Shown here: positions 1 to 64,000 of the stretch, one piece after another
Position numbering within the stretch: the first letter of the stretch is position 1
How the letters are laid out: each line of letters begins with the position of its first letter
Origin: Candidatus Iainarchaeum sp.
GTDB taxonomy: Archaea > Iainarchaeota > Iainarchaeia > Iainarchaeales > VGJJ01
Assembly (NCBI GenBank): GCA_016867455.1
Contig: VGJJ01000001.1
Span: 3,337 to 67,336, forward strand
Length of the DNA: 64,000 bases
Reading direction: 5' to 3'
Notes under the pieces: generated by a model
The model's database searches: none
Told to the model about the DNA's origin: nothing
The model's input: only the letters and a program-made list of their open reading frames with translations
Translations under genes and position numbers: made by a program

Positions 1-312
1 GATGATTTGATTAATTGGACGCCTATCCAAAAAATAAAAGCATTGGATTTGCCATTTGGCCAAGCAGGGGAACCGAATTGTTTAGGCAGTTGGGTTTCCG
101 GCGCAACATTCAACATGTATCCTTCTCTTATCGACCATTCCGCCACCACGATTAATTTTGAAGATAGTGGGCAAACCCCTCATTTGTATTGGACGCGCAT
201 CAACAACTATTTGGGCGCGGGAAATCCAAATGGAAATGACCGTGATTTGGTTCGACAACAGGTAACATTGTGCTTGGAAAACGACCCCGAATATCCTAAT
301 TGCACTCCTTGA
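1..312 (+). CDS. Hypothetical protein, C-terminal fragment; the gene probably starts upstream of the window
   Basis: The reading frame is open from nt 1 and the ORF tool's TTG start at nt 7 is arbitrary. No recognisable motif. Confidence 0.3.
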   Translation, partial: DDLINWTPIQKIKALDLPFGQAGEPNCLGSWVSGATFNMYPSLIDHSATTINFEDSGQTPHLYWTRINNYLGAGNPNGNDRDLVRQQVTLCLENDPEYPNCTP

Positions 313-354
313 AATAATACAGCAAATTATTTTCAGAGCAGAAAAAATAATTAA

Positions 355-1860
355 TCAAGTACAGGTGCTTCCCGCGCATGTTTTGAGATACGTTACACGG
401 TTGTGGAATTGTTGAATGAGTGAAGAATAACACGGGTTCGCGTGCTGGCTTTCCAACAAATACGGGTCCCCCACGGGTCGGCATGAATCCGGGGTCAATG
501 CGAATAATTCTTTTTCGTCCACCACCCCATCATTCGTGTAATCGTATTCCGTGTACAAGTATTCTCGTCCCGTGGACACGTTATAGGTTCGCAGTCCGCG
601 ATAATAATTCACGAGAGGGTTTTCCGTGAGAATATCTGAACGCCAAGACGTGGTTCCGGTTGGATTAGTCAACAAAGGAACAAGCGAGCGGCCGTCTTGC
701 AGCAACCCGGGAGTAGCGGATGCCCATTCCAAAAATGTAGGAGTCAAGTCCACATTCATCACGAGTTCGGGAACAATTTTTCCTTTAGGAATACTTGGTC
801 CACTCATGATTAATGGTACGCGCAAGGATTCATACGCCAAGAATTTTCCACTTTTACGATGCTCTCCCAGCATGAATCCATTATCGCTCGTGAAAACAAC
901 AATGGTGTTGCCATATTGTCCCGTGGCTCGCAGGGTTTGGAGTATTTTTCCCACTCCCTCATCCACGGCTAACAAGCTTTCCATGCGGTGTTCATAATTA
1001 TTTTTTACTTCCGCAATATCTTGCGACGTGAGTGGGGGCAGGTAGCTGATGAAAATAGCTTTGTCGGAGACATCGGCTTCATTAAATGCAGGAGACATGG
1101 GCAATGATGACCCGGACATAAGCCCTTGATGTCTCGGCGCCGCGGGAGGGGGATTGTTTCCCATGCTCAAATCTTCATGCGGCGCTAAATAATCCACTTG
1201 CATGAAGAAGGGTTGATTCTCATACGGTCGCTGCGTCAAATAATCCTGGGCTTGCCGCGTGATTACATCCGTTTGATAATCACTCGCACTCGAACCATAA
1301 GTCACAACATTCGTCCCATCATACACGGAATAATTGTAATACTTGTGCATGTTCCCAAACGTCGTGAACCACTTATTCCATCCCGCAGGGGGAGCATGAT
1401 AGCTTCCACTCGGATCGAGGACAACGTTATACCCATTCATGTATTTTCCCAAGTGCATCGTATAATATCCCGCTTGTCCTAACCATATGGGGAGCGTGTT
1501 CGTGTGATTCAATTTGGCATAGCCTCCCGTGCTTCCTCCATTCGATAACACGGTGTGGTTGTGCGCGTATTGTCCCGTGAGGGTGGTTGCTCGTGAGGGG
1601 CAACATAGAGGGAATGACACGTAGGAGCGGTCAAAATAGGTTCCCCTGCGCATGATGAGTTCGCGCACGTTTTTCATGACCGGCCTTCCGTTGGGAAGTT
1701 TATCAAAAAATGTTTGAAAATCCTGGTCATCCGTGCGAATGAAAACAATGTTAGGCTGCGTCGCCGAGGAAGGGGGTAAACTATTCGCGGATGACACGTT
1801 GGCCAAAATAATAATCGTTAACAATCCCAATCCAATTACCGTATAGAGTGCACGATTCAT
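355..1860 (-). CDS. Sulfatase (arylsulfatase / N-acetylglucosamine-6-sulfatase family), secreted
   Basis: N-terminal signal peptide or TM segment. Cys-type sulfatase signature PLCCPSRATTLTGQY (C-x-P-x-R, the formylglycine site). Length ~500 aa is typical of the family. Confidence 0.85.
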   Translation of the reverse strand: MNRALYTVIGLGLLTIIILANVSSANSLPPSSATQPNIVFIRTDDQDFQTFFDKLPNGRPVMKNVRELIMRRGTYFDRSYVSFPLCCPSRATTLTGQYAHNHTVLSNGGSTGGYAKLNHTNTLPIWLGQAGYYTMHLGKYMNGYNVVLDPSGSYHAPPAGWNKWFTTFGNMHKYYNYSVYDGTNVVTYGSSASDYQTDVITRQAQDYLTQRPYENQPFFMQVDYLAPHEDLSMGNNPPPAAPRHQGLMSGSSLPMSPAFNEADVSDKAIFISYLPPLTSQDIAEVKNNYEHRMESLLAVDEGVGKILQTLRATGQYGNTIVVFTSDNGFMLGEHRKSGKFLAYESLRVPLIMSGPSIPKGKIVPELVMNVDLTPTFLEWASATPGLLQDGRSLVPLLTNPTGTTSWRSDILTENPLVNYYRGLRTYNVSTGREYLYTEYDYTNDGVVDEKELFALTPDSCRPVGDPYLLESQHANPCYSSLIQQFHNRVTYLKTCAGSTCT

Positions 1861-1864
1861 CCCA

Positions 1865-3058
1865 TCACTTCCGTTTGGTCTTCAATTCCCTCATTATTTT
1901 TTGGGCTTCTTTCCTCGCCCACGCGTCCGCGTGCAACACATCCTCAAAGGAAGGGTGTTTGTTATTTTTATGACGCGAAACAACTTCGCGTATGGTGCGT
2001 TGAATATCCAAAAATTCAATTTCATTTTTCAAAAATGATTCCACGCACGTGTCATTGGCTGCGTTTAACACGCAGCAAACGGTTCCTTTTTCTCGCGCCG
2101 CATCTAATCCCATTTGCAAACAATCAAATGTTTTCACGTCCGGTTGTTCGAATGTGAATTGTTTTGCTTTCACAAAATCAAATGGAGGAACGTTGAGTTT
2201 GATATGCGAAGGGTGTGTGAGTGCATACTGTATAGGAATCCTCATGTCGTGATGACCCACTTGGGCCATAATACTTCCGTCTGTGAATTCGACCATGGAG
2301 TGAATAATGGATTGGGGGTGAACCACCACATCAATTTTTTCGGCGGGAATATCATACAGCCACATGGCTTCATTGACTTCAAATCCTTTGTTCATAAGGG
2401 TAGCGGAATCAATCGTAATTTTTCCACCCATTTTCCAGGTGGGGTGGTTCAATGCTTGTTCACGTGTCACGCCTTCCAATTGGTTGAGCGTTTTTCCGCG
2501 GAAGGGGCCGCCGGAGCACGTGATAATGAGTCGCGTGACTTCATTCACGTTTTCTCCTTTCAAGCATTGAAAAATAGCCGAGTGTTCCGAATCAATGGGA
2601 GTCAAATCAATATGGTGTTTTTTTACGAGAGGCATGACGACCGCGCCCGCACTCACGAGCGTTTCCTTGTTGGCAAGTGCAATTTTTTTGCGCGCGTGAA
2701 TGGCTTCAATCGTGGGTTTCATTCCAATATTCCCCACTAATGCTTGAACAATCGTATCCGCGTTTTCCCATCGCGCGGCTTCATTCAATCCAGCGTATCC
2801 GGAAAGGACGTGCACGCTTCCCTTCATTTTTTTCTTCAACGCATCCGCTTTCGTTTCATCCACTAAGCACACGGCTTCAGGACGGTATTGGTGGACTTGT
2901 TTCTCCAATAATTCCATCGAACCATTCGCGGTGAGGACTTTCACACTAAACTCGTTGGGGTGTTGGTCCACAATATCCAATGTTTGCGTACCAATGCTTC
3001 CGGTGCTTCCTAAGATAGCTAATCGTTGATGGGGACGGGAGGGCATGAGCATAATCAT
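1865..3058 (-). CDS. dxr: 1-deoxy-D-xylulose 5-phosphate reductoisomerase (MEP pathway)
   Basis: Motifs LAILGSTGSIGTQTLDIV at the N-terminus, LANKETLV and PIDSEHSAIFQ are hallmark DXR blocks. The true start may be the Met 2 or 4 codons downstream (3052 or 3046). Confidence 0.9.
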   Translation of the reverse strand: MIMLMPSRPHQRLAILGSTGSIGTQTLDIVDQHPNEFSVKVLTANGSMELLEKQVHQYRPEAVCLVDETKADALKKKMKGSVHVLSGYAGLNEAARWENADTIVQALVGNIGMKPTIEAIHARKKIALANKETLVSAGAVVMPLVKKHHIDLTPIDSEHSAIFQCLKGENVNEVTRLIITCSGGPFRGKTLNQLEGVTREQALNHPTWKMGGKITIDSATLMNKGFEVNEAMWLYDIPAEKIDVVVHPQSIIHSMVEFTDGSIMAQVGHHDMRIPIQYALTHPSHIKLNVPPFDFVKAKQFTFEQPDVKTFDCLQMGLDAAREKGTVCCVLNAANDTCVESFLKNEIEFLDIQRTIREVVSRHKNNKHPSFEDVLHADAWARKEAQKIMRELKTKRK

Positions 3059-3210
3059 TCATGGATTGGGTTAAATATCCTCTCCCACCCCCTAAAATGA
3101 AAAAATGATGCATACAATCTACAATTGACGTAATTACCCTTGTTGCGCGTCAAAAATAACGATTGTTTTTTATGCGATTTCCAAATGAAGTAAATCATTC
3201 GACCATTTTT

Positions 3211-3215
3211 GGAGG
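3211..3215 (+). promoter_or_regulatory. Shine-Dalgarno-like GGAGG, 8 nt upstream of the ispH ATG
   Basis: The sequence ggaggattttttcATG is seen directly. It supports ATG 3224 as the start rather than the ORF-track start at 3209. Confidence 0.5.
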
Positions 3216-3223
3216 ATTTTTTC

Positions 3224-4237
3224 ATGAAGATTGAACTCGCTCGCGCCGCTGGTTTTTGTTTTGGAGTCAAACGCAGCGTAAAACTTTCTCATGAGACACT
3301 CGACCAGGGTCCCGCATTCTTGTATGGGATGCCCGTGCACAATCAGCGAGTTGTCCAGAAAATCATTGACCACGGCGGAAAACTCGTGGAAGACAATCCC
3401 TACGCCGCGTCCAAAATTTCTCGCTTTACTCATTTGAATTCCATGGATGAAATTCCGGCAGGAAGCACCGTCCTCATGCGTGCGCACGGTGTTACCGTAC
3501 AAGCATTGGAAAAAGCCAAAGAAAAAGAGTTGAAAATCGTCGACACCACCTGCCCATTCGTGACCATGGTTCACAAGACCGCAAAAGTATTGTTTGATGA
3601 AAAATACCAAGTCATTATTGTGGGCGAACATGGTCATCCGGAAGTGGAAGGAATCAAAAGTTATGCCCCCAACGCGATTGTAGTGGAAAATGCGGAAGAA
3701 GCCAGCAAATTATTCCCGCGAAAAACACAATACTACACGAATGATGAACTCATGAAAGCTAAAACCGACGCGGAAGTAGTGGAAAAATTACATTATCCCG
3801 TGTTAACGAAGATTGGAATTGTTTCCCAAACCACCCAATCAAACGACAATGTGCAAGCCGTGGCCATGGCGGTCATGGGTAAAGCTCGTGAAGTAAGAGT
3901 GTACAACACTATTTGCAATGCCATGCATGAAATGCAGCCCGGTGCGGTGCAGCTTTCCACTCAAGTTAATGTCATGCTCATTATTGGGGGAAGAAATAGT
4001 GGAAACACCAAAAGACAGGCCGAATTGTGCGCGCAGCAGACGAAAACACACTGGATTGAATCCGCGGACGAGTTGAAACCCGAATGGTTTACGAATGTAA
4101 AACACGTGGGAATAGGCGCTGGCGCCAGTACACCGGATGAAGACATTGAAGACGTGATTGCGTGGTTGAAAAAATACGACAAGGAAACGAATCACGTTGA
4201 GAGTGAAATCATCCGCCCTGCGTACGTGGTGCATTGA
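3224..4237 (+). CDS. ispH: 4-hydroxy-3-methylbut-2-enyl diphosphate reductase (IspH/LytB)
   Basis: N-terminus MKIELARAAGFCFGVKRSV is the classic LytB block. Conserved Cys residues and ~340 aa length fit. The stop overlaps the next gene. Confidence 0.9.
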   Translation: MKIELARAAGFCFGVKRSVKLSHETLDQGPAFLYGMPVHNQRVVQKIIDHGGKLVEDNPYAASKISRFTHLNSMDEIPAGSTVLMRAHGVTVQALEKAKEKELKIVDTTCPFVTMVHKTAKVLFDEKYQVIIVGEHGHPEVEGIKSYAPNAIVVENAEEASKLFPRKTQYYTNDELMKAKTDAEVVEKLHYPVLTKIGIVSQTTQSNDNVQAVAMAVMGKAREVRVYNTICNAMHEMQPGAVQLSTQVNVMLIIGGRNSGNTKRQAELCAQQTKTHWIESADELKPEWFTNVKHVGIGAGASTPDEDIEDVIAWLKKYDKETNHVESEIIRPAYVVH

Positions 4238-4251
4238 AGAAGGTAAATTCC

Positions 4252-5142
4252 ATGCCTTCCTCGCTCACTCTTTCTTCTCCCGCTAAACTCACGCTGGTAC
4301 TGGATATTATCCGCAAGCGCGAGGATGGTTATCATGAAGTCGAATTAGTGCTGCAGGAATTGGCCATCCACGACACGATAACCATTGAAGCGCTTCCTCA
4401 TTCCAGTGAAATTATTCTCTCATGCACAGACGCAAGCGTTCCCTTGAATGAGAAAAACTCGTGCCACAAAGCAACCATTCTGATGCAAAATGAATTCGCC
4501 AGCCAAAATCCTGGCAAACCTATTCAGGGAGTGAAAATTCATATTGATAAAAAAATTCCTTCCGCGGGAGGATTAGGTGGGGGAAGTTCTAACTCGGCAA
4601 CGGTTTTGAAAGGGTTGAATGAGTTGTGGCAATTGAACTTGTCCAAGAATGTTCTCAAAAATTTGGGGGCGAAGATTGGTTCCGATGAAGTATTTTTGAT
4701 TGAAGGGGGAACGTGCATTGGTTTAGGTCGCGGAGAAATCGTTGAGCCTATTGAAAAATGTCCGCGTCTTGAACTCGCTATTATTACTCCCCCTGTCAAG
4801 GTTCCTGAGAAAAAAAGTGCGTGGGTATATGGTCATTTTGACGTGAACAAAGTTTCCCATCATTATTCGATACACGAAATGAGGAAAGCCATTCGATCGA
4901 ATGATCCTCAAAAAGTGGCCGAAAAAATGGGGAATGTTTTTGAAACACTTGAACTACTGGAGTACGCGGTCGTGTTTGCCCTCATTGAAGGGTTGAAGCA
5001 AATGTCGGGCGTCCGGACGAGTATGCTCGCCGGCGCCGGACCCACCGTGGTATGCGTGTGCGACTCTCAACGGACGGCGAGTCAAATCATTGAACCTTTC
5101 CGCGCGCGCGGGTGGGTGGCATTTACCACACACACGGTTTAG
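4252..5142 (+). CDS. ispE: 4-diphosphocytidyl-2-C-methyl-D-erythritol kinase (IspE, GHMP kinase)
   Basis: N-terminus SPAKLTLVLDI...EDGYHEVELVLQ matches the IspE family (compare E. coli PAKLNLFLYI...DGYH). GHMP ATP-binding loop IPSAGGLGGGSSNSA is present. ATG 4252 is preferred over the TTG at 4234 that overlaps the ispH stop. Confidence 0.85.
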   Translation: MPSSLTLSSPAKLTLVLDIIRKREDGYHEVELVLQELAIHDTITIEALPHSSEIILSCTDASVPLNEKNSCHKATILMQNEFASQNPGKPIQGVKIHIDKKIPSAGGLGGGSSNSATVLKGLNELWQLNLSKNVLKNLGAKIGSDEVFLIEGGTCIGLGRGEIVEPIEKCPRLELAIITPPVKVPEKKSAWVYGHFDVNKVSHHYSIHEMRKAIRSNDPQKVAEKMGNVFETLELLEYAVVFALIEGLKQMSGVRTSMLAGAGPTVVCVCDSQRTASQIIEPFRARGWVAFTTHTV

Positions 5143-5150
5143 GAATTAGA

Positions 5151-5675
5151 CTAGCTCAATCCCAGCGCGTGCATGATGGCATTAATCACCGTCATAATCC
5201 ACGTCACGATGTTGGCGATGAACACGGCGAATTCTCCTCCGCCACCTTGCACCGCGGAGTAGGTTAGTTTTCCTGAGTTCACGGCTTGAATAAATGCGTT
5301 TGAAATATTTTCACTCTGCGCGATTCCCAGGATGGTGGCTTCATCTGTTGTAATGACCATACTCGGATTCGTGGGCGCGTATCGTGTAAAGGAAACAATT
5401 TCATTGTTGCTCAACACTACTCCCAGTGTTTCCGACACCCCATCATTCCTCGTCAAATTGACTTGCACGCGCTGATTTCCAAAAATAGCTTTTACGGGAG
5501 CGGGCAATTCAGAAAATTGCTGCGATGCAAATGAGAGTTGTCCCTGCACCTCGGGCAAAAGATTTCCGCTCGCATCAAATGACGCATCCAAAAATTGCGA
5601 AGCATTAATGGGTTGAGCGTGCGTTGATATAGAAAATAAGAAAACAAAAATAAATCCCATGAGAAGTGATTTCAT
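5151..5675 (-). CDS. Small secreted protein with signal peptide and C-terminal TM anchor; paralogue of 12481..12993
   Basis: Signal peptide MKSLLMGFIFVFLFSISTHA. C-terminal hydrophobic helix FAVFIANIVTWIMTVINAIM. Clear similarity to the 12481..12993 product (blocks Q/SGNLI/L..VQ, NQRVQVN/NQRIQVN, SFT). Confidence 0.6.
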   Translation of the reverse strand: MKSLLMGFIFVFLFSISTHAQPINASQFLDASFDASGNLLPEVQGQLSFASQQFSELPAPVKAIFGNQRVQVNLTRNDGVSETLGVVLSNNEIVSFTRYAPTNPSMVITTDEATILGIAQSENISNAFIQAVNSGKLTYSAVQGGGGEFAVFIANIVTWIMTVINAIMHALGLS

Positions 5676-5712
5676 TTAGACTTTTCTCATTTCATTTATT
5701 TAAAGCCATTCT

Positions 5713-7176
5713 TCAGCGGGAACGAATACTCAGTTGTTCCCCCACTTTTTGGTCGAACATGGACAAGAATGCCGGGGCCTGTTCTACTTCTAACCGGCAT
5801 CCGGCCGCGATGCGATGACCCCCTCCTTCGGCGGTTTTTCCTAATGCTACGCACGTTTCCTTTAACGCCGCGCCCAAATTCACTCCATTGCGTACGAGTT
5901 CACTCGTCGCGCGCGCACTGACTTTAATGCTCCCATCCTCATGCCTGGAAAACGCTACAATAGGTTTGTCGGTTTTGACGCCGCCACTTCCGTATAACAT
6001 TCCCGCGACGATTCCCACAATGGAATCCTTTATTTTATTCTCCGCGTCAAAAAAATAATAATTTTCATACTCGCGCAATCCTTCCGTCTGCATGAGTTGA
6101 ATTCCTTCCGCCAAATTGCGCCGGTGTTCTTGCAACAATCCCATGGCACGTGCATAATAGTCTTCGCGGTCTCCTAAACACACGTGGAAACCAATGGTTG
6201 ATTGTCCATTTCGTCCGCACGCGTTTAATACGGTGGAATATTCTTTGGCATCCCTCAATGGAGAATACGGATTTTCCCGCGTGAGCGTGTACACTTCCCC
6301 AATGAGTTCATTCAATTTCCATTCCGGCGTGTTGTGCTCGTGCAAGTGCATCAGTATCGCGGTGGAGAGTGTTTTTTTCTCACTCGCATTCAAATCTTCA
6401 TACGCTCGCCATTTCCCACTTTCGTCTTGCAGGGGAATGTCCAAGTTTTCCAAGAATTTGATGCAATTATCTTTGTTGGCTGTCAAATTGGGGAGAATGG
6501 GGCTTGTGGAAAAAGTTAGATACTGCGCCAGGGGACGAGAGATGCGTCCATATAATCGCAAGTCCGTTTTCACGCGCAACACGTCGGCATCCACTCCTTC
6601 CTGCACCATTTGTTGATTCAATCCCAGCAATCCATTTGAACGGGAGTCCTGCATGTCCCCGCACGCGCCCACTACTCCAATGGAGGCGAGTTCCTTGTTT
6701 TTGCGGGAAATAGCTTTCGCAGTATAATAGGCAATTCCCGCACTGGAAATTTCGACTCCCCCATCTAAACCAAATTCCATGGGATTGAGGTGTTGATCAT
6801 GGGCACCGTTTCCCCGCTGATGATGATCAATAATGTAGAATTCGTTTCCGTATTCGCTTTTGAGCGTGGGAATGTAGCTCGAACCAAAGTCGGTGAAGAT
6901 GAGAGTAGCGTGCATATTTTTGAGTCGCGAAATATCCTCCGTGTATAATTGCTTGAGCGTCACTGTGTTTACCTCAATTTGCTCCCGCTGCAGGGCTTTT
7001 ACCATGATGCTCCCGCTCGTTAAACCATCACAATCATGGTGGGTCACCACCACGGCTTTGTCTAATATGCGCAACTTTTCCGCGCATGCGTCAATGCGCT
7101 CAAAAAATGCTTTAACCGCTTCATCGCGCCCTTCTTTGGAAACAAGGGCATTCAATTCCTGCACGCTTCCGCCCAT
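5713..7176 (-). CDS. DHH-family phosphoesterase, archaeal RecJ-like (GAN/Cdc45-like) nuclease
   Basis: DHH motif VTHHDCDGLTSG. DHHA1-like C-terminal GGGHRIAAG. Length ~490 aa. Confidence 0.8.
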   Translation of the reverse strand: MGGSVQELNALVSKEGRDEAVKAFFERIDACAEKLRILDKAVVVTHHDCDGLTSGSIMVKALQREQIEVNTVTLKQLYTEDISRLKNMHATLIFTDFGSSYIPTLKSEYGNEFYIIDHHQRGNGAHDQHLNPMEFGLDGGVEISSAGIAYYTAKAISRKNKELASIGVVGACGDMQDSRSNGLLGLNQQMVQEGVDADVLRVKTDLRLYGRISRPLAQYLTFSTSPILPNLTANKDNCIKFLENLDIPLQDESGKWRAYEDLNASEKKTLSTAILMHLHEHNTPEWKLNELIGEVYTLTRENPYSPLRDAKEYSTVLNACGRNGQSTIGFHVCLGDREDYYARAMGLLQEHRRNLAEGIQLMQTEGLREYENYYFFDAENKIKDSIVGIVAGMLYGSGGVKTDKPIVAFSRHEDGSIKVSARATSELVRNGVNLGAALKETCVALGKTAEGGGHRIAAGCRLEVEQAPAFLSMFDQKVGEQLSIRSR

Positions 7177-7285
7177 ACGTTAAACATATGGCAAAAGTCA
7201 CTTTTAAGGGTGCGGTAGGCATTTTTCCGTGAAAATCAAGTTTGAGTCAAATTGGGTTTATATTCCACGAAAATTTGATGAAAGT

Positions 7286-7996
7286 ATGAATCATCGCTCC
7301 CTGGCGTTCACCCTGCTCGTGTGCGCCATGCTTGTGTCCATTGCTTTCGGATTATTTGTCGCCCAATCCGCGGAACGACCCTCCCCTACAGGAGAAGTGA
7401 GCCAGTCCCCCTACATCTATCTCATTTTCACTATTCTCTTGTTCACCATGGGCTTCCTCTTGAGTAAAGTTCTCGCGGGGGAAAATTCAAAGTTTTCATT
7501 TGCTGCTTTTCTTAACGTGTGTTTTGCCGCCTTGTTGATTAGTGGCCTTGCCCATGAATTCGTGCACATTCTCCTCATCAATCACCCCGTGCAAATGCGC
7601 TTCCACTTTGGTGATTCGAATGCTATTTTTTCCACGTGTTGTTTGTCCCCCGGAGAAGCACCCTATGAAGAAGTAGCGTATGCTATTCAATTCATGGTCC
7701 TTATTTTGTGGATATTTTTCAGTCGACACACATTCTACAATGGCCGCTTCCGCGAATTATGGAAATATAATTTCACTAAAAATGATTCTAAATTTATTCC
7801 CGCAAAGAATACGAAGAAAAAAAATATACCCGCCAAAAAAACAAGCGAATGGGATGAAGAAGACTTGGAGCGCGAGTGGAATGAACACAAAACGGCGATG
7901 GAGAACAACCTTTCTCGCAAAACAAAACCCGCTCAACGAGGAAAGCAAAGCGATTTAGAAGACGATGTTCAAAAGATTGGCCGATTAAAAGTTTAA
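7286..7996 (+). CDS. Hypothetical membrane protein with Lys-rich C-terminal tail
   Basis: About four predicted TM helices followed by a K/E-rich tail. ATG 7286 is ~22 nt downstream of a TATA-like box TTTATATT (7257-7264), consistent with a leaderless archaeal transcript. The ORF-track start at 7229 would include the promoter. Confidence 0.5.
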   Translation: MNHRSLAFTLLVCAMLVSIAFGLFVAQSAERPSPTGEVSQSPYIYLIFTILLFTMGFLLSKVLAGENSKFSFAAFLNVCFAALLISGLAHEFVHILLINHPVQMRFHFGDSNAIFSTCCLSPGEAPYEEVAYAIQFMVLILWIFFSRHTFYNGRFRELWKYNFTKNDSKFIPAKNTKKKNIPAKKTSEWDEEDLEREWNEHKTAMENNLSRKTKPAQRGKQSDLEDDVQKIGRLKV

Positions 7997-8033
7997 AAAA
8001 AATAGTAATCAGCAAAGACGACTAAAAAAATGA

Positions 8034-11021
8034 TTATTCTGTCACTATTTCAGGCGCGGCCCGCAATCCAATGACGGAACTATTATTGCTGCTCTTGGCC
8101 ACCCCCACTATTCGGTCGGCGACTTTGACAATGCTATCATTGTGTGTAATGGAAATGAATTGCGAGGACTTGGACATTTCTCTAATCAACGCACCAATTT
8201 TTCTGGAATTATTCATGTCTAATGCCGCGTCCACTTCATCAAAGAAATAAAATGGCGCAGGCTCGTACAATTGTATAGCAAAAATGAACGCTAACGAAGT
8301 AAGTGACTTTTCCCCTCCGGACATAGAATCAATATTCTTCAGGCTTTTTTCCAAACCATGCTTGGCTTCGATGAGGAGTCCGGATTCCAGTGGTTTCGCT
8401 GGGTCCGTGAGTTCGAGTTTAGCGGTTCCATCAAAAAACCCGGTGTATATTTTGTTGAAATTCTCGCTTATTTTGTCAAATGTCCCCATGAATGTTTCAT
8501 TGCGCTTAGCATCAATGCTGTTAATCAAATCCAGCACCGCGAGTCTTTCCACGTCCAGTGTTTGAGACTTCTGCTTGATGTCCAATACATCTTTTTCATA
8601 CTGCGAAAAATCCTCCAGCGCCTTCATGTTGACGGTTCCTAATTGCCTGATTTCATGTTCAATCACCGGAATGCGCTTCTTCAATTCCAACGTGTCATTT
8701 TTTTCCAGTGTTTTGACTCCCTCAAAATTCTTCAATTCTTCGTTGACATCCGTTAAGCGTGTATCGTACTTGGATTGGTCAATCTTGATTTCATTCACCT
8801 GCCCTTCGATGCGAAACGCTTTTTCCTGCCATGCGCGCTCCTTTTCGCGTTCGCTGGTTATTTTTTGCCCCACCCTATCGCGCTTTTGGAGCAATGCTTG
8901 ATTGGCGTGAAGCATTCTATCATATTCTTGTTCCACTTGCGCGAGTTTTTTAATTAACTCTTCGCGCTTCTTTTCCTCTTGCTTTCGTGTTTCTTCCGTG
9001 TGTTTTTCTTCTTCTTTTACATGCTTCATTCTTGAGCTTGCTTGCACGAGCGCGTTATCGTGCACGCTTTTTTGGGTTTGGTATTGGAATAATTGCTTCT
9101 CGATGCGCGACTTTTCCTCGTTGAGCGAGTTAAGGGTTTGGTCCATCGTGGTTTGATTGAGTGCATCGCGGAGTTTATTGAGTTTTACTTCTAATACGTC
9201 GAGTGTTTTCTTTTCTTCAACCAATTTTTCTTCTAACTTTTTTCTTTCTCCGATTAATGAAACACTGCCCTCATCTTTTTCGCTCACTCTTGCTTTTTCC
9301 AACTCAGTAATGAGTATTTTTTCTTGTTTGGCATACTCGCTCATTTTTTCCTCGCTCACCGCGAGACGTTTCATGAGTGTTTCCGCGCGATGCAGTGCAT
9401 CCCATTCTTCGTGAAGTTTTTTCTTTTCTTCTTCCCATTTCTTTGCATGCAGGCGGGCTTCCTCAATGGCTTCCTTTTTTTGTTTAGCTAGTTCTTTTTT
9501 GTGCTCTTCCTTTAATTCGCGTTCGCAGATGGGGCAGTGGCTCTTGGTTTTTCCTAGTTGTGTCAAACTTTCCGTGTGCGCAAACACATGTCCATGGTGT
9601 TCAGCGACGTGGTGTTCAACTTCTTTCATTTCTTGTGAAATTTTTACCCGAGCTTTTTCTACATGGGGGTATTTTTTCTGGAGTTTCTCCAACTCTTCAA
9701 CATCATTCTTTAACAAACTAATTTCGCGTTTAACATTAACGATTTGCTTCTCTAATCGTTCACGCATGAGCTGAGTTAATTCATTGGAACGGCGGATGTT
9801 TTCCACTTTGGCATGAATATGGGCAATCTTTTCCCGAGTATGGGTCACCGTGTCGCGTGCGAATTGAACATCTTTCTCTATTTTTTGGGATTCGTTCAAT
9901 AATTCTACTTTTTTCTTGAGGGAATCGGCTTGCTTCTGGCGCAGAGGGGAGATTTTCCCCTCAATTTCAGCAAATTGGCTTTGCAACTGTTTGGATTCTT
10001 CATCTACTTTAACTATTCCTTCTTTGGCGTGCGTGGTGATGTGTTCAATTTCTTTTCTTGTATGAGTAAGTTCTTCTAGTTTTTGGGACGCGTGATGGAT
10101 GCGTTCTTCCGTGATGCGTATTTCGGATTTATTTTCTTCCACGCTCTTTCCCACGCTTTCGTACGCGTGGCTTTTAACGCCTAACACTTTTTGGTCTAAT
10201 TCCGTGAACTCTTTTTCCATTTCTTGAATAGCTTGTTGAGCGTCTTTTTGCTTGGTGATAGCCTCCTCTTTTTTTCCAATCAATTCCACTTGCCGCGTTA
10301 CAAGCCCTTCTAATTTCACATTCAACTCATGGGCTTCCGTGTGCAAGATAGTGGCTTTTGTTTCACGCAATTCTTTTTCGAGTTTTTTGAATTTGGATGC
10401 AATATCTCTTTCTTTCCCCAATTGTTCAATAATGGCCATGCGTTCGTTCAAAACAATGGTGACGTCTTTTACCTTTCGATCCACTTTTTCCAAGTCTTTT
10501 AGTGCCTCGTTTTTCTTTTCCTCAAATTCTTGCAGTCCCGCCACTTCATCAATGAGTTCTCTTCTCTCAATAGGATTCATGTCAATAATTCGCATGAGGT
10601 CTCCTTGCGAAACGAGATTGTGTCCATCCACGCGCAAACCTAGTTCATGCAGCAAATTCTGAATCTCTCCTAACGTGACTCGTTTTTCATTCAAACGATA
10701 CACGGATTTTCCCTGCTTGTCAATGGTGCGCGATAATTCATACGAGTTTTCTTTTCCTTGGAGAGTGAGATTAACCACTGCATAGTTTTCTCCCGCGGGG
10801 GCGCCGGAAAACACTAAGTCGGTTAAACGTGCGGCGCGGATGGATTTCAGGCTTGTTTCTCCCAATGCAAATAATACCGCGTCCATGATGTTGCTTTTTC
10901 CGCTGCCATTCGCTCCGGCAATGGCGGTAAATCCTTTCGTGAAGGGAATGGTGACGTTCTTGAATGATTTAAAATTTTTGAGACGAAGCTTGGTGAGCGT
11001 TAGTTCGGTTATTTCACTCAT
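8034..11021 (-). CDS. rad50: Rad50-like SMC-family ATPase (Walker A, coiled coil, CxxC zinc hook, signature motif)
   Basis: N-terminal Walker A AGANGSGKSN. Central CPICERELKEEHKK hook in the middle of a long coiled coil. C-terminal signature SGGEKSLTSLAFIFA and Walker B FYFFDEVDAALD. Confidence 0.75.
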   Translation of the reverse strand: MSEITELTLTKLRLKNFKSFKNVTIPFTKGFTAIAGANGSGKSNIMDAVLFALGETSLKSIRAARLTDLVFSGAPAGENYAVVNLTLQGKENSYELSRTIDKQGKSVYRLNEKRVTLGEIQNLLHELGLRVDGHNLVSQGDLMRIIDMNPIERRELIDEVAGLQEFEEKKNEALKDLEKVDRKVKDVTIVLNERMAIIEQLGKERDIASKFKKLEKELRETKATILHTEAHELNVKLEGLVTRQVELIGKKEEAITKQKDAQQAIQEMEKEFTELDQKVLGVKSHAYESVGKSVEENKSEIRITEERIHHASQKLEELTHTRKEIEHITTHAKEGIVKVDEESKQLQSQFAEIEGKISPLRQKQADSLKKKVELLNESQKIEKDVQFARDTVTHTREKIAHIHAKVENIRRSNELTQLMRERLEKQIVNVKREISLLKNDVEELEKLQKKYPHVEKARVKISQEMKEVEHHVAEHHGHVFAHTESLTQLGKTKSHCPICERELKEEHKKELAKQKKEAIEEARLHAKKWEEEKKKLHEEWDALHRAETLMKRLAVSEEKMSEYAKQEKILITELEKARVSEKDEGSVSLIGERKKLEEKLVEEKKTLDVLEVKLNKLRDALNQTTMDQTLNSLNEEKSRIEKQLFQYQTQKSVHDNALVQASSRMKHVKEEEKHTEETRKQEEKKREELIKKLAQVEQEYDRMLHANQALLQKRDRVGQKITSEREKERAWQEKAFRIEGQVNEIKIDQSKYDTRLTDVNEELKNFEGVKTLEKNDTLELKKRIPVIEHEIRQLGTVNMKALEDFSQYEKDVLDIKQKSQTLDVERLAVLDLINSIDAKRNETFMGTFDKISENFNKIYTGFFDGTAKLELTDPAKPLESGLLIEAKHGLEKSLKNIDSMSGGEKSLTSLAFIFAIQLYEPAPFYFFDEVDAALDMNNSRKIGALIREMSKSSQFISITHNDSIVKVADRIVGVAKSSNNSSVIGLRAAPEIVTE

Positions 11022-11035
11022 TTTTGATCATCTCA

Positions 11036-11830
11036 TTATTTTTTTCTCCGCGCGTGGCGCGTAATGTTTGGCGCAAGTGGTTCCGGCGCCGCCAATGCGA
11101 GCACGGTTCCGGAATAAAATAATCCAATGGATGAGAACACGAATAAAATAATAGTGAGAATGGTTTCATCTTCAATATTCTGTGTAATTAGTTCGCCCGC
11201 TCCTTGAATGATAGTTGTTATTAGCAGCATTAGAAATAGGAGCACGAGCACGTGCACTAATTTTCCTCGCGTGGCATTCCATGATTGCGCTAACGCATCT
11301 TTGGGCAGGAGTCCCATTCCTAAATAGGTGGGTGCGAATGAAAATTTGAGTATGCTCAACGCAATAATTAATCCTGCAATCGCATTGAATACGGTTGCCA
11401 TGAGGGTGAGTATTCCCCCGCTGATGGATAATTCATTCACTGCACGCAGCACGACAAACAATCCCAGAAGCATGGCGATGAATACGATGGCAAATGCCGC
11501 GCACGAAGATAGGAGGGAATTTTTATTCGTTGAGAGTACGTTCATTCGGCGCGAAACAATGCTCATACTATAGAGCGAGAAAAACAAGCTCCCAAACAAG
11601 AGTAGTAGGGCGCGTGCTAGGAGCAGGGTGTCTGTGGAGTAAAGGAGCGTGTCCCCGCCCCCTTGCGTGAATGCATTGTAAATATCCCCATTCAGGAGGT
11701 ATAATACCCCGTGTATTCCGGTGAGAGCGAGAATAATCCCATACGTGGGGAGGTATTTCAGCATCTGCCCCGGTGCGCGAATAATAGACGATAGCATGTC
11801 ATTAACCCTCAGCGTGGGCACCCAACCCAT
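11036..11830 (-). CDS. Hypothetical polytopic membrane protein, 15 nt upstream of rad50 on the same strand
   Basis: Multiple hydrophobic helices, no recognisable motif. The basic C-terminus RHARRKK is probably cytoplasmic. Confidence 0.5.
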   Translation of the reverse strand: MGWVPTLRVNDMLSSIIRAPGQMLKYLPTYGIILALTGIHGVLYLLNGDIYNAFTQGGGDTLLYSTDTLLLARALLLLFGSLFFSLYSMSIVSRRMNVLSTNKNSLLSSCAAFAIVFIAMLLGLFVVLRAVNELSISGGILTLMATVFNAIAGLIIALSILKFSFAPTYLGMGLLPKDALAQSWNATRGKLVHVLVLLFLMLLITTIIQGAGELITQNIEDETILTIILFVFSSIGLFYSGTVLALAAPEPLAPNITRHARRKK

Positions 11831-11857
11831 CCTTTGGACGAATTTGCTGTTTTTAAG

Positions 11858-11928
11858 GCAGGCCGGTAACCTCCGGCCGCGCAGACAGACTACTATCGAG
11901 GGGTCTTCGACCCCTCACACCGGTTTTT
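11858..11928 (+). ncRNA. Two-hairpin sRNA-like element 'A' (GGCCGG-TAACCT-CCGGCC hairpin, GGGGTCTTCGACCCC hairpin, T5 tail)
   Basis: Two perfect hairpins followed by CACACC and TTTTT. It sits in a divergent intergenic region upstream of rpl44e. It is a paralogue of elements at 22555, 22828, 22895 and 23118. Confidence 0.3.
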
Positions 11929-11952
11929 GATCGAACTTTTGGCAAAAGTTCG
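11924..11952. terminator. AT-rich GATC palindrome TTTTTGATCGAACTTTTGGCAAAAGTTCG (family member)
   Basis: Perfect inverted repeat CGAACTTTT / AAAAGTTCG seen directly. It immediately follows the T-tract of element A. Confidence 0.45.
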
Positions 11953-12002
11953 GGTGGCTTTTTAAGTGTTTTCCATGCGTTTTTCATAGTGCGTGAACCC
12001 GT

Positions 12003-12284
12003 ATGAAGATGCCTAAAACCAAGAAATTATACTGTAAGAAGTGTAATTCTCACACCGAACAAAAACTCAAATTGTTTAAATCCGGCCAAGCCCGCGCCAT
12101 GGCAATAGGAACGCGTCGAAATGTTCGAAAGCACAAGAAAGGTTTTGGTGGAAAGGCCAAGTTTGTGATTAAAGTCAAGAAGCAAACTAAGAAACCCGCT
12201 TTCGTAGCCGAATGCCCCACCTGTAAAAGCAAGCGCTACTACGTCATTCCCAAGCGAATGAAAAAAGTAGATATGGGCGCATAA
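12003..12284 (+). CDS. rpl44e: Ribosomal protein L44e (eL42)
   Basis: MKMPKTKKLYCKKCNSHTEQ...CPTCK. Two CxxC zinc-ribbon pairs. Basic ~93 aa protein specific to archaea and eukaryotes. Confidence 0.85.
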   Translation: MKMPKTKKLYCKKCNSHTEQKLKLFKSGQARAMAIGTRRNVRKHKKGFGGKAKFVIKVKKQTKKPAFVAECPTCKSKRYYVIPKRMKKVDMGA

Positions 12285-12480
12285 TCGGGTTTTGATCAAA
12301 CTTCATGGCATCCCAAAAGGTTTGTCATGCCAGCAAACATTGTTTGCTTGGTTCTCAAAAGTTTGATGGACATGGGCGCATAAGGTCGTTTTTTCCCCAG
12401 GCTTTTTGAAAAAGGCTGGTGGGTATGGGCGCATAAAATTAATTTTAGTGGTATTGAAATTCAACACCACGTCAACTTTT

Positions 12481-12993
12481 TCAAATAAATATTTTGTATA
12501 TTCCAATCATTATTCCGTGGAAAAAATCCTTCGAAACGATTTTGATTCGGCCATCCTTAATGTATTGAGGCAAAGCTGCCTCAAATCCCAATTTTTCTCG
12601 GCTTTCTTCGTATGTTGCAGCGTCTAAATCTATTTCCATGGTTGAATTGGAGAGTTCTCCTAATGTGAATGAGCGAACTTCTTCATCTTTTATCACAATA
12701 CCAAATTGTTTGGTGATAGATGGAGTAACTTTAAAGTTCACTTGAATACGCTGATTATTCAATATTGACTTGACGGGCCATGAAAACGATTGAAATCGCT
12801 GAGAGATTTCTATAAACCCATAATCATATTTTTGCACATCAATTAGGTTTCCTTGGCTATCAAACAAATTATCGATACTCGAAGACCATGAAGCCCATTG
12901 CTCGACTTCCTCAGAAGTTAGTGCGTGCACGGCAGTCACACTGGCAACCAAAAATAAACTAACCAAAATTATTCCAAAATACATTTTATCCAT
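12481..12993 (-). CDS. Small secreted protein, paralogue of 5151..5675
   Basis: Signal peptide MDKMYFGIILVSLFLVASVTAVHA. Conserved blocks shared with the 5151..5675 product. Confidence 0.6.
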   Translation of the reverse strand: MDKMYFGIILVSLFLVASVTAVHALTSEEVEQWASWSSSIDNLFDSQGNLIDVQKYDYGFIEISQRFQSFSWPVKSILNNQRIQVNFKVTPSITKQFGIVIKDEEVRSFTLGELSNSTMEIDLDAATYEESREKLGFEAALPQYIKDGRIKIVSKDFFHGIMIGIYKIFI

Positions 12994-13006
12994 ATTTTCA
13001 TCTCCT

Positions 13007-15517
13007 TCATTTTTTCATTTCATTTAATCGTTTTTGTTCAAGGGTAAAATGGTCGATATACGCATTCGCACATACCCTATTGTCAGGCTCGCTTGGAATT
13101 CTCATGCGGCTGCACCACTCTTGAGCCGATGATTCAAGTTGAGGAGCCCCTTCTTCAACTGGTTCTTCCCCTTCCCACGGGTCAATGGGTGGGTTATTGG
13201 GGAAAAAGTATGGAACAATTGGATAATACCAACCACAATCAATTCCCGGGTAGTAATATCCAGTAAATGCTTGGGTTGAGGGAAGCGTGTCGTAATTTCC
13301 GCACTGTTGCGTGTTCAAATTGCATGTTTTGTATGGACATTGACTATCTTGCGTGCACGTAAATAATGGCGGAGCACTACTTGGTGGAATAGTAATCGTC
13401 CCCGAAACACCACCCCAATAATTTCCAACAGGAGAAAATGTATTCGGATAAGACATATACAAATATTCAGTTGAACCCACCCCTCGTATGAGTGGAGCGT
13501 CCTCGTAACATTGACACGTATTCGATGTCGCGTTCCCAATCAATCCTGGTGCGCATTCACACAGATTAGTGGTTGCGTTGCATGTTGAATCTCCATTGAA
13601 TGCCCACGAAAAACCGCACTCATTATCGTACGTGCAAGCCGTATTGTACTTGCAGTGATACTGATTGTAAGACGCTGCAAACGCAGCTTCGTCCCATTGA
13701 TCTTCATACGTGTTTTTTCCCGTATCCGATGCTTGCGGGTTCTGCATATTGGCATAAATATTGTTGGCAAAAAAACCGCCGCCGTAAAGGCCGTCAATTT
13801 TGACGCCTTGTCTGGCATTATTGAATATGTGATTATTTGAAATGCGGGCCACATACTCCCACGGCGTGTTGGGTAAAACATTGATGAAATTCAACTCTAA
13901 ACCAGTTGAACCATTATTGATAATTCTATTTTTTGAAATATCCTCAATACTCATTGGGGTTGAAATAGTTGGATACCCATCATAAAAAAATCCTTGTTGA
14001 GCGTTATTCGAAAAATCATTGCATAAAACGTCTGATAGTGTATTTTGTGCTGTGTTGCTTGCGTAAAAGCCTCTTTCTCCATTGTTATTAACTTGATTCA
14101 AGAATGTATTTCGTGCGATACTGTAATCAAGATGTACGCCGTTTTTTCCATTCGCGGAAATAGTATTCTTGTAGAGGAAACGATAGGCCCCAGAATATCC
14201 TCCAGTTTCTCCAACTAATACTCCTTCTTCGATATTATTTTGGATAGTATTTTCTAGCACATCAGTAGAAAATCCCCCTTCCCGTAAAAATAGTCCAGTT
14301 TTATTATTTGTAATAGTATTTTGTTGAATAACAGTGTACTCTTCAAACTTATTGGTGAATGGTACTGAAGCATAGGCGGGTGTTGCACCCAAGAGAACAC
14401 CTATACCCTGTGTGCCATTCCCAGCCGTAATTATATTTTCTTTAATTAGAGTAGAATGCCAGTATTGCTGTGACAACTGAAAATAAAATACAGAATACCC
14501 TTGTAAAATAATTCCTGCTTTGGCATTGCCGCGAATGGTATTTTTGAGTATTTGAACGCCGCTGTTAAAGTATTCCTGCAAATATCCGTATGGATTATTT
14601 TCAGAACCTGTAAAAATTGCTTGGGCCTGAATACCTGCCGTATTTTTTTCTATCCTGTTTTCAGAAATTTCAGTATCAAGGCCATATGTCTCGATTCCGA
14701 TGCCATTTTCTCGAATAGTAGCGCGAGTAATTTTCTGATTCTTTCCTACAGTTGGGATGCTGCACAGAATGGGCCCTCCATTTTGTCCTGTTGAACAAAC
14801 ACTATTGGGGAAAGTGAAATTGGAAGGATACACTCCTACTAAGATGCCTGTTGAATTTTTTGAAATAATTCCGCCGCTAATTAGACTGTTACTTCCTTGA
14901 AGTTCAAAACCATTCGTAGTATTCTTCACCACATTATCTTGATACAAATTATTCGACGATTGTGGTTCTTCAAAAATTCCCGTTTGCGCTCCATCAATCG
15001 TGTTTTGAATCACGCGCATATTTTTATTCGCTGAGAGTGAAACAGCATTCAAAAATTTTCCTTGAAAGGCGCACTTTTCAATGGACGCACCATCTCCAAT
15101 GAGTTTTACCCCGTCGAAAAGATACGGCGACGCGCCCCCATAAATCAAATTGACGCCGCTCTGACATTTCAACGCGGAATTGGCTGAAACACTGATGGGC
15201 GAGGTTAGCGTGTAGGTTCCCGTGCATAAAACATGTGTTCCATTCACAGTAGTGGGAAGAACATATGTACACGCGGGAGTGGGGGGAGGAGCCGCTACAC
15301 GAGTCCCCGTTGGAGTGGCTGAAGAAATAGATAACTGCGTCACATTTCCCGTGTTCACTAAACTAGAAACAAAAAGAAACGCAAACGCGAACACGAGCAC
15401 GGTCAAAATAGCTCCCTGCATGCGCGTGTCTGCTTTCATGTGGTGAAAAAATCGTTCAAGAATTAAAAGACAGACACCCGCGAAACAAGGCAAAACACCC
15501 CCAATTCCCGCCACCAC
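13007..15517 (-). CDS. Large secreted surface protein with parallel beta-helix repeats and a C-terminal Cys-rich (EGF-like) region
   Basis: N-terminal TM/signal (likely start MKADTRMQGAIL at about 15439). Many N/G/T-rich ~22-aa repeats typical of right-handed beta-helix (NosD/pectate-lyase-like) proteins. C-terminal cluster CKYNTACTYDNECG...CECAPG...CQC. Confidence 0.7.
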   Translation of the reverse strand: MVAGIGGVLPCFAGVCLLILERFFHHMKADTRMQGAILTVLVFAFAFLFVSSLVNTGNVTQLSISSATPTGTRVAAPPPTPACTYVLPTTVNGTHVLCTGTYTLTSPISVSANSALKCQSGVNLIYGGASPYLFDGVKLIGDGASIEKCAFQGKFLNAVSLSANKNMRVIQNTIDGAQTGIFEEPQSSNNLYQDNVVKNTTNGFELQGSNSLISGGIISKNSTGILVGVYPSNFTFPNSVCSTGQNGGPILCSIPTVGKNQKITRATIRENGIGIETYGLDTEISENRIEKNTAGIQAQAIFTGSENNPYGYLQEYFNSGVQILKNTIRGNAKAGIILQGYSVFYFQLSQQYWHSTLIKENIITAGNGTQGIGVLLGATPAYASVPFTNKFEEYTVIQQNTITNNKTGLFLREGGFSTDVLENTIQNNIEEGVLVGETGGYSGAYRFLYKNTISANGKNGVHLDYSIARNTFLNQVNNNGERGFYASNTAQNTLSDVLCNDFSNNAQQGFFYDGYPTISTPMSIEDISKNRIINNGSTGLELNFINVLPNTPWEYVARISNNHIFNNARQGVKIDGLYGGGFFANNIYANMQNPQASDTGKNTYEDQWDEAAFAASYNQYHCKYNTACTYDNECGFSWAFNGDSTCNATTNLCECAPGLIGNATSNTCQCYEDAPLIRGVGSTEYLYMSYPNTFSPVGNYWGGVSGTITIPPSSAPPLFTCTQDSQCPYKTCNLNTQQCGNYDTLPSTQAFTGYYYPGIDCGWYYPIVPYFFPNNPPIDPWEGEEPVEEGAPQLESSAQEWCSRMRIPSEPDNRVCANAYIDHFTLEQKRLNEMKK

Positions 15518-15551
15518 GCCCCTTTTTATTCCCCAAACGCATGCTTAACGC

Positions 15552-16601
15552 ATGACCTCCAAAACGAGTATTTTGTTAATAGTTTCTCAAAATCCGGGGA
15601 TTGATTACCAGGCATTATTGTCCAAGATTGCACCCAATTATGCTAATCTTAATTCCGCCCGCGCGGCTCTTTCCCGTGTCCTCAAAGATGCGGTCTCTTT
15701 TGGAATGGTGGCCAAGCAGAATCACCAGCTCTTTTTGACGGACAAAGGCAGTGCCTCGTTGAAAGTCAAGATGCACGATAAACTGGTGTTAAAACTCAAC
15801 CAATTAATGAATATTCGTTCCGTGGCCAGCAACCCCGATCCATTGGTACAGCATCTTTCTGTTTTACTCGAGCGCGGAAAAAGCGACCCGCGCTTATTTG
15901 ACAACGCCCGGGCGTCCGTCAATTTTTCAGTGGATGACGTGCTAAAAGTCCACGAGGGAGTGAAGCAGAACATTAAGCATTTGGAATACTTGGAGAAAAC
16001 GCTCGAAAATCAATTGTCCTCGTTGCGCGAACTCAATTTTCCCGGAGAAAGAGTCAAACACTTGTCCGCGTTCCACGAACACATTCCTCGATTGATTAAG
16101 GAATCATCCGCGGAAGAAATTCAAGTGGAACATTCCCAAGTGGATTTTTCCACGCAAACTAGCCATTCGCTCGTGCAGGGACTTTCTCCTATTTCCAAGG
16201 GAAGTCGCGCTGCGATTAATGCCCACCATTTGGGGGAGTTAACCACCCGCTTTTCTAATCAAAGTGATTTGGAAAACTTGCGCGTGTACATGGGTTTTTT
16301 TACCCTGGATTATTCCCCGCACCAAGTAAGTATTCGGGGGCCCTCGCAATTATTGGACAAGTTGGAAATAACCAACGACACTCGTTCCAGTGAGAATGTT
16401 AGCAGCACCGCTCCCGTGAGCGAACCAGGAGTGGTGACTAAAAGTAATTCGAGAAGCGAAAAGACAGTAGTCGAGGGAGATTATGCGGTTACTCTCCCAA
16501 CATTTCCCCTGCCGGAAATGCCATTGTATATTTCAGCGAGCGAAAATAAGTATCGCGACAACGTGTTTACGCCCGATGAGAATTCGGAAAAACGATTATG
16601 A
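15552..16601 (+). CDS. Hypothetical protein
   Basis: Long clean ORF with no recognisable catalytic motif. The N-terminal ~60 aa could be a winged-helix DNA-binding fold, which is inference only. Confidence 0.5.
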   Translation: MTSKTSILLIVSQNPGIDYQALLSKIAPNYANLNSARAALSRVLKDAVSFGMVAKQNHQLFLTDKGSASLKVKMHDKLVLKLNQLMNIRSVASNPDPLVQHLSVLLERGKSDPRLFDNARASVNFSVDDVLKVHEGVKQNIKHLEYLEKTLENQLSSLRELNFPGERVKHLSAFHEHIPRLIKESSAEEIQVEHSQVDFSTQTSHSLVQGLSPISKGSRAAINAHHLGELTTRFSNQSDLENLRVYMGFFTLDYSPHQVSIRGPSQLLDKLEITNDTRSSENVSSTAPVSEPGVVTKSNSRSEKTVVEGDYAVTLPTFPLPEMPLYISASENKYRDNVFTPDENSEKRL

Positions 16602-17831
16602 TGTGGCGCCTAATGCGCTCTGCAATTTGAGTTGTGCCGCTGCAAAATTTCCCTGCTGAGCGTCTCCGGATGCGAGGGCGATTGTTTTTTGCATTCCCCT
16701 CAGTTGAGCGTCGTACGCCATCGAATCTGATACTGCTTTCAGCCAAGGAGCTAGCCAGAATGCTCTTCCTGCGTTGAGCGTCCAATATTCCATGTTATCT
16801 TCCACTAGTTTCAATTGATGAGTAATGATTTGATGACGCTTTTCAACGGGCCAATCCATCATCTCACGCAAAACAGATGCTTTGACAATAAAATTTCTCG
16901 CGTAGCGGACGTATATCCATTGCTTCAGCGTGGACAAGCGATAAAGTGCTCCCTTTTCGTTTGAAATTATTTCGCGGCTAATTTCATCATACAATCGTGC
17001 CAATTGTTTTCCTTCCGGAGTGGGAGTATGTTTTTCGAGCAGTTCATAATTTGCTGCCCGCGCTTGAAATGAGTGAGATATTTTTTCCCTATTTTCGCGC
17101 GAAAGTTCTCCGCGCCGAAGTTCACTCATCAAGCGGGTGGCTTCCTCTATTCGCTCAACACCTAATTGTCGGTGCCTCTGGCTCTCGTGCACGGCTAACT
17201 TGACATCGCGCACAATGCGCGGGCGCTGCCGGTTGAGCGCACTCAGACGAATGCCTAAATCATTAAACACGCCCCACAATTGGTTGACGAATGCAGGGCT
17301 GTTTCCTTCTTCTAATAATTCCGCTGCTCGAAGCAGTTTGGCTTGCGCGCCGCGCTTGGATTCTTTTCGCAGCCGCTTTCCCATTCCTCCAGCAATGGTT
17401 GTTAATAGTTCGACTAATTTTTTTCTCGCCGGACCCGCGGGAACGCCGCGCTGAATGAACATGTTGTGCATTTTTTGCACGCGCGTGGCGAGGCTTTCTA
17501 AATTCAAGTATTCGGCTGCCACGTTTTGGGAAATGTGTTTTTGTCTCCGCTCGAGTGTTGAGAAGCCCCATATGGTTGCCTTTCCCTCTTGCATGAGCTG
17601 CCCAAGTTCATGTCCTAATGTTTTGTAGCGCGGCCACTCAATTTTTCCCGCGGGAGAAATACTGACTCCTATTCGTGTAAGAACCATTGGAACAGCCGGC
17701 CGCGATACAATCAATTCTCCCCTTCGATAGGGCAATTCCATTCCGGGTTCGCGCTTAGTAAAACGGAGCGGTCGGCGGGGTGGTTTTCGCCCTCCTTTTC
17801 CGTTGGATGGAGATAGTGCCATTCCTTTCAT
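16596..17831 (-). CDS. Hypothetical protein (Arg/Lys/Glu-rich, helical)
   Basis: Long ORF that converges on and overlaps the stop of 15552..16601 by 6 nt. No motif recognised. Confidence 0.5.
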   Translation of the reverse strand: MKGMALSPSNGKGGRKPPRRPLRFTKREPGMELPYRRGELIVSRPAVPMVLTRIGVSISPAGKIEWPRYKTLGHELGQLMQEGKATIWGFSTLERRQKHISQNVAAEYLNLESLATRVQKMHNMFIQRGVPAGPARKKLVELLTTIAGGMGKRLRKESKRGAQAKLLRAAELLEEGNSPAFVNQLWGVFNDLGIRLSALNRQRPRIVRDVKLAVHESQRHRQLGVERIEEATRLMSELRRGELSRENREKISHSFQARAANYELLEKHTPTPEGKQLARLYDEISREIISNEKGALYRLSTLKQWIYVRYARNFIVKASVLREMMDWPVEKRHQIITHQLKLVEDNMEYWTLNAGRAFWLAPWLKAVSDSMAYDAQLRGMQKTIALASGDAQQGNFAAAQLKLQSALGATS

Positions 17832-17997
17832 TCGTCATCCGTGTTTAAATGGATTCTTCCACGAGGAATAGTATATTGGCCTATCGAGCGCAAGCGAAGA
17901 TAGTCCGTCAACCTTTTAGCAAAAGGTTGATCAAAAGAGTGCCTACCACCGCAACGCGGTTGGTAGTCCGTTAGCGTCAACCGATAATGCGGTTGTT

Positions 17998-18080
17998 GCG
18001 GAGTTGGCAGAGCGGTCAAATGCACTGGTCTCGAAAACCAGGGCCTCACGGCTACGAGAGTTCGAATCCCTCACTCCGCG
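17998..18080 (+). tRNA. tRNA-Ser (anticodon CGA), type II with long variable arm
   Basis: Acceptor GCGGAGT/ACTCCGC. Anticodon stem CTGGT/ACCAG with loop CTCGAAA. Variable arm ~14 nt. T-arm GAGAG-TTCGAAT-CCCTC. Discriminator G. No encoded CCA. Confidence 0.8.
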
Positions 18081-18200
18081 CTTCGCGCCATTATCCATCT
18101 GGCGGGTCGGTATAGAGGTATCGCAGCGCGATACCTCGGCTGAACGTTTCTTTTTGACCGCGCACCACTTTTTCTCACTCAAAGAAAAAGGGGCGCTTCT

Positions 18201-18217
18201 GAATCCCTCACTCCGCG
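18201..18217 (+). repeat. Exact 17-nt copy of the tRNA-Ser 3' end (GAATCCCTCACTCCGCG), 120 nt downstream of the gene
   Basis: Identical to 18064..18080, seen directly. It follows an AT-rich palindrome CTTTTTCTCACTCAAAGAAAAAGG (18168-18191). Confidence 0.7.
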
Positions 18218-18253
18218 TCCAATTTACCATCATTTAATGAGACAAAATCAAAA

Positions 18254-18595
18254 CTAATCGTCTTCTACTTCTATTTTTAGTCCGCCCACCATTTTGGCGA
18301 CGGCGTTATACACTAATGCAACGAGTGCGCCGGAAATGAATCCGGTGACAATTCCTAAAACCAAGAAAAATAACAATCCAATGAATCCCAATTGCTGCGT
18401 TTTCTCTATCAAATCAATGGGAGTGCCGGAGAGTGTTTGCAAGTATCCCGATACAATTCCCGATGTGAGTAAGGAAAGTATTCCCATGAGCAGTCCCATC
18501 ACGAATCCAAAGATGGCATTTACTTTTCCCAGCATGAGGGGGTCGACGTGATGGATGGTTAATCGTTTGCTCGTCATGCGCAACACCGCATTCAT
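18254..18595 (-). CDS. Small membrane protein (3 TM), hypothetical
   Basis: Hydrophobic helices with an acidic C-terminus EVEDD. Confidence 0.45.
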   Translation of the reverse strand: MNAVLRMTSKRLTIHHVDPLMLGKVNAIFGFVMGLLMGILSLLTSGIVSGYLQTLSGTPIDLIEKTQQLGFIGLLFFLVLGIVTGFISGALVALVYNAVAKMVGGLKIEVEDD

Positions 18596-18663
18596 TAGTC
18601 CAAAAATCGGGTGTTAATAAAGGTGAGTGCACGTGGGAAAGAATTTCTGTCGAAAACGACTCA

Positions 18664-18990
18664 TTATGCTTCCGCAAAAGCAGAACATTTTTCTAGTTTT
18701 TTCGTGAGTTGAGTGAAGAGCTTTTTGGCATCCTTTTCCACGTTCAGGTTTTTGAACAAAAATCTCCCGGAGGGGTATAAACTCACGCGTATTCCTTGGA
18801 AATGAAACACTAATACAAAAGCCGTTTTCACATCAAACATTAATCCTTCGTCCGCAAGTTGATTCCCCAATGTTGTGAGATTTAGTTTCAAGTTTGGTTG
18901 CGTGAAAAATTCGTATGAGACGTTGGATTCGCATAGCCTTCCTTGGTAGTATTTTCGAGACATTTTTTCACGACACTGATTATTTTTCAA
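18664..18990 (-). CDS. Small hypothetical protein, 18 nt downstream of the large ATPase gene on the same strand
   Basis: ORF with a basic, helical C-terminus. No motif recognised. Confidence 0.4.
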   Translation of the reverse strand: MKNNQCREKMSRKYYQGRLCESNVSYEFFTQPNLKLNLTTLGNQLADEGLMFDVKTAFVLVFHFQGIRVSLYPSGRFLFKNLNVEKDAKKLFTQLTKKLEKCSAFAEA

Positions 18991-19008
18991 TGAATTTTTG
19001 CAACACGA

Positions 19009-22000
19009 TTATTCATTCAGAATAGTTCCCGTGTATCCGTCCATTTTCACGATGCGGTGTTCGCCCGTTTTCGTGTTAATTAATAATCCTTCAAACAAGG
19101 GTCGATAAATTTCTTTCACGGTATTCACCACTACATTCGGCCACAAATTAGTAAGGAGTGCGTGGAGTTGTTCTTCGGAATATTTTGGAATGGATTTGGC
19201 AATGTTTGTCACGTGCACGAGTTTGAGTGCTTGCAATGAAGATAATTGCTTCTCCCCTCCCGAGAAGGGGATGTCCAAGTCCTTTGCAATGACAAATGTG
19301 GGGAGCGTGTTTTCGTTCAACACGCGAATCATTCCTCGATCACGCAGTTTGACGAGAGAGCGCTTCACGGTCTTTTCATCTAGTCCTGTTTTCTTTTGGA
19401 GGTTGGCAATGGTTTGTCCCCCCATGCGTATCATGCGTAAAACGTGCTGGTCATTCGTGGAGAGTCCGGCCAGTGCTTGCAACCCATTCGATGTCACGAA
19501 TTGGTTGTTCAAGTAATGCAAAAATTCTCCTTTTTCGGCGTCAATGAAGCATTCTCGTACGACATAGGATGTTTTTCCGGTGAATTGCCGGTATTGGACT
19601 TTCCATATGGGAACATACGATAGAGTGACTTCTTTGAGTTGCTCGGCGGGTTTTCCTATTCCTAATAATGTTTTTTTGCTTGCTTTCAAAAATCGTTGAA
19701 CGATTTCCTCACGTGAATACGGAACGGGGAATGCGGACAAGTCCGTGTCCTCATTTATAGAGGGAAGTTCGACGAGTTTAGCGAGGTTTTCAACTTTTTG
19801 CACCGCGGCTAACTCGGCTTCGGGCAATGGTTGAGTGTGCTTATCTTTTTCTTTTTTGGAAATGACTTCCACAAAGTTGGGGGATTTTACGGCTTCTGTT
19901 TTCGGGTCGATGCGTGCTCCGCGTGCTTCCATTTCGTCTAATATACTAGATAGGAGCATTTTTTGTCCGTATTTTTGGTTGAGCATTCCCATGACTTGTT
20001 CAATCGTTTCCTTATCTAACATTCCTTCTTTTTCTAATTTGGACATGAGTAAGGATACACACAGCATGCGGGCTTCTTTTTCGCTCATGGATTTTTTACG
20101 CTCTCCCGTTTCCGCATCCCTTCCTTCGTGTTGGGACATGCGTGGACGAATTTTGAGTACGAATGCGCGGTTGGTTTCCTCGCGGCGGTCTCCCACGAGA
20201 GCCGTTCCCACGGGGAGCGTTTTCAAAAAGTGGGGGTGTTTGTATTTCATGGGAATAATGGTTGGCGTGCGTTTGGTTACGGCTTTAATGTCATCATCAA
20301 AAATGAGTTTGTGCGAGAGAATAATATCCAATTGACTCAAAACACGGGTGTCAATCGCGGATGGTTGCTGCGTGGCAAACACGAGTGAACAGCCTGGTCG
20401 GCGTCCCTGCTTTACGTATTCAACAATTGCTGTCGTCGCAGGAGTAGAAACATTCCCCCCCGGAATGAGGGTGTGGGCTTCATCAATGAACAACCACGTG
20501 GGAGGGATTTCGTTTTCCATGAGACTCTCAACGGATTTTTCCATGGGTTCGTTCGCGGCTTCTTTGCGTGTTTGAATTTTTCGCGCCGCCAAAAGTCTTC
20601 GTGCGAGAATTCCAATAACGAGTGCAGTCACCGTGTCATCCAAAAAACTCGTGTCAATAACCGTGAGTTGTCCCGCGCGGGATATTTCACTTAATGGGGT
20701 TCCTTTGTCAGAGAATATTCCCCATCCCTTGGCGGCTTCAAATCGTGAAACGAGGGCGCGCACACTGTCTGTTTTGTATCCTTTTTCTTTGGAATTTAAT
20801 TCGGTATCATTTTCTAAGCACGCAACGAGTTCGTTGAGCGTGTACGCGTCTTTTTTTCCTTTGATGGTTTCTCCGCCAGTACTGCGATATCCTTTTTCTA
20901 ATTTCTTGAGGGCTTTTTCTAATAGTAATCCCGTGGGAGAGAATCGTTCAATTCCAAATGTTAGACACCAATCCTCACTCGTGAGTAGTGAAGGGGGAAC
21001 GGAGAATAATGCATCATACGTTGAGCGGGGGGTTTCGCTTTTCATTCCTTCGGGGATGAACACGCGCATGTTTTCTAACCCTTGCGGCATGAGTTCATAG
21101 TGCGGGAGTTCTTTCACTTCTTTTTCTTCCTTGTTGGGATAGCGCATGGACCAGAATACTCCCACGGGGTCAACCACTACAATTCCCACGTTCGTGTTGT
21201 GCAATGCTAATTCTTCCGCGAGCACTCCTAACAAGTATGATTTTCCGCTTCCGCGTGAACCGCATGTGAAAATAACATGTGGGTTGAGTGAGTCCACGTA
21301 CAATTTGAAGGCGCGATAACGCTCATCATCTTGTACTTTTCCCACGTACAACGCGCCATCCAATCCTGATTTTTGCATGACGCTGCGTTTTCGTCCAATG
21401 AAAATGGCTTTCTTTTTTTCATCTTCTAATAAGGATAATTTGAGCACGCTCGCGGGTTCCTCTAATGCATGTCCTCTTGTTTTGAGTAAAATGTTTTGTT
21501 TGATTTGTTCACGTGAAACCGCATGCTCATCCACTCCCTCCACGGGTTCAATGGGTGGACGCTCAACGAGAGTATGTTTGGCAGAAACTCCTTCGGAATG
21601 AATTCCTTCTTCTTGGATCCCATGTTCAAACAAAAAATCATCTTCATCCATGGGGGGCATTTCTCCTTCTTCTACGGACGAGGAATGAGCCGAGGCGCGC
21701 GTATCTTCGTGTGAGTGTGTTTCCATTTCTTCTTCGCTTTCACTTGTTGCGCGTCCTTTCTTTTTGCGCAAGGGAATCATGCGTGAATTTTCTTCCGTGT
21801 CGGCAGACAAATCATCGTCCAAATTTGTGCGTTTTTCTTCGTCGTTGTTTGGTGGAGTTTCTTCCCCTTTTTCTTCAGCATCCCCTTCGCGCTCCACATC
21901 TTGCATAATCTTATCAAAGGGGTCCTGGTGCCCTTTTTCCACGTGAACACGGGGCTTTTTTTCTTCACTCATGGGTGGAACTACGTTTTTGGACTTATAA

Positions 22001-22065
22001 TCCTTGTCCACCCCTCCCAACACCCATAAAAACAAGGAATGGGTTCCTTTCTCGTGAAAAAGCAC
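19009..22065 (-). CDS. Very large HerA/FtsK-superfamily (DUF87-type) P-loop ATPase with acidic N-terminal region and C-terminal winged-helix-like domain
   Basis: Walker A FTCGSRGSGKSY. Walker B LFIDEAH. FtsK/HerA/VirB4-type motif LVFATQQPSAID. About 230-aa acidic, low-complexity N-terminus. C-terminal LRMIRMGGQTIANLQKKTGL...LVKLRDRGMI resembles a wHTH fold. Confidence 0.75.
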   Translation of the reverse strand: MLFHEKGTHSLFLWVLGGVDKDYKSKNVVPPMSEEKKPRVHVEKGHQDPFDKIMQDVEREGDAEEKGEETPPNNDEEKRTNLDDDLSADTEENSRMIPLRKKKGRATSESEEEMETHSHEDTRASAHSSSVEEGEMPPMDEDDFLFEHGIQEEGIHSEGVSAKHTLVERPPIEPVEGVDEHAVSREQIKQNILLKTRGHALEEPASVLKLSLLEDEKKKAIFIGRKRSVMQKSGLDGALYVGKVQDDERYRAFKLYVDSLNPHVIFTCGSRGSGKSYLLGVLAEELALHNTNVGIVVVDPVGVFWSMRYPNKEEKEVKELPHYELMPQGLENMRVFIPEGMKSETPRSTYDALFSVPPSLLTSEDWCLTFGIERFSPTGLLLEKALKKLEKGYRSTGGETIKGKKDAYTLNELVACLENDTELNSKEKGYKTDSVRALVSRFEAAKGWGIFSDKGTPLSEISRAGQLTVIDTSFLDDTVTALVIGILARRLLAARKIQTRKEAANEPMEKSVESLMENEIPPTWLFIDEAHTLIPGGNVSTPATTAIVEYVKQGRRPGCSLVFATQQPSAIDTRVLSQLDIILSHKLIFDDDIKAVTKRTPTIIPMKYKHPHFLKTLPVGTALVGDRREETNRAFVLKIRPRMSQHEGRDAETGERKKSMSEKEARMLCVSLLMSKLEKEGMLDKETIEQVMGMLNQKYGQKMLLSSILDEMEARGARIDPKTEAVKSPNFVEVISKKEKDKHTQPLPEAELAAVQKVENLAKLVELPSINEDTDLSAFPVPYSREEIVQRFLKASKKTLLGIGKPAEQLKEVTLSYVPIWKVQYRQFTGKTSYVVRECFIDAEKGEFLHYLNNQFVTSNGLQALAGLSTNDQHVLRMIRMGGQTIANLQKKTGLDEKTVKRSLVKLRDRGMIRVLNENTLPTFVIAKDLDIPFSGGEKQLSSLQALKLVHVTNIAKSIPKYSEEQLHALLTNLWPNVVVNTVKEIYRPLFEGLLINTKTGEHRIVKMDGYTGTILNE

Positions 22066-22140
22066 CCCAGACCCTCATCACAATCCCCTCGTGCGTCCCC
22101 CGCACATGCTCATACGACTGCGCATCACACGCATTCTCCC

Positions 22141-22518
22141 ATGTTTTATGCGTGGGAATTGATTACACTATCCTGCGTCTTCTTTGTTGCCGAAGCATTT
22201 TTTGGACACCCCTTCATTCACGTGGATACGGAAACCGAACACATCCTCGAACTCGCCGTGGAAGGGGCGGAAGTCATTCTCATTGCCGAAGTCGCATTAT
22301 TATTAATCGTCGCACGCGACAAAGTTTCTCATATCAAACGAAATTGGTGCAATATCCTCGCGGTTGCTCCCGCGGGGGGAAGTTTACGCATAGTTACCAT
22401 CATTAAAATTACCTGGCACGCTTTTGAAAAAACACGATTGGGTCACTTTTTCAAACACCCCATTCAATACTCGCGGCGCTGGATACGGGTAAAATTAGGC
22501 CTCCGTCCCCTGGCTTGA
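22141..22518 (+). CDS. Possible small membrane protein (low confidence), divergent from the ATPase gene
   Basis: The only clean ORF in a ~470-nt gap. Two predicted hydrophobic helices. No homology recognised, and it could be non-coding. Confidence 0.25.
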   Translation: MFYAWELITLSCVFFVAEAFFGHPFIHVDTETEHILELAVEGAEVILIAEVALLLIVARDKVSHIKRNWCNILAVAPAGGSLRIVTIIKITWHAFEKTRLGHFFKHPIQYSRRWIRVKLGLRPLA

Positions 22519-22554
22519 ACCGTTTTTAAACGCACCCACTCAAGAATGATATAC

Positions 22555-22625
22555 CAGGCCAGTTTCGGCTGGCCGCAGCGAGAGACTACTTATAAGGGAT
22601 TGCACGCAATCCCTTGAGGTAGGCT
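22555..22625 (+). ncRNA. Two-hairpin sRNA-like element 'B' (GGCCAG-TTTCGG-CTGGCC; AAGGGATTGCACGCAATCCCTT; T4 tail)
   Basis: Same architecture as element A, with compensatory changes in the stems. Confidence 0.3.
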
Positions 22626-22652
22626 TTTGATCAAACTTTTTCAAAAAGTTTG
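22625..22652. terminator. GATC palindrome TTTTGATCAAACTTTTTCAAAAAGTTTG abutting the tRNA-Ala 5' end
   Basis: Perfect 10-bp arms CAAACTTTTT / AAAAAGTTTG. The last G is nucleotide 1 of the tRNA. Confidence 0.45.
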
Positions 22653-22723
22653 GGCAAGTAGCGCAACGGTAGCGCGTCCGCTTCGCATGCGGGAGGCTGG
22701 GGGTTCGAATCCCCCCTTGTCCA
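22652..22723 (+). tRNA. tRNA-Ala (anticodon CGC) with the G3:U70 identity pair
   Basis: Acceptor GGGCAAG/CTTGTCC (position 3 G pairs with T). D-arm GCGC-AACGGTA-GCGC. Anticodon loop TTCGCAT. T-arm GGGGG-TTCGAAT-CCCCC. Discriminator A. No encoded CCA. Confidence 0.85.
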
Positions 22724-22832
22724 TCGCCCATTCCGTAGGGCGAATCCGGTATAGTGGGATAGCAGAGCTATCCCACGTCTTTTGATCAAACTTTTAGAAA
22801 AAGTTTGTTTGATTTCCCCCTTGTCCATGGCC
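22712..22832 (+). repeat. 121-nt direct repeat, copy 1: tRNA-Ala 3' end + conserved two-hairpin trailer + GATC palindrome + second copy of the tRNA 3' end CCCCCTTGTCCA
   Basis: Identical to 23001..23121, compared base by base. Internal hairpins CGCCC-ATTCCGTA-GGGCG and GTGGGATAGC-AGAG-CTATCCCAC. Confidence 0.8.
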
Positions 22833-22870
22833 TGTTTCGGAACCCTTTAGTAAAGGGTTCATCGAAATTT
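22828..22870 (+). ncRNA. Two-hairpin sRNA-like element 'E' (degenerate first hairpin; AACCCTT-TAGTA-AAGGGTT; T4 tail)
   Basis: It follows the second copy of the tRNA-Ala 3' end and is followed by the palindrome at 22868-22895. Confidence 0.25.
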
Positions 22871-22894
22871 TGATCGAACTTTTTTCAAAAGTTC

Positions 22895-22950
22895 GGCAGG
22901 CCGCCTCGAGAAACGGGTTATCGTTTCACGATAACCCCTATTTTTCTTTT
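22895..22950 (+). ncRNA. Two-hairpin sRNA-like element 'C' (GGCAGGCCGCC...; GGGTTATCG-TTTCA-CGATAACCC; T5 tail)
   Basis: Same family. Followed by the palindrome CTTTTCTTTTATCAAAAGAAAAGG (22963-22986). Confidence 0.25.
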
Positions 22951-23000
22951 GACTCCGAATTACTTTTCTTTTATCAAAAGAAAAGGAACTCTTCTGATTT

Positions 23001-23121
23001 CCCCCTTGTCCATCGCCCATTCCGTAGGGCGAATCCGGTATAGTGGGATAGCAGAGCTATCCCACGTCTTTTGATCAAACTTTTAGAAAAAGTTTGTTTG
23101 ATTTCCCCCTTGTCCATGGCC
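23001..23121 (+). repeat. 121-nt direct repeat, copy 2 (lacks the 5' two-thirds of the tRNA)
   Basis: Identical to 22712..22832. Preceded by CTTCTGA, as is the tRNA-Ser 3' copy. Confidence 0.8.
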
Positions 23122-23183
23122 GCTAACCTGCGGCCGTGCGGAAGTTAGGGAAACATGAATGTTCCCTAGACAAACTATTTTTC
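23118..23183 (+). ncRNA. Two-hairpin sRNA-like element 'D' (GGCCGC-TAACCT-GCGGCC; AGGGAAACAT-GAA-TGTTCCCT; ACA; T5 tail)
   Basis: Closest relative of element A: same TAACCT loop, and an ACA triplet after hairpin 2. Confidence 0.3.
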
Positions 23184-23199
23184 GCCAACCATTTTTATA

Positions 23200-23778
23200 G
23201 TGCAATTCACTCGTACACGCATGCATTTCCCTATTCGCTTGCTCATTGGTCTTGTTTTCTTGGTGATGATTTCACCAACGATTTTTGCGGCAGATGTTTA
23301 CATTCTTCGCGCTATCACAGTCCCCCAAACGTATTTGACGGGATATGTGGATGTGGAGATTACGATTGAAAATGTGCAATTCAATCAACAAGGATATGGT
23401 GCTGCATCCTCGGGCAATCAATTGATCCATACCTCGATTCGAAATGACAAAGGGCAATTTCTCCCAGGTTTTGATGACTATCAAACATCTATCCCATTGC
23501 CCGCCGCAATAAATGTGATCAACGTGACAATTCCCCAATCTTCATTGAACGCGGGGGAAATATACACTATTCAAGCGAGTATTGATCCATACAATCCAAA
23601 TGGAACAACATACGATGAAACCACTAAAGGAAATAATTCCGCACGCAAGACATTTACCGTATTAAAAGCTCCGCAAACGTATCAAGTTCCCGACATGCCA
23701 TTCGAATTATCCTTCGCGGGCATGTTGCTCGTGTTGAGCGGATTATTTTATTATGGTCGAGTGAAAAAAAATAATTAA
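23200..23778 (+). CDS. Secreted protein with signal peptide and C-terminal TM anchor plus basic tail
   Basis: Signal peptide MHFPIRLLIGLVFLVMISPTIFA. C-terminal FAGMLLVLSGLFYYGRVKKNN. Several N-x-S/T sequons. Confidence 0.55.
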   Translation: MQFTRTRMHFPIRLLIGLVFLVMISPTIFAADVYILRAITVPQTYLTGYVDVEITIENVQFNQQGYGAASSGNQLIHTSIRNDKGQFLPGFDDYQTSIPLPAAINVINVTIPQSSLNAGEIYTIQASIDPYNPNGTTYDETTKGNNSARKTFTVLKAPQTYQVPDMPFELSFAGMLLVLSGLFYYGRVKKNN

Positions 23779-23832
23779 TTATCTCGACCAAGCAAAATTA
23801 AACTAACTAATTTTCTTGCCGGTTCTGCCAAA

Positions 23833-23861
23833 CAAACTTTTTAGAAAAAGTTTGATCAAAA
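23833..23861. terminator. GATC palindrome in reverse orientation (CAAACTTTTTAGAAAAAGTTTGATCAAAAA) at the 3' ends of convergent genes (secreted protein and ferredoxin)
   Basis: Perfect inverted repeat with flanking T- and A-runs. It lies between convergent genes. Confidence 0.45.
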
Positions 23862-23864
23862 ATA

Positions 23865-24143
23865 CTAAATAATTTTCTTGCCAGTTTTGTCAAACAAGTG
23901 AATCACATTCACGGGGCAAGAGTCCGCGGCTTCCTTGTTGGGAGTATACTGTGCTTGGGCAATGTCTCTTTGTTCACCATCTTCTCCGCTTTCGAGTTTG
24001 ATGTGAATGGATCCCTTCAAGTTGCTCTTTCCATCCACGGGGGACATTTCCCAATAATCCGGTGCCACGGCTGCGCAGGCCCCGCATCCAATACAATTGG
24101 GTCGGTCGTGTTTGATTTGATAGTCGGGCATAGGATATTCCAC
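23865..24143 (-). CDS. Small [4Fe-4S] ferredoxin
   Basis: CIGCGACAAVAP...CPV cluster-binding pattern (CxxCxxC...CP). 92 aa. Confidence 0.7.
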   Translation of the reverse strand: MEYPMPDYQIKHDRPNCIGCGACAAVAPDYWEMSPVDGKSNLKGSIHIKLESGEDGEQRDIAQAQYTPNKEAADSCPVNVIHLFDKTGKKII

Positions 24144-24290
24144 CTCAATTCGGAATGGTTATACTAAAAACGCGCAAAAAGTAATTTTAAAGGTATAGGA
24201 ACAAATCACGAAAATCCCTCCCATTAGCGAAATTACGGGCGTTTATGTTTTCAGTTTATAACGGTTTTCCGACCGTGATTGTAGTGAAAT

Positions 24291-24363
24291 AGCCCCATCG
24301 TCTAGTGGTCAAGGATATGGGACTCTGACTCCCAGGACCTGCGTTCGAATCGCAGTGGGGCTA
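24291..24363 (+). tRNA. tRNA-Gln (anticodon CTG)
   Basis: Acceptor AGCCCCA/TGGGGCT. Anticodon stem TGGGA/TCCCA with loop CTCTGAC. T-arm CTGCG-TTCGAAT-CGCAG. Discriminator A. T-tract immediately downstream. Confidence 0.8.
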
Positions 24364-24422
24364 TTTTTATTTTCACGCCACCCATTAAATACTAGAAAAT
24401 CGTTAATCACGTCCGGATACGC

Positions 24423-26048
24423 ATGAATGCTCCGGATTCTCTTTCTGAAAGAAAACAAACCAAATTCATTATCGTCACGGGAGGAGTCGTCTCCGGCCTC
24501 GGTAAAGGAATTGCTGCCGCATCCATTGGCCGCTTGCTTGTTTCGGCGGGGTTGAAAGTGATTCCCATCAAGATGGATGGCTACTTGAACGTGGATCCGG
24601 GGACGATGAATCCCATGGAGCATGGGGAAGTGTTCGTGTTGGATGACGGGGGAGAAGTCGACATGGATTTTGGTCATTATGAACGCTTCTTGAATGTTGT
24701 TCCAAAGTCGCATTGGAATTTGACCATGGGAAAAATATTTGATTATGTGAGACAGAAAGAACGCAAGGGAGATTATTTGGGAAAGACCGTGCAGTACATT
24801 CCTCACGTCACAAGCGCTATTAAAGAAAAAATAATGCACGTGGTGAGTGAAGAACGCCCGGATGTAGTGTTGATTGAAGTCGGTGGAACGATTGGGGACT
24901 TGGAGAACGAATTGTACGTGGAAGCGGTTCGCCAATTGAAGAAAGATGTGGGGGTGAACAACATTGCGTATGTTCACCTCACGTATGTTCCTATTTTCGC
25001 GGGAACGAAGGAACAAAAATCAAAACCCACGCAGCAAAGCGTAAACATTCTGCGTCAGCGCGGATTGCAACCGGATATTATTATTGGGCGATGTGCGCGA
25101 AAACTCGATGATAGCATTAAAGAAAAAATTGCATTATTTGCGGACATTGAAAAGGAATCCGTTATTACGGGTTTGGACGTGGATAACGTGTATGAGATTC
25201 CCCTCGTTTTTCAGGAAGAGGGAATCTTGAAACAATTGAATGAAAAATTGCAATTGAATGCCATTCCCAAAATGGATGAGTGGAAAAAACTCGTTAGCAA
25301 CATGAGTCGTGCTCCTAAAACAATTAACATTGCGCTGTGTGGAAAATACACTAAACTAGAAGATAGTTATGCGAGTGTGATTGAAGCCTTGCATCACGCG
25401 GGGGCGCATGTTAATGTTATTCCTAAAATTCATTGGATTGAAACCACGCGCATTGAAGAAGGCACGTTAAACGTGGAAGACGCATTACGCGGAATGGATG
25501 GCATTATTGTTCCCGGTGGTTTTGGTTCACGCGGGGCGGAAGGAAAAATTTCCGTCATTCAGCACGCGCGCACGCACCACATGCCCTATTTGGGATTGTG
25601 TTATGGCATGCAGCTCGCGGTAATTGAATACGCACGCAATCGCTGCGGTCTCTCCCTTGCGAACAGCACGGAAATCAATCCACGCACAACATTTCCAGTG
25701 ATTGATTTGCTTCCGGAACAAACAACCATTACTCAGAAAGGAGCCACCATGCGTTTGGGCGGGCAAGACGTGGAAATTAAGCCTCAAACGAATGCCGAAA
25801 AATTATTTGGTCCCGTGGCACGTTTGCGTTTTCGCCACCGATACGAGGTTAACCCTGCCTTCATTGAAAAACTGGAAAATATGGGACTTATTTTCTCAGG
25901 TAAAGCACCGCAGCGTGAAATTATGCAAATCATGGAACTCCCCGACCATCCCTTTTTCATGGCTACGCAGGCGCATCCGGAATTGACTTCGCGATTAGAC
26001 AAGCCGTGTCCTTTCTTTCATGCGTTTGTCCGTTCCTGCGTGAAATGA
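24423..26048 (+). CDS. pyrG: CTP synthase
   Basis: N-terminal IIVTGGVVSGLGKGIAAASIG. Glutamine amidotransferase C-terminal domain with GLCYGMQLA. 541 aa. Confidence 0.9.
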   Translation: MNAPDSLSERKQTKFIIVTGGVVSGLGKGIAAASIGRLLVSAGLKVIPIKMDGYLNVDPGTMNPMEHGEVFVLDDGGEVDMDFGHYERFLNVVPKSHWNLTMGKIFDYVRQKERKGDYLGKTVQYIPHVTSAIKEKIMHVVSEERPDVVLIEVGGTIGDLENELYVEAVRQLKKDVGVNNIAYVHLTYVPIFAGTKEQKSKPTQQSVNILRQRGLQPDIIIGRCARKLDDSIKEKIALFADIEKESVITGLDVDNVYEIPLVFQEEGILKQLNEKLQLNAIPKMDEWKKLVSNMSRAPKTINIALCGKYTKLEDSYASVIEALHHAGAHVNVIPKIHWIETTRIEEGTLNVEDALRGMDGIIVPGGFGSRGAEGKISVIQHARTHHMPYLGLCYGMQLAVIEYARNRCGLSLANSTEINPRTTFPVIDLLPEQTTITQKGATMRLGGQDVEIKPQTNAEKLFGPVARLRFRHRYEVNPAFIEKLENMGLIFSGKAPQREIMQIMELPDHPFFMATQAHPELTSRLDKPCPFFHAFVRSCVK

Positions 26049-26073
26049 ATAGGATTATATCCCGCATTTTCCA

Positions 26074-26919
26074 ATGAAAGATATGTCCACTGAAAAAAAA
26101 TTAGTTGATTGTTTGAAAGAGTTTGCGGTGTTTGCGGGCAATTTGGCGTTGCCATATTATGGTAAAATTGAGCGCCAGAATAAACTAGTGGGAGTCGCGG
26201 AGCATTTGCATGAATCTCCCGTCACGGTGGTGGATCATGGTATTCAGGAAATGGTTTTGTCGGAACTCATTCGAAATGGTTTCACCAACCTTGCGTTTAA
26301 TGGGGAAGAAGAAACGCACTTGAAGTTTTTTTTCAAGGGAGATTATTCTAATGGTTTGGTGGTGCATTGCGATCCCATCGATGGGACGAAAGCGTTTGTT
26401 AATGGAAAAAATCGTTTCGCGGTAGGGTTTGCCCTTTCTAGAGTTAAAAATAATGTTCATGATTTTTTTGCGACGATTGTTTATTCCCCTATTGATCAAC
26501 AATTATTTTGGTCATACGAGGATAAGGCGAGCAAGCACGTAAAACAATCCCTTGTTTCGCGTGAATTAGCGTCCGTTCGTTTGCTAACGAATGAGGGAAA
26601 GGACTGCCTCTCCCAAAAAGGATATGTTCCTGCGCCCCCGGAGAGTATGCATTTGAGTATTATTGACACCGCATTGGGAAAGCGTGCCGCGGTAACAGGT
26701 TATCATGTGGAGGCGCATGATGCGTTCATTCCGTTTGCTTTTGCACGCAATTATGGCATTACTCCTTACACCCACGCGGGCAAAAAGTTGAAAAAAATAA
26801 TTCTCGAACCCACTCCCAAGGGTTATCGCACGATGCACAAAGTGTATTATTTTGCCAATAATGAAATCCGTGATGAATTATTGCCTGTTTTTCAGAACGC
26901 GAAATATGTGAACAAATAA
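26074..26919 (+). CDS. Inositol-monophosphatase/FBPase-superfamily phosphatase (tentative)
   Basis: Metal-binding motif HCDPIDGTKAF (DPIDGT) and size ~280 aa. The second IMPase motif is not clearly seen. Confidence 0.5.
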   Translation: MKDMSTEKKLVDCLKEFAVFAGNLALPYYGKIERQNKLVGVAEHLHESPVTVVDHGIQEMVLSELIRNGFTNLAFNGEEETHLKFFFKGDYSNGLVVHCDPIDGTKAFVNGKNRFAVGFALSRVKNNVHDFFATIVYSPIDQQLFWSYEDKASKHVKQSLVSRELASVRLLTNEGKDCLSQKGYVPAPPESMHLSIIDTALGKRAAVTGYHVEAHDAFIPFAFARNYGITPYTHAGKKLKKIILEPTPKGYRTMHKVYYFANNEIRDELLPVFQNAKYVNK

Positions 26920-26963
26920 TAAAAAAATGAAATAAATAGGAAAATAATTGAATTGCCTATTTT

Positions 26964-28115
26964 TTATTTAATCAGCGCGAACTTCACCGCTTCGGGGATG
27001 AGTGAAATAATTCCGGGCTGAGTAATCATTTTGCTCACGAAGCGCGAGGGTTCATCCATGTCTCCATGGTTGGAGAGGAAGTGTTCCATTCCCGCGTCCT
27101 TGAGTTTGAGGAATAATTTATCCAATTGTGCATCGGTTTGGCGTGATTGATACGTGTGGATTTTGTAGTGTAATTCTAATTCCTTGAAAATGGGTTCCAT
27201 TCGTTTCTCGTACTCATTAAGTGGGGTGTGGTGGTGAATGTGATCGTGAATACTCGTTGCGAGAATGTCGGCAGACTTGCAGTTCATGATGATTCCTCCT
27301 CCCGTGGTTGCTTTGGTTTGGTAGGCAGCGTCTCCTAAGAGGAGCATGTTATCCTTGGTGAGCGTGCGAATGGGCGGGGCGCAGGGGATTAGGAAGGAGT
27401 TGTCGCTCTTGATGTGTACGTCGATTTGTTTTTCTTTCAAGAATTTTTTGAATGCGTGAACAGGGTTCACTCCGACTTTGCATCCTAATCCTATTTTGGC
27501 GCTGGATTCGTTTTCGGGGATTACCCATGCAAAAAAATGCGGTGCGAATGATTCGCTGAAATATAATTCCACAAAACGCGGGTCAAAGTTTCCGGATGCT
27601 TTGACTTGATACGAGTGTACAAAATCACTGGCTTTGCTTTCAATCCCTACTACTTTTCGTAAGCGTGAATTCACTCCATCCGCGGCCACCATGATGTCGG
27701 CTTTTTTGACGCCGCCTTTTCCTTTGCTTTGAGTAAAAATAGTATTTCCTTTCACGTTCATGACGCTCGTGTTCAACACGATTTCCGCGCCGGCTTTTTT
27801 GGCTTGTTGATAGAGTGTTTTATCGAATAGGCTTCGGTCCATGACATGGGCAACGGGCTTCTTGCTCTCGATGCGGAGCTGGGTATTGTTGGGGGAATAA
27901 ATTTTCGCTCCATAAATAGTATTCGTAAAACTGTCTTTCAAATCAAAACCAAGTGTTTCCGTGTTGCGTGCGGAGATGAGTCCCGAGCAGTGTTCGGGAA
28001 TCCCTATTTCTGCATGGTCTTCAAAAACGGTTACCGGAATGTTGTTTTCGGCTAGTTTTCGGGCGAGGCGTAATCCTGCACTCCCTGCACCAATGACGGA
28101 GACGTGACGATCCAT
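26964..28115 (-). CDS. Geranylgeranyl reductase family flavoprotein (digeranylgeranylglycerophospholipid reductase-like)
   Basis: FAD-binding N-terminus VSVIGAGSAGLRLARKL...EHCSGLIS. Length and overall pattern match the GGR family. Confidence 0.8.
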   Translation of the reverse strand: MDRHVSVIGAGSAGLRLARKLAENNIPVTVFEDHAEIGIPEHCSGLISARNTETLGFDLKDSFTNTIYGAKIYSPNNTQLRIESKKPVAHVMDRSLFDKTLYQQAKKAGAEIVLNTSVMNVKGNTIFTQSKGKGGVKKADIMVAADGVNSRLRKVVGIESKASDFVHSYQVKASGNFDPRFVELYFSESFAPHFFAWVIPENESSAKIGLGCKVGVNPVHAFKKFLKEKQIDVHIKSDNSFLIPCAPPIRTLTKDNMLLLGDAAYQTKATTGGGIIMNCKSADILATSIHDHIHHHTPLNEYEKRMEPIFKELELHYKIHTYQSRQTDAQLDKLFLKLKDAGMEHFLSNHGDMDEPSRFVSKMITQPGIISLIPEAVKFALIK

Positions 28116-28196
28116 ACTAGAATACCCCCTGAGTATGATTTTTAACGCAACCCCTTGGGGAGAAGCTTTTAGCCACGTTGTGCGTGTTAATTTTCT

Positions 28197-28454
28197 ATGC
28201 TCTCACTACCATCCATTGCAGCCATTGGGTTGGTATTGCTTGCGGGAGTGTTGATTCATTCCCGCCTCCCATCGTATCCTCGTGAAACGAGTGAAAAATG
28301 GCTCGTTTCTTTTTTTTCATTAATCCTGCTTATTCCTGCGTTTTTTTGGGCGGGGCACTATTGGTTCCACATGCGTGTGAGCGTGTGGTCGTTCGCTGCG
28401 GGAGTGGGTGTTCTTTTCCTCGTGTGGGTGCTTATTCCCACCCGAGAAAAATAA
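28197..28454 (+). CDS. Small membrane protein, hypothetical
   Basis: Two or three hydrophobic helices. No motif recognised. Confidence 0.35.
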   Translation: MLSLPSIAAIGLVLLAGVLIHSRLPSYPRETSEKWLVSFFSLILLIPAFFWAGHYWFHMRVSVWSFAAGVGVLFLVWVLIPTREK

Positions 28455-28460
28455 CGTGTT

Positions 28461-31259
28461 TTAGTATCGTCCGATGCGCGAACTACTATCGCTCTTCCAC
28501 ATTTTACTCCCTCTCACGGGAGTGCTCGTGCGGTGAACGGGCCCCGTGTTGCGTACGCCTATGGAACTGCGCAGGATGGGATTGTCTGCTCCTTCCACGC
28601 TTCCTTTGACGACGCGGATGGATACGAAAATTAATCCCACGACGAGGAGGAACCCTAATACGAGTGGTCCTACGTTGCCAACGAAGCCCACGAATCCTGT
28701 CATGAGGTTTCCGCCATCAAATAATGGTGGTCCGGCTTCTTTGTTGGCCACGGGTTTTCCGATACCGCTGGAAAACAAAATGGGCGGATTAACGATGAGT
28801 GCTTGGAGTGCTTCCATTTTGCTTTGGGCCACGCCAAACGTGTAGGTGTTAACGCTCGTCAACACAATCTCAACGGCTTGTCCTTCAAACAATTCGCTGA
28901 CTTCAAATTGCACTAATGGGTCGTCTTTCAATATGGTCATGTTCACATTGGATGTGAATTCGCTCGCGGTCTTGGCGAACGATTTAGGTACGTCTACGAC
29001 AATTTTGACACTGCCTTTGTTTCCCGTGTTTTGGAGGGAGAGAACATATTGCAGAGCATATTTTCCTTTTTCTCCTTCCACTGGAACCATTTTTACGATT
29101 GGTTGCGCGTTCCATTGGGTAATGGCTTGCTCCGCATCGCTCACGAGTTGCGCGTTATCCACGTTGAATCCTGCCGCGGATAATAATGCGGTTAATTGTT
29201 CCATTCCCACGTTCAACGATACGGGTTCGGGCAACACGGGCTCATTTTCCAACGCCGTGTTGGTTGGGCTTGTATTCGTTCCCGTGTTTGTGGAAGTAGC
29301 GGCGGGTGCGGCTGCCGCGGGTTTCGAGGATGGGTCCTTAATCACGCGTGACGTGGATGCGGTACATGAATCGGTTCCGAAAACAAACTTCACGCTTGTT
29401 CCAATGGAGTTAGGCACGTCAAATGGTCCCGTCCACTTGGTGGCGGCCGTTCCTACTTTTTGGATGGCAACCGTTGCTTTTCCCATTGGCGTGGCGCGAA
29501 AATATCCATTCACGTATGAGTTTCCTTGTGCCGTTGCCGTGATTTTTTCTCCTGCATAAATGGATGTGGGCACGTCAAATGTAACGTTGCATGAACCGCC
29601 GCCCCCACCGCCGCCACCGCCGCCACCGCCGCCACCGCCGCCGGAGCCGCCGCTATTGTTGTTTCCTCCGCTGGTACAACCAGTGGTGGTCGCATTAATG
29701 GGTCCCGTCGCCGAACTTTTGTGGCCGACGTTGTCTACGGCTTCAATCCAATAATTGTAGGAGGTGCAGCTGGATAATCCGCTGTCCGTGGTGCTGGTAG
29801 CGGGGTGGTTTGCGGTCTTGGATGGAGAGTCCGGCTTAGTGGTGGTCGTGCTGCGGTATAATCGGTACTCTTTCACGCCGCTTCCTCCATTATCCGTTGA
29901 GACACTCCAGCTGAAGGATGCGCTCGTGTCTTCGCGGTCCGTGTTCGTAAAATTCGTTGGTGCGGTTGGGCTCGTGGAATCGTACACAATGACTACGTCT
30001 ACTCCCTGCGCGGAAATATTTCCTAATGCGTCTTTGACTTTCACATTCACGGTGCGTGAACCATCCCCGGCTGGGCAGCTCGTGACTATGTTGTAGGTGT
30101 TGATGCTGGTCGCATAATCAATTTCAACCGGCGTGTTCGTGGAGCACTGGAAAATGACTTTATGGTTGCCCACTCCCGCGTCGGTGGCACCGATAGTAAA
30201 AGTAGGTGTTGCTGAACTCGTTGGTGTGGGCGCGGAGGCTGTTACACTGGTGGGGCCGGTCGTGTCGACTTTAATGACTTGTGATAAGTTGGCCGTGTTT
30301 CCGGCAGCATCCGTCACGTCGACCGTGTACGTGTATGTGCCATCCGTCAATGCGGATGCGGGAGTGTATGAAAAACTATTCCCGTTTTGAGTGGGGGATA
30401 CGGTGACTCCATTTTGTTTGAATACGACTGAAGCCACGTTGAGTCCGCTCCCATTGGCACCATCGGAAAGCGTCACTTCAATCGTGGGGGTGGTGTTGAT
30501 TGTTCCTGAATGAGCGGGAACCGCTGCCGCGTTGAGGGTAAAAGTTCCCGTGGGGGCGGTCGTGTCTACTTTCAAATCAAATGCCGTCGTGACAGCTGTG
30601 TTTCCTGCCGCATCGGTGGCGCGGATGATGATGGAATTATTTTCATTGGAAAAAACCACTCCTGCCGTAGGAAGAGTTGTAAAATTTCCACCGGCATTAT
30701 AGTCGAGTGTGCATGCCGTGGCATCCGTGCACGTGGCGGTCATGGTTGTTGCTGCGTGGCTCCATACTCCGCTTGTAACGAGGGGATTGAAGGTGGGTCC
30801 GGTGATGACAGGATTAATGGAATCAAATGTGATAGGGGTTCCGGCACTGGTGGCGGTTGTTTGTTCGGGAAATGTTTCTTGAAAAATGGCTTTCATGAAA
30901 ATGGTTTGGTTTCCATTAGCAGGGGCTTGTGCGCTCGTGTCAAATGTCCAATGGCATGTCATTCCATTCGCCGTGTTAATGTTGTCCAATACGCAGGCGG
31001 ATGAAATATCCAATGCGTCAAAATGACCGGCGATGATTTCAGGGTCTCCGGCATCGAATGTGGCGTCCGTACTCAGGAAGAATCGAAAATCATATGTTGC
31101 GGAAGTAACATAGGCAGAGTCTTGCAGGTTGAAGTTTACCGTCAAATCATTACTCGGATTAATCGTGTAGCTTGGGTCCGTCACCGTGATGGTCGCACCC
31201 CACACGCTCATACTCAATAATACGACTCCTGTTAACACGATTAACCAAGCACGATTCAT
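28461..31259 (-). CDS. Large Thr/Ser-rich cell-surface protein with FN3-like domain, poly-Gly linker and C-terminal TM anchor
   Basis: Signal peptide MNRAWLIVLTGVVLLSMSVWG. Ig/FN3-like segment SASFSWSVSTDNGGSGVKEYRLYRS. GGSGGGGGGGGGGGGGGGGS tract. C-terminal helix LVLGFLLVVGLIFVSIRVV followed by a cytoplasmic tail. Confidence 0.75.
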   Translation of the reverse strand: MNRAWLIVLTGVVLLSMSVWGATITVTDPSYTINPSNDLTVNFNLQDSAYVTSATYDFRFFLSTDATFDAGDPEIIAGHFDALDISSACVLDNINTANGMTCHWTFDTSAQAPANGNQTIFMKAIFQETFPEQTTATSAGTPITFDSINPVITGPTFNPLVTSGVWSHAATTMTATCTDATACTLDYNAGGNFTTLPTAGVVFSNENNSIIIRATDAAGNTAVTTAFDLKVDTTAPTGTFTLNAAAVPAHSGTINTTPTIEVTLSDGANGSGLNVASVVFKQNGVTVSPTQNGNSFSYTPASALTDGTYTYTVDVTDAAGNTANLSQVIKVDTTGPTSVTASAPTPTSSATPTFTIGATDAGVGNHKVIFQCSTNTPVEIDYATSINTYNIVTSCPAGDGSRTVNVKVKDALGNISAQGVDVVIVYDSTSPTAPTNFTNTDREDTSASFSWSVSTDNGGSGVKEYRLYRSTTTTKPDSPSKTANHPATSTTDSGLSSCTSYNYWIEAVDNVGHKSSATGPINATTTGCTSGGNNNSGGSGGGGGGGGGGGGGGGGSCNVTFDVPTSIYAGEKITATAQGNSYVNGYFRATPMGKATVAIQKVGTAATKWTGPFDVPNSIGTSVKFVFGTDSCTASTSRVIKDPSSKPAAAAPAATSTNTGTNTSPTNTALENEPVLPEPVSLNVGMEQLTALLSAAGFNVDNAQLVSDAEQAITQWNAQPIVKMVPVEGEKGKYALQYVLSLQNTGNKGSVKIVVDVPKSFAKTASEFTSNVNMTILKDDPLVQFEVSELFEGQAVEIVLTSVNTYTFGVAQSKMEALQALIVNPPILFSSGIGKPVANKEAGPPLFDGGNLMTGFVGFVGNVGPLVLGFLLVVGLIFVSIRVVKGSVEGADNPILRSSIGVRNTGPVHRTSTPVRGSKMWKSDSSSRIGRY
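29596..29653. repeat. GC-rich triplet microsatellite (CCGCCGCCACCG)n encoding the poly-Gly linker of the surface protein
   Basis: About 58 nt of near-perfect GCC/ACC triplet repeats, seen directly. Confidence 0.8.
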
Positions 31260-31389
31260 TTGTTCTCCCCCTGAGATATGAGTAATACTCTTTTTTGATG
31301 AGTATTTAAACCATTCTCGATATTATAGAATAATCCTGCCATTTGGCTGGTCATGTAGCAGGAATTTTTTTGAGTTGGAGGTTTTCGCC

Positions 31390-32229
31390 ATGGAACAGTT
31401 GCGCACCGTCTTTTTTCTGAGTCTCTTGACGGGACTCCTTCTCCTCATTGGGGGAATAGTGGGGGGAGAAAGTGGAATACTCGTGGCATTCATTTTTGCA
31501 TTAATCATGAATGGTTTCTCGTATTTTTTTTCAGACAAAATAGTGTTAGCATTGTATCGCGCTCAACCCGCGGATGAAAAAACGAGTGAAGGAAAACGTA
31601 TTCATTCACTTTTGAAAACAGTTGCTCAACGCATGCAACTCCCATTGCCTAAATTATTTATCATTGATGAAAAATCTCCTAATGCATTTGCCACGGGGAG
31701 AGATCCTCAACACGCGGCCGTGGTTTTCACGCGGGGGATTCTTTCATTGTTAGATGATCATGAATTGGAAGGCGTTATTGCTCACGAACTTTCGCACGTG
31801 AAGAATAGGGATATTCTCATCGCATCCATGGCAGCCACGATTGCGGGGGCCATTAGTATGCTCGCACACATGGCTCAATGGAGCGCGTTTGGTTCGCGTG
31901 ACCGGGATGGGAGAAATGTCATTGGATTAATGATCGTGGCGATTTCGGTTCCCATTATTGCGATGCTCATTCAATTAGCGGTTTCTCGTTCCCGTGAATT
32001 TTTGGCGGATGAGACGGCGGCGAAAACCCTTCATTCGGGAAAAGGCCTCGCTTCCGCATTGAGAAAACTCGAAAAGGGCATTCATACGCATCCCTTTGAT
32101 TCGGCAAATGAGGGAACCGCCCATTTGTTTATCGCTAATCCCTTTGCGGGGGAAGGATTATTGGGTTTATTCCGCACCCATCCCTCGACAAGTGAACGAG
32201 TGGCGCGACTCGAATCGTTCCGCTCATAA
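31390..32229 (+). CDS. htpX: Protease HtpX (M48 zinc metalloprotease)
   Basis: HEXXH motif IAHELSHV. TM helices. GGAGG lies 9 nt upstream of ATG 31390, preferred over the TTG at 31375. Confidence 0.85.
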   Translation: MEQLRTVFFLSLLTGLLLLIGGIVGGESGILVAFIFALIMNGFSYFFSDKIVLALYRAQPADEKTSEGKRIHSLLKTVAQRMQLPLPKLFIIDEKSPNAFATGRDPQHAAVVFTRGILSLLDDHELEGVIAHELSHVKNRDILIASMAATIAGAISMLAHMAQWSAFGSRDRDGRNVIGLMIVAISVPIIAMLIQLAVSRSREFLADETAAKTLHSGKGLASALRKLEKGIHTHPFDSANEGTAHLFIANPFAGEGLLGLFRTHPSTSERVARLESFRS

Positions 32230-32264
32230 AAGTTGGTTTTATATGGTGTGGGGACGCTCTTCTG

Positions 32265-33248
32265 GTGATGAAGATTCCCTACCTCACTATTTTTTTCACG
32301 CTTATTATTTTGTATGTGGCGGCGACTCAACTCAATTGGCCGAGTCTCTTGCACGCATTCCAATCAGCGAAAATAGAATATATTTTTCTCGCACTCAGTG
32401 CGTGGGTGGTGCTGGTTTTTCTTAAAGGATTCAAGTGGCAGCGTCTCGTGATTAGTTTGAATGGTAAAATTTCCTTGATTGATTCACTCATGGTCATTTT
32501 TATTGGTCTATTTGTCAGTGTGATTACGCCCGGTAGGCTGGGTGATTTTGTGCGGGCCGTGTACATTAAGGATCGTCTCGCGCTGGGAAAGGGAATTTTG
32601 GCCGTAATTGTTGATCGTGCCATGGATGTCATCACGCTGCTCATCTTTGCGGGAATCGGTCTCATTCTCTTGACGCGTGCGAAGGGAATTGAAATTATTT
32701 CTCCGGAGCTCGTTCTCATTCTGATTGCGGGATCATTTATGGCGTTAGGTGCTGGATTAAACAAGCGGGTGGCGCGTAAACTATTCAAATTATTTCAGGG
32801 AATTATTCCTCAAAAAATTCGCGAATTATTGTTGAAGCACGGTCGATCGTTCTATGAAGCGGTTCCCCTCTTTCAAACGAATGGTATTCATGTGTTGGCT
32901 GCCGTATTTTCGAGCACTGCTGCGTGGTTATTATCAATTACCTTTGGCTGGTTCCTCATGCTGGCGCTCAACATGCCATTGTCATGGAATTCCGCATTAG
33001 CGGTTGTTCCCGTTCTCGCATTAATTGAAATTATTCCCGTGGGAATACTGGGGATTGGCACGCGCGAAATTGGTGCGGTGATTGTATTAGGGGCATTTGG
33101 CATTTCTCCCGAATCCGCAGTGGCGTATTCCCTGCTTTATTTCGCATTGGGGTATATTCCCAGTTTTGCCATTGGTGCGGTGTTATTCAACCATAAACCA
33201 CTCCCCATGGACGGTGGCCTCAAAGGGTTAGCGTCCAGGTTAGGGTAA
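32265..33248 (+). CDS. UPF0104/flippase-like integral membrane protein (lysyl-PG-synthase TM-domain family)
   Basis: Eight or so TM helices. Family-typical ITPGRLGDFVRAVYIK block. Confidence 0.55.
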   Translation: MMKIPYLTIFFTLIILYVAATQLNWPSLLHAFQSAKIEYIFLALSAWVVLVFLKGFKWQRLVISLNGKISLIDSLMVIFIGLFVSVITPGRLGDFVRAVYIKDRLALGKGILAVIVDRAMDVITLLIFAGIGLILLTRAKGIEIISPELVLILIAGSFMALGAGLNKRVARKLFKLFQGIIPQKIRELLLKHGRSFYEAVPLFQTNGIHVLAAVFSSTAAWLLSITFGWFLMLALNMPLSWNSALAVVPVLALIEIIPVGILGIGTREIGAVIVLGAFGISPESAVAYSLLYFALGYIPSFAIGAVLFNHKPLPMDGGLKGLASRLG

Positions 33249-33271
33249 TACTCTCCGCGCTGCTTCGTTGA

Positions 33272-33922
33272 TTATTTTTTTTGAAACGCGAGCAAGCACG
33301 TAAGGGATAGTCCAAATGGCAATCCAAATGGCAAGTTTTGTTGGGCCATCACTCGCAGTCCCACGCGTCGCTTCATGAATCCTGGAACAAATGCATTCAC
33401 GTGATCAGGAACGCGCAGGGGTCTGCGTCCCAACAACAATCGGCTGAACGTCCACAAAACTTCATTGGGGTGAGTAATAATGAGCAACCCATTCGGTTTG
33501 AGTACGCGGGTTAATTCTGCAATGACATCCTGGTATTCGTACACGTGCTCCAATACTTCCGTACACGTGACAACGTCAAAATAATTATCTGGGAATTGCA
33601 GCGAATCCAAGTCCATGCGTTTAACCTGAGCAAATGGCACTCGTTCATGGGATTGACGCACCGCGTTATCCATGATGTCCACGCCAAAATACTCATGCAG
33701 GGGCATTTGTTGGTGAAAGCGTTGAATCAAATGTCCTTCGCCGCAGCCCGCGTCGAGGATGCGAGCCCCTTTTGGGAGATTGGCTTTGGCTACAAACTCA
33801 ACAATTTTATCCAATCGTTGAGAGTGAACAAACCGCACGAGGGCATTTTGACTCGTGTATAAACTATCCATGTTCTCGTCCGGCATATACAAATGATCGA
33901 TTCGCGCCATGGTCAATCCCAC
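33272..33922 (-). CDS. Class I SAM-dependent methyltransferase
   Basis: Motif I ARILDAGCGEGHL. Acidic motif II. 216 aa. Confidence 0.75.
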   Translation of the reverse strand: MGLTMARIDHLYMPDENMDSLYTSQNALVRFVHSQRLDKIVEFVAKANLPKGARILDAGCGEGHLIQRFHQQMPLHEYFGVDIMDNAVRQSHERVPFAQVKRMDLDSLQFPDNYFDVVTCTEVLEHVYEYQDVIAELTRVLKPNGLLIITHPNEVLWTFSRLLLGRRPLRVPDHVNAFVPGFMKRRVGLRVMAQQNLPFGLPFGLSLTCLLAFQKK

Positions 33923-33933
33923 TCATAACATGT

Positions 33934-35574
33934 TTAACGTTTTATAAACACCGCAAAATCATCATGCCAATAATCCGGGGTCATTCCGTTCGGCAGCGCA
34001 TACAAACGGGTGTCCACCACCAAATAATGGTATGGAATTTTTTCCACGCAGGAAAAACAACCCTTTTCGACTGCTTCACGAACAATCGTGGTCTCACTCA
34101 AATAGTATTGGGCAGCCGGGTTGCGTGAGAAGAGGTGCAGTGCCAGCGTAAAGTTGGCCGATGTCGCATCCACGGGAATCTTGTTTGAGTATTGAGCCAT
34201 TTTCCCGGGTCCGCGAGCGAAAAAAATAGTTCTTTCCGGGAGGGGTTCCACTCGACTAAACCATTCTGAAAAAGCCGCTTCCCGAATGCCTGTTTTGCTT
34301 CCGTGAGCGAGTCGAGTCAAATCGTTTGACGTAAAATTAATGAAAAATCCAATGAGTAATACTGCCAGTAGTACGAAAACAATTATCCGTGCGGGTGTAG
34401 CACGTGATAATGCGGCTGCCGCAAAAATAATAGTAAACAATGCCCCTGCCTCCAAGAATTTAGAATGCAACAACAATACGGGAAAAAAATTGGCCAAAAT
34501 AACATACAGCAACACTCCTAATGCGGCCAGAATTCCCGCGCGCGGGAGAAATAGGTTCCCGCGAAACGCGGCAGGCATTCTCATTCCTAAAACCAAAATG
34601 GATACGATGGGAACTACTCCCAAAAAAACAACTAATGGGAGAATCGTTCGCAAAAATGATTCAACCGATAATGAGTGTTCCAAGGGAGTAGATCCCCCGC
34701 TCAGGAGGGCGGGGAGAAACATGAATACGAGTAAGGGCAGCACGGCCACGAAGCCAATGATACTCACGCGGAGAATAGTGGTGATAGTGGGTCGATGCAA
34801 AAAGAGTGCAAACCCAAAAAGAATGCCCGCCACGTAAGGGTGGGTAATTCCCGCTCCCGCAAAGAGAATAGCACTCATCACGGGTCGGTCACGCAAGGAT
34901 AGAATAGCCGTGAACGATAGTCCCAATCCCAATAGGAGGGGATATTCTCCCACGAATAAATCCACGAAAATGAGTCGCGCCCCAATTAGTAGTGCGGCTG
35001 CAAAAAATAATGCTTCTTTTTTTCCGCTCGTCCAAATCGCGAGTCGTGTGATGGCATACACGAGCAAAATAATTCCTAGCACGCCCAACAACCATCCCCC
35101 CGCGTGGAAGGGTAATCCTGTTACTTGATGAAGTTGAGAAATTAAGAGTGGAACTCCCGGCTGATAGAAAAAGGGCACATCAAAATACGGCGCATACGTC
35201 GCGGGAATAGTTGTTTGAATTAATTTCCCTGCCGCGCTCGGAGTGGCATCCGCACTCAAATCGTATCCTCCTTGCACGCCAAAAAAAACATATCCTAGTG
35301 TAGCAACGAGGAATAGTGTGAGTAAAATCATTGCGTGAAAAGAATGGGGTGAAAAATCAAACGTGATGGCAGCGCTGTTTCCATCCACCCATTTTTTTTT
35401 GAAATGATGCAGACAAAAAACAAAAATAATGGTTGCGAGTGGAATCATCCACGTGATGCCAATCGTGTATCCTGCCCAGAGTGAAAAAATAATCCACGCG
35501 CTCAAAAATAATGCAAATTGATCCGTGAATGAAAATAGGACATTCATCAAATAATTATTTTCAAGACGATTCAT
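33934..35574 (-). CDS. Polytopic membrane protein, possible GT-C-type glycosyltransferase or oligosaccharide polymerase
   Basis: At least 12 hydrophobic helices plus a C-terminal soluble domain. No diagnostic motif. Confidence 0.5.
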   Translation of the reverse strand: MNRLENNYLMNVLFSFTDQFALFLSAWIIFSLWAGYTIGITWMIPLATIIFVFCLHHFKKKWVDGNSAAITFDFSPHSFHAMILLTLFLVATLGYVFFGVQGGYDLSADATPSAAGKLIQTTIPATYAPYFDVPFFYQPGVPLLISQLHQVTGLPFHAGGWLLGVLGIILLVYAITRLAIWTSGKKEALFFAAALLIGARLIFVDLFVGEYPLLLGLGLSFTAILSLRDRPVMSAILFAGAGITHPYVAGILFGFALFLHRPTITTILRVSIIGFVAVLPLLVFMFLPALLSGGSTPLEHSLSVESFLRTILPLVVFLGVVPIVSILVLGMRMPAAFRGNLFLPRAGILAALGVLLYVILANFFPVLLLHSKFLEAGALFTIIFAAAALSRATPARIIVFVLLAVLLIGFFINFTSNDLTRLAHGSKTGIREAAFSEWFSRVEPLPERTIFFARGPGKMAQYSNKIPVDATSANFTLALHLFSRNPAAQYYLSETTIVREAVEKGCFSCVEKIPYHYLVVDTRLYALPNGMTPDYWHDDFAVFIKR

Positions 35575-35613
35575 AGTTTACCTTCGATTATAGGGTTTAA
35601 ATGGTCAACCGAT

Positions 35614-36345
35614 GTGCAATACATGAAACCCATGAATTCTCCCTGCTCGGTGTCGCTGGTGATTCCGGCGCATAATGAAGAAAATATTATTCGCGAAACC
35701 GCATTGTCCTATTATGATGCTCTTACTCATGCGAAGGAAATCAAATCATTTGAAATTATTCTCGTGAGCAACCATTGCTCGGATAATACTCCAAAAGTTT
35801 GCCGCGAGCTATCCAAGAAAAAAAATATTATTCATTTGGATTTTACCGAAAAAATCGGCAAAGGGGGAGCGGTAGAAAAAGGATTTATTCAAGCCAAATA
35901 CGATTGGTTGGGTTTCGTGGATGCGGATAATTCCATTAAGCCTGAACAGTTTCTTCGATTAGTGCGCGAAACCAACGCACAGGAAGTGGGTGCGGTCATT
36001 GGTTCCAAACGCATGCCTGAAACCATCATGAATCCTCCGCAGCCATTATCGCGTCAAATCATGGGATGGTTTTTTTCTAAGTTTCAGAATATTTTGTTTC
36101 AAACGGGAGTCAATGATAGTCAATGCGGTGCCAAAATTTTTAGGAGAAAAGCGATTGAGCCTATTCATTTTTTAGAAAAAGGATTCACGTTTGACGTGGA
36201 GTTGCTTCATCGCACGCTCCGCGCGGGATATAAAATAAAAGAATTGGGAGTGGTTTGTCAAAACAGTTCCGTTTCTCGCGTCAAATGGTTTTCTCCCATT
36301 CAGATGTTTATTGAACTCATTCGTTTGCGTGCGCGGGTAAAATAA
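35614..36345 (+). CDS. GT2-family glycosyltransferase (dolichyl-phosphate sugar synthase-like)
   Basis: VSLVIPAHNEE...ILVSNHCSDNT...VDADN (DxD-type) pattern. Confidence 0.8.
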   Translation: MQYMKPMNSPCSVSLVIPAHNEENIIRETALSYYDALTHAKEIKSFEIILVSNHCSDNTPKVCRELSKKKNIIHLDFTEKIGKGGAVEKGFIQAKYDWLGFVDADNSIKPEQFLRLVRETNAQEVGAVIGSKRMPETIMNPPQPLSRQIMGWFFSKFQNILFQTGVNDSQCGAKIFRRKAIEPIHFLEKGFTFDVELLHRTLRAGYKIKELGVVCQNSSVSRVKWFSPIQMFIELIRLRARVK

Positions 36346-36387
36346 TGCGCCAAAATAAAAAAATAACAAACGAAAAATATAATTCCA

Positions 36388-37344
36388 TTATACGATTCGC
36401 GCGCGCCAATAATCCAGCGTATCATCCAGCGTCTTCTCGAAAGGAATCTCGGGCTTCCATCCGGTTTTTTGGTGGAATTTGGAGTAATCCCCGTGGAGTA
36501 TTTCTACGTCGCTCGGCCGCATGCGGGATTGATCCACTTCTACGCGAATATCTTTTTTATGGCTCTTGGACACGAGGTAATTGAGCATGTCTCGAATCAC
36601 CCATGGTCTTCCGGAGCAAATATTATATGCTTCTGCATAATCGCATTTTTGTACCGCTAAATAATAGGCTCTCACCACGTCGCGCACATCCGTATAATCG
36701 CGCTGCGCATTAAGATTTCCCACTTGAATAATGGGGCTTCGTTTTCCTTTTTCGATTTCAGCAACTTGTTTAGCAAAATTTGATGTCACAAATACGTCTC
36801 CGCGTCTCGGTCCTTCATGATTAAAGGTTCTCGTGATAATTGTTTTGAGTCCGTAACTTTTATGGTATTGATAAGCGAGCATTTCTTCGGCAACCTTGGA
36901 CACGGCGTATGGTGAAAGCGGGCGAAGGGGATTCGTCTCCTTGATTGGTACTTCCTGCGGGGTTACAAAACCGTATTCTTCAGACGAGCACGCTACTTGA
37001 ATCACTGGATTAATTTCCGCGTGGCGAACGCCTTCCAATACATTAATGGTTCCGTGCACATTCGAATCAATGGTTCCCGCAGGATGGTCGAAGGATGCGC
37101 GCACAAAACTCTGTGCGGCTAAATGGAAAATATAATCAGGCTCGGAGCGCTTGATGGCCGAATACGTTGAGAAGGGATCGCGCAAATCACATTCAATTAA
37201 TCCAATTTTGTGTTTGATGGAATCAATGTTATCCATGCGGGAGCGCCAGCGATAAGTACCATCGACTTCCAGCCCCTGCGATAGCAAATACTCGGCAAGG
37301 TGTGATCCCACGAATCCGGTTATTCCTGTGATGAGCGCGCGCAT
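36388..37344 (-). CDS. NAD-dependent sugar-nucleotide epimerase/dehydratase (GDP-mannose 4,6-dehydratase-like extended SDR)
   Basis: N-terminal MRALITGITGFVGSHLAEYLL Rossmann motif. YxxxK region. 318 aa. Confidence 0.75.
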   Translation of the reverse strand: MRALITGITGFVGSHLAEYLLSQGLEVDGTYRWRSRMDNIDSIKHKIGLIECDLRDPFSTYSAIKRSEPDYIFHLAAQSFVRASFDHPAGTIDSNVHGTINVLEGVRHAEINPVIQVACSSEEYGFVTPQEVPIKETNPLRPLSPYAVSKVAEEMLAYQYHKSYGLKTIITRTFNHEGPRRGDVFVTSNFAKQVAEIEKGKRSPIIQVGNLNAQRDYTDVRDVVRAYYLAVQKCDYAEAYNICSGRPWVIRDMLNYLVSKSHKKDIRVEVDQSRMRPSDVEILHGDYSKFHQKTGWKPEIPFEKTLDDTLDYWRARIV

Positions 37345-37368
37345 AGTTAACCACCATCCAATTCCTAT

Positions 37369-38148
37369 TTAAATCTCATTTTTTTGTTGCAGAATTAATT
37401 GTTCCAATTTTTTAGACCATTTCCACTGATCAATGTTTTTCGTGATGAATAGTCTCATTTTTTTTTCTAGTTTTTGCTGGTAAAATTGAATGACTTTTTC
37501 AGTTATTTCGTTCTCGCTTCCGGCCGAGAATAGTAAACCATTTTTCCCATCGTTTACCCATTCGGCATTTCCTCCCACGTTCGAGGCTAAAATGGGCACG
37601 CCGAATGATAGGGCTGTGGGAATCACGGCAGACTGGGAGATGGCTGTATATGGTAAAATGACCGCATCCGCTGCGCTAAAGTAGAGTGGCATTTCTTCGT
37701 CTTTCACGAATCGATTCACGAGTTTGACGTGTTCACGAATGTGGAGCGCGTCAATGATATTTTCGTATTCGGCCTGGTCACCCCAGTATTCTCCCACCAC
37801 TAATAATGTTAGTTTTGGCCGTTGGGCGAGGATGGCGGGCATTGCGTTTAGGAGGATTTTCAATCCCTTGTAGGGGCGGACAAACCCGAAGAAGAGGAGC
37901 ACGTCTCCTTTAATTTGTAGTTTTTTTTGAGCGAGTTCTTTTGAAATGGTTTCATTCGTTCGCGGAATCAAATCAAGTTGGGGTCCCCGAACGTAAACAA
38001 CCTTTTTTTTCGGGAGATGTTTTTGAATCAAGTGCTGAGACTCATGAGACTGCACCACTAAGTAGTCAAGTTTTCCCAAAAATAATTTGGTTAACAGTCG
38101 GTGCACGGCAAAAAAGGGTTGGCTGTGGAGCAGGTGAATGATTTTCAT
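37369..38148 (-). CDS. GT4 glycosyltransferase, C-terminal (Glycos_transf_1) half
   Basis: Carries only the C-terminal GT4 domain (FVRPYKG...SFGVPILASNVGG). Its start overlaps the stop of 38145..38570 by ATGA. Confidence 0.65.
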   Translation of the reverse strand: MKIIHLLHSQPFFAVHRLLTKLFLGKLDYLVVQSHESQHLIQKHLPKKKVVYVRGPQLDLIPRTNETISKELAQKKLQIKGDVLLFFGFVRPYKGLKILLNAMPAILAQRPKLTLLVVGEYWGDQAEYENIIDALHIREHVKLVNRFVKDEEMPLYFSAADAVILPYTAISQSAVIPTALSFGVPILASNVGGNAEWVNDGKNGLLFSAGSENEITEKVIQFYQQKLEKKMRLFITKNIDQWKWSKKLEQLILQQKNEI

Positions 38149-38570
38149 GCGTTTTTCACTCCGTGGGGAAACACATTATGAATCATCGCCGCAGTGGTGG
38201 TGTGTCCGCGGATGAGTAGGTTAATGAAAAAATAGCACGGAAACAAGTACGTGGTCCACCACACAAAAAATACTCGGTCGGGTTTTTCTCGGCGAATGAA
38301 CGTGCTCACGTTCCACCAATTCAGAGGGTTGAGTGCATCCACCCATTCTCTTTTTTCATAGGATAATTTTTCTTTTTTTTCGTCCATGCGCGAGTGGGCG
38401 AAAAGAATCGAAGGGTAGAGTCTCTTGAATGAGAGTCCAATTACCGTGTTTGATTCTCCGAGCAGCGTGCAAAACTCGTGGGTGGCACCGGCGATTCCTC
38501 CTCGCGTCGGAGGGAGTGGTCCGATGATGATTATTTTCATTCCAACACGTTCCGTTTTATTGTTTGACAA
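38145..38570 (-). CDS. GT4 glycosyltransferase, N-terminal half (split from 37369..38148)
   Basis: MKIIIIGPLPPTRGGIAG is a typical GT4 N-domain start. It is only 141 aa. Confidence 0.55.
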   Translation of the reverse strand: MSNNKTERVGMKIIIIGPLPPTRGGIAGATHEFCTLLGESNTVIGLSFKRLYPSILFAHSRMDEKKEKLSYEKREWVDALNPLNWWNVSTFIRREKPDRVFFVWWTTYLFPCYFFINLLIRGHTTTAAMIHNVFPHGVKNA

Positions 38571-39522
38571 GGGGCTTCCACCACCATTCGTTCTGCCTAT
38601 ACCATGTCAATGTTTCGCGCAGTCTTTCGTCGAATGGTTTGGTGTGGGTGAATCCAAGTGCTTTGATTTTTTGGGCATTCACCGAGTATCGTTTGTCGTG
38701 CCCTTTCCGGTCTTCGACGTATTGAATCATGTCTTCCCCTTTTCCCATTTCGTGGAGAATCATTTTGATTATTTTGAGATTGGGCATCTCGTTTTCTCCC
38801 GCGATGTTGTATACTTCCCCGCTGGTTCCTTTTTGTAAAACTAAATCAACGCCCCGGCAGTTGTCTTCTACGTATAACCAGTCTCGTATGTTCATTCCGT
38901 CGCCGTACACGGGGACTTTTTTTCCGCGGATGAGGTTAGTGGCAAATAGTGGGAGCATTTTTTCGGGAAATTGATATGGTCCAAAATTGTTGGAGCTGCG
39001 GGTGATGACGACGTGCATTCCGTATGTTTGCGAGTAGGAATACGCTAAGCGCTCCGATCCTACTTTTGATGCCGCATACGGGTTGCGCGGGTTGAGCGTG
39101 TCACTTTCGACAAAACTTCCATCGAGGATGTGTCCGTAGACTTCGTCCGTGGAGATGCATAAGAATTTTTGGATATTATTTTTTCGTGCTGCCTCCAACA
39201 AGGAATGAGTGCCCAGCACATTCGTGCGAAGGAAAATGGCCGCGTCTTGGATGGCTCGGTCCACGTGGGATTCGGCCGCGAAGTGCACCACGGCGTCGCA
39301 GTCTTTCATGACTTCATCCATTTTTTTGGTATCACAAATGTCCGCGTGCACAAATGAGTAGCGGGGATTTTTTTCTACATCCAAGAGGTTTTCTTTTCTT
39401 CCCGCATACGTGAGGAGGTCCACGTTCACGACTTCATGCGTGGGGTGGTCTTTCAAATAGGTTCGAACGAAATGGCTTCCTATAAAACCGCTTCCGCCGG
39501 TGACAAGGACTTTCATACTCAT
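38557..39522 (-). CDS. rfbB: dTDP-glucose 4,6-dehydratase
   Basis: MKVLVTGGSGFIGSHFVRTYL...VDLLTYAGRKENL. YxxxK. 321 aa. Strongly RmlB-like. Confidence 0.85.
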   Translation of the reverse strand: MSMKVLVTGGSGFIGSHFVRTYLKDHPTHEVVNVDLLTYAGRKENLLDVEKNPRYSFVHADICDTKKMDEVMKDCDAVVHFAAESHVDRAIQDAAIFLRTNVLGTHSLLEAARKNNIQKFLCISTDEVYGHILDGSFVESDTLNPRNPYAASKVGSERLAYSYSQTYGMHVVITRSSNNFGPYQFPEKMLPLFATNLIRGKKVPVYGDGMNIRDWLYVEDNCRGVDLVLQKGTSGEVYNIAGENEMPNLKIIKMILHEMGKGEDMIQYVEDRKGHDKRYSVNAQKIKALGFTHTKPFDERLRETLTWYRQNEWWWKPLVKQ

Positions 39523-39642
39523 GAATGCCCCCTCTTTTGTTTTAAGGAAGCACGTTCAATCGTGGAATAATCATAGTACAATCCTCGCGTGAACCGTTGT
39601 AAAAATAGCGGGTTTATTAGTCATTGCGTGCCATGCTTACGT

Positions 39643-40629
39643 ATGAGTATTCCTCGGAAACTCCCAACCAAAGTTAAACTAGTGGTCACCATTCCGGCGT
39701 ACAATGAAGAATCCACCATTGTTTCAGTTATCAACAGCATTCCTTCTGTTATCGAGGGTGTTCATGATATTCGTATTTTAGTGGTGGATGATGGGAGCTC
39801 GGATCAAACCGCCGCACGTGCAACGAAAGCGGGTGCTCGTGTGGTTTCAAATGCGATGAATCGCGGTCTAGCGTATACTTTTTCCCGCGGTCTCGAAGAA
39901 GCATTGGGCATGGGTGCGGATATTATTGTGAATACGGACGCGGATAATCAGTATGATCAGTCTCAAATTCCTCAATTGATTCAGCCTATTCTTAATCGTC
40001 AAGCCGACATGGTGTTAGGTTCTCGTTTCAAGGGCCACATTGAAGATATGTCTTTTTCCAAGCGCTGGGGAAACCAGCTCGCTTCTCGCGTCGTAAAATG
40101 GGTTTCGGGCTTGAATATTTCGGATGGTCAAACGGGTTTTCGCGCGTTCACGCGTGATGCGGCACTGCGTTTGAATATTTTTTCCTCGTTCACGTATACG
40201 CAGGAAACTATTTTGGAAGCGGCTGATAAAAAAATGCGCGTGGTTGAAATTCCGTGCACGTTTCGCAAGCGCGCGGATAAGAATCGATTGTTCGCGGGTG
40301 TTTTTGATTATGCGCGGCGCGCGATAATGACATTAGTGGTGGGCGCCCTCAAGTACCATCCTATCAAAACGTTTGGATACGCGGGCATCGGTCTTGTGAT
40401 AATTGGTGGCATCATTGGTCTTCCGGTAGCGGAACTTTTTTGGTCAACGGGTTCCGTGGGTCCTTTTACCCTGCGTGCGATTGCTACGGGAATTTTTTTC
40501 ATTTTGGGTTTTCAACTAATTTTCTTGGGTTTTATTGCTGAGTTGTTGAAGCATAATCGTCAGATTGCCGAACGGCAATTAGTGGAAGCCAAGCGTGCGC
40601 GATTGGATAACGTGTCGCGTGCCAACTAA
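39643..40629 (+). CDS. GT2-family glycosyltransferase with C-terminal TM segments (DPM/DPG-synthase-like)
   Basis: VVTIPAYNEESTI...VVDDGSSDQT...TDADN. Two C-terminal TM helices. Start chosen at MSIPRK (the ORF track extends to 39589). Confidence 0.8.
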   Translation: MSIPRKLPTKVKLVVTIPAYNEESTIVSVINSIPSVIEGVHDIRILVVDDGSSDQTAARATKAGARVVSNAMNRGLAYTFSRGLEEALGMGADIIVNTDADNQYDQSQIPQLIQPILNRQADMVLGSRFKGHIEDMSFSKRWGNQLASRVVKWVSGLNISDGQTGFRAFTRDAALRLNIFSSFTYTQETILEAADKKMRVVEIPCTFRKRADKNRLFAGVFDYARRAIMTLVVGALKYHPIKTFGYAGIGLVIIGGIIGLPVAELFWSTGSVGPFTLRAIATGIFFILGFQLIFLGFIAELLKHNRQIAERQLVEAKRARLDNVSRAN

Positions 40630-40652
40630 TTTTTTTGTTTTATAGAAATAGT

Positions 40653-40811
40653 TTACTTTTCGTTTCCAGTCGCGTCTCGTTCGGCGGGTGCTTCATTATT
40701 CCAGGTAATGCGGCTGGTTTCTTTTCCTTTGTGGCATTCGCATGTGCAGTGGGGCCAATATACGCTGACGCCGCATCCGCATAACAAACAGGGGTTTTTC
40801 CACACGGTCAT
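40653..40811 (-). CDS. Small Cys-rich protein (52 aa), possible zinc-binding; leaderless
   Basis: Product MTVWKNPCLLCGCGVSVYWPHCTCECHKG... A TATA-like TTTAAAGT lies ~22 nt upstream of the ATG on the minus strand. It is shorter than the ORF-track cutoff. Confidence 0.35.
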   Translation of the reverse strand: MTVWKNPCLLCGCGVSVYWPHCTCECHKGKETSRITWNNEAPAERDATGNEK

Positions 40812-40936
40812 ATGCACACCATGTCGGTAAAATACTTTAAATCAACCCGTACATTCTTCGAAAAAACATTGTTATTCATGCGGAAAGCGAAAATGTACCA
40901 CTAGGCATTTTAATTGGATTTGAATTCTTTTCATGC

Positions 40937-42391
40937 ATGAAGGTCCTTCTCATCCGTTCTCCCTCGCTTACGGGAGGAACGAATTCTCGTCTCGCGGCCA
41001 GTTTGGCTAAAATCATGGGAGTGGTTCCCCCGTTGGGATTGTTGTATGTGGCTGCGGTCTTGGAGCGGAGTAAAATCCCCGTTAACGTGTTGGATGCTCT
41101 CGTGGAAGAGATTGATATGGCGGAGACGCAGCGTCGAATTAAGGATTATGCCCCCGATTTAGTGGGGATTGCTATTTCGAGCTCCACTATCAAGCAGGAT
41201 TTGGATGTTGCTCGTTTTTGTAAGGAAGCCGGTGCTAAAGTCTTGTTTGGGGGAGCCCACATGACGAGCTACCCTCATGAGTTGCTTTCCTATGATGAAG
41301 TTGATTTTGGCATCATGGGAGAGGGAGAAACACCCTTCCTTAAACTCACGGAAGCCCTGCGCGATAGTCTTCCATATGAGCATATTGATGGTCTCGTCTT
41401 CAAGAAGAATGGTCGCGTCACCATCAATAAACCGTGGATTGAGCCTGATTTGAATGCACTTCCCTACCCTGCACGTCACATGGTTCCGTGGGAAAAATAC
41501 TCTATTATTATTGCCGACCATCCCATGGCAACTATTTCCACGGGAAGAGGGTGCCCTTATCGCTGCGGCTTTTGTTACAAGCAGCCGAGCGACATGAAGT
41601 ATCGTTTTCGCAGTGCGGATTCGATTATGGGGGAAGTCCACGAAGTGTATAATCGATACAAGGTTCGCGAGATTTGTTTTGTGGATGACACATTCACGGT
41701 TGAAAAAAAACATGTTTTGGAATTTTGTGATAAATTTATTGCAGCCGGTCTTCACAAGAAAATTAAGTGGCAGACCACCACGCGCGTGGATTGTGTCGAT
41801 TATGAGTTGTTGAAGCGTATGAAAGAAGCGGGTTGTCGTCAGTTGCGTTTTGGTATTGAGTCCGGTGACCCTGAAACACTCAAGTTGATGAATAAACAGA
41901 TTTCTCTCGAGCGAGCCAAGCAAGTCGTTAAGTGGTGCCGTGAAATTGGTATCGAATCGTTTTCGTATTTCCAAATTGGCTACGCTCATGAGACGGAAGA
42001 AAGTATTCAGCGCACGATTGATTTTTCGATTGACTTGGATTTGGATCTAGTCATGTACAATGTGGCTACTCCCTTGCCGCAGACGCCATTGTATATGTTG
42101 GCCATGCAGGAAGGCATTATTCAGGGGGATTATTGGCGCGAGTACACATTAGGAAAACGCACCGATCGGATTCCTTTTTTTGTGAAGGATGCGGACAAGT
42201 GGGTTTCGCGCGCATACAAGGCTTTTTTCTTCCGCCCTACATTTATGCTGAGACAAGTGGGTAAGCTGCGCAGCCCCCGGATGTTCAAAAAGTATGTGGA
42301 AGCATTCTTGGCTATTACGTTCTTCAACATGGTTCCGGACGAAGAAGCGAAAGTGGATGAGTCGGCGGCGGCTGGAACAACCACTGCGTAA
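40937..42391 (+). CDS. Cobalamin-binding (class B) radical SAM enzyme
   Basis: N-terminal B12-binding Rossmann-like domain. CxxxCxxC motif GRGCPYRCGFC. About 480 aa. Confidence 0.85.
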   Translation: MKVLLIRSPSLTGGTNSRLAASLAKIMGVVPPLGLLYVAAVLERSKIPVNVLDALVEEIDMAETQRRIKDYAPDLVGIAISSSTIKQDLDVARFCKEAGAKVLFGGAHMTSYPHELLSYDEVDFGIMGEGETPFLKLTEALRDSLPYEHIDGLVFKKNGRVTINKPWIEPDLNALPYPARHMVPWEKYSIIIADHPMATISTGRGCPYRCGFCYKQPSDMKYRFRSADSIMGEVHEVYNRYKVREICFVDDTFTVEKKHVLEFCDKFIAAGLHKKIKWQTTTRVDCVDYELLKRMKEAGCRQLRFGIESGDPETLKLMNKQISLERAKQVVKWCREIGIESFSYFQIGYAHETEESIQRTIDFSIDLDLDLVMYNVATPLPQTPLYMLAMQEGIIQGDYWREYTLGKRTDRIPFFVKDADKWVSRAYKAFFFRPTFMLRQVGKLRSPRMFKKYVEAFLAITFFNMVPDEEAKVDESAAAGTTTA

Positions 42392-42427
42392 TTCAACTCA
42401 AAAAAAAAGAAAACAAATTCAAAATGA

Positions 42428-42904
42428 TTATTTTCGCTCGCATACTTCGGCGAGGAGGCCATTGATGACTCCAATCACATACTTGAGGGAGTTGGCTTCT
42501 ACTTCTAATATTTCATGTTCGTTTCCCGCGTACAAGTATACTTTTTCTTCGTCAAAAATTTGTTCATCGATGACTTTCCATAAATAGTTTTCTAGAAAAG
42601 GGTGCAAGTGTTGAAGAGACAACCCCGTGTGAGCGAGGCATTCGTTATTTTCACCCACACGCAAGGGAGACATTCCCACGTGCTTTTCCAATTCGTGAAT
42701 GTTTGTTTTTTTTCCGTGGGAGCGAACCACAATCACGGGGTCTTTGGGTCCCATGTAGAATTCGTATTCCAGTACTTGTTCGGGTCGGCAGTGAATCATT
42801 TCGATGATTTGCTTGGAAGACAGTTTCGCGGGAGTGGGTATCACTCGATAATCCACGCGCTGCGCGTCCAGCCAATCTTTTCCGGAAGAACGAGAATGAA
42901 CCAT
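42428..42904 (-). CDS. Hypothetical protein (158 aa) between radical-SAM and membrane-protein genes
   Basis: Clean ORF. A possible small beta-rich sugar-modifying fold is speculation. No motif recognised. Confidence 0.4.
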   Translation of the reverse strand: MVHSRSSGKDWLDAQRVDYRVIPTPAKLSSKQIIEMIHCRPEQVLEYEFYMGPKDPVIVVRSHGKKTNIHELEKHVGMSPLRVGENNECLAHTGLSLQHLHPFLENYLWKVIDEQIFDEEKVYLYAGNEHEILEVEANSLKYVIGVINGLLAEVCERK

Positions 42905-42939
42905 ATCAACTAGTTTGACGCGGCAATTGATATTTAACG

Positions 42940-44583
42940 CTATTCGGTCAAAACGCGATAAATTACCACGTCATCATTCGAATATTCTTCCTCAAGCGGG
43001 AGGTTGAGGAATAATTCTCCTATTTTCTTCTCGCGGGGGCCATAAAACACGTAGGATATTCGTGCGTTGGATAGCAATAATTGTTTTTGATTCAGAGAAA
43101 CCGATTTGTCCAATATTGTGCGCAATTCTGCTTGTTTTTTATCATAATCCATCGTCAAAAACCCATGGGCCAAATAGGGCAGGTGGTGCGTCCTCCATGA
43201 AATGACTTGCCCCACGGGTGGAGAAGATAGCACGATACCCTCCCCTTGTGAAGCGAGCCAGTGAATAGCCGCATCTTCTCCTCGCGTGAGAAAATACTGT
43301 TCTCCCTCACGAATATCAGTGGCCCGATTCTCCACCACGAATGGGACGCTGGCGCATACTAGTATAACGATGGCCCCCCACACCCATGATTTCACGTGGA
43401 AGTGGGGAAAACGTTCGGCTATCCACTCCACGAGGGTGTGCAGTCCCATGATGGAGAAACCCACCACGGCAGGATAGACTAAATACAAATATTTCACTCC
43501 CGCGGGAAGCATGAGTGAAAGTAGGAGTGCACTCCCAAAGAAAATAATTGAAACCACTTTAACGGGCTCTCGAGAAAATCGCACGCGTGCGAGGGCAAAC
43601 AATCCCAAAACGAATGGGAGCCCCATCGCGAAGGGATACATCCAAAATGGTTCACGCCGCTCCCATGACAAATAATAGGCTTGATGATAAACATACACGG
43701 GGTCCCCGCGCGCCCACCACAAATACAATCCAATTAGCACGGCCCCTCCTCCCAAAATAATTCCGTTTCTCCAAACAAATGAAACCCAGTCACTTTTGCG
43801 GCGCACCCACAACGCATACAAAAATGTTATTCCCGCGAGAATACTTCCCACTACTCCTGACGCGGGATGATTAAAAAAAGCGAGTAGAAAACAACCCACT
43901 GCAAAAACAAGATGGCGCGGATTCTCGTTGCTCAACCATCGTGTCAAAAAAATGGTTTCCCAGAGAATAAATCCCAATGACAGCATGGCCAATGGGTGAA
44001 ACATGAATGAGAAAACCGTGTATCCTAAATAGTAAATCAAATCCGTTGAATGCAGCCGTGAAAGTAGTGGAAAAATGGGCGCCAATACCACTGTCGTCCA
44101 ACCGAGTCCTCCCCCAAATAAAAATACAATCAAATAAGTGAAACGTTTTTTGGTTTCGGAAAAAAATTCGCCGCTCAATTTCCACGCGCTCAATGCCAGA
44201 AAAAAAATAATGAGAAAGCGAAACAAGTTCCACGCTGTGTCAATTCCCATTCCCGTGAGTTTAACCACGATTGCGAGCAATGAAAAGTAGAGCACGATGT
44301 ATCGGCCATCCTGCGGTTCACTCGTACTATTGTCTTTCAACAAGAAAGGGTTTCCTTCCACGCCCGAGCGGACATATGCGGCGTATGCTTGTGAGTCTTC
44401 TCCAAAATCAAATCCAATAAAAACGCGATCCGTTTTGGACGCATCATCGAATCCCGTATGCACGGGCAACCATGTCAATATACCCGCGAGCAGGGACAAA
44501 CCAAGCAGCATCATCCACACACGCATCTTACACCACGACTCCGATAATTGTACGAGGGGGATTTTAAATGCTGTTTCACCCAT
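42940..44583 (-). CDS. Polytopic membrane protein, possible glycan polymerase or GT-C
   Basis: At least 12 TM helices. The C-terminal ~150 aa are soluble. Confidence 0.55.
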   Translation of the reverse strand: MGETAFKIPLVQLSESWCKMRVWMMLLGLSLLAGILTWLPVHTGFDDASKTDRVFIGFDFGEDSQAYAAYVRSGVEGNPFLLKDNSTSEPQDGRYIVLYFSLLAIVVKLTGMGIDTAWNLFRFLIIFFLALSAWKLSGEFFSETKKRFTYLIVFLFGGGLGWTTVVLAPIFPLLSRLHSTDLIYYLGYTVFSFMFHPLAMLSLGFILWETIFLTRWLSNENPRHLVFAVGCFLLAFFNHPASGVVGSILAGITFLYALWVRRKSDWVSFVWRNGIILGGGAVLIGLYLWWARGDPVYVYHQAYYLSWERREPFWMYPFAMGLPFVLGLFALARVRFSREPVKVVSIIFFGSALLLSLMLPAGVKYLYLVYPAVVGFSIMGLHTLVEWIAERFPHFHVKSWVWGAIVILVCASVPFVVENRATDIREGEQYFLTRGEDAAIHWLASQGEGIVLSSPPVGQVISWRTHHLPYLAHGFLTMDYDKKQAELRTILDKSVSLNQKQLLLSNARISYVFYGPREKKIGELFLNLPLEEEYSNDDVVIYRVLTE

Positions 44584-44590
44584 CTATTCT

Positions 44591-45703
44591 ATGGTTAATG
44601 ACATTTCCGCACTAAAGCAAGTGCCGAGGCTCTTTTTCAAAGACAATGCCATGCCTCTCCAGCTTATTTTTTTCGTGACAAACAAGTGCAACGCGCGCTG
44701 TTCTCATTGCTTTTACTGGGATGAACTCAACAATCCAGCCAAAAAAGAACTCACCTTGGAAGAAGTCCAAAAAATGTCTAAGTCCATGGGAGAAATGCTC
44801 ATCCTATACTTAGGGGGAGGCGAGCCCTTTTTGCGCAGGGATTTGCCGGAGATTGCCCAAACATTTTATGAAAATAACAACACACGACTCGTGGGAATTC
44901 CCACCAATGCGTTTTTGCCGGAAATCATGCTCCCCAGCATTGACCGAATGTGCACGCTCTGTCCGAATGCGAATATCCTCATCAATGTCTCGATTGATGA
45001 TATCGGCATTGCTCACGAACAGTTTCGTGTTGTTCCCGGAGGATGGGAAAAACTTTTGCGCACAATCGCGGGAATAAAAGAACTCAAAAAAAAGCACAAG
45101 AACCTTGCGCTAGGATGCAACGCTACATTCAATTCCAAAAATCAGGACAAAATTAAAGAAATTTATTATTATTTACGAGACGAAATAAAACCGGATTCGA
45201 TTAATATTAATTTGGTCCGCGGAAAACCAAAAGACCCTCATTGTTCCGACATTGACATTGCCAAATATAATGAAGTCATTGGGATTCTTCAAACGGATTT
45301 AGCTAAAGCGGATTTGGGGTACACGACTTCTTCGTTCCAGAATATTATTAATCAGAATCAGATTCGCACGAAGGAACTTATTTCGCAAACGTATCAAGAC
45401 AAGAAGGCATTCGTCACGTGCACGGCATCCCGGCTCATTGGAGTATTATATCCGGATGGAGAATTATTCCCGTGCGAGTTGCTTGATTCAAAGTATCGTA
45501 TTGGAAATATTCGCGAAACGGACTATGATTTCAAAAAGCTCTGGTTTTCGGAGCGAAATAAAGAAATTGCCAAATGGATCGTGGACACGAAGTGTTTTTG
45601 CACGCATGAATGTTTCATGAGCACGAACACCATGTTTTCTCCGAAAGAAGTAATTGGAACGGTTCTCACCGCTGTGACGCGGCCGATTAAAAATATTAAA
45701 TAG
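44591..45703 (+). CDS. Radical SAM enzyme with C-terminal SPASM/twitch-like Cys cluster (anSME-like or glycan-modifying)
   Basis: CNARCSHCFYW (CxxxCxxC). C-terminal CTASRLIGVLYPDGELFPC...CFCTHEC. ATG 44591 chosen because the longer ORF overlaps the upstream minus-strand gene. Confidence 0.75.
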   Translation: MVNDISALKQVPRLFFKDNAMPLQLIFFVTNKCNARCSHCFYWDELNNPAKKELTLEEVQKMSKSMGEMLILYLGGGEPFLRRDLPEIAQTFYENNNTRLVGIPTNAFLPEIMLPSIDRMCTLCPNANILINVSIDDIGIAHEQFRVVPGGWEKLLRTIAGIKELKKKHKNLALGCNATFNSKNQDKIKEIYYYLRDEIKPDSININLVRGKPKDPHCSDIDIAKYNEVIGILQTDLAKADLGYTTSSFQNIINQNQIRTKELISQTYQDKKAFVTCTASRLIGVLYPDGELFPCELLDSKYRIGNIRETDYDFKKLWFSERNKEIAKWIVDTKCFCTHECFMSTNTMFSPKEVIGTVLTAVTRPIKNIK

Positions 45704-45726
45704 TTTTCACGCAGGAATGGGAAAAT

Positions 45727-46689
45727 TTATTTTTTCATCTCGTGTTGTTTGGCGCAGACACCATGATACACGCCGATGGCGTGGGCTAATTTACTTAAGT
45801 AAACAAATGGGGCATACGCGATTACTTCCATGTGTCGTGGCAACCAATGTCCAATAACAAATCCAGTATGTAAAATGGATAATGGAATAATCATCAATGC
45901 CGCCCCAAGCGGCCGTTGGGGGAATAACCAACTGTATTCCGTTCCGCTTTCTTTGGTGCGGATCCACGCGGCTTTCGTCCCATAGTTATAATGGTGCTTC
46001 AGAAATTTTTTCAACGTTTGTCGATCGTGATGGGCCATTCGAATGCGGGGAGCAAATGCAATCGAGTATCCTGCGCGGTGAATGCGTTGACAATATTCCA
46101 CGTCCTCCAAGTAGCGCAACGATTCATTGAAATAACCCACTTTCTCAATGACCTCGCGCGCGAACGAGAGATTAGTGGATGAAATTTGGTAGCGGTCATC
46201 CTGGGGTTTTTTTTCAGGGTAATACTCGTACCACGTCGAAAAGTGATCGCACATGCCCACAAAATTATTATTCCAGGGAACCACACTTCCGCCTACGATT
46301 TTTTTTCCCAATGATTGTTCATGCACGTGCGCAGCAATCCATCCAGGAAATACTTTTGCATCCGCGTCCTGTATCAAAATTATTTCTCCCTTTGCCATTC
46401 GAAAGGCAACATTTCGTGCAACGGCTTGGCCGGAGTTAGGTTGGTAAACATACGTCACGCGTGGAAATGATTGAATAATGGCGGCGGTATCGTCCGTGCT
46501 CCCGTCATCCACTGCAATAATCTCAAATGCTGGATAATCCTGCGTCACAATCGACTCAAGTACTTCGCGCAGGGTGGATGAGGCATTGTAACACGGAAGC
46601 ACTACGGAAACAAATGGAAATTCCTTCGTGGAGCGTGTGTTTTTGGATACCGTGGCGCGTTGTTTTTTCACGCGGGGTCGGGGGGTCAT
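45727..46689 (-). CDS. GT2-family glycosyltransferase
   Basis: VSVVLPCYNASSTL...IIAVDDGSTDDT...QDAD. Confidence 0.8.
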   Translation of the reverse strand: MTPRPRVKKQRATVSKNTRSTKEFPFVSVVLPCYNASSTLREVLESIVTQDYPAFEIIAVDDGSTDDTAAIIQSFPRVTYVYQPNSGQAVARNVAFRMAKGEIILIQDADAKVFPGWIAAHVHEQSLGKKIVGGSVVPWNNNFVGMCDHFSTWYEYYPEKKPQDDRYQISSTNLSFAREVIEKVGYFNESLRYLEDVEYCQRIHRAGYSIAFAPRIRMAHHDRQTLKKFLKHHYNYGTKAAWIRTKESGTEYSWLFPQRPLGAALMIIPLSILHTGFVIGHWLPRHMEVIAYAPFVYLSKLAHAIGVYHGVCAKQHEMKK

Positions 46690-46787
46690 ACACCATGCTG
46701 AATTAACCCTGTTTTAAACTCACTCCCAGGGTGGGATACACATATATATCATCCCCGACGTAATCCTCTTGTTGGATGGATTAATTC

Positions 46788-47558
46788 ATGAAAAAAAATA
46801 GTCGTGTCCGTTCCCCAAAAAGTGGGAATGAGAAATCGTTTGCCATTTTGGTGGTGGCATATTTTGCTGAAAAAACAATTGAGGATGTTCTCTCAAAAAT
46901 TCCCCCTCAAACAGTGAAGGAATGTGCGGAAATTATTGTACAAGACGATGCATCCACGGACCGAACCACGCCAGTCGCGGAAGAATTCAAGAAAAAAAAT
47001 GGTTGGAAAAACCTCACGATTGTTCACAATGAAAAAAACCTCGGGTATGGGGGGAACCAAAAAAAGGGATACCAGTATTGCTACGAGAAAGGGTATGATT
47101 GCGTAGTCATGCTGCACGGGGACGCACAATATCCTCCTGAGGATTCTCCCAAACTCCTCGCCCCCTTGCTTGCCGGAGAGGCCGAGATGACGTTTGGTTC
47201 ACGCATGACGGGAAAACCCTTGGAAGGGGGAATGCCCTTGTGGAAATTTTTGGGAAACAAATTTTTGACCATTTATGCCAACTTTATGCTGGGAATGAAA
47301 TTGAGTGAGTATCATTCCGGTTTTCGCGCCTATAATGTAAAGGCCCTTCATGAAGCGGGAGTCCAAAACTGTTCCGATAATTTTGTTTTTGACACGGATA
47401 TTGTTATTGCATTCAAGAAAAAAAATTTCCGGATTGCCGAGTGTACAATCCCAACGCATTATGGTCCCGAGTCCCGGCAGATTCGACCCATTCCCGTCCT
47501 GCGGTATGGTCTTCAAATCATGAAACGCGTAACCTTCTTTCGTCTAAATTTGCGATGA
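46788..47558 (+). CDS. GT2-family glycosyltransferase (DPM-synthase-like)
   Basis: ILVVAYFAEKTIEDVL...VQDDASTDRT...HGDAQY. Confidence 0.75.
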   Translation: MKKNSRVRSPKSGNEKSFAILVVAYFAEKTIEDVLSKIPPQTVKECAEIIVQDDASTDRTTPVAEEFKKKNGWKNLTIVHNEKNLGYGGNQKKGYQYCYEKGYDCVVMLHGDAQYPPEDSPKLLAPLLAGEAEMTFGSRMTGKPLEGGMPLWKFLGNKFLTIYANFMLGMKLSEYHSGFRAYNVKALHEAGVQNCSDNFVFDTDIVIAFKKKNFRIAECTIPTHYGPESRQIRPIPVLRYGLQIMKRVTFFRLNLR

Positions 47559-47617
47559 TTGCACGAATACTCTTTAAAAGTGCCGGACTTCCCTATTAGT
47601 AAATTGAGTGTTTTTTC

Positions 47618-49249
47618 ATGACTATTCCTATTATTGAACACCCTATCCCGCCGACGCGCTCGAATGGGCGTAGTGACCTATTTTTGGCCGCGGAAGAACC
47701 GGAAGAATACAAAGCTCCCGAGTTCCAAATCAAGGAAAACAATCACATCCGTGTGACGCGGGTCGAGGCACCGGCCATTTATGAGTCTCGCCTCTCTTCC
47801 GAAGAGGAAAAATCCCGTTTGGCGGGAAAAAAAGTATTGTTGATTCTGCCGATTGATTTTAGTGTGAACACTGCTCTCCCCAAAGGATTGAAGCATCACA
47901 TTCCCCCATTGGGAGTATTGTATATTGCTTCCTGCATGCGCGAATTAGGTGTGAGTGTAAAAATTTTGGATATGCAAGTGGAAATGGAAGGAAAAGTGGC
48001 GAACGAGGAAAATGTAAAAATAATCATTCAAAATGAAAAACCCGACTATGTGGGAGTAGGGGCTACTATCATTAATTGGGACGCGGCCATTGCCACGATT
48101 AAAATGTCCAAGGAGCTTTTTCCCAATGTCAAAATTTTTGTGGGCGGACCCCACATTACGGCGTTGGGCACCGATGCATTAGACTTGGTTCCCCAAATTG
48201 ATTTCGTGATTAATGGAGAAGGAGAAGAAGTTGCTCCTAACATGCTGCGCGAAGCCGTTCAGGACAATCCTGATTTTTCGCGCGTGCGCGGACTCATTTA
48301 CAAGACAAGTGAGCGCGCATACACGGTGACGGGATACAACATGTTTCTCCGCGACCTGAACAAGATTCCTTTTCCGGCGTGGGATTTGGTGAAACTTGAC
48401 CATTATGCGCTTTCCCCATTAATGCAATTTCAGCCCGGACGCAGCGTGAATATGATTTCTTCCCGCGGTTGCGTGTTTTCGTGCATCTTCTGCGACCACG
48501 GTGTTCGCGGAAGCGGTTGGCGTGCGCGTTCTCCTGAGAATGTGGTGGGTGAATTCAAGTACTTGCATTCCCTCGGCGTCCGAAACGTTTGGTTGGTGGA
48601 TGATTTGTTCACCGTCTCGCGGCAGCGTGTTCAAGAGATTTGTGATTTGCTTTTGAAAGAAAAGATTAACATGAATTGGTCCTGCCAGGCGCGCGTGGAT
48701 TGTATTGATGAACCCACTCTCATCAAAATGAAGGAAGCAGGTTGCCGTCTCATTAGTTATGGGGTCGAATCCGGCAATGAGCGCGTGTTGAAATTAATCA
48801 AGAAAAGACTCAACTTGGATAAGGTGCGCGAAATTATTGCATTGACGAACAAAGTAGGAATTGAGACCCGCTGCTTTTTCATGATGGGTTTCCCCTCGGA
48901 AACGAAAGAAGAGATTGAGGACACTCTCCGCTTGGCTCTTGAATTAAATCCCACGTTCATCACGTATTCCATTGCCACTCCTCTCCCTAACACGGAGATG
49001 TGGGACATGTTGAAAGACCAATTATCCTATGAAAAATGGTCCCAATTCAATAGTTTTGGCGCGGACAAACTCGCCTATACTCCGGATGGTATTTCTCAGA
49101 AAGACCTCATGGTGTTGTGGAAGAAAGCCCATCGACAATTTTTGTTGAGGCCATCATGGTTAATGGGCCGCATGGTGGATGGGATTAAACACCCGTACAA
49201 TTTTGTGCGATACTACAAAGCCTCTTCAGCCATGAAACTAGTTGCCTAA
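47618..49249 (+). CDS. Cobalamin-binding (class B) radical SAM enzyme
   Basis: B12-binding N-domain. SRGCVFSCIFCDH. Paralogue of 40937 and 58000. Confidence 0.85.
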   Translation: MTIPIIEHPIPPTRSNGRSDLFLAAEEPEEYKAPEFQIKENNHIRVTRVEAPAIYESRLSSEEEKSRLAGKKVLLILPIDFSVNTALPKGLKHHIPPLGVLYIASCMRELGVSVKILDMQVEMEGKVANEENVKIIIQNEKPDYVGVGATIINWDAAIATIKMSKELFPNVKIFVGGPHITALGTDALDLVPQIDFVINGEGEEVAPNMLREAVQDNPDFSRVRGLIYKTSERAYTVTGYNMFLRDLNKIPFPAWDLVKLDHYALSPLMQFQPGRSVNMISSRGCVFSCIFCDHGVRGSGWRARSPENVVGEFKYLHSLGVRNVWLVDDLFTVSRQRVQEICDLLLKEKINMNWSCQARVDCIDEPTLIKMKEAGCRLISYGVESGNERVLKLIKKRLNLDKVREIIALTNKVGIETRCFFMMGFPSETKEEIEDTLRLALELNPTFITYSIATPLPNTEMWDMLKDQLSYEKWSQFNSFGADKLAYTPDGISQKDLMVLWKKAHRQFLLRPSWLMGRMVDGIKHPYNFVRYYKASSAMKLVA

Positions 49250-49279
49250 TCACAAACAAAAAATAAAAAAAATCGCACA

Positions 49280-50194
49280 CTAATTGTCATTTTTTTTGAT
49301 CAGTACACGCGCCCAAAATATAGAAAAAATAAATGCTAGCACGTAGCCCGTCGCGGTGTTTATTCCTGAAACAACAATCGTCACACTGCTGGGAACGCCC
49401 ACGTTTTCAAGGAGCACAGCCATGAGTCCTTCACGAATTCCAATCCCATTAATACTAATGGGAGCGAGCGCGGCTAATTGTACAAGTGAAGTTGCCACCA
49501 GTACGGTCGTCCACTCCACCGAGTATCCGGCTATAGCAAAAAGTTGTTGAAAAATGAGTGAGGTGATGCCAAGTTGTATCGTACCCATCAGCAACAAACT
49601 AACAAAAATAGGGGGTTGTAAAAAAACGGTTTGAAAAGCAAGAGTGAAGCCGGATAATTTTTTTATCCAGGATAAAGGAAGGAGCTTCTGCCACGTGGAA
49701 CGGAAAAGAAATAATCCACTCCCCGCGAGGAGCACCCCTAAAATGAGTCCCACGACCATGAGTGGTTGTTGATTCACAAACGGAAAAACCCAGTAGCTTC
49801 CAACCACACCAAACAAGAGCACCAAAATGCCCAGGCTGACGCGATACGAGAGTGCAATAGCGGCTCCTTGTCCAAGCGACAATCCTTCTTTCTGCCAAAA
49901 CCACGCCACCGCAAACGACCCTAATTTTCCGGGCGTTACGGACTCCACAATCCAGCTGCGCATGACGGATTCCATAACACGCGTGAATGGAATTTTTCGA
50001 ATACGCCACAATTGCGCATAGTATGCCGTTGCATTCAACAATAAATTGACAAAGACTCCGATGACCGACCAAAAAAGGAGTGCGGGAGCAGCCGCTGCGA
50101 GTTTTTCGGCAGCGTGAAGCGGGTCAAACACATAGAGAAGGATGCCCAAAATTCCAATGGTTGCCACCCAGCGCCACACGGGAGATTTCATCAT
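49280..50194 (-). CDS. UPF0104/flippase-like integral membrane protein (paralogue of 32265..33248)
   Basis: VTPGKLGSFAVAWFW block similar to ITPGRLGDFVRAVYI. Multi-TM. Confidence 0.55.
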   Translation of the reverse strand: MMKSPVWRWVATIGILGILLYVFDPLHAAEKLAAAAPALLFWSVIGVFVNLLLNATAYYAQLWRIRKIPFTRVMESVMRSWIVESVTPGKLGSFAVAWFWQKEGLSLGQGAAIALSYRVSLGILVLLFGVVGSYWVFPFVNQQPLMVVGLILGVLLAGSGLFLFRSTWQKLLPLSWIKKLSGFTLAFQTVFLQPPIFVSLLLMGTIQLGITSLIFQQLFAIAGYSVEWTTVLVATSLVQLAALAPISINGIGIREGLMAVLLENVGVPSSVTIVVSGINTATGYVLAFIFSIFWARVLIKKNDN

Positions 50195-50781
50195 GCGTTA
50201 TTCCCCGTTTTGGTTAACCAAACCCTAATTCCGGAGACATAAAAAAATCGTTCCCAAATAGCAGGAAACGCGTTTGCAAAAATATCCAATAAGGAGAGTG
50301 GAAATCGTTTATCCACGAGAAGGTGAATTTTGGTGACGCGCAAATCCTGTACACGGTCGTGGGGTTCAAGAAAAATGGTAAACATGGAGTGAGAAAAAAA
50401 ATGACGATGGGTAAAACGATAGGCGCTTGGATTCTTGAAATGAGGAACTTGAATTTCAAGTGTTCCTCCCACCTTCAGGATTCGGGATGCGCTCTCCAGA
50501 AAGTGTTCCAGCGACTCGACGTGTTCTAATCCATCTTCTATCAAAATGTATTCAGCACTTCCCGGTTTGGAGAAAGACCATGGTTTATTGATGTCCGCCA
50601 CGACTTCTTGTCCAAACTTTTCGCGGTCAACATTGATCCATCCCGGCAATATTTTCTGGGGGCCGCAGCACAAATGATAATGCATACTCACAACTAGTAT
50701 CATGCCCCGGTTCCTTTTTGAGCCTTTACTCTTCGAGCATTGTCCCATAAATACGCGTAAAACACCCGCCAACCAACCCAA
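50191..50781 (-). CDS. SAM-dependent methyltransferase (Methyltransf_11/23-like)
   Basis: LCCGPQKILPGWINVD...ILKVGGTLEIQVP. The true start may be an internal Met near 50700. Confidence 0.65.
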   Translation of the reverse strand: MGWLAGVLRVFMGQCSKSKGSKRNRGMILVVSMHYHLCCGPQKILPGWINVDREKFGQEVVADINKPWSFSKPGSAEYILIEDGLEHVESLEHFLESASRILKVGGTLEIQVPHFKNPSAYRFTHRHFFSHSMFTIFLEPHDRVQDLRVTKIHLLVDKRFPLSLLDIFANAFPAIWERFFYVSGIRVWLTKTGNNA

Positions 50782-50820
50782 TCCATAAAAAGCGTTTTTG
50801 ACAGAGGATGGTTATCTCCC

Positions 50821-52311
50821 ATGTCCCACATGATTGTACAAGCACTGACTCACCCGAATGCTCGGTGGAAAATTCTCTTGGTTAGCGCATTATTTTTCCT
50901 CCTGGTTTTCGGATGGTATTACCCGTCCTACTATACATCGGGAGATGAACACCAATACGTGACCAACGCCGCACTCATCACGCAAGGAGATTTGACCCAA
51001 GAGAGCAACCATTATTACTGTGCTCTCCGCGCCTCTCCCAACGGATATTTTTCACCGTATCCGATTGGAAAATCACTGCAATTAATTCCCTTTCTCAACA
51101 ATTTTTTATCCGTCATTTTTTGGTCGGGTGCACTCATTCACATCATTAATTTTTTTCTTATCATACTCATTTTCCGCCGGACGAAGACAAATGAATGCTG
51201 GTCGCTCATTTACATATTTTTCCCCGCATTTCAATGGAGTGCACGCACCCTCTTTCCCGAGTTGAGCGTGCTGACGTTTTTCCTCGCGGCATATTATGCG
51301 TGGCTGCACACGCGATTACGACATACAATAATGAGTGGATTTCTCCTTGGTTGCGCACTATTTTTCCGTACGGACGCATTCTTGGGAATGATTGCGTTCA
51401 CCGCTCAGGCTATTCTGCGTGAACGATCACGAGTCATTCCGTTGCTCATTGGATTTCTCATCCCGTTGGCCGTTCTCTTAGTATTCAACGCGAGCACATA
51501 CCACGCCCTCCTCCCTCAAGCAGGCAGTACTTCATCCATTCTTGGAAGTAATTTTGGCTGGAGTTTACTCTTGGAATGGATTACTTTCCTCGTACTCTTA
51601 CTCATTATCACTCCCCCCCTCTCGGGTTGGGCGATTTGGAAACACGCTTCTCATCGAATACTTTTCATGACGCTTGTTTTAGGCACGAGCATTTTCTTTG
51701 TTCGCTTTTATTCATTCTGGTCGCTCGGCACATCTATTCCACATATTTTTACCGTGCGCCTCCGTTATTTCATTCCTGCGATTGGATTGTTGATTATTCC
51801 CGCGGCCCAAGCATATTCACACATCGTCGCAATGCACATCATGCCTTTCTTTTCAATAATGAATGAAAAAAAGCGCACTATTCTCACGGGAATCATGGTG
51901 GTTTTGACTCTCCTCCTCTTGGGGGCGGGCACCATTGTTATTCACGCTCAACACGGTGCGTTATTGGATTCTCGCCGCGTCGCATTTGATGCTATTCACG
52001 CGTCCATACCTGAGAATGCAATCGTTATTGGTTCGGCGGATGATTGTATTTATTTTCTCCCCGAAATCAGTGGTATGAAAAAATATTATCACATTGATAA
52101 CCTCCCCGACGATTTCGTTATTACAAAAGAGGCGTATTTCATTTCCCTTTCATACGCTACGCAGCGTGATTCGGGAACGGTGCGCCAACCCCTCATCGAT
52201 GCGGAGCGCCAAAAAATGCAAAAATATGTGGATGCTCACGCAAGTAATCTTAAGCTCATTTTTTCGTATCGCGGAGAAACGTACATTGATATCTGGCAGG
52301 GTTTTCCATGA
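50821..52311 (+). CDS. GT-C-like polytopic membrane glycosyltransferase (ArnT/PMT-like), tentative
   Basis: 11-13 TM helices. N-terminal luminal loop with Asp/Glu. C-terminal soluble domain. Confidence 0.5.
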   Translation: MSHMIVQALTHPNARWKILLVSALFFLLVFGWYYPSYYTSGDEHQYVTNAALITQGDLTQESNHYYCALRASPNGYFSPYPIGKSLQLIPFLNNFLSVIFWSGALIHIINFFLIILIFRRTKTNECWSLIYIFFPAFQWSARTLFPELSVLTFFLAAYYAWLHTRLRHTIMSGFLLGCALFFRTDAFLGMIAFTAQAILRERSRVIPLLIGFLIPLAVLLVFNASTYHALLPQAGSTSSILGSNFGWSLLLEWITFLVLLLIITPPLSGWAIWKHASHRILFMTLVLGTSIFFVRFYSFWSLGTSIPHIFTVRLRYFIPAIGLLIIPAAQAYSHIVAMHIMPFFSIMNEKKRTILTGIMVVLTLLLLGAGTIVIHAQHGALLDSRRVAFDAIHASIPENAIVIGSADDCIYFLPEISGMKKYYHIDNLPDDFVITKEAYFISLSYATQRDSGTVRQPLIDAERQKMQKYVDAHASNLKLIFSYRGETYIDIWQGFP

Positions 52312-53372
52312 AAAAAAAATTGGGCAACGCCGTATTATTCAATTTGTCTAATCGCTCGATTCCCGGAGGAACGGAGAGTTTTGCCCGAGTTCTGGGAAAA
52401 ATAGTTCCTGATTTGCGCGTGGTGGGAAGAGAAGACGTCTTGTCGGATGGCCTTCGTTTTCCTCAAACCATGTTGAATGATGTGGCGGTGGCTAAGGCGC
52501 AAGCAGAATGGTTGGAAAATCAATCGGTTAAACCATCGTTTCTTTTCACCAGCGGCCTCCACGGTTGGGCAGTTCCTTCAACGTTAACAAACATTCCAAC
52601 GATTGGTGTTCTCCACGGGTCATTTTTCCGATTGGCAGATGTTGCCTATCCAGCATGGCATCCGCTCTATTGGAGAATGAAGCTGGTATATTCTCATTTT
52701 GAGAAGAAGAGTCTGGCGAATGCCCATGTGCGCGTGTCCAATTCTCCCCTCACTCAAAAAAATAATGAAATAGATTATCAATTAGACTCGCGCGTGGTGG
52801 AATTGCCCATTGACACGACTATTTTTTCTCCTGGAAGTAAAACAATCGCGCGTAAAAAAATAGGTTTTGCTGACTCCAAAAAAATAGTATTATTCGTGGG
52901 CAATCCAACTTATTCAAAGGGATGGGATATTGTCCAAATGCTTGCGCGAGAATTCCCCGAAGTCGCATTCATGTGCATCTGCTACCCCGCTCCCCTGTCA
53001 ACGGATAAAAACATGATTATTATCCCATCGGTCCCGCACGAAAAATTAGTGAATTATTATCGCTCCGCTGATGTGCTGGTGTTTCCCTCTCGCTATGAAG
53101 GATTTGGCTTTGTATTATTGGAAGCCCTCGCGAGCAATTGCCCCGTCATTTCTTCCCGTGTGGGGATTGTGAATAATTTTACAGGAGAAGGATTGCACGT
53201 CATTCCTCACCACCCGGATGCGTTTGTTGTAAAATTGCGGGAAGTATTGAAAAGCAATTCCGGCGCCAACACGCACCGCGTGATTCGTGAACGGTTTTCG
53301 TTCAACCATTTTTCTCGCGGAATTAGAGAGGCCATGAACGATGCCGCGCAACGCGCAGGTGATTATGAATGA
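52308..53372 (+). CDS. GT4-family glycosyltransferase
   Basis: VLVFPSRYEGFGFVLLEALASNCPVISS (E-x7-E). Confidence 0.8.
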   Translation: MKKKLGNAVLFNLSNRSIPGGTESFARVLGKIVPDLRVVGREDVLSDGLRFPQTMLNDVAVAKAQAEWLENQSVKPSFLFTSGLHGWAVPSTLTNIPTIGVLHGSFFRLADVAYPAWHPLYWRMKLVYSHFEKKSLANAHVRVSNSPLTQKNNEIDYQLDSRVVELPIDTTIFSPGSKTIARKKIGFADSKKIVLFVGNPTYSKGWDIVQMLAREFPEVAFMCICYPAPLSTDKNMIIIPSVPHEKLVNYYRSADVLVFPSRYEGFGFVLLEALASNCPVISSRVGIVNNFTGEGLHVIPHHPDAFVVKLREVLKSNSGANTHRVIRERFSFNHFSRGIREAMNDAAQRAGDYE

Positions 53373-54481
53373 ATTCACCAAAAATAATAGTATATTCGCC
53401 ATACGCCCCGTCTGCTCCGGGTGCCGCTGGAATGAGAGTCAAAGCCATTCAAGATGCACTCGAACGGGAAAACGCCCGCGTAACGATTCTTACTCCCCGC
53501 GATGGAAGGGAATGGTCCATCTTTCAACGAATTCAGGACGAAAAACCATCCACGATTATTGCAACATCACCCCCTCTTCCTCCGCTCGCATGGGTGTGGT
53601 TTGCTGCAAAAGTAAGCGGTTCACGCTTCATCCTCGATGCGAAAGATGATGGCCGCGCCCTCGCTCTTTTATCCAAAAAAAATAACTCATGGAAAGAAAT
53701 AATGTATTTGCAGCTCCGCGCATTCCTCTACAAGAATGCGGACAGGATTTGGTTTCTCACGCAGAGCGATAAAGAAGAAGCACGGCAGCGTTATCATCTT
53801 TCAGAGTCGCGGACCGCTATTGTTCCGAATGGGTGTGATGAGCGCATCACGTTTAGCACGGTTCTCCGCAAAAAAATCCGGAGCGAATGGAATGTTTCTC
53901 CCCGGAGAATGGTGCTCCTATACGCGGGATCGCTCGGCGATGAAGACATTCATGGTTTCGTTCAAGCAACCCAAAAAATACGAGACAACTATCACCTCAT
54001 TTTTGTGGCAACGGTAGACAACACGACGCAGGATCGCGCGCGCAGAGATGCATTGCATGCACAGCTCAATCAGAAAGAACAATCCTATCATTTTTATGAA
54101 AATATTTCTCCCAGTGAGTTGAGTGCTATTTTTTCCGGTGCGGATATAGGAATAGTCCCCTGGTCAGATGACCTTCCTTCCAGTATTCCCGTTAAAACAT
54201 TTGATTATGCCGGGACTGGGCTCCCGATACTGGCAAAATGTCCTCCTTCAGGGGAATTGCACGCTCTCCTAGAAAATAACAAGGAGTGGGGGGATTCTAT
54301 TGCAAGCTGGGATGCCTTCCCCCGTGCATTTGCGCGCACCCTGCGTCGTTTTTCATTATCCAAGTATACGCTAAAACAGCGCGCTGTGCATGCGAAACGC
54401 GTTCAGGAAACGTGGGGTCGTCGGAAACGAATCCAACGTGAAATGTCTCGCGTCATTGATATGAACAAAAACCAATCATAA
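53369..54481 (+). CDS. GT4-like glycosyltransferase
   Basis: C-terminal Glycos_transf_1-like region DIGIVPW...GLPILAK. Confidence 0.65.
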   Translation: MNSPKIIVYSPYAPSAPGAAGMRVKAIQDALERENARVTILTPRDGREWSIFQRIQDEKPSTIIATSPPLPPLAWVWFAAKVSGSRFILDAKDDGRALALLSKKNNSWKEIMYLQLRAFLYKNADRIWFLTQSDKEEARQRYHLSESRTAIVPNGCDERITFSTVLRKKIRSEWNVSPRRMVLLYAGSLGDEDIHGFVQATQKIRDNYHLIFVATVDNTTQDRARRDALHAQLNQKEQSYHFYENISPSELSAIFSGADIGIVPWSDDLPSSIPVKTFDYAGTGLPILAKCPPSGELHALLENNKEWGDSIASWDAFPRAFARTLRRFSLSKYTLKQRAVHAKRVQETWGRRKRIQREMSRVIDMNKNQS

Positions 54482-54492
54482 GCTGATGGAAA

Positions 54493-55812
54493 TCAGGGAC
54501 GCGAACGCATACCCAGTATTTTTGTAACGCGTCGCAAAATATCTTTTTCAAATGGGGCTAATTGAAAAATACCCGGTCGGATGGGGACTTTCCACGTGGT
54601 GTAGAGGATGATCCACCCGCTCAAAATACTAAACGTAATCACGTTAGCCTGTGCCACGCCCAACGCACCCCCCACGGATGCAGCATACGCATAAATGGGC
54701 ACCGCGGCCAGCGAAGGTATGAGATATAATTCAAAAAATATTTTTCGCGGAGAGACACGGGAGAGAGATAGAGCAATCCAGGGGCGCGCCACATTAATGA
54801 TAGCCACTCCGGCCGTGATATATAGTCCATACGCCAACACATTATCCGGATTCTCGGGCTGCACAATCTGCATGAGGACCCATCCCAAAAAAACAAAGCC
54901 AATCCACTGAAGGAGAGAGAGTATGGTATTGTATCGCACCCCCACCCCAAAAAGAAGAGACACCCGCTCATTCGGTAATTGTGAAAAGCTCAGCGAGAGC
55001 ACTTTCTGCACCATTTGGGGGAAAAGAAAGAAAACATTCGCCAATGTGAGTGCAACGGAATAACTTCCCACGCCACTCAACGCGGCAAAAAATCCAAGGA
55101 TGACAATATCAATTTGATACACAAGCTTGACCACCGACCCCGAGAGGTGATTCCAAAAAGCAAAACCGCGTAGTGCATCAAGGGATAATTTTAGTTTAAC
55201 ATGTGAAATAAATCGAAAATGCAGATGCTTGACTGCGGTAAAATACCACAAGCTCACTCCCACGACTGCAGAAAAAAACTGGAGCCAACCATAGGTTATT
55301 ACATCTCTCGAGAAAAACAAGAAAATCATGGAGAGCAGCAACAGGATGCTCGTCAATACATCCACTTGCGTAATCCGTCCCTGCCTAAAAAAACCATAAA
55401 ATGCTTCACGAAAGGGTCCCGTGAGTGTGCTTACGAGCGTGGCGCCCCCTAAAAGCAAAAAATAGCTTCCTAATCGCGGATCACTAGCGGATTGAAATAA
55501 GAATAATGACACAGGAATGAGCAGCGTGAACAAAATGATTCCGCGGACCGCACTAAACTGCAAAAAGGAAGAAATGTATTCGTGCAATTTTCCTTCCATT
55601 TTTTTAAAATCGCGAATAAAAATAGTTTCGGGAGCCACGAGGATAAAGCCCAGTAGCGCAACGTATCCTCCTGCGAGACCGATAATTCCAATCTCTTCCC
55701 CGGATAATAAACGAACTAATATCGCAAAATTGATGAGACTAATAAACTTCGTCAAAACGATTTGAAGCGAATTGAATGAAAGCACTGAAACTATTTTGTT
55801 AAACATGCTCAC
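54493..55812 (-). CDS. Wzx-type oligosaccharide flippase (MOP superfamily)
   Basis: 12-14 TM helices. Polysaccharide-biosynthesis-protein-like N-terminus. Confidence 0.75.
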   Translation of the reverse strand: MSMFNKIVSVLSFNSLQIVLTKFISLINFAILVRLLSGEEIGIIGLAGGYVALLGFILVAPETIFIRDFKKMEGKLHEYISSFLQFSAVRGIILFTLLIPVSLFLFQSASDPRLGSYFLLLGGATLVSTLTGPFREAFYGFFRQGRITQVDVLTSILLLLSMIFLFFSRDVITYGWLQFFSAVVGVSLWYFTAVKHLHFRFISHVKLKLSLDALRGFAFWNHLSGSVVKLVYQIDIVILGFFAALSGVGSYSVALTLANVFFLFPQMVQKVLSLSFSQLPNERVSLLFGVGVRYNTILSLLQWIGFVFLGWVLMQIVQPENPDNVLAYGLYITAGVAIINVARPWIALSLSRVSPRKIFFELYLIPSLAAVPIYAYAASVGGALGVAQANVITFSILSGWIILYTTWKVPIRPGIFQLAPFEKDILRRVTKILGMRSRP

Positions 55813-56948
55813 GTGAAATCATCCCCCAATAGGGTTGCGTATATTTTCAACTGCTTGTTCGCCACTTCCTGTACAGAAAACGTATTCGCATACGCGCTTG
55901 CTTCGCGGGATAATTTTTGAATCCGTGTCAGGGAAAGAGATGAAGCCGATAGCAATGCTTCGCTTGCCGTAGAAATGGATGAGAAATCCACCACCCATCC
56001 TCTTCCGTTCCCAGCAAATTCCCGGAATGTGGGAATATCATTCAGGATGGGAATTTTTCCCGCAGCCATGGCCTCAACCGCACTAATTCCAAATCCCTCA
56101 TATTCCGAAGCAGATACCGCAAAGGCGCATTGGGAGTATACATCCATCATTTCTTTCGGAGAAAGGGTTCCATGAAACGTGACATTTTTTCCAATTCCAT
56201 GTTTCTTTACTAATGCTTCAAGCGAGGGCCGTATTCCTTCCCAGTCACTGCCAATAATATGCAGGTAAATATTTTTCTTCGCAAGCGCGGCAGAAAATGC
56301 TTCGATGAGCCGATCCACACGTTTGTTAACCGAGAGTCTTCCCACAAAAATAAAATGATTCACCATTTTTTTTCGAATGGGAATTAGTTTGAACTGGGCG
56401 GTATTAACTCCATCAGGAATAATCGATGAACGTCCTTTTGATGGAAGAAAAGCAAAATGTTGCCGGTCTTGCTGGCTGTCGAAAATAATATAATCAAAAT
56501 TTTTCCAGGAAAGCGGTAAAATAAAATTGGCATAAATTTTTTTTAGAAAACCCCTATTTTTGGTGTGAAAAAATCCCCCGTGCGTGTTAATGACAATGGG
56601 CTTGCGATGCCAATTTTTCAAAATAGAAAGAACATCCGCCGATCCGCCGAGACCGTGGACGTGGATAATATCATGTTTCCGTGCGAGGTTCAAGAGTTCT
56701 CGAACAGGAGGAATACGATAAAACGAAAAACCGCGCATGGGGACGCGGCGAATAACCACCCCTTCCACGATTTCTTTTGCGGGGAGCGTTGTCGCACCAT
56801 TCGTACACGTGTTAAACACGAGAATCGTCACGTCATGCCCCGCGGTAGCCATTTTTCGTGCAATATCCCAAATGACCGTTTCAATTCCCCCGATACAGGG
56901 AATCGTGTGATTCCCCACGTGGAGTATGCGCATTTTTTTCATGACCAC
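55809..56948 (-). CDS. GT4-family glycosyltransferase
   Basis: MRILHVGNHTIPCIGGIE...EGFGISAVEAMAAGKIPI. Confidence 0.8.
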   Translation of the reverse strand: MVMKKMRILHVGNHTIPCIGGIETVIWDIARKMATAGHDVTILVFNTCTNGATTLPAKEIVEGVVIRRVPMRGFSFYRIPPVRELLNLARKHDIIHVHGLGGSADVLSILKNWHRKPIVINTHGGFFHTKNRGFLKKIYANFILPLSWKNFDYIIFDSQQDRQHFAFLPSKGRSSIIPDGVNTAQFKLIPIRKKMVNHFIFVGRLSVNKRVDRLIEAFSAALAKKNIYLHIIGSDWEGIRPSLEALVKKHGIGKNVTFHGTLSPKEMMDVYSQCAFAVSASEYEGFGISAVEAMAAGKIPILNDIPTFREFAGNGRGWVVDFSSISTASEALLSASSLSLTRIQKLSREASAYANTFSVQEVANKQLKIYATLLGDDFT

Positions 56949-57925
56949 ACCCTCCTATCAAGGAAACCCGCACTCATGCCTGCGGCAAATGCAAGTGAAC
57001 GGAAGAAATAGATAACCAAACCAAAAGTCCATAATAAAATTCCTGCACGCATTGGAGAGTAAGATAAACTGTACAAGAAAAGAAATCCAATAAAACAGAG
57101 TAGTGACCAATATTCCCACACAGGCAGAAGTAATGATCCTAAAGCAAACAAAACGGAAGAAATAGCCAAAGTAACACTTAACTTCAGCGAAGTGGGAGTA
57201 TAGCTATCTCGGATTAGTTTTCTTGGATGTTTAATGTACATCCGCATTCGCCAATATGCGCGAAAATACTTAACTTTCAAATAGTGAAATAAATCTTGTG
57301 GATGAGTATGAAACACGACTGCTTGCGGTGCAAAAATAAGTCGGTGCCCTTTCTTCGCCATACGATAGCTTAATTCAGCATCCTCCCCCGATGCTTTTGG
57401 GAAACTTTCATCAAATCCACCCTCTTCGATAAATATTTTTTTTCGATACGCCGCAGAGTAGCTTCCTATCCAGTCCAACGTTGTCGCCCGCTTCATGCGC
57501 TCATAACGGTACTCAATATCCAACTGATCAAACCGCGCTACTAAAGAAGTTTGTTTCGTGCGATACGCGCCTTGCACTCCAATTACTTTTTCATCCGTGA
57601 ATGGTTTTATCATTTCGTCTAACCAGTTTTTTTCAGGCACGCAATCACTGTCCAAAAAAACAATAATGGTTCCTTTGGCGCGAGACGCACCCACATTACG
57701 GGCACGCGCAGGTCCTTGATTTTTTTGCGAAATGACTGTAACCAAGGAGTATGATTCCGCAACCCCTTTGGTCTCATCGACACTCCCATCATCCACCACG
57801 ATTATTTCATCCGGGATGCGGGTCTGCAGCATGAGTGCATCAAGGCAGGACTGCAGGGTTTTTGCAGCATTGTACGCGGGAATAATAACACTCACACGCG
57901 CGCGAGTACGAGTAGTGGATGGCAT
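56939..57925 (-). CDS. GT2-family glycosyltransferase with C-terminal TM helices
   Basis: VSVIIPAYNAAKTL...IIVVDDGSVDET. Confidence 0.8.
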   Translation of the reverse strand: MPSTTRTRARVSVIIPAYNAAKTLQSCLDALMLQTRIPDEIIVVDDGSVDETKGVAESYSLVTVISQKNQGPARARNVGASRAKGTIIVFLDSDCVPEKNWLDEMIKPFTDEKVIGVQGAYRTKQTSLVARFDQLDIEYRYERMKRATTLDWIGSYSAAYRKKIFIEEGGFDESFPKASGEDAELSYRMAKKGHRLIFAPQAVVFHTHPQDLFHYLKVKYFRAYWRMRMYIKHPRKLIRDSYTPTSLKLSVTLAISSVLFALGSLLLPVWEYWSLLCFIGFLFLYSLSYSPMRAGILLWTFGLVIYFFRSLAFAAGMSAGFLDRRVWS

Positions 57926-57999
57926 ACTATACCCCCTTGAAATGGACGCTTTTTAACGCACAGGGTTTTGATTAATACAAGCCTCGGACGTTAGTCTGG

Positions 58000-59529
58000 T
58001 TATGGCTGTATTACGGGCAATGCTGTTCGTTGATTGGTTTCCCCTAGGCTGGCTTTCTTGGATGTGTTAAACAAGTATTTGAAAAATGTTAATCCACTTT
58101 TAACGAGTCGGGGAAACTCGTGGGGTGAAGTAATTCCTTCCCAGACTTTGGCGGCAATAAACGATGGCCGCATGTAAAAGTTTCTCCGGGCATCATCGCA
58201 TGCTTGCACGAGTTCGTTCGCAGTGAGTTTATCCGTGCTCACAATCGTGTTATGAGTCCCGTCTTCAAGGAGCCAGTTCTCCCAATTCTCTGCTTGAATG
58301 GTCAAAAAATTATTGGTCTTCGCCCACTCATAGGCTTCGGTTCCCGGGTACACCATGATAGGGAAGAATTGTACCGTATCGGGGTTCACGCGCTTGGCGA
58401 ATTCAACGGTTTGTTGAATCGTTTCACGTGTCTCGCCACGGTTTCCCATCATGAAGCACGCGTGCACGAGAACACCGGCCTCTTTCGTGTCTTTGAAGAA
58501 TTGTTCAATCTTCGTCACGTGGGTTCCTTTCTTGATGTTGTTTAATATTTCCTGCGACGCACTCTCAACGCCGACGCAAACTAATCGGCACCCGGCTTTT
58601 TTCATTATTTTAAGTGTCTCCAAATCCACATCCGCGCGGGAATTAACGGTCCATGTTACGTTTAGTTTGCGGTCAATTATTTCTTGGCAAATTTGTTTGA
58701 CGCGGATGCGATCAACAGTGAATGTGTCATCTTCCACCATGATGTCTTTCACATAAGGCAAGTTTTCCTTAATCCATGCTAATTCATCCACCACATTCTT
58801 CACGCTGCGCGAGCGAAAATTATGTCCAGTAAAGTTTTGGGGCCAATCACAAAACGTGCAACGGAATGGGCATCCTCTTCCAGTAATAATCGTCACTTCT
58901 GGATACAATACGGAGGGATAAAAGTAATCGCGTATGTTCAAATGTTTGTCCCAAATCTGCGTAACGAAGGGGAGTTTATCTAAATAGTCCGCGGGCACGT
59001 CGGGTGCATCCGGGTTTTTGATAATTTCATTTTTTTCATTACGATACGTTATCCCTTTCACCGACTCGTAGGATTTTCCCTGTTCCAAGTGGTTAGCTAC
59101 TTCAACGGCAATCAAATCGTATTCCTTACGCATGACCATGTCCACTCCTGGAGAAATAGTCAAGGTATTTTCGGATACCGCGGAGACGTGGGGTCCGACC
59201 ATGGCAATAATACAATTCGGGAGGACTTTCTTAATGGCTGCAGCGACTTTTCCATCATTGACAACGGATGAGGTGACCGTGTGCATAATGAGCAAGCGGG
59301 GATTGAATGATTTAGCAATAGTGACCATTTGTTCCAGCGTCATCATTTCTTTCGGCGCGGTCGCATCAACCAGTTTAGGAGTATGCCCGTTGATTTCAAG
59401 GGACCCTGCTGCGTAACCCAACCAAATAGGATAATACACACACCCCCCCTTTGACACGGCGGGAGAGCGGGAGTTTTTGCTAAACTGAGGAAAATAGGGC
59501 GGATTGAGTAGCATGACGTTTATTCCCAT
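58000..59529 (-). CDS. Cobalamin-binding (class B) radical SAM enzyme
   Basis: B12-binding N-domain. GRGCPFRCTFCDW. Confidence 0.85.
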   Translation of the reverse strand: MGINVMLLNPPYFPQFSKNSRSPAVSKGGCVYYPIWLGYAAGSLEINGHTPKLVDATAPKEMMTLEQMVTIAKSFNPRLLIMHTVTSSVVNDGKVAAAIKKVLPNCIIAMVGPHVSAVSENTLTISPGVDMVMRKEYDLIAVEVANHLEQGKSYESVKGITYRNEKNEIIKNPDAPDVPADYLDKLPFVTQIWDKHLNIRDYFYPSVLYPEVTIITGRGCPFRCTFCDWPQNFTGHNFRSRSVKNVVDELAWIKENLPYVKDIMVEDDTFTVDRIRVKQICQEIIDRKLNVTWTVNSRADVDLETLKIMKKAGCRLVCVGVESASQEILNNIKKGTHVTKIEQFFKDTKEAGVLVHACFMMGNRGETRETIQQTVEFAKRVNPDTVQFFPIMVYPGTEAYEWAKTNNFLTIQAENWENWLLEDGTHNTIVSTDKLTANELVQACDDARRNFYMRPSFIAAKVWEGITSPHEFPRLVKSGLTFFKYLFNTSKKASLGETNQRTALPVIQP

Positions 59530-59621
59530 AGAAAATCACTCGGGTGTGGAATAACACACCTCATTCTTTGTATTTAAAAGCAAAAGCCCTTTTTCGAATC
59601 TTGCACTACACTTAACATGGT

Positions 59622-60203
59622 TCACTTTTTGCGCGCAACAAAAACCATGTCCTCTTTCAGGGAAAAAGGCACGAGTTGATGGATTATCTTTCGTATGGGA
59701 AAAAACCATTTGTTTCGAGCCCCATCCGATGATTCTTCCGTGAACGGAAATAATTCCACGCGCTCAACCAGAAACCCGTTTCTTTCAAGCAAATTTTTCA
59801 GCGAGGGAATGTCAAAAAGGGAAAGGTGGAGGGGCATTTCATACGAGTGAGTAAGACGGTTGAGCCAGCTTTTCTTGTTCGGGGTTGAAAGTGCCAGCAC
59901 GCCATTTTTTTGGAGAACACGCGCACACTCCTGGATGAAACGCTCGGGTTGGGGAACGTGTTCGATTACTTCCCCCGCGAGTATCCCATCAAACGAGTTA
60001 TCGCGGAATGGCATTTGTTGACCATCCCCAATGACTTGATTCGTGCGCACGTGGATGAGCTCGATGTCTAATGAAATAATTTTTGGAGGAGAGTGGCGCG
60101 CGAGCAAATCCTCATGCAGTGTTCCCGCACTCCCGCCCACATCAAGTATTTTTCCAGCAAGGGGAGTCAGTAATGCTTCGACGCGCGTCCTCATGAATAT
60201 CAC
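59622..60203 (-). CDS. SAM-dependent methyltransferase
   Basis: ILDVGGSAGTL motif I. Methyltransf_11-like. Confidence 0.75.
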   Translation of the reverse strand: MIFMRTRVEALLTPLAGKILDVGGSAGTLHEDLLARHSPPKIISLDIELIHVRTNQVIGDGQQMPFRDNSFDGILAGEVIEHVPQPERFIQECARVLQKNGVLALSTPNKKSWLNRLTHSYEMPLHLSLFDIPSLKNLLERNGFLVERVELFPFTEESSDGARNKWFFPIRKIIHQLVPFSLKEDMVFVARKK

Positions 60204-60943
60204 CCTAGTTTTCCGGCGTGAATACTTTTCCAGTTTTTTACTACTTCATTGGCACGCGTCAACTCATCAATGGTTCCCGCATCCAACCATTCGCCGGATA
60301 ATTTACTCGCCGCGAGTGCATTCCGTGAAATGTATTGATTATGAATGTCGGTTATTTCAAGCTCTCCCCTCTGTGAAGGTTTGAGGGTTCGAATAATATC
60401 GAACACGCCGGGGTTGAACATATACACTCCGATGCTCACCCAATTCGTGGGGGGATCTTTTGGTTTTTCGATTAATTTAGTGACGCGCTCTCCCTCCATG
60501 ACGGCAACTCCTGCTTTCATGGCTTCTTCTCGTGTCGTCTCATACAATAAAATGCGCGCGTCTTCTTTTCCGTGGGCAAATGCATCCATGAATGGTTTAA
60601 TGGAGTGCGACAAAATATTGTCTCCATTTACTGAAACGAATTTTTCTTTTCCAACAAATCCTTCGGCCAATGCAATGGCGTGCGGCAATCCTCCCGCGGT
60701 GTCTTGTACGCGATACGTGAAATGCACTCCGAAGTCTTTTCCGCTTCCCATGAGTTTGAAAATATTTCCCGCATGTTCGGTTCCCGTGATGATTAGTATT
60801 TCCGTTATTCCTGCTTCCTTGAGGGTTTGCAACGGATAATAAATCATGGGCCTATCATAAATGGGAAGTAAATGTTTGTTGGTCACGGAAGTCAATGGTC
60901 GCAGTCGCGTGCCATTTCCTCCAGCAAGAATAACGCCTTTCAT
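60200..60943 (-). CDS. rmlA: Glucose-1-phosphate thymidylyltransferase (short archaeal form)
   Basis: MKGVILAGGNGTRLRPLT...NKHLLPIYDRPMIYYP. Start at ATG 60943, immediately after the stop of the upstream gene. The ORF-track N-terminal extension is unsupported. Confidence 0.85.
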   Translation of the reverse strand: MKGVILAGGNGTRLRPLTSVTNKHLLPIYDRPMIYYPLQTLKEAGITEILIITGTEHAGNIFKLMGSGKDFGVHFTYRVQDTAGGLPHAIALAEGFVGKEKFVSVNGDNILSHSIKPFMDAFAHGKEDARILLYETTREEAMKAGVAVMEGERVTKLIEKPKDPPTNWVSIGVYMFNPGVFDIIRTLKPSQRGELEITDIHNQYISRNALAASKLSGEWLDAGTIDELTRANEVVKNWKSIHAGKLG

Positions 60944-60944
60944 T

Positions 60945-61928
60945 TTAGTTGCCTCCTTTTGGTAAAAAATACTCATGATACCATGGAACCGTTTCACGCA
61001 ATCCTTTTTCAAGCGAATAATTGGGAGACCATCCCAATAATTCTTGCGTGGAACGAATGTCAAGCACGGGGTGATCACGGTCATCAAATGGTCGATTATC
61101 AAACGAAATTTGGGTGGGAAAAGGCATTGTTTTCTGGACAATTTCAGCAATCTGGCGAATAGTCGACAGGTTTCCGGACGCAAAAGTGACTGCCTTTCCA
61201 TTGACGGATTTGGAATGACAGTTCTCGGCTAAGCGAATCATTCCATTTACTGCATCCTGCACATACAAAAAGTCCCGCTTGATTTTTCCATCACCTTTTA
61301 GGGTGATTGTTTTTTTCGTAAAAAGTTCTTTCATCATAATAGGTATGAGTCGATTAAAGTTCGTGTCATTGGGGCCATAAATATTTGTATTCTGCGCGAT
61401 GGCTCCATTCATTCCATATGCGTGAAAATAACTTCGTGCAATAACTTGCGTGCAAAACTTGCTGGCATCATACGGATGAAGGGGCGCCATGACATCTGTT
61501 TTGTTGCTGGACAATGGTTCGAATGCTCTCACCGATCCGGCTAGTATTAGGGGTGTTTGTTCCTTTTTTGCGCGGAGTGCATCCAATAAGAAAAGAGTGC
61601 CATTCACATTGCTTTCAAATGTTTCCACTGGAATTTGGATTGATTTCCACGTGTCCGATTGCGATGCTAAGTGAAAAATGAAATCAAACGCGTGGGTGTT
61701 AACTAATTGTTGTACACTCTCGCGCGAACGCAATTCAAGGGGGTGCACCTTAATCGTTTTTCCGGGGAATAAACGGTCTAAATAAGGAGTATTTTTGGGA
61801 GATCGGCTCGCGCCCTCAATGATGGCTCCCTGCTGAAGCAATTCGTTGGCGAGGTGGGAGCCGATAAAGCCATTTATCCCCGTGATTAGGACTCGCTTCC
61901 CTGACCAATTAGTCGTTCGCATACGCAT
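60945..61928 (-). CDS. NAD-dependent sugar-nucleotide epimerase/dehydratase (extended SDR)
   Basis: VLITGINGFIGSHLANELL Rossmann motif. 327 aa. Confidence 0.75.
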   Translation of the reverse strand: MRMRTTNWSGKRVLITGINGFIGSHLANELLQQGAIIEGASRSPKNTPYLDRLFPGKTIKVHPLELRSRESVQQLVNTHAFDFIFHLASQSDTWKSIQIPVETFESNVNGTLFLLDALRAKKEQTPLILAGSVRAFEPLSSNKTDVMAPLHPYDASKFCTQVIARSYFHAYGMNGAIAQNTNIYGPNDTNFNRLIPIMMKELFTKKTITLKGDGKIKRDFLYVQDAVNGMIRLAENCHSKSVNGKAVTFASGNLSTIRQIAEIVQKTMPFPTQISFDNRPFDDRDHPVLDIRSTQELLGWSPNYSLEKGLRETVPWYHEYFLPKGGN

Positions 61929-61936
61929 CTTTGCTC

Positions 61937-63334
61937 CTACACCAATAAATGACCATGTTTAATGCTCCCGGCCAATCGTGCCCATTTGATGGCGAATGCA
62001 TAACAAATGCCGAGCATCACAATCGCCAAAAAATGGAGCATACTTTGATTCCGAATAAAGGTCATTCCACGGGGAGAGGACAATTCAAAAGTAGGTTTAG
62101 CGTCATTCCATAACCCGGTGGCAACTTTAAAATCAACCACGGGATCAACGATAAATCCACCCCTCACGTGCAGGAAAGTATTGCATAGTTTACTTTTTGC
62201 ATGCTTCTGATGCAGCAACACGTCATTCATGTGATACTTGAATCGCTGCAGCGTGTATAAAATAATTTTTTGAAACGTTTTAGGTGTAACGAGCGTTCGA
62301 TCCCCATGCCACTTGGCACCGTTCACTTTCACGTATTCGTAACCCAATTCAATAATCCTAAATGAAAGATCCGTGTCTTCGCGGTAATAAAAAAAGTCCT
62401 CATCATAGCCGCCTAAATAATCCAGCAGGTCTTTTCGAAAACCAGTCGATGTTCCGCCGTAGTGACCGTACGCGCTCACCGCACCCACGCGCGGAGAATC
62501 AAATCCATTCACCATAATCTGCAGCCAATCCGGTTCAGGATTGTCATCATGATCCATGTTGATGACTACTTCATATTTGGCCGCGCGTATTCCGGCATTA
62601 CGCGCTTTGCACACTCCGGAGCGCGGAAGAAAAAGGAGCGTCACTCGTTTATCATGAGCAAAATTTTTCTTCAAAAGTGAAGGAGTTACTCCATCAAAAC
62701 TCCCATCATCCACCACAATAACTTCGTATTTTCCGGCAAATTGTTGGCTGAGCATTCCGTGAATTGCCTTGATAAGTGGTTCTCCACCATTGAGGGTGGC
62801 CACTACAATACTGGCTGTTTTTGGAGGAGGGCTTTTGGGGCGCGGGGTAGTTGGCAGAGCAACTTCCAATTCGCTGGCAGCATGTTTGAGTGAAGGAATC
62901 ACGTGGCCTCTTACGGGCAATGGGGGGTTTTTTTGCGCACGTTGAATAGCTGCGGATAAATTTTCAATATCATATACGACCACACCGTATTTTTCTTTCT
63001 CCGCGGCGCGAGCTAGTTCTAGTTGATGATCATTCGTGTGTTCACCATATTTTTTTCGGCGAGGCACAATGACCATGGGTATTCGTCCCTGGATTGCCCA
63101 ACCCATGTTTCCCTCCCCCGCGTGTGTAATAAATACATCCGCTTCCCGAATCGTTTTTTCAAAAACGTCCGGGTTCATGAAGGGATGAACTTCCACGCCA
63201 TGATGAGTGAATGGCGTGTATCCTGATTGTATGATTATTTTTCCTCGAATGATTCCTTTTTCTCGCAGTCGGACCACTTCGTTGAGCAAGCGGGAAAATG
63301 AGTCAGGATGCGTTCCCACGGAAACAAAAATCAT
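61937..63334 (-). CDS. Fusion protein: Alg13-like (GT28 C-terminal domain) + GT2 glycosyltransferase
   Basis: N-terminal ~150 aa MIFVSVGTH...FITHAGEGN resembles the Alg13/MurG C-domain. C-terminal IVVATLNGGEPL...VIVVDDGSFDG is GT2. Confidence 0.7.
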   Translation of the reverse strand: MIFVSVGTHPDSFSRLLNEVVRLREKGIIRGKIIIQSGYTPFTHHGVEVHPFMNPDVFEKTIREADVFITHAGEGNMGWAIQGRIPMVIVPRRKKYGEHTNDHQLELARAAEKEKYGVVVYDIENLSAAIQRAQKNPPLPVRGHVIPSLKHAASELEVALPTTPRPKSPPPKTASIVVATLNGGEPLIKAIHGMLSQQFAGKYEVIVVDDGSFDGVTPSLLKKNFAHDKRVTLLFLPRSGVCKARNAGIRAAKYEVVINMDHDDNPEPDWLQIMVNGFDSPRVGAVSAYGHYGGTSTGFRKDLLDYLGGYDEDFFYYREDTDLSFRIIELGYEYVKVNGAKWHGDRTLVTPKTFQKIILYTLQRFKYHMNDVLLHQKHAKSKLCNTFLHVRGGFIVDPVVDFKVATGLWNDAKPTFELSSPRGMTFIRNQSMLHFLAIVMLGICYAFAIKWARLAGSIKHGHLLV

Positions 63335-63792
63335 GAATGGTCACTTCCAAAAATACTTCCAACGTAAACGCCGGAAGGATAATAGGGTTTGAGTTCTTTC
63401 CACTGATATAAAACACGATCCGCGAATAATGATACGATTCTCCCCGTGATGCCAGGCTCCGTTACCCGGCAAAAACTTTCAATAAAAATAATGGGGACCC
63501 CTTGAATTTTGGCGGCCACGCAAACGGGAACAGTAACATCGGCCCCCGTGCTGATAACGAGGCATGGTTTTTCGGTTGAAATTATTTTCCATGCCTGAAA
63601 AAAAGATTTTATCGTTCGAAAAGGATTTCGTGCCGGTCGTTCAATGAAGTATACTTTCTCGGATGAAGAAAGAGCACGCGTGTCCGGTCGTTCAAATGTT
63701 ACAAAAAAATGGTTTGTTTGACGATAAAATGATTGCAATTGTTTCATTTCGGCCAAGTGACCGCCCGCGGAACATGTTAACAAAACACTCAT
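63331..63792 (-). CDS. Alg14-like (GT28 N-terminal domain) membrane-anchoring subunit
   Basis: MSVLLTCSAGGHLAEM...PCLVISTGA is the pattern of Alg14/EpsF-type partners. Adjacent to the Alg13-like gene. Confidence 0.7.
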   Translation of the reverse strand: MSVLLTCSAGGHLAEMKQLQSFYRQTNHFFVTFERPDTRALSSSEKVYFIERPARNPFRTIKSFFQAWKIISTEKPCLVISTGADVTVPVCVAAKIQGVPIIFIESFCRVTEPGITGRIVSLFADRVLYQWKELKPYYPSGVYVGSIFGSDHS

Positions 63793-64000
63793 GATGCCAA
63801 CCCCAAATAGGAAATCGCACTGGTGCTTGTCACATAATTAATCCAAAAAACAGCAAGGGTAATGGCAATAACCACTAGCTGCATTCCTAGAATAATGAGA
63901 ACCACTTGTTTTTCCGTAAAATTTCCCATCCGCATTACTACGTGGGTTAGGCTTCCTATTTTTTCTGGTGCACGCAGTGTTCCATCCGGCTGTATTTTTC
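63789..64000 (-). CDS. Partial CDS (C-terminus of a membrane protein, possibly the TM tail of a GT2/GtrA-like protein); continues beyond the window
   Basis: Hand translation of the minus strand gives ...KQVVLIILGMQLVVIAITLAVFWINYVTSTSAISYLGLAS* with its TGA overlapping the Alg14-like ATG (ATGA). Confidence 0.4.
   Translation of the reverse strand, partial: KIQPDGTLRAPEKIGSLTHVVMRMGNFTEKQVVLIILGMQLVVIAITLAVFWINYVTSTSAISYLGLAS

Follow-up and report, generated by a model that had tools for sequence, protein, structure and literature searches.

A lineage-wide HerA/FtsK-superfamily ATPase of Diapherotrites at a conserved chromosomal locus: a candidate DNA translocase

The archaeal double-strand break repair helicase HerA and the HerA-type anti-phage ATPases are built on a RecA-like P-loop core with Walker A and B motifs and a GR(K/R).G...(T/S)Q(R/Q)P signature, all of which the ATPase described here shares. 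Canonical HerA is not known to have a winged helix-turn-helix (wHTH) tail or an acidic N-terminal linker. Bacterial FtsK/SpoIIIE follows a logic that our ATPase has in common with it, namely a tether joined through a long and flexible linker to a hexameric-pump-type motor of a shared superfamily, with a winged helix at the C-terminus; FtsK's winged helix, the gamma domain, reads the polarity signals of DNA. Motor-only relatives come from defence or plasmid contexts, such as mad8 of the MADS system and a Haloplanus plasmid ATPase (WP_251331428.1, 389 aa). In the passages of Brindefalk et al. (2013, PMC3597702) considered here, proteins with a single (‘monopartite’) TBP domain are described from Thermococcales and a few other euryarchaea.

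The locus lies in a stretch of 64 000 nt (the window) from an Iainarchaeia (Diapherotrites, DPANN) archaeon, in an interval bounded on the left by a tRNA-Ser(CGA) gene (17998..18081, plus strand; ARAGORN, Rfam tRNA 54.7 bits) and on the right by a tRNA-Ala(CGC) gene whose product has the G3:U70 pair (22652..22723, plus strand; ARAGORN, Rfam tRNA 68.9 bits). Three minus-strand ORFs, for the ATPase, a 108-aa protein and a small membrane protein, are found there as an earlier note on this DNA had described.

Domain plan of the ATPase and its nearest relatives

The ATPase gene (19009..21972, minus strand) was recognised by Pfam, sequence searches and motif reading and encodes 987 aa. The length of 1018 aa given in the earlier note is that of the raw ORF (19009-22065); public annotation begins at ATG 21972, and a 987-aa public record named ‘ATP-binding protein, Candidatus Diapherotrites archaeon’ (P0001) is 100% identical to the window protein. 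The Walker A/B and ATQQP motifs, the wHTH C-terminus and the acidic N-terminus listed in that note are all present. The motor domain (aa 185-620; 20113..21420, minus strand) matches Pfam DUF87 (E 2.6e-15, 57.6 bits against a cut-off of 23.2) and HerA_C (E 5e-6). It carries, on the minus strand, Walker A GSRGSGKS (aa 238-245, 21238-21261), Walker B WLFIDEAH (aa 493-500, 20473-20496), GRRPG (20392-20412) and ATQQPS (20359-20376), whose residues are invariant or nearly so across 30 orthologues; the alignment of these has ~145 invariant columns, most of them within the motor. We take GRRPG...ATQQPS to match the GRK.G...TQRP arginine-finger and glutamine signature of FtsK/HerA pumps. Profile matches and motifs together assign the protein, on sequence criteria, to the HerA/FtsK superfamily of P-loop pumps, as a deeply diverged member.

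Ahead of the motor, alignment of the 30 orthologues revealed a short linear motif at aa 8-25, RVHVEKGHQDPFDKIMQD (21898..21951, minus strand), with the family consensus R-V-x(6-9)-D-x-F-[DE]-[DE]-x-[FLM]-G, in which D17 and F19 are nearly invariant amid variable surroundings. It is followed by an acidic linker of low conservation, presumed to be disordered (aa 25-183; 21424..21900, minus strand). The N-terminal 183 aa contain 27% D/E and have a net charge of -26, and in the 13 orthologues measured the linker is 120-265 aa long, has 27-34% D/E and is mostly unalignable. From the linker end (~aa 183) to Walker A (aa 238) there are only ~50 conserved residues, where the DUF87 match begins; by length this appears too short for a HAS barrel, which takes ~100 aa.

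The C-terminal module (aa 738-987; 19012..19761, minus strand) consists of an alpha/beta domain, the wHTH (nt 19321-19455) and a second alpha/beta domain. An AlphaFold model of aa 609-987 reached pLDDT 88.1, and within it only the wHTH finds matches in the PDB by Foldseek (MarR, ArsR and Z-alpha, with probability 1.00 for the MarR/ArsR type). Its recognition helix is rich in K/R, and its closest structural matches are DNA-binding repressors. The module was found in 65 cluster representatives, always in C-terminal position, including DUF87 ATPases named Woesearchaeota and Methanomicrobium. Hydropathy in 19-aa windows peaks at a KD of 1.49, so no transmembrane segment is predicted in the ATPase.

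Compared with FtsK/SpoIIIE, the ATPase is without transmembrane segments, and membrane contact would need separate proteins; in addition, its wHTH is MarR/TrmB-like and flanked by two extra domains. Neither Pfam FtsK_SpoIIIE nor FtsK_gamma matched it at E <= 0.1. The resemblance to FtsK is one of architecture only, and the ATPase is not a member of that family. Its best sequence matches in the PDB are HerA chains (E ~1e-5), although the two are similar only between Walker B and the sensor, at that same E ~1e-5, and the ATPase adds the N-terminal peptide, the acidic linker and the 250-aa C-terminal beta-wHTH-beta module, and has no NurA partner among the window ORFs scanned. The NCBIfam equivalogs score ~30 times below cut-off (NF040819, 33.3 bits against 970; NF040937, 32.2 against 800), and we do not class the protein as HerA sensu stricto. 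Pfam domains of NurA and Mre11 were absent from the 51 window ORFs scanned.

Over its full length the motor is best matched by mad8, of which it covers profile positions 6-311 of 314 (E 1.2e-22), and it is 31% identical to the Haloplanus ATPase over 405 aa. The window protein differs from both in being 2.5 times longer, chromosomal and conserved in its lineage. That the motor's nearest compact relatives include these defence-island ATPases is an observation that weighs against the reading as a chromosomal translocase favoured below. Models of transfer ATPases were tried as well, and the protein falls far short of each: VirB4_plasma gives 28.1 bits against 590, TIGR00929 15.7 against 643, CedB 12.2 against 700 and CedD 15.6 against 600. 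The claim that such ATPases typify conjugative or integrative elements or viral packaging is not sustained here, with VirB4, CedB and terminase matched at superfamily level only and one partial match among 2.9 million viral contigs.

Gene neighbourhood and distribution

In a collection of species-representative genomes the ATPase matched 236 stretches, and nearly all named records are Iainarchaeum/Diapherotrites; the identity range of 44-94% covers the 80 of the 236 that were kept. The complete chromosomes CP064981.1 and CP010424.1 are among the stretches encoding it. Phage records yielded a match only over 82 aa, at superfamily level. By these sequence searches the family is lineage-wide in Diapherotrites (DPANN) and uncharacterised, and our literature search found no paper on it. 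Some orthologues carry a LAGLIDADG-domain intein after the P-loop lysine (GSGK|C...); in four orthologues of ~50-85% identity the junction, read from the sequence, falls at one and the same position, and BLAST break-points agree in the remaining intein-bearing ones. The ~145 invariant columns and the P-loop intein suggest that this is a core gene.

Next to the ATPase lies the gene for p108 (18664..18963, minus strand), the 108-aa ORF of the earlier note, whose likely start at ATG 18963 gives 99 aa with a single TBP domain. A profile search against the PDB found the M. jannaschii TBP (2z8u, E 1.6e-5), and the AlphaFold model (pLDDT 90.2) retrieved by Foldseek 36 top matches that are all TBP (probability 0.95-1.00, query TM 0.50-0.60). 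PF00352 (TBP) is the precomputed assignment for many homologues, nearly all of which are 75-123 aa long. Profile and predicted fold agree in placing p108 in the TBP-domain superfamily. It is not TBP proper, which has two tandem domains in a saddle of ~180 aa as against one domain in 99 aa. As in the monopartite proteins of Euryarchaeota, to judge from the passages of PMC3597702 considered, the TBP domain stands alone in a protein of ~95-100 aa clearly distinct from the cell's two-domain TBP; the likeness is one of description, and the p108 family belongs to Diapherotrites and is linked in one subclade with a HerA-like ATPase, a context absent from those passages.

The third gene (18254..18595, minus strand) encodes a small membrane protein, 107-113 aa long depending on the start codon, which Pfam assigns to DUF3566 (PF12089, 28.4 bits against a cut-off of 22.2) and which has hydrophobic stretches at aa 19-52 and 65-104; it adjoins a p108 homologue in ~20 loci of the closer subclade. 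Divergent from the ATPase, the plus-strand gene orf159 (22039..22518, ~159 aa) has three hydrophobic segments (aa 42-60, 69-97 and 106-124) and no Pfam match. This is the stretch of ~470 nt that had been read as non-coding or small-ORF sequence; it is instead a gene, found by tblastn with 47-73% identity at the syntenic position in six relatives (L001, L002 and L008-L011). The two starts are separated by 66 nt (21973..22038, read from the sequence), flanked on both sides by AT-rich boxes (TTATAA, ATAAAAAC) that may be promoters.

Gene order across the interval, from tRNA-Ala through tRNA-Ser, is kept in relatives with 60-94% ATPase identity. In the same six relatives a larger block is recognisable, running pyrG, tRNA-Gln, ferredoxin, tRNA-Ala(CGC), orf159, ATPase, p108, DUF3566, tRNA-Ser(CGA), orf411, orf349. 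tRNA-Ser(CGA) lies downstream of the ATPase cluster in eight loci (L001, L002, L008, L009, L011, L013, L020, L023), and tRNA-Ala(CGC) within ~5 kb upstream of the ATPase in many loci family-wide. Orthologues at 45-53% identity have housekeeping genes around them, and in many cases tRNA-Ala(CGC) is still close by.

The DUF3566 protein and orf159 are conserved neighbours of the ATPase in ~20 loci, and the link of the ATPase with p108 and DUF3566 is tight only in the subclade at >= 60% identity, so that the three need not act together; beside distant orthologues p108 lies 1.5-6.6 kb off or could not be seen, while matches to the profiles of DUF3566 and orf159 were limited to one each. The locus has a link to DNA in the MarR/ArsR-type wHTH with its K/R-rich helix and in the adjoining gene for a TBP-domain protein, and one to the membrane in the hydrophobic segments of the DUF3566 protein and orf159. 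RNA or proteins can be ligands of wHTH and TBP-like folds, too.

Composition is ordinary. The interval has a GC content typical of the window, and the ATPase gene has a GC3 of 0.464 (window 0.481 +/- 0.039) and a codon divergence of 0.055 (0.067 +/- 0.023), so the check for deviating GC or codon usage that the earlier note proposed turned up none. Another of its checks, presence or absence in relatives, found the interval present and syntenic, which argues against a mobile origin. Among the 51 window ORFs scanned with Pfam there was no integrase, transposase or Cas1; a tblastn search that used an archaeal Xer-type (Phage_integrase) protein found no integrase, and the window contains no secretion or transfer genes. 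Taken by sequence comparison, the interval is an old, vertically inherited chromosomal locus of this archaeon and not a mobile leftover.

Miniature units behind the two tRNA genes

An exact copy of the final 17 nt of tRNA-Ser (18064-18080) stands at 18201-18217; by our arithmetic the chance of this is ~140 x 4^-17, roughly 1e-8. The copy closes a miniature non-coding unit (18082..18217, plus strand; repeat family D18) made up, in order, of hairpin 1, a GGTATAG motif, hairpin 2, a T-run, an AT-rich palindrome and the 17-nt tRNA 3'-end copy, with a predicted fold of -46.2 kcal/mol for 18082-18200. Homologues of this unit occur in L009 and L008, each with its own matching tRNA copy. Behind tRNA-Ala, sequence reading and predicted folds delineate an array of three such units (22724..23121, plus strand; repeat families D1 and D3), A (22724-22810), B (22833-22997) and A' (23017-23099), each closed by a copy of the tRNA-Ala 3' end. 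Here 126 nt of tRNA 3' end and trailer (22707-22832) are repeated at 22996-23121 with 98% identity, and two further 3'-end copies stand at ~22811 and ~23100. The motif CGGTATAG occurs three times in the window against 0.06 expected, each time following the 3' end of a tRNA or such a copy.

The two tRNA bounds and the copied tRNA 3' ends reported by the earlier note stand, while its att-like repeats on both flanks, bracketing the interval, do not: the Ala copies all lie outside it, to the right, as does the array as a whole, and the Ser copy closes only a 120-nt unit. No direct repeat is common to both interval ends in the manner of attL and attR; the tRNA-Ser copy is 137 nt from the tRNA. Ser and Ala repeats differ in sequence, and each brackets only a non-coding unit of 85-165 nt beside its own tRNA, never the operon. 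The repeats are a phenomenon separate from the operon and mark tiny non-coding insertions behind each tRNA. These small units do resemble att-flanked remnants at tRNA genes (CIME-like accretions) and casposon-type insertions, with tRNA 3'-end direct repeats around short inserts immediately 3' of the tRNA, sometimes in tandem arrays. They differ in being so small (85-165 nt), in lacking an integrase or Cas1 in the vicinity and in showing no visible terminal inverted repeats. Moreover, the same internal sequence follows tRNA-Ser in one genome but tRNA-Ala in a second one, with repeats that match the local tRNA each time, which simple site-specific integration does not predict.

Possible roles of the locus

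We consider it probable that the ATPase is a chromosomal dsDNA translocase that acts in segregation or repair from an ancestral locus, which is the best explanation of the sequence evidence. The earlier suggestion of an uncharacterised DNA-translocation module survives in this form, as a chromosomal core function, and fails in its mobile version. The protein has four parts: a conserved peptide at the N-terminus, probably for docking; a flexible, acidic linker of ~160 aa; a motor that is compact, with what appears too little sequence before the P-loop for the HerA barrel; and a wHTH between two small alpha/beta domains. The motor would assemble as a hexamer in which ATP drives dsDNA translocation, with DNA engaged by the wHTH and possibly also by a dimer of the TBP-domain protein. 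The N-terminal peptide, helped in this subclade by the small membrane proteins, may anchor the motor at a site in the cell. We would expect it to serve in chromosome maintenance, either when chromosomes are segregated or resolved at division or when ends are processed in repair.

The DNA-motor reading can also be narrowed, with another role in the cell: the ATPase may be the lineage's own strongly diverged HerA, resecting DNA ends with a nuclease and a Rad50-like protein ~8 kb away rather than pumping chromosomes in segregation. Its closest characterised sequence relatives are indeed HerA helicases, and nearby the window encodes an SMC_N protein of 995 aa (8034-11021), in which a Rad50 zinc hook was matched, as well as a DHH/RecJ-like protein (5713-7176). 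A Rad50-like gene also lies 3.5-8 kb from the ATPase in four relatives (L001, L002, L003, L011), including one orthologue at 48% identity. However, the Rad50-like gene of the window is not adjacent, and such proximity may be mere inherited gene order; HerA equivalogs reach 32-33 bits against cut-offs of 800-970, the ~50 ordered residues before the P-loop appear too few for a HAS barrel, and the 51 scanned ORFs offer neither NurA nor Mre11. We regard this version as possible but unlikely.

It seems improbable to us that the motor works on something other than DNA, remodelling proteins or RNA or regulating in an ATP-dependent manner, with the wHTH and the TBP-like partner binding protein or RNA. 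wHTH and TBP-like (helix-grip) folds do have non-DNA uses; the N-domain of RNase HIII, for example, binds RNA/DNA hybrids. For COPG and adaptin appendages, TBP domains are listed in the passages of PMC3597702 considered. Remodellers tethered to a hub typically have a conserved peptide at the N-terminus with a long acidic linker behind it, and one source names the Methanomicrobium relative a ‘putative transcriptional regulator’. Against this stand the K/R-rich recognition helix and the best structural matches to DNA-binding repressors, and translocation of nucleic acid is the activity of most HerA/FtsK-superfamily members that have been characterised.

Highly improbable is a HerA-type anti-virus defence role, as in HerA-Sir2, HerA-DUF4297 or MADS mad8, with the small neighbours as sensors or effectors. 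The top PADLOC model is mad8 (E 1.2e-22, aa 210-620), with several anti-phage HerA models next in rank; in the PDB the nearest sequences belong to anti-phage HerA complexes (e.g. 8xau, 9c1m, 8wiv), and the Haloplanus ATPase to which the motor is 31% identical sits beside PglZ/BREX-like genes. These matches nevertheless cover the generic motor only. PADLOC matched the ATPase alone and neither p108 nor the DUF3566 protein, and no nuclease, Sir2, methyltransferase or other mad gene is adjacent. A fixed syntenic position across the whole class and an extremely conserved motor are the opposite of patchy, fast-evolving defence genes. The defence module proposed earlier is unlikely because of the lineage-wide fixed position, the lack of an effector partner and the intein in the P-loop of several orthologues.

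Scarcely credible, finally, and refuted on the terms that the note itself set, is the earlier note's leading idea of a degraded element, conjugative, integrative or viral, that came in by way of a tRNA gene: tRNA genes at both ends with 3'-end copies nearby and superfamily-level similarity to VirB4, CedB/CedD and a terminase PHROG speak for it, but the whole interval is syntenic in relatives and ordinary in GC and codon usage, the 51 ORFs yielded no integrase, the differing Ser and Ala repeats close only 85-165 nt each with none bracketing the operon, VirB4, CedB/CedD and HerA models score 12-33 bits against cut-offs of 590-970, and the viral contig collection gave that one partial match.

Within the preferred reading of a chromosomal dsDNA translocase, we put forward a further idea that is doubtful as it stands: the ATPase, the half-TBP protein and the small membrane proteins might form an FtsK-like, membrane-tethered chromosome pump, in which the motor is split from its anchor, targeted by the N-terminal peptide and guided by the wHTH and a TBP-domain homodimer. 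If true, Iainarchaeota would have arrived independently at their own means of segregating or resolving chromosomes.

Gene content and inheritance of the interval

The interval between tRNA-Ser(CGA) (17998–18081, plus strand) and tRNA-Ala(CGC) (22652–22723, plus strand) contains three minus-strand genes, as the earlier note had described: the ATPase (19009–21972; 987 aa from the ATG of the public annotation, with a raw ORF that reaches upstream to a GTG at 22065), the p108 gene (18664–18963; 99 aa counted from its ATG, previously read as a 108-aa ORF) and a gene for a 113-aa hydrophobic DUF3566 protein (18254–18595). The intergenic gaps are 45 and 68 nt. Both tRNAs, and tRNA-Gln(CTG) further right (24290–24364, plus strand), were called by ARAGORN and Rfam. 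The stretch of about 470 nt that had been taken for non-coding or small-ORF sequence instead holds a conserved plus-strand gene, orf159 (22039–22518), with three hydrophobic segments and with syntenic homologues that are 47–73% identical at the matching divergent position in six related contigs. The divergent start codons of orf159 and the ATPase are 66 nt apart, across an AT-rich spacer. A Pfam search gave no match for orf159; its third hydrophobic segment (LRIVTIIKITWHAFEK) carries basic residues at regular spacing, reminiscent of a voltage-sensor S4 helix.

The window ATPase is 100% identical to the NCBI entry 'ATP-binding protein [Candidatus Diapherotrites archaeon]'. The interval is also present in contigs with 60–87% identical orthologues, one of them a complete 1.05-Mb Iainarchaeum chromosome, in the shared order pyrG, tRNA-Gln, ferredoxin, tRNA-Ala(CGC), orf159 homologue, ATPase, p108 homologue, DUF3566, tRNA-Ser(CGA) and the ORFs orf411 and orf349. 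A scan of one genome per species found an orthologue encoded in 236 stretches; among the best 80 of these (44–94% identity, including CP064981.1 and CP010424.1), the named records are almost all Iainarchaeum/Diapherotrites. In a neighbourhood survey of 91 loci, the tight ATPase-p108-DUF3566 cluster with divergent orf159 was found in about 20 loci of the closer subclade. At 45–53% identity the ATPase lies amid housekeeping genes, with p108 homologues 1.5–6.6 kb off in about ten loci, and in many of the surveyed loci tRNA-Ala(CGC) is still no more than a few kb upstream of the ATPase.

Composition is unremarkable: the GC content of the interval (0.44–0.47) is like that of the remainder of the window, and the ATPase is equally typical in GC3 (0.464 versus 0.481 ± 0.039) and codon-usage divergence (0.055 versus 0.067 ± 0.023). 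Among the 51 window ORFs scanned, Pfam detected no integrase, transposase, Cas1, NurA or Mre11, and tblastn with an archaeal Xer-type (Phage_integrase) protein gave no match in the window or in any of the loci. Mobile collections hold next to nothing of the family, with one partial match among 2.9 million viral contigs and a single 82-aa superfamily-level match in phage records; PHROGs and PADLOC returned nothing beyond superfamily-level matches for the ATPase and no match for the two small proteins. Plasmid similarity is restricted to the motor, at best 31% identity to a 389-aa Haloplanus plasmid ATPase beside PglZ/BREX-like genes. In the region 114950–117258 of the Haloplanus sp. HW8-1 plasmid NZ_CP098519.1, the gene for this DUF87 protein, the closest motor-only relative in the plasmid collection, shares 4 nt with the gene for a 380-aa protein that has a weak PglZ-like match, and it adjoins a BREX ATP-binding gene and a PD-(D/E)XK nuclease/helicase pair, in what looks like a defence island.

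The interval is therefore not an insertion, and the locus is chromosomal and vertically inherited. What the earlier note observed here was largely right; its favoured interpretation as a degraded integrated element was not, given the gene order kept in relatives, the ordinary GC and codon usage, the lack of an integrase among the 51 window ORFs scanned and repeats that do not bracket the operon.

Repeats and small units behind the tRNA genes

An exact repeat of the final 17 nt of tRNA-Ser lies 137 nt further downstream. The tRNA-Ala 3' end together with its trailer (126 nt) is repeated at a distance of 289 nt downstream with 98% identity, accompanied by two further 3'-end copies. Such repeats are far beyond chance. 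The copies noted earlier as att-like repeats on both flanks are real, but none of them encloses the operon: that of tRNA-Ser closes off a unit of 120 nt, and every tRNA-Ala copy falls outside the interval, on the right-hand side of tRNA-Ala. Because the Ser and Ala repeats differ in sequence, a single element cannot have left them as its attL and attR; tRNA boundaries and 3'-end repeats are no signal of an island here. Among 74 tRNAs from the window and the loci, eight are followed within 600 nt by a repeat of their own final 14 nt (one mismatch allowed), and none is preceded by one. We dropped the possibility that the copies serve as alternative 3' exons or split-tRNA halves, as the first copy already completes a normal tRNA.

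Directly 3' of tRNA-Ser(CGA) and tRNA-Ala(CGC) lie small non-coding units of 85–165 nt, each with a copy of the local tRNA 3' end last. They occupy 18082–18217 and 22724–23121 in the window and, in related loci, L008 14851–15064, L009 2797–2910 and 10303–10432, L015 6136–6350, L017 about 9300–9585 and L060 1–70. Their common plan runs from hairpin 1 through GGTATAG or GAGAAAC, hairpin 2, a T-run (TTTTTCTTTTGAC), a variable 9–10 nt, an AT-rich palindrome and TTCTGAAT or TTTGATT to the tRNA-specific 3' end. Hairpin 2 retains a stem of 8–10 bp through many paired substitutions (AGGTATCGC/GCGATACCT, TGGGATAGC/GCTATCCCA, GGAGTATTGC/GCAATACTCC and GGGTTATCG/CGATAACCC). The tRNA-Ser unit is homologous across the window, L009 and L008, and its downstream copy fits each genome's own diverged tRNA. 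Near-identical unit interiors occur behind tRNA-Ser in the window and tRNA-Ala in L017, and the 'TCCGAATTA' variant stands behind tRNA-Ala in the window and L017 and behind tRNA-Ser in L008. Tandem arrays are found in the window, L015 and L017. In the window's type-A unit, the right arm copies, at 93% identity, the 29 nt directly upstream of the real tRNA-Ala gene.

Three models may account for the units. They could be decayed att-flanked integrative elements; they could be insertions that duplicate their target, as casposons do; or they could have arisen by tandem duplication of a tRNA gene plus trailer, followed by internal deletion. No integrase or Cas1 was found near them. Rfam (16–26 kb, E ≤ 1) returned three tRNAs only and no known RNA family over the tRNA trailers, and exact-pattern scans of a metagenome collection with the unit motifs gave no match. 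The orientation of tRNA-Ala(CGC) relative to the ATPase is opposite in the closest relatives (L002, L008, L009, L011, L013, L015, L018, L019 and L020), and that of the window is common to the more distant L005, L030 and L062. The window lacks a 112-aa gene that L011 has between its tRNA-Ala and its orf159 homologue. The inverted tRNA-Ala of the window fits with recombination activity at the site.

An AT-rich palindrome family (CTTTTGATCAAACTTTTnnAAAAGTTTG and variants) recurs at 17909–17938, 22624–22652, 22779–22807, 22841–22867, 22867–22895, 23068–23096 and 23835–23861. Its copies are placed upstream of both tRNA genes, within the small units and where orf192 and the ferredoxin gene converge, and they could act as promoter/terminator elements or as sites for protein binding. 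Cumulative GC skew is lowest (−0.80) at about 23000–24500, coinciding with the repeat-rich tRNA-Ala to tRNA-Gln region, then climbs to +0.47 at 43 kb. A replication origin at 22.6–24.3 kb was considered and dropped, as no Orc1/Cdc6 gene was seen in the vicinity and the tRNA 3' end is the source of the repeats. Elsewhere, the window carries bacterial-type MEP/DOXP isoprenoid genes at 1865–5142 (Dxr 1865–3058, IspH/LytB 3209–4237, GHMP kinase 4234–5142), archaea normally using the mevalonate route, and a large glycan-biosynthesis region (35600–64000) with many glycosyltransferases, sugar epimerases/dehydratases, Alg14/Alg13-like genes and four B12-binding radical-SAM enzymes.

Architecture of the ATPase and its neighbours

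Pfam assigns DUF87 (E 2.6e-15) and HerA_C (E 5e-6) to the ATPase, and over the full motor the PADLOC mad8 model matches best (E 1.2e-22). NCBIfam models for HerA, VirB4, CedB and CedD score 12–33 bits against cut-offs of 590–970. The best PDB sequences are HerA-type chains (E about 1e-5) that cover Walker B to sensor only, and the match stays confined to this region even with a 30-sequence profile. On these matches the protein is a deeply diverged branch of the HerA/FtsK superfamily, outside every named family. Literature searches turned up no paper that treats the family or the HerA-like proteins of DPANN archaea.

The chain begins with a conserved peptide, R-V-x(6-9)-D-x-F-[DE]-[DE]-x-[FLM]-G, amid non-conserved surroundings. 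The acidic N-terminus reported earlier corresponds to a linker of 120–265 aa with 27–34% D/E in the orthologues measured. The motor (aa 185–620) carries the bulk of about 145 columns invariant among 30 aligned orthologues; the family is under strong purifying selection. Its motifs, GSRGSGKS, WLFIDEAH, GRRPG and ATQQPS, bear out the Walker A/B and ATQQP motifs first read from the sequence. The motor has no more than about 50 residues ahead of the P-loop, probably too little sequence for the HAS barrel of HerA. After the motor come a helical segment and a 250-aa C-terminal module, modelled (pLDDT 88) as an alpha/beta domain, the wHTH that the earlier note had recognized and a second alpha/beta domain. 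The wHTH is of DNA-binding type, with Foldseek matches in the PDB to MarR, ArsR and Z-alpha types; the two flanking domains gave no Foldseek PDB match at E ≤ 0.001, and Pfam offers a weak, unconfirmed PepSY hint (E 0.033) in the C-terminal region. No transmembrane segment was detected in the ATPase. The module occurs in 65 of 1.84 billion cluster representatives, each time C-terminal, and its carriers include shorter DUF87 ATPases named as Woesearchaeota (666 aa) and as Methanomicrobium sp. W14 (598 aa; gene amid mutS/mutL, ksgA and ribosomal-protein genes). The motor-plus-wHTH-module architecture therefore predates the Iainarchaeial family.

Several orthologues (P0005, P0006, P0008, P0056, P0075, P0084, P0115 and P0119; for example at L008 8001–12314 and L009 3465–7760) are interrupted by an intein with a LAGLIDADG domain, which the window copy lacks. 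Insertion falls after the Walker A lysine (GSGK|C...), as read at the junction in four orthologues about 50–85% identical to the window protein; BLAST break-points in the remainder agree with this P-loop site.

The 99-aa p108 protein is a single TBP domain. A profile of its homologues matches archaeal TBP 2z8u (E 1.6e-5), many homologues carry a precomputed Pfam TBP assignment, and the top 36 Foldseek matches of its model (pLDDT 90.2) are all TBPs. This class, 'monopartite TBP-domain proteins', has been described in Thermococcales and has no established function (PMC3597702). The linkage seen here provides genomic context for a class that is under discussion as a model of how TBP arose. The DUF3566 gene product (PF12089) scores above the Pfam threshold and has two long hydrophobic stretches.

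Candidate functions of the ATPase

From tether peptide through long flexible linker and motor to C-terminal winged helix, the protein is laid out in parallel with FtsK, whose linker connects a membrane anchor with the motor and whose gamma winged helix reads the polarity of the DNA. On this parallel we favour, with moderate confidence, a chromosomal DNA translocase acting in segregation, resolution or repair. By analogy with characterized HerA/FtsK pumps, the protein would form a hexameric ring that translocates dsDNA with ATP, a step to which, on its own, we give roughly even chances. Any membrane contact would have to come from separate proteins (such as DUF3566 or orf159) or via the N-terminal peptide. 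Archaeal inteins are known almost only from conserved proteins of replication, repair and nucleotide metabolism, and we take the P-loop intein of several orthologues as another indication that the gene is a core information-processing one.

Within the DNA-motor frame, the main rival is a diverged HerA that acts with the Rad50-like protein encoded at 8034–11021. The proximity of the two genes is conserved in relatives too; no Mre11 gene adjoins the Rad50-like gene. The latter, whose product is an SMC_N protein of 995 aa that matches the Rad50 zinc hook, lies, with a DHH/DHH-CID/DHHA1 (RecJ/GAN-like) protein gene at 5713–7176, about 8–13 kb from the ATPase; it is found at a similar distance in L001, L002, L003 and L011, at identities down to 48%. 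A defence ATPase or a mobile-element remnant is unlikely, both readings being countered by the synteny, the ordinary composition, the lack of an integrase among the ORFs scanned and the near-absence from mobile collections.

Little is known of chromosome movement and resolution in most archaea, which to our knowledge mostly lack FtsK, and especially in the tiny DPANN archaea. The locus is ordinary in being chromosomal and inherited, yet it holds an uncharacterized, lineage-defining motor ATPase of unusual architecture with a half-TBP neighbour. This ring-pump-type ATPase is strongly conserved across the sampled Iainarchaeum/Diapherotrites genomes, and its conservation, FtsK-like architecture and, in some orthologues, P-loop intein together make it a concrete candidate for a core DNA-handling function.

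Follow-up and report, generated by a model that had tools for sequence, protein, structure and literature searches.

Repeated gene ends at the tRNA-Ala of an Iainarchaeum contig: a case for serial insertion of small non-coding hairpin elements

The tRNA-Ala locus and three further genes with repeated ends

Here we analysed a 64-kb stretch of a contig of Candidatus Iainarchaeum, an uncultured DPANN archaeon; the stretch is called the window throughout. In it a tRNA-Ala(CGC) gene was called at 22651-22725 and 22652-22723 (ARAGORN; Rfam). The 3' core of this tRNA, CCCCCTTGTCCA, was present in four copies, all on the plus strand, at 22712, 22816, 23001 and 23105. The expected count was 0.22 and none of 100 shuffles reached four. 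Positions 22712-22832 and 23001-23121 are exactly identical over 121 nt at a spacing of 289 nt; if mismatches at 22709 and 22711 are allowed for, the repeat covers 126 nt. The 121-nt unit contains two hairpins (22725-22742 and 22754-22776), a TTGATCAA palindrome with an AT hairpin (22780-22807) and a second core. Fourfold core, exact duplication and composition of the unit had been claimed in an earlier sequence-only reading and were borne out base by base.

The three downstream copies, T2 to T4, have 19 nt in common, TGATTTCCCCCTTGTCCAT (22810-22828, 22995-23013 and 23099-23117), and share the inner flank TGATTT. Compared to the real tRNA-Ala they differ at positions 59 and 61, both of which are U in the pseudo-copies. 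The G53-C61 pair is lost, conserved tRNA positions are changed, and a complete tRNA is already present. A T-stem-like half-site was not found upstream of the pseudo-copies. At its 5' end the gene is joined by a three-hairpin (3H) element, the P motif of which ends with a G that is position 1 of tRNA-Ala. The relative L003 does not have this element; there, the TATA-like TTTTTAAA is located 26-33 nt upstream of tRNA-Ala. The P2 module of insert Eb has a homologue in the 3' part of the insert at tRNA-Ser, and a nested insertion in the loop of hairpin A of Eb is accompanied by a 4-5-nt TCGG duplication.

The sequence-only reading had focused on tRNA-Ala. The phenomenon turned out to be specific neither for tRNA-Ala nor for tRNAs. 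In the window the last 12-34 nt of tRNA-Ser, of the gene for ribosomal protein L44e and of a ferredoxin gene are each present in one or two additional copies; between the copies lie non-coding inserts of 28-169 nt which fold strongly. Seven insert junctions were located within 12 kb, and mosaics of hairpin modules lie at 11.8-12.5, 17.9-18.2 and 22.5-23.2 kb. The element in the L44e promoter region is bordered by imperfect copies of the TATA-like TTTTTAAG. The displaced ferredoxin copy is identical to the gene end at 30 of 34 positions; three of the four changes are non-synonymous. The targets, tRNAs, L44e and ferredoxin, are highly expressed or conserved genes.

Table 1. Gene ends, inserts and hairpin elements, with positions in the window.
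Feature	Position	Strand	Remarks
Y-type three-hairpin element, L44e promoter region	11858-11953	+	hairpin A 11861-11878, hairpin B 11900-11914, P 11925-11952
L44e gene end ATGGGCGCATAA, three copies	12273-12284, 12372-12383, 12425-12436	+	
L44e inserts between the copies			87 nt (P motif with hairpins nested in its loop) and 41 nt (P-like hairpin 12397-12419)
Three-hairpin element upstream of tRNA-Ser, pointing away from it	17909-17997	-	P motif 17909-17936, minus strand
tRNA-Ser(CGA)	17998-18080	+	followed by 120-nt insert and 17-nt copy of tRNA end; region 17998-18217
tRNA-Ser 17-nt end GAATCCCTCACTCCGCG	18064-18080 and 18201-18217	+	
tRNA-Ser 120-nt insert		+	X-type hairpins and P2 variant 18152-18201; z = -5.25
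Y-type 3H element, exactly at tRNA-Ala 5' end	22553-22651	+	hairpin A 22557-22574, TTATAA, hairpin B 22596-22613, P motif 22625-22652; z = -7.8 as ssDNA
tRNA-Ala(CGC), functional gene	22652-22723	+	ARAGORN, Rfam 68.9 bits; body GGGCAAG...TTGTCCA
T1, last 16 nt of tRNA-Ala, AATCCCCCCTTGTCCA	22708-22723	+	
Insert Ea, copy 1 (X module and P')	22724-22811	+	three perfect hairpins, z = -9.15; hp1 22725-22742, GGTATAG, hp2 22754-22776, P' motif 22780-22807
T2, pseudo-copy of tRNA-Ala 3' end, ATTTCCCCCTTGTCCA	22812-22827	+	
Insert Eb, Y-type	22828-22996	+	folds with z = -7.2 and -4.5; hairpin A (GGCCTG...CAGGCC) with nested insertion in loop (hairpin 22840-22860 and P'' 22868-22895), hairpin B 22915-22937, P2 variant 22947-22996 ending CTTCTG
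T3, pseudo-copy of tRNA-Ala 3' end	22997-23012	+	
Insert Ea, copy 2 (X and P')	23013-23100	+	identical to copy 1; exact 121-nt repeat
T4, pseudo-copy of tRNA-Ala 3' end	23101-23116	+	
Flank F, Y-type remnant	23117-23190	+	hairpin A 23118-23135, hairpin B 23148-23166, degenerate P-like stretch
Ferredoxin region	23802-23897	-	gene end 23864-23897, P motif 23833-23861, diverged 34-nt copy 23802-23835

A trivial explanation would be an assembly artefact, i.e. a repeat that was mis-resolved, over-collapsed or over-expanded. Logan contigs of the same run (SRR7052762) were 100% identical to the window, and they end 30 nt after entering the 121-nt repeat from either side. The number of traversals, and with it the copy number, is thus that of one assembly, the window's. 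The distance, exactly k-1 nt, is the one at which a genuine two-copy (two-in/two-out) repeat should break a k=31 graph. Eb must be contained in the reads, and the 169-nt segment between the copies must exist. In addition, the triple copy at L44e lies within a single Logan contig (L176) and the downstream copy of tRNA-Ser is likewise within a single Logan contig, both at 100% identity; part of the L44e locus was recovered at 100% identity in a JGI contig (L177) from another sample. The same architecture recurs in many unrelated assemblies as well, and an artefact is most improbable.

Modules of the inserts and geometry of the duplications

The inserts share modules. X consists of two GC hairpins around GGTATAG, P of TTTTGATC and an AT-rich hairpin; the third module is Y. 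The inserts fold much better than shuffled sequences (z from -2.9 to -9.2). The P motif was found eight times in the window compared to 1.03 expected occurrences, and it was not found in six related loci. What the sequence-only reading had termed a GATC palindrome is part of this widespread hairpin motif, which is present in both archaea and bacteria. The P stem covaries: in 123 of 128 matches both variable stem positions are complementary. Each of the seven pseudo-copies in the window is preceded by a P-family hairpin at a distance of 0-11 nt (up to 14 nt in other loci). Of the P sites, 17.6% are bordered by direct repeats of 11 nt or more, compared to 2.5% of control positions; at 82% of the P sites an adjacent gene copy is absent. 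The X module was located behind tRNA-Ala (window and L003), behind tRNA-Ser (window) and, in reverse, behind L44e (L180). In L003, X hairpin 1 and AATCCGGTAT are identical to the window and hairpin 2 is altered by compensatory substitutions. Four distinct X sequences were obtained, too few for a covariance model. X begins 1, 3 or 7 nt ahead of its first hairpin, and sharply conserved insert ends are absent. As to terminal inverted repeats (TIRs), the terminal inverted identity of all seven inserts was at the level of shuffles.

The duplicated segments T are 12, 13, 16-19, 17, 21 or 34 nt long. At nearly all of the inspected tRNA ends the outer edge is that of the gene itself (±1 nt), and at L44e and ferredoxin it coincides with the stop codon. 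Exceptions are the T2/T3 pair at a tRNA-Gly (L161), which extends 5 nt further, and a protein gene (L086) where it ends 7 nt before the stop. The inner edge is in T-loop or D-loop DNA, and the pseudo-copies differ from the real gene mainly there. Some insertions are without duplication, namely X in L003 and the 3H element in front of tRNA-Ala. This geometry, with an end at the gene terminus and a start in T- or D-loop DNA, is fully accounted for by no known mechanism.

We searched for an enzyme, an RNA family and further copies. Matches to integrase, transposase, Cas1, reverse transcriptase or PolB were absent when the window ORFs in 355-60203 were compared with Pfam; eight of these ORFs had no match at all. 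Within this scope the earlier statement that an integrase gene is missing holds. The inserts (28-169 nt) contained neither an ORF nor a coding remnant. With Rfam (gathering and E-value thresholds) the window and 20 P-bearing loci yielded tRNAs and nothing else. Among 426 ORFs near 128 P sites (120 loci) no protein cluster recurred beside P in more than three loci. The bacterial-type P module had no BLAST match in plasmid and phage collections, and the P motif as a text string retrieved nothing relevant from the full-text literature. X hairpin 1 had three matches in viral contigs, all by chance and inside coding DNA of 61-65% GC. When X-type modules were sought with a loose pattern (GGTATR plus hairpin), most matches were noise; real copies were those of the window, L003 and L161. 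By eye, the trailer had no convincing C/D-box, H/ACA or split-tRNA features. The stacks also differ from a CRISPR array: the repeats are 16-19 nt of a tRNA, the 'spacers' are structured, one of them is duplicated, and cas genes were absent from the window.

Empty and differently filled sites in other genomes

The comparison with related tRNA-Ala loci which the sequence-only reading had proposed yielded an empty site. L178 has an identical tRNA-Ala with no insert, trailer, P motif or extra copies. Nor does this genome have a duplicated end or a 3H element at tRNA-Ser and L44e; all that follows tRNA-Ser is a P-like hairpin, 12 nt downstream. Similarly, in L179 a duplicated end is absent at tRNA-Ser and L44e, and the 3H element of the L44e promoter is missing in both genomes. 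In L003 the ferredoxin gene is present with neither P nor a gene-end copy. The genomes with empty sites are related and Diapherotrites-like; L180 is a closer relative.

In L180, the L44e gene of which is 95% identical, the gene end is present as two 21-nt copies with a reversed X module between them; a P shared with the window follows downstream. The copy attached to the gene ends with TAG, as in L178, the displaced copy with TAA, as in the window, and this pseudo-copy follows an X hairpin and not P. In the L44e promoter region of L180 the outer junctions are as in the window and the interior is different. Insertions at the L44e gene end are thus recurrent and independent.

Footprints like that of tRNA-Ala were also observed in L160, L135, L116 and L148, at two tRNAs of L062, and in three CPR bacteria from a control set that had not been picked for P. 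At the tRNA-Gly of L161 the 5' 23 nt are duplicated and the 3' end is duplicated twice. Both the 5' and 3' ends of tRNAs thus serve as insertion sites. In another locus (L114) the P hairpins are inside a genuine 80-nt tRNA intron.

Origin of the gene-end stacks

Several known systems share features with the inserts. Casposons (Cas1-solo) insert at the 3' end of tRNA or protein genes and duplicate a target of 14-15 bp (35 bp in one family) there; the T-psi-C region is within the target, and reuse of the site results in tandem arrays split by the duplicated segment (PMC5137440; PMC4779613). The window inserts are similar in their location at gene ends and in the tandem arrays. Yet casposons are multi-kb elements with Cas1, PolB and TIRs, whereas the inserts have 28-169 nt, are non-coding and without TIRs, and Cas1 was not found among the window ORFs tested. 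In addition, the casposon duplication is of fixed length and mostly downstream of the tRNA (in A. boonei only 5 bp overlap), whereas here 12-34 nt are duplicated inside the gene up to its terminus. Elements with tyrosine integrases generate 3' tRNA repeats from the loop to the gene end; the gene stays intact, a partial copy is displaced, and tandem integrations occur (PMC9897764). The direct repeats of the target-gene 3' part which flank the inserts at tRNA-Ala, tRNA-Ser, L44e and ferredoxin are alike. Such elements are, however, kb-long, carry an integrase and have one att site per integrase, in contrast to tiny inserts with shared modules at four targets, at both tRNA ends and in both orientations.

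Short, non-coding, multi-copy hairpin modules, intergenic mosaics, a lineage-specific copy number and an enzyme encoded elsewhere are reminiscent of REP, BIME and MITE sequences, and P, a short conserved 5' motif followed by a covarying palindrome, resembles the REP design. REPs are known neither for duplicating 12-34 nt of an adjacent gene end nor for a motif common to bacteria and archaea. MITEs are characterized by TIRs and by short duplications of fixed length, 2-10 bp (PMC11602168). The window inserts differ in both respects. Fungal double-hairpin elements are small mobile elements consisting of hairpins only. Yeast mitochondrial GC clusters are mobile hairpin elements of organelle genomes (PMC4478555). 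Judged by this literature, such organelle elements appear similar, being small, mobile and hairpin-only and invading intergenic DNA, gene ends and other hairpins; they differ in hosts, sequences and by very short duplications. Target-primed reverse transcription, integron attC, Xer/dif-type sites and IS200/IS605 or TnpB-type logic (TTGAT target, hairpin ends, a guide behind the right end) were considered as well; each fits one or two features, and none would account for all data. The features partly matched by them are the hairpins, a constant 3' end with variable 5' extent, and the variable duplication length.

The data support serial insertion of hairpin mini-elements mobilized in trans, with duplication of gene ends, followed by local recombination. 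The four tRNA-Ala 3' ends are thus probably junction repeats, generated as small mobile elements, rich in hairpins and non-coding, inserted repeatedly at the very end of the gene. The elements would be members of a genome-wide family of modules X, Y and P. This points to mobile-element behaviour of a kind not described before. Because the elements encode nothing they must be moved in trans. As the most likely mechanism we infer an integrase-like activity that would set staggered cuts, one at the gene terminus and the other 12-21 nt inside, in T-loop DNA or, at 5' ends, in D-loop DNA. The element would be joined and gap repair would duplicate the bracketed segment T; the gene would remain intact and a pseudo-copy would be pushed outward. 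At least three steps may have shaped the tRNA-Ala locus. Ea (X and P') would have inserted behind tRNA-Ala, resulting in T1-Ea-Tpsi. Unequal recombination between T copies would have duplicated the Ea-Tpsi unit and created the exact 121-nt repeat. Then Eb would have inserted into a pseudo-copy, which would explain why T2 equals T3 over 19 nt with the same two differences from the real tRNA. In a separate event, the piece with hairpin and P'' entered the loop of the first hairpin of Eb.

Of the origins which the sequence-only reading had offered, nested or serial, MITE-like insertion in trans of an element of about 100 nt was strengthened by the empty sites (L178, L179 and L003), the different fill in L180, the modules at other genes in either orientation, and the nested insertion. 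Its attL/attR-like repeats are apt as a description of the footprint from T-loop to gene end; as integration they are not sustained, considering inserts of 28-169 nt without genes, modules common to four unrelated targets, and the lack of an integrase among the window ORFs tested. Its third origin, a conserved tRNA-trailer RNA of a new kind, is not supported in view of the bare but identical tRNA-Ala of L178. Several observations are at odds with staggered insertion. The outer edge of T at the gene terminus is not predicted by a plain staggered cut and selection, the range of 12-34 nt is unlike a single ruler-type integrase, and the differences at the inner edge are less well explained by fill-in repair than by recombination with an incoming, imperfect copy. 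A candidate enzyme was not among the window ORFs tested, the inserts are without TIRs, and some insertions are without duplication.

Replication template switching or homology-facilitated illegitimate recombination without a dedicated enzyme is an unlikely origin to which we still give some credit. A nascent strand may stall at the end of a highly expressed gene, or DNA of a relative may be imported, anchored in a conserved gene; a hairpin-rich segment would be copied or brought in, and rejoining at a short imperfect homology a few nucleotides inside the gene would duplicate the gene end. The outer edge of T would be the point where conserved gene sequence stops, and the edge at gene terminus or stop codon would be explained. 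Imprecise insert ends, the lack of TIRs and the imperfect similarity just inside T2 (GTTTGATTTCC compared to GTTCGAATCC; AAAAGTTTGAT compared to AAAAAGTAGAT) are accounted for as well. The 4-5-nt microhomology at the nested insertion, the choice of targets, the TAG and TAA codons of L180 and the occurrence in CPR and DPANN lineages are consistent with it. However, illegitimate joins should scatter along a gene, whereas T lengths cluster at 12-23 nt with inner edges in T- or D-loop DNA. The conservation of P across domains with a covarying stem argues for a dedicated recognition factor. In addition, one outer boundary was reused in three independent L44e events, T2, T3 and T4 share two differences from T1, and the displaced ferredoxin copy, with mostly non-synonymous changes, is unlike a functional allele. 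Scars of attL/attR sites, that is tandem T-loop integrations of plasmids or viruses which carried a copy of the tRNA 3' part and were later deleted to the att-proximal arms, or tiny att circles with an integrase elsewhere, are improbable even though a repeat from T-loop to exact gene end with imperfect inner homology is the classical signature of tRNA integrases. Tandem occupancy of one att site is known, archaea commonly have partial tRNA copies that serve as attR (PMC9897764), and the TGATTT flank of all three pseudo-copies looks as if derived from an attP. Against this stand the small size of the inserts, the absence of coding remnants and the density of junctions; known archaeal copies are 9-23 kb apart with repeats of about 44 bp (PMC9897764). 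Hairpin modules are alike at four unrelated 'att' sequences with X in both orientations, 5' and 3' tRNA ends are both used, a T-stem-like half-site is missing, and the tested window ORFs do not include an integrase.

That the unit acts as a functional RNA or as a regulatory cassette is quite improbable. Candidate roles would be a trailer for tRNA 3' processing or termination, an outward promoter in which GGTATAG or TTATAA, located between the hairpins, is the TATA-like element, or a hairpin-plus-guide RNA in which P and 12-20 nt identical to the neighbouring gene end act with a partner protein encoded elsewhere. The identity of X hairpin 1 and adjoining sequence in L003, the compensatory changes in hairpin 2, the covarying P stem and the P-family hairpin before every window pseudo-copy agree with function; furthermore, the 3H element displaced the native TATA box of tRNA-Ala and has its own TATA-like TTATAA about 60 nt upstream of the tRNA. 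Yet L178 does without it at an identical tRNA-Ala, and L178 and L179 do so at tRNA-Ser and L44e. An Rfam family was not matched, the pseudo-copies are altered at conserved tRNA positions, most P sites have no adjacent gene copy, no protein family recurs beside P, and in L180 the pseudo-copy is behind an X hairpin.

Returning to serial insertion in trans, we tentatively consider that the elements may constitute a new class of hairpin-only mini-elements in streamlined genomes of archaea (DPANN) and bacteria (CPR and others), with precise insertion at the ends of tRNA and other highly expressed genes, duplication from a tRNA loop to the gene terminus, and stacks similar to casposon or CRISPR arrays. 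TTTTGATC with its hairpin would be the putative recognition site of an integrase, possibly Cas1-like, HUH-like or RT-based. P, present in archaea and bacteria, with a covarying stem and without a known partner protein, merits attention independently of the rest. In practice, short-read assemblies break at the extra tRNA ends and hairpins, and these may be mis-annotated as att sites, tRNA fragments or sRNAs. Expression signals are rewired, as one insertion shifted the TATA box of tRNA-Ala by about 100 nt. If the elements are mobile, they show how tiny genomes with almost no intergenic DNA tolerate selfish DNA: insertion exactly at a gene end regenerates this end and nothing is broken. The stacks of gene end, insert and gene end are formally like casposon or CRISPR arrays, but are built from non-coding hairpins, and thus may open a window on the origin of repeat-spacer architectures.

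Copies of gene ends and their inserts in the window

The tRNA-Ala(CGC) gene was called at 22651-22725 by ARAGORN and at 22652-22723 by Rfam, the latter being the 72-nt body GGGCAAG...CTTGTCCA. The core of its 3' end, CCCCCTTGTCCA, was present in four copies on the + strand (22712, 22816, 23001 and 23105) against 0.22 expected, and 0 of 100 shuffles contained at least four. Positions 22712-22832 and 23001-23121 were identical over 121 nt (126 nt if two mismatches are allowed) at a spacing of 289 nt, the copy number being based on one assembly. Thus, the four cores and the exact duplicate noted in the sequence-only reading were borne out. Logan contigs of run SRR7052762 matched the window at 100% identity and broke 30 nt inside either end of the 121-nt repeat, as is expected of a k=31 graph at a true two-copy repeat. 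The three downstream pseudo-copies (T2-T4) share 19 nt exactly (TGATTTCCCCCTTGTCCAT) and differ from the real tRNA-Ala at positions 59 and 61. Folded as single strands, the inserts were far more stable than shuffles, with z-scores of -2.9 to -9.2. Neither terminal inverted repeats (TIRs) nor ORFs were found in any insert.

Features of the tRNA-Ala array, other duplicated gene ends and motif P in the window
Feature	Position	Strand	Remarks
Three-hairpin element	22553-22651		final hairpin is motif P (TTTTGATC plus AT-rich stem), adjoining tRNA position 1
tRNA-Ala	22652-22723	+	T1 is the final 16 nt
Insert Ea	22724-22811		hairpin 1, GGTATAG, hairpin 2, motif P'
T2	22812-22827	+
Insert Eb	22828-22996		first-hairpin loop holds a nested hairpin and P''; 3' end is a P variant
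T3	22997-23012	+
Insert Ea, second copy	23013-23100
T4	23101-23116	+
Degenerate Eb-type element	23117-~23190
L44e gene	12003-12284		Pfam Ribosomal_L44
tRNA-Ser(CGA)	17998-18080
Copy of tRNA-Ser end	18201-18217		17 nt
Ferredoxin gene	23865-24143	minus
Motif P	11925-11952, 22625-22652, 22780-22807, 22868-22895, 23069-23096	+
Motif P	17909-17936, 23833-23861	minus

Duplication of gene ends with hairpin inserts is not specific to tRNA-Ala. The tRNA-Ser gene is separated from a copy of its end by a 120-nt insert designed like those at tRNA-Ala. The final 12 nt of the L44e gene, stop codon included, exist in three copies kept apart by two inserts with hairpins, 87 and 41 nt long. The ferredoxin gene is followed by motif P and a 34-nt copy of the gene end (30/34 identical). 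A P-family hairpin precedes every pseudo-copy in the window at a gap of 0-11 nt.

A 192-aa ORF (23200-23778) with an N-terminal hydrophobic segment and no Pfam match separates the tRNA-Ala array from the ferredoxin gene; it is missing from the corresponding interval of a relative (L003). Inward-facing P motifs bracket it, each followed by a pseudo-copy, T4 at left and the ferredoxin copy at right. The block from tRNA-Ser to tRNA-Ala (18254-22518) encodes a 1018-aa HerA/DUF87 ATPase, its C-terminus weakly sigma-70 region 4-like, and small ORFs (DUF3566). Plasmid- or virus-like in appearance, this block is kept in the relative L178 (12870-16691).

Empty and filled sites in relatives

The nearest named L44e homologs belong to 'Candidatus Diapherotrites archaeon', and the CTP synthase has its relatives in uncultured archaeal MAGs; none of the six closest CTP-synthase loci contained motif P. 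L178 is syntenic with the window (L44e identity 87%). Its tRNA-Ala is identical and carries no hairpin element, P or extra copies, its tRNA-Ser end is not duplicated (a lone P-like hairpin lies 12 nt downstream), and its L44e gene has neither the duplication nor the promoter-region element. In L179, tRNA-Ser and L44e are without insert or duplicated end. In L003 the ferredoxin gene lacks P and copy, and tRNA-Ala has only the two-hairpin module X (two GC hairpins around GGTATAG), with hairpin 1 identical to that of the window and hairpin 2 carrying compensatory changes. L180, from another sample, has an L44e identity of 95%; at the stop codon a reverse-orientation X is flanked by two 21-nt gene-end copies, and downstream follow a P common with the window and a decayed third copy. 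Sites are therefore empty in more distant relatives and differently filled in close ones, the same site being hit repeatedly. This favours insertion over a conserved RNA-processing element. The comparison is the one that the sequence-only reading had proposed.

Other traits of these loci were recorded. A LAGLIDADG-type ORF stands directly upstream of tRNA-Gln in L003 (~2540-3470) and L005 (~880-1800); it is missing in the window, where 24150-24290 is plain spacer. L179 (1759-4761) encodes a DHH-family protein with an intein containing a LAGLIDADG domain. The window carries bacterial-type MEP isoprenoid pathway genes in a DPANN archaeon (1865-5142; DXP reductoisomerase, LytB/IspH and a GHMP kinase, perhaps IspE), kept in L178. 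At 35600-60200 it has an extended series of genes for glycosyltransferase, sugar epimerase/dehydratase, methyltransferase and three B12-binding radical SAM proteins, which probably form a surface-glycan cluster.

Motif P and duplicated gene ends in other contigs

Motif P comprises 28 nt, TTTTGATC plus a hairpin with a CTTTT..AAAAG core and a covarying outer stem, and is found 8 times in the window, where 1.03 would be expected. An exact-pattern scan outside the window (loci L055-L174) yielded upwards of 117 metagenome contigs with the motif (samples of gut, rumen, termite, digester, sediment and lake) and 3 viral contigs. Both variable stem positions were complementary in 123 of the 128 sites listed (chance, 25%). 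Hosts include archaea (L141, L5e-type ribosomal protein) and bacteria (L068, GidB; L100, sigma-54 activator); in many bacterial contigs P is followed by two GC-rich hairpins (GGGGTC..GCCCC.., ..TCCGCAGA..). Flanking direct repeats, 11 nt or longer, were present at 17.6% of the P sites listed versus 2.5% of control positions. No protein family recurred beside P among the listed loci, and no match to P was found in Rfam or the literature.

At a tRNA-Gly (L161) an X+P element separates two copies of the 5' 23 nt, and the 3' end is duplicated twice. Similar designs were seen at tRNA-Pro (L160), tRNA-Thr (L135), tRNA-Gln (L116), two tRNAs of L062, one of L148, and at protein-gene ends (L086, L109). 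In L116 (~860-925, minus-strand orientation) a 44-nt insert separates the duplicated tRNA-Gln 5' end from the gene; within it, the 5' sequence of this tRNA recurs in inverted form (GTACACTACGG), so that the leader could pair with the tRNA 5' strand. In rumen-type bacterial contigs (L109 ~4030-4190; also L073, L158, L142) a ~33-nt protein-gene end (…RNFIKNHF*) is duplicated with P 2 nt after each copy, a bacterial counterpart of the L44e/ferredoxin arrangement. The archaeal tRNA of L114 (632-792; Rfam 36.7 bits) has an 80-nt anticodon-loop intron made of two P-type hairpins; hairpin modules thus also occur inside tRNA introns.

A control set selected via CTP synthase, independent of P, contained the footprint in three CPR bacteria: tRNA-Arg of a Wirthbacteria contig (L020; 23 nt from T-loop to CCA duplicated, insert 73 nt), tRNA-Lys of a Woesebacteria contig (L042; 19 nt) and tRNA-Lys of a Paceibacterota contig (L028; 5' 13 nt). 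Their hairpin inserts of 46-73 nt are without motif P.

Origin of the inserts

On its outer side, the duplicated segment stops within 1 nt of the gene terminus at nearly every inspected tRNA end, 5' as well as 3', and within 1 nt of the stop codon in L44e and ferredoxin; exceptions are one L161 pair (5 nt further) and the protein gene of L086 (7 nt before the stop). In tRNAs the inner edge falls into T-loop- or D-loop-coding DNA. The exact lengths range from 12 to 23 nt, outliers measure 31 and 34 nt, and the inner side of pseudo-copies often has a few further nucleotides of imperfect gene similarity. Insert ends are not sharply defined, both orientations occur, some insertions lack a duplication (the tRNA-Ala 5' element sits exactly between -1 and +1), and hairpin loops are themselves targeted by nested insertions.

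The best-supported explanation, to which we lean slightly, is that non-autonomous hairpin elements inserted serially and duplicated the gene end, and that the copies then recombined locally. In the history with the fewest steps, Ea would have inserted first at tRNA-Ala, the unit of Ea and pseudo-copy would then have doubled, which would give the exact 121-nt repeat, and Eb would have entered a pseudo-copy, making T2 equal to T3. We favour integration by staggered cut and fill-in, the enzyme presumably being encoded elsewhere.

An enzyme-free route by template switching or homology-facilitated illegitimate recombination would account for the terminus-matched outer edge, the imperfect inner similarity, the unsharp insert ends and the two orientations, and the insertions without duplication; we consider it unlikely, and it leaves the inner edges in T- and D-loops, the 12-23-nt lengths and the cross-domain conservation of P unexplained. 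Scars of integrase att sites would fit both edges and the inner-side similarity, yet insert size, modules common to several targets and orientation disagree, and Pfam detected no integrase among the window ORFs tested (355-60203); we regard such an origin as quite improbable. A functional RNA is contradicted by the empty sites and is more improbable still. The footprint is closest to that of casposons, which duplicate 14-15 bp at tRNA 3' ends and form tandem arrays spaced by the duplicated segment (PMC5137440, PMC4779613). Membership fails: the tested window ORFs gave no match to Cas1 or PolB, the inserts have no TIRs, and the duplicated segment varies in length and is located within the gene.

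Hairpin mosaics resemble REP/BIME, non-autonomy resembles MITEs and gene-end duplication resembles att sites and casposons. We did not find described in the literature the combination of hairpin-only, TIR-less inserts with 12-34-nt duplications that stop at the gene terminus, targets at either tRNA end as well as at protein-gene ends, stacking at a single site and an archaeal-bacterial hairpin motif. Tentatively, this combination might mark a novel element class that has an enzyme of its own.

What the first reader, a model, noticed from the sequence alone, without database searches (positions are those of the whole stretch)
32265..64000. About 31-kb glycan locus with three cobalamin-dependent radical SAM enzymes plus a SPASM radical SAM
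The locus encodes five GT2 and about five GT4 transferases, two GT-C-like proteins, an Alg13/Alg14 pair, RmlA/RmlB, two further SDR enzymes, a Wzx flippase, two UPF0104 membrane proteins and three methyltransferases. It also encodes three paralogous B12-binding radical SAM enzymes (40937, 47618, 58000) and a SPASM-type radical SAM (44591). Class B radical SAM enzymes characteristically methylate or rearrange unactivated carbons. Three in one surface-glycan or lipid-linked-oligosaccharide locus suggests heavily C-methylated or otherwise radical-modified sugars or lipid carriers. Such chemistry has not been described for archaeal N-glycans.
Basis: partly seen in the sequence, partly recalled or inferred. 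Interest (0 to 1): 0.65.

Follow-up and report, generated by a model that had tools for sequence, protein, structure and literature searches.

The report
Radical SAM enzymes in archaeal glycan locus
A tiny-celled (DPANN) archaeon keeps four radical-chemistry enzymes inside the gene cluster that builds its surface-protein sugars, each beside a sugar-transferring enzyme; this points to an undescribed kind of sugar tailoring that is also found in several hundred other archaeal and bacterial species.

Summary
Window 32265-64000 is a dense glycan locus with three B12-domain radical SAM genes (rS1 40937-42391, rS2 47618-49249, rS3 58000-59529) and one SPASM radical SAM gene (44591-45703). The contig is from a Diapherotrites/Iainarchaeia MAG. 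An identical overlapping contig shows a GlcNAc-1-P transferase-type gene and AglB just past the window end, so the right-hand operon is an N-glycosylation operon.

Corrections:
- The three enzymes are only 27-30% identical, so they are three old families, not recent paralogs.
- The GT-C and Wzx labels could not be verified.

New findings:
- Every radical SAM gene sits next to a GT2 gene.
- rS3 and its downstream GT2 form a pair conserved in 64 of 80 species-level genomes, from DPANN archaea to anaerobic bacteria. A small methyltransferase and an RmlA-like enzyme often accompany the pair.
- rS3 is the sister family of hopanoid HpnJ (36% identity, 200/200 bootstrap). HpnJ is a proposed sugar ring-contraction enzyme that also sits next to a GT2, HpnI.
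- None of the three reaches any curated family cut-off. Their best matches are mostly non-methylating enzymes.

"C-methylated sugars" is therefore only one option. Sugar tailoring on a lipid- or nucleotide-linked sugar is the best-supported reading. I found no published description.

The parts
32265..33248 (+). UPF0104 / LPG_synthase_TM membrane protein (flippase-like domain), left edge of locus
   Evidence: Pfam PF03706 145.5 bits. NCBIfam TIGR00374 flippase-like domain 86.6 > 43.2; HpnL 33 bits, below cut-off.
33272..33922 (-). class I SAM methyltransferase (MT1)
   Evidence: Methyltransf_11 83.7 bits.
33934..35574 (-).
   Evidence: About 10 hydrophobic segments plus a C-terminal soluble part. 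No Pfam, NCBIfam or PDB match. A 31% ortholog in L004 sits beside a GT2/B12-rSAM pair and a UPF0104 gene.
35614..36345 (+). GT2 (GT2a)
   Evidence: Glycos_transf_2 82.5 bits.
36388..37344 (-). SDR, sugar 4,6-dehydratase-like (Gmd/LegB-like)
   Evidence: GDP_Man_Dehyd 293 bits. Gmd 197.7 bits, below cut-off.
37369..38570 (-). GT4 split into two ORFs (38145-38570, 141 aa; 37369-38148, 259 aa)
   Evidence: Glycos_transf_1 91 bits on the C-terminal half. The two ORFs overlap by 4 nt.
38557..39522 (-). RmlB, dTDP-glucose 4,6-dehydratase
   Evidence: TIGR01181 452.7 > 365.1 bits.
39589..40629 (+). GT2b, AglJ / polyprenyl-phosphate-sugar-synthase-like, two C-terminal TM helices; immediately upstream of rS1
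   Evidence: AglJ 132 bits, PpgS 90 bits, Dol-P-hexose transferase 86 bits, all below cut-off. TM segments 266-284 and 302-320.
40937..42391 (+). rS1, B12-domain radical SAM enzyme, family 1
   Evidence: Pfam domains. CPYRCGFC at residue 206. Best NCBIfam match HpnJ 216.7 of 577.6. A 100% identical NCBI protein is labelled Candidatus Diapherotrites archaeon.
42428..42904 (-). YbaK / tRNA_edit-domain protein
   Evidence: PF04073 30.9 bits. Its position is conserved in L014.
42940..44526 (-). 547-aa (probably 528-aa) polytopic membrane protein, large uncharacterised family
   Evidence: 797 cluster representatives with full-length matches that start at residue 20. No Pfam family. Weak profile match to the AglB-S2 C-terminal domain 3vu0, E=0.03.
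44591..45703 (+). radical SAM enzyme with a SPASM/twitch-type C-terminal Cys cluster
   Evidence: Radical_SAM 49.3 bits; SPASM 23.6 > 21.5 bits. CNARCSHC motif plus five C-terminal Cys. An 86% ortholog is in L014.
45727..46689 (-). GT2c, paralog of GT2e, convergent with the SPASM gene
   Evidence: Glycos_transf_2 112 bits. 32% identity to GT2e, E=1e-27.
46788..47558 (+). GT2d, AglJ/Dol-P-hexose-transferase-like, 59 nt upstream of rS2
   Evidence: Pfam. AglJ 69 bits.
47618..49249 (+). rS2, B12-domain radical SAM enzyme, family 2, with an N-terminal extension of about 90 aa
   Evidence: Pfam. CVFSCIFC at residue 285. Best NCBIfam matches BchE 204, ApyD 197, HpnJ 186, all below cut-off. Orthologs above 70% exist only in the same lineage.
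49280..50194 (-). second UPF0104 / LPG_synthase_TM membrane protein
   Evidence: PF03706 77.9 bits.
50191..50781 (-). weak class I methyltransferase-like protein (MT2)
   Evidence: Methyltransf_23 23 bits, below cut-off. Position conserved in L014.
50821..52311 (+). 496-aa polytopic membrane protein, possibly a glycosyltransferase
   Evidence: Weak NCBIfam hits: LA_3751/3752 putative glycosyltransferase E=1.3e-7 and a glycopolymer formation protein E=4.4e-7. The AF2 single-sequence model was unusable, pLDDT 47.
52308..54481 (+). two GT4 genes (52308-53372, 53369-54481)
   Evidence: Pfam.
54493..55812 (-).
   Evidence: No Pfam or PDB match. A 52% ortholog sits at the same position in L001.
55809..56948 (-). 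GT4d
   Evidence: Pfam. A homolog lies within 2 kb of rS3 homologs in 27 of 80 loci.
56939..57925 (-). GT2e, membrane-anchored GT2, conserved partner of rS3
   Evidence: Glycos_transf_2 122 bits; Glyco_transf_21 30.8 bits. C-terminal TM helices. An ortholog (median 48% identity) lies within 2 kb in 64 of 80 loci.
58000..59529 (-). rS3, B12-domain radical SAM enzyme, sister family of HpnJ
   Evidence: HpnJ model 437.6 of 577.6 bits over the full length. 35.6% identity to P. graminis HpnJ. Clade with HpnJ 200/200. AF2 pLDDT 89.5 with class B-type fold matches.
59622..60203 (-). class I methyltransferase MT3, frequent companion of rS3
   Evidence: Pfam. A homolog lies within 2 kb in 28 of 80 loci, either upstream of rS3 or between rS3 and the GT2.
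60200..60943 (-). RmlA-like sugar-1-phosphate nucleotidyltransferase
   Evidence: NTP_transferase 191.9 bits. rmlA_long 232.7 of 320 bits. Homologs of median 70% identity lie within 2 kb in 26 of 80 loci.
60945..61928 (-). SDR3, NDP-hexose 4,6-dehydratase-like
   Evidence: Pfam. dTDP- and CDP-glucose dehydratase models about 140 bits, below cut-off.
61937..63334 (-). Alg13-like (GT28 C-terminal) domain fused to a GT2 domain
   Evidence: Pfam. PssE 95.2 bits.
63331..63792 (-). Alg14-like
   Evidence: Alg14 64.8 bits. PssD 137 > 110 bits.
63789..64000 (-). 3' end of a Glycos_transf_4 (AglH/GPT-type) gene cut by the window edge; AglB follows outside the window
   Evidence: L010 is 100% identical over 752 nt. 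The C-terminal 69 aa of the protein are encoded here. AglB (716 aa, STT3) is the next gene.

Best explanation
The locus is the main envelope-glycan cluster of an Iainarchaeia (DPANN) archaeon. Its right-hand operon reads AglB, GlcNAc-1-P-transferase type, Alg14, Alg13/GT2, SDR, RmlA-like, methyltransferase, rS3, GT2e, GT4, membrane protein. That operon assembles the dolichol-linked N-glycan.

The four radical SAM enzymes are sugar-tailoring enzymes. Each is wired to its own membrane-anchored or dolichol-phosphate-sugar-type GT2. The most likely mechanism has four steps:
1. The GT2 puts a hexose or hexosamine on a membrane lipid carrier (dolichol phosphate or the growing lipid-linked glycan).
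2. The radical SAM enzyme abstracts a hydrogen from an unactivated sugar carbon and rearranges or alkylates the sugar while it is lipid-linked, sometimes followed by a class I methyltransferase.
3. For the two left-hand modules, a UPF0104 flippase-like protein moves the product outward.
4. A large polytopic membrane protein then transfers the product to its final acceptor.

rS3 belongs to a widespread sister family of HpnJ. It probably performs HpnJ-like chemistry (ring contraction or rearrangement) or C-alkylation on the product of GT2e.

Shown here: gene content, linkage to AglB, conserved pairing and family placement. Inferred: the substrate stage (lipid-linked rather than nucleotide-linked), cobalamin use and the reaction type.
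For: **Gene content and source**
- Domain content of the locus.
- The source is a Diapherotrites/Iainarchaeum MAG.

**Link to N-glycosylation**
- AglB and the Glycos_transf_4 gene lie directly beyond the window on a contig that is 100% identical where it overlaps.
- The same order is seen in orthologous loci at 92% identity.
- The nine genes from Alg14 to the 439-aa protein are co-directional, with gaps of at most 92 nt.

**Pairing with GT2**
- GT2b is followed by rS1, GT2d by rS2, and rS3 by GT2e, each on the same strand. The SPASM gene lies next to GT2c.
- An rS3+GT2e ortholog pair lies within 2 kb in 64 of 80 species-level genomes, spanning Iainarchaeia, Micrarchaeota, Hydrothermarchaeota, Desulfobacterales, Anaerolineae, Omnitrophota, Planctomycetota and Nitrospirota.
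- The GT2 is directly downstream in 41 of 73 loci. In about 17 more, one MT3-like gene is inserted between the two.

**Relation to HpnJ**
- rS3 scores 437.6 bits on the HpnJ model against 173 bits for the next family.
- It is 35.6% identical to HpnJ over 486 aa and forms a clade with it in 200/200 replicates.
- HpnJ shares 60 of the 89 conserved positions of the rS3 family, against 44-46 for rS1 and rS2.
- hpnJ, hpnI (GT2) and an LPG-synthase-domain gene follow each other in Paraburkholderia.
- HpnJ and Cds act on lipid-linked sugars (PMC13459092).

**Module recurrence**
- GT2 with a TM tail, B12-rSAM, MT, B12-rSAM and UPF0104 occur together in an Aenigmarchaeota locus.
- The central block is conserved in L014.
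- rS1-like genes sit with UbiA, GtrA, SDR, PgpA and PMT-like proteins, i.e. polyprenyl-phosphate sugar donor pathways.
- GT2b and GT2e have C-terminal TM helices.
Against: - No biochemical data exist for any member of the three families.
- GT2e shows no detectable similarity to HpnI, and the UPF0104 proteins none to the Paraburkholderia HpnL-like protein. The parallel with the hopanoid module is one of architecture, not orthology.
- rS3 lacks 29 of its own family-invariant positions in HpnJ, including three invariant Cys, so the chemistry may differ.
- rS3 homologs also co-occur with an RmlA-like gene and SDR genes (26 and about 20 of 80 loci). That fits a nucleotide-sugar substrate equally well.
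- The GT-C and flippase roles of the polytopic proteins are unverified.
- The best structural match is AprD4, which has the same fold but does not use cobalamin (the cobalamin point is from my own knowledge).
- Only the right-hand operon is tied directly to AglB. The rS1, SPASM and rS2 modules could serve another glycoconjugate.
Confidence: 0.55

Rival explanations
1. The radical SAM enzymes act on soluble nucleotide-activated sugars before transfer. RmlA-like and SDR enzymes would make an NDP-4-keto-6-deoxyhexose. The B12-type radical SAM enzyme, with or without the class I methyltransferase, would then C-methylate, dehydrate, epimerise or rearrange it. The dedicated GT2 would transfer the unusual sugar.
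For: - rS3 homologs are linked to a highly conserved RmlA-like gene (median 70% identity, within 2 kb in 26 of 80 loci) and to SDR genes.
- In the window the order is SDR3, RmlA-like, MT3, rS3, GT2e, with gaps of 92 nt or less.
- The closest solved structure is AprD4, a radical SAM enzyme acting on an amino-sugar.
- Precedent from my own knowledge: Fom3 acts on a CMP-activated substrate and DesII on a TDP-sugar.
Against: - The linkage to GT2e (64 of 80 loci) is much tighter than to the nucleotidyltransferase (26 of 80).
- The closest characterised relative, HpnJ, is proposed to act after glycosyl transfer on a lipid-bound sugar.
- rS1- and rS2-type genes sit with polyprenyl-phosphate-sugar machinery and UPF0104 proteins rather than with nucleotidyltransferases.
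Confidence: 0.25
2. The radical SAM enzymes modify membrane lipids or lipid head groups rather than protein glycans. One form would be a calditol- or cyclitol-like head group on archaeol or GDGT, made by GT2 plus radical SAM and flipped by UPF0104. Another would be modification of the isoprenoid chains, as with the GDGT-type enzymes.
For: - The characterised relatives HpnJ and Cds build lipid head groups, and other class B enzymes (GrsA/B, Gmm) modify GDGT chains.
- UPF0104 proteins carry the MprF-type flippase-like domain.
- rS1-like genes neighbour UbiA-family prenyltransferases in 8 of 17 loci.
- The window also encodes MEP-pathway genes and a geranylgeranyl reductase family protein.
Against: - rS3 lies in one operon with Alg13/14, the Glycos_transf_4 gene and AglB.
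- Bacterial family members lie in polysaccharide clusters with Bac_transf, GalE, acyltransferases and GT4 genes, in organisms without GDGTs.
- No lipid-core biosynthesis gene lies inside 32265-64000.
- Chain-modifying enzymes would not need a conserved GT2 partner.
Confidence: 0.15
3. The radical SAM genes are passengers. They would be ordinary housekeeping or peptide-modifying enzymes that merely happen to lie in a variable glycan island.
For: - Glycan loci are mosaic and variable. Most window genes outside the rS3 block have no ortholog in the related loci.
- The SPASM enzyme's best models are heme and peptide maturases at low scores.
Against: - The rS3+GT2e pairing is conserved across two domains.
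- The rS1, SPASM and rS2 block keeps its order in a MAG at 75-86% identity.
- The module recurs in Aenigmarchaeota.
- No precursor-peptide-like or heme gene is present in the locus.
Confidence: 0.05

Closest known systems
HpnI-HpnJ(-HpnK-HpnL) module of bacterial hopanoid side-chain biosynthesis (HpnJ = TIGR03471)
   Same: - rS3 has the same B12-domain plus radical SAM architecture.
- It is 35.6% identical to HpnJ over the full length and forms a sister clade with it at 200/200 support.
- The gene order is the same: radical SAM gene, then a GT2 immediately downstream, with an LPG-synthase/UPF0104-type membrane protein nearby.
- The substrate of HpnJ is a sugar bound to a membrane lipid.
   Different: - rS3 scores below the HpnJ equivalog cut-off (437.6 < 577.6).
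- There are no hopanoid genes, and the host is an archaeon.
- GT2e is not an HpnI ortholog, and no HpnK-type deacetylase is present.
- Three Cys that are invariant in the rS3 family are absent from HpnJ.
- Here the context is an AglB-anchored glycan operon.
Calditol synthase Cds (Saci_1489) of Sulfolobus acidocaldarius
   Same: It is an archaeal radical SAM enzyme proposed to contract a lipid-linked glucose into a five-membered carbocycle. That is the same type of proposal as for HpnJ.
   Different: Sequence relatedness could not be tested because the Cds sequence was not obtainable. Cds homologs are reported mainly from acidic environments, whereas this family comes from groundwater, sediment and lake DPANN archaea and anaerobic bacteria.
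Three-component lipid-linked monosaccharide pathways: Haloferax AglD/AglR/AglS, bacterial ArnC/ArnD/ArnEF/ArnT, mycobacterial decaprenyl-phospho-ribose to -arabinose (own knowledge)
   Same: - A GT2 or UbiA-type enzyme loads a sugar on a polyprenyl phosphate.
- The sugar is modified while lipid-linked, flipped, and transferred by a polytopic transferase.
- The window has AglJ/Dol-P-hexose-synthase-like GT2s with C-terminal TM helices, flippase-like UPF0104 proteins and large polytopic proteins.
- rS1-like genes sit with UbiA, GtrA, SDR, PgpA and PMT-like genes.
   Different: In the known systems the lipid-stage modification is deformylation or epimerisation by non-radical enzymes. Here it would be radical SAM chemistry. 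The GT-C nature of the polytopic proteins is not shown.
Sugar-tailoring class B-type radical SAM enzymes of aminoglycoside pathways (GenK, GenD1, AprD4)
   Same: They share the same fold and act on sugars. AprD4 is the best structural and PDB sequence match of rS3.
   Different: Identity is only 13-20%. Those are soluble secondary-metabolite pathways of actinomycetes. The AprD4 model scores 83-134 of 500 bits.
BchE (anaerobic Mg-protoporphyrin monomethyl ester cyclase)
   Same: It is the top NCBIfam match of rS2 (204 bits) and the second for rS1 and rS3. Homologs are commonly auto-annotated as BchE.
   Different: The scores are far below the 481-bit cut-off. There are no chlorophyll genes, and the host is a non-phototrophic archaeon.

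Membership tests
Class B (B12-domain) radical SAM superfamily | CxxxCxxC radical SAM cluster motif in a TIM-barrel core | tested here: met
   CPYRCGFC (rS1), CVFSCIFC (rS2) and CPFRCTFC (rS3). PF04055 78-93 bits.
Class B (B12-domain) radical SAM superfamily | N-terminal Rossmann-type B12-binding domain | tested here: met
   PF02310 71.6, 72.8 and 47.3 bits against a cut-off of 32.1. The rS3 model (pLDDT 89.5) superposes on TsrM, OxsB, TokK, CysS and MgmA.
Class B (B12-domain) radical SAM superfamily | actual cobalamin binding and use | not testable with these tools
   The best structural match, AprD4, has the same domain, so the fold alone does not prove cobalamin use.
HpnJ (TIGR03471 equivalog) | score at or above the curated equivalog cut-off | tested here: not met
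   rS3 437.6, rS1 216.7 and rS2 185.7 bits against a cut-off of 577.6.
HpnJ (TIGR03471 equivalog) | location among hopanoid biosynthesis genes (shc, hpnH, hpnI, hpnK) | tested here: not met
   None of these is in the window or in the 80 related loci. GT2e gives no BLASTP hit to HpnI.
HpnJ (TIGR03471 equivalog) | specific phylogenetic affinity to HpnJ | tested here: met
   The rS3 family, the Lawsonia protein and HpnJ form a clade in 200/200 NJ bootstrap replicates. HpnJ shares 60 of the 89 conserved positions of the rS3 family. rS3 is a sister family, not a member.
Class B radical SAM methyltransferases (HpnR, KedN5, TsrM, PhpK, RiPP C-methyltransferases) | score at or above a curated family cut-off | tested here: not met
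   HpnR 89-122 of 650; KedN5 74-83 of 700; TsrM 37-52 of 500; PhpK 125-167 of 600; rSAM_ocin_1 87-115 of 282.
GDGT/archaeal-lipid radical SAM enzymes (GrsA, GrsB, Cds, Gmm, Tes) | sequence clustering with the characterised Sulfolobus or Thermococcus enzymes | not tested
   Reference sequences could not be obtained with the tools. Only the context argument is available.
SPASM/twitch radical SAM enzymes | C-terminal Cys-rich auxiliary-cluster domain | tested here: met
   PF13186 23.6 bits against a cut-off of 21.5. Cys at residues 277, 295, 335, 337 and 341. All named subfamilies score far below cut-off.
Archaeal N-glycosylation (agl) cluster | physical linkage to the oligosaccharyltransferase AglB and a priming phosphoglycosyltransferase | tested here: met
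   L010 is 100% identical over 752 nt and continues into Glycos_transf_4 (346 aa) and STT3/AglB (716 aa). The same order is seen in L001-L003.
Archaeal N-glycosylation (agl) cluster | the encoded glycan is demonstrably N-linked to protein | not testable with these tools
   The surface proteins at 13007 and 28461 carry 10 and 13 N-x-S/T sequons, which is not above composition expectation.
   No Pfam hit, even across 56 family members. Only a weak profile match of the 547-aa family to the AglB-S2 C-terminal domain, E=0.03, without WWDYG. The 496-aa protein has weak NCBIfam glycosyltransferase hits. The AF2 model was unusable.
   No Pfam match up to E=5, no NCBIfam match up to E=0.01 and no PDB match up to E=10. 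It remains a polytopic protein of unknown family.

The most novel reading that the evidence does not exclude
The HpnJ-sister radical SAM enzyme, its cognate GT2 and often a small methyltransferase and a dedicated nucleotidyltransferase together form a general, so far undescribed glycan-tailoring module. It is present in several hundred archaeal and anaerobic bacterial species. The module would convert a lipid-linked hexose into a carbocyclic (cyclitol-like) or C-alkylated residue that ends up in N-glycans or other envelope glycans. Iainarchaeia would stack up to four such radical steps in one locus, which would give a glycan chemistry unknown in any domain.
Probability: 0.3. Interest if true: 0.8.

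Novelty: new variant of a known kind. Interest (0 to 1): 0.6.

Why it matters
- Archaeal N-glycans are already the most chemically diverse known, but every described tailoring step is polar chemistry. Radical SAM tailoring would add a new reaction class.
- The rS3+GT2 pair gives HpnJ, whose mechanism is still unexplored, a large family of relatives in simpler, transferable two- to four-gene modules. That makes the ring-contraction-versus-methylation question directly testable.
- DPANN archaea live attached to or dependent on other cells, and their surface glycans are likely interaction determinants.
- Dependence on scavenged cobalamin for envelope synthesis would be an unrecognised nutritional link.
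- A homolog in a glycan cluster on a plasmid of the pig pathogen Lawsonia intracellularis offers a cultured entry point.

Tried and rejected
- **Exact-sequence look-ups.** The look-ups for rS3 and for the 100%-identical rS1 protein found no contig on record. The source contig itself was not retrieved. An identical Alg14 did give the overlapping contig L010.
- **HpnI/HpnL orthology.** BLASTP of GT2e against HpnI, and of the UPF0104 proteins against the Paraburkholderia HpnL-like protein, gave nothing at E<1e-3. I dropped the idea that the whole hopanoid module is orthologous.
- **GT-C and Wzx labels.**
  - A relaxed Pfam scan found nothing.
  - A Pfam scan of 56 members of the 547-aa family hit only DUF6541, in 3 of 56.
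  - PDB sequence and profile searches gave nothing convincing.
  - AF2 of the 496-aa protein without an alignment gave pLDDT 47, so it was not searched further.
- **AFDB fold search.** The library was not available. The PDB Foldseek search confirmed only the class B-type fold.
- **Zeng et al. 2018 on Cds.** The paper is not held, so the Cds domain structure and sequence could not be checked.
- **Literature.** Searches for radical SAM with AglB, with polysaccharide or glycosyltransferase, and with LPS or glycan C-methylation gave nothing relevant.
- **Sequon counts.** Counts in the two surface proteins are not above shuffled expectation, so they carry no information.
- **First tree script.** It timed out and was rerun with a faster distance method.
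- **Rejected reading: recent paralogs made by local duplication.** Pairwise identity is 27-30%, and each enzyme has separate, deep homolog families.

Full report
**What is in the sequence**

ORF listing and Pfam/NCBIfam scans confirm a dense glycan locus from 32265 to the window end. It contains:
- five stand-alone GT2 genes (35614, 39589, 45727, 46788, 56939) and a sixth GT2 domain fused to an Alg13-like domain (61937-63334);
- Alg14 (63331-63792);
- four GT4 genes, one of them split into two ORFs (37369-38570);
- RmlB (38557-39522; 452.7 bits against a cut-off of 365.1);
- an RmlA-like nucleotidyltransferase (60200-60943);
- two further sugar-dehydratase-like SDR genes;
- two UPF0104/LPG_synthase_TM proteins, one of which passes the 'flippase-like domain' model TIGR00374;
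- three class I methyltransferases, one of them weak;
- four polytopic membrane proteins without a family (546, 547, 496 and 439 aa);
- a YbaK-type tRNA_edit-domain protein.

The four radical SAM genes are intact, and each carries CxxxCxxC. Three have a Pfam B12-binding domain above threshold. The fourth has a SPASM domain just above threshold (23.6 against 21.5 bits).

**Source organism and true extent of the locus**

- A protein 100% identical to rS1 is recorded by NCBI from a Candidatus Diapherotrites archaeon MAG.
- The nearest relatives of all three enzymes are Diapherotrites/Iainarchaeum MAGs.
- Contig L010 carries an identical Alg14 and is 100% identical to the last 752 bases of the window. 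It continues into a 346-aa Glycos_transf_4 protein and a 716-aa STT3/AglB. The last 212 bases of the window encode the C-terminus of that Glycos_transf_4 protein.
- The 92%-identical orthologous loci show the same order: AglB, Glycos_transf_4, Alg14, Alg13/GT2, SDR, NTP-transferase, MT, B12-rSAM, GT2, GT4, 442-aa protein.
- In the window, the nine genes from Alg14 to the 439-aa protein are co-directional. They overlap or are separated by at most 92 nt.

rS3 is therefore part of an AglB-anchored N-glycosylation operon.

**The three B12-type enzymes are three different old families**

- They are 27-30% identical to each other.
- rS3 has a very large homolog family.
- rS1 has 83-86% orthologs in the same lineage, then drops to 48% or less.
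- rS2 has 71-79% orthologs in eight clusters only, then drops below 40%.
- MAG contigs of 77.2, 51.9, 39.0 and 32.4 kb recur in the hit lists for two or three of the enzymes. The central block GT2, rS1, YbaK, 539-aa protein, SPASM-rSAM, GT2, GT2, rS2, UPF0104, MT, 500-aa protein is conserved in L014.

**Placement against known families**

No curated NCBIfam cut-off is reached.

| Enzyme | Best NCBIfam matches (bits) | Cut-off of the top match |
|---|---|---|
| rS3 | HpnJ 437.6, over the full length; next family BchE 173 | 577.6 |
| rS1 | HpnJ 217, BchE 178, ApyD 162 | 577.6 |
| rS2 | BchE 204, ApyD 197, HpnJ 186, PhpK 167 | 481 |

- Known C-methylase models score very low: HpnR 89-122 of 650, KedN5 74-83 of 700, TsrM 37-52 of 500.
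- tblastn against annotated plasmids found bona fide HpnJ genes at about 36% identity over 95% of rS3, and a Lawsonia intracellularis plasmid gene at 44%.
- In an NJ tree of 47 sequences, the rS3 family, the Lawsonia protein and HpnJ form a clade in 200 of 200 bootstrap replicates.
- HpnJ keeps 60 of the 89 positions conserved in the rS3 family, against 44-46 for rS1 and rS2. It lacks 29 of them, including three invariant cysteines.
- A confident AF2 model of rS3 (pLDDT 89.5) matches AprD4, TsrM, OxsB, MgmA, CysS and TokK at 13-20% identity. That confirms the fold and nothing more specific.

rS3 is a sister family of HpnJ, not a member of it. 'Class B, therefore methylation' is not a safe inference for any of the three.

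**Conserved gene linkage**

Each radical SAM gene is next to a GT2 on the same strand:
- GT2b (39589-40629) is followed by rS1;
- GT2d (46788-47558) is followed by rS2, 59 nt downstream;
- rS3 is followed by GT2e (56939-57925), 74 nt downstream.

The SPASM gene lies next to GT2c, a paralog of GT2e.

For rS3 the pairing holds across genomes. Linkage in 80 species-representative loci:

| Neighbour of the rS3 homolog | Loci with a homolog within 2 kb | Note |
|---|---|---|
| GT2e ortholog | 64 | median 48% identity; present somewhere in 66 loci |
| MT3-like methyltransferase | 28 | upstream of rS3, or between rS3 and the GT2 |
| RmlA-like gene | 26 | median 70% identity |
| GT4d-like gene | 27 | |

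- The GT2e ortholog is directly downstream in 41 of the 73 loci with room. In about 17 more, one MT3-like methyltransferase gene lies in between.
- The family spans Iainarchaeia, Micrarchaeota, Hydrothermarchaeota and bacteria: Desulfobacterales, Anaerolineae, Omnitrophota, Fibrobacteres, Planctomycetota and Nitrospirota.
- In a Desulfobacterales genome the pair is followed by a Bac_transf priming transferase.
- In Lawsonia the homolog sits among GT2, GalE, DUF2304, SIS, methyltransferase and second radical SAM genes.
- Solidesulfovibrio plasmid pDCAR1 has four such enzymes in a glycan cluster.

**Parallel with the hopanoid module**

In Paraburkholderia graminis the order is hpnJ, hpnI (GT2), then an LPG-synthase-domain protein. 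That is the same architecture as rS3, GT2e and the nearby UPF0104 proteins. GT2e and the UPF0104 proteins are not detectably similar to HpnI and the HpnL-like protein. The resemblance is therefore one of architecture plus the radical SAM enzyme, not of the whole module. HpnJ is required for converting hopanoid-bound glucosamine into a cyclitol ether. Cds does the analogous step for calditol. Both are proposed ring contractions on lipid-bound sugars and remain mechanistically untested (PMC13459092).

**Contexts of rS1- and rS2-like genes**

- An Aenigmarchaeota locus shows a 624-aa membrane protein, then GT2 with a TM tail, B12-rSAM, MT, B12-rSAM and LPG_synthase_TM. This mirrors GT2d, rS2, UPF0104b, MT2 and the 496-aa protein in the window.
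- rS1-like genes at 42-48% identity sit with UbiA-type prenyltransferases in 8 of 17 loci. They also sit with GtrA-like, SDR, PgpA and PMT/PMT_2/GtrII-like proteins and with GT2+DUF2304 pairs. This is the gene set of polyprenyl-phosphate-sugar donor pathways.
- GT2b has the two C-terminal TM helices typical of polyprenyl-phosphate glycosyltransferases, and GT2e is also membrane-anchored.

**Most likely mechanism**

- Shown: an AglB-linked glycan locus, three distinct class B-type enzymes plus one SPASM enzyme, each paired with a GT2, with rS3 sister to HpnJ.
- Inferred: the GT2 loads a sugar onto a membrane lipid carrier. The radical SAM enzyme abstracts a hydrogen from an unactivated sugar carbon and rearranges or alkylates the sugar, with a class I methyltransferase sometimes following. 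In the left-hand modules, UPF0104 proteins flip the product and large polytopic proteins transfer it outside.
- Precedents for modification at the lipid-linked monosaccharide stage are ArnD, decaprenyl-phospho-ribose epimerisation and HpnK/HpnJ (own knowledge).

I give about 0.55 to this reading. The variant in which the enzymes act on nucleotide sugars gets 0.25, a lipid-head-group or lipid-chain role 0.15, and a passenger role 0.05. Within the sugar-tailoring readings I cannot separate ring contraction from C-methylation. HpnJ affinity favours ring contraction for rS3. The general frequency of methylases in class B favours methylation.

**Limits**

Only context speaks against it.
- Cobalamin use is inferred from the domain.
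- The GT-C and Wzx labels remain unverified. The 547-aa protein belongs to a family of about 800 clusters with no Pfam model. It has only a weak (E=0.03) profile match to the C-terminal domain of an AglB paralog, without the WWDYG motif.
- The tree is a small NJ tree without methylase outgroups.

**Novelty**

Full-text searches found no paper linking radical SAM enzymes to AglB, archaeal N-glycosylation or surface polysaccharide tailoring. A 2024 review of archaeal N-glycosylation does not contain the word 'radical'. All homologs carry only generic or BchE/YgiQ auto-annotations. I rate the finding a new variant of a known kind, namely HpnJ-type sugar tailoring moved into protein and envelope glycan assembly. 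Interest is 0.6.

Noticed in passing
window 1865-5142: Three bacterial-type MEP (non-mevalonate) isoprenoid pathway genes pass NCBIfam equivalog cut-offs on this DPANN archaeal contig: Dxr 515.6 > 461, IspH 238.6 > 187.85, IspE 220.4 > 138.7 bits. The MEP pathway is described as almost absent in archaea (PMC11052028).
   Followed up: partly
window 42428-42904 (-): A YbaK/tRNA_edit-domain protein lies between rS1 and the 547-aa membrane protein, and its position is conserved in the related MAG L014. An aminoacyl-tRNA-editing-type domain is unexpected in a glycan locus. It sits near MprF-type (LPG_synthase_TM) membrane proteins.
   Followed up: no
window 58000-59529, residues C314, C318, C358: The rS3 family has three invariant cysteines outside the CxxxCxxC motif, on two adjacent barrel strands. 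HpnJ has L, L and T at these positions. They could be an auxiliary metal site or active-site thiols.
   Followed up: partly
window 37369-38570 (-): A GT4 is encoded as two ORFs (141 aa N-terminal half, 259 aa C-terminal half) that overlap by 4 nt. It is either a genuine two-subunit GT4 or a frameshift.
   Followed up: no
window 42940-44583 (-): The 547-aa polytopic protein belongs to a family of about 800 clusters at 50% identity with no Pfam model. The profile weakly matches the C-terminal globular domain of Archaeoglobus AglB-S2 (3vu0, E=0.03), but the WWDYG motif is absent. Homolog matches start at residue 20, so the true start is probably at 44526.
   Followed up: partly
L008 (Lawsonia intracellularis plasmid 1, NC_008012.1 16055-17518): The 27-kb plasmid of this pig pathogen carries a 44%-identical rS3 homolog in a glycan cluster. 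The cluster also holds a second radical SAM gene, five class I methyltransferase genes, GT2+DUF2304 pairs and a DUF2142 protein. It was the only cultured organism found with a close rS3 homolog.
   Followed up: partly
L180 (Parabacteroides distasonis plasmid 4, 49256-50467): The nearest annotated relative of the SPASM enzyme (30% identity over 91% of its length) is immediately followed by a glycosyltransferase annotated with 'lipid glycosylation'. This is another radical SAM plus glycosyltransferase pair.
   Followed up: no
L012/L013, L097, L099/L100, L101, L103, L104, L106, L108: rS1-like genes (42-48% identity) neighbour UbiA-family prenyltransferases in 8 of 17 loci. Some also have GtrA, SDR and PgpA genes, an arrangement reminiscent of the mycobacterial decaprenyl-phospho-arabinose pathway.
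   Followed up: partly
window 28461-33248 and L004 16491-21305: The block of UPF0104, M48 peptidase and a surface protein of about 930 aa (Big_13, fn3, signal-peptide-like N-terminus) is syntenic between the window and the complete Iainarchaeum genome CP064981.1. The large protein is a candidate S-layer or glycoprotein substrate.
   Followed up: no
window 17998-18081, 22651-22725, 24290-24364: Three tRNA genes (Ser-CGA, Ala-CGC, Gln-CTG) lie in the left half of the window. No other Rfam family reached its threshold.
   Followed up: yes
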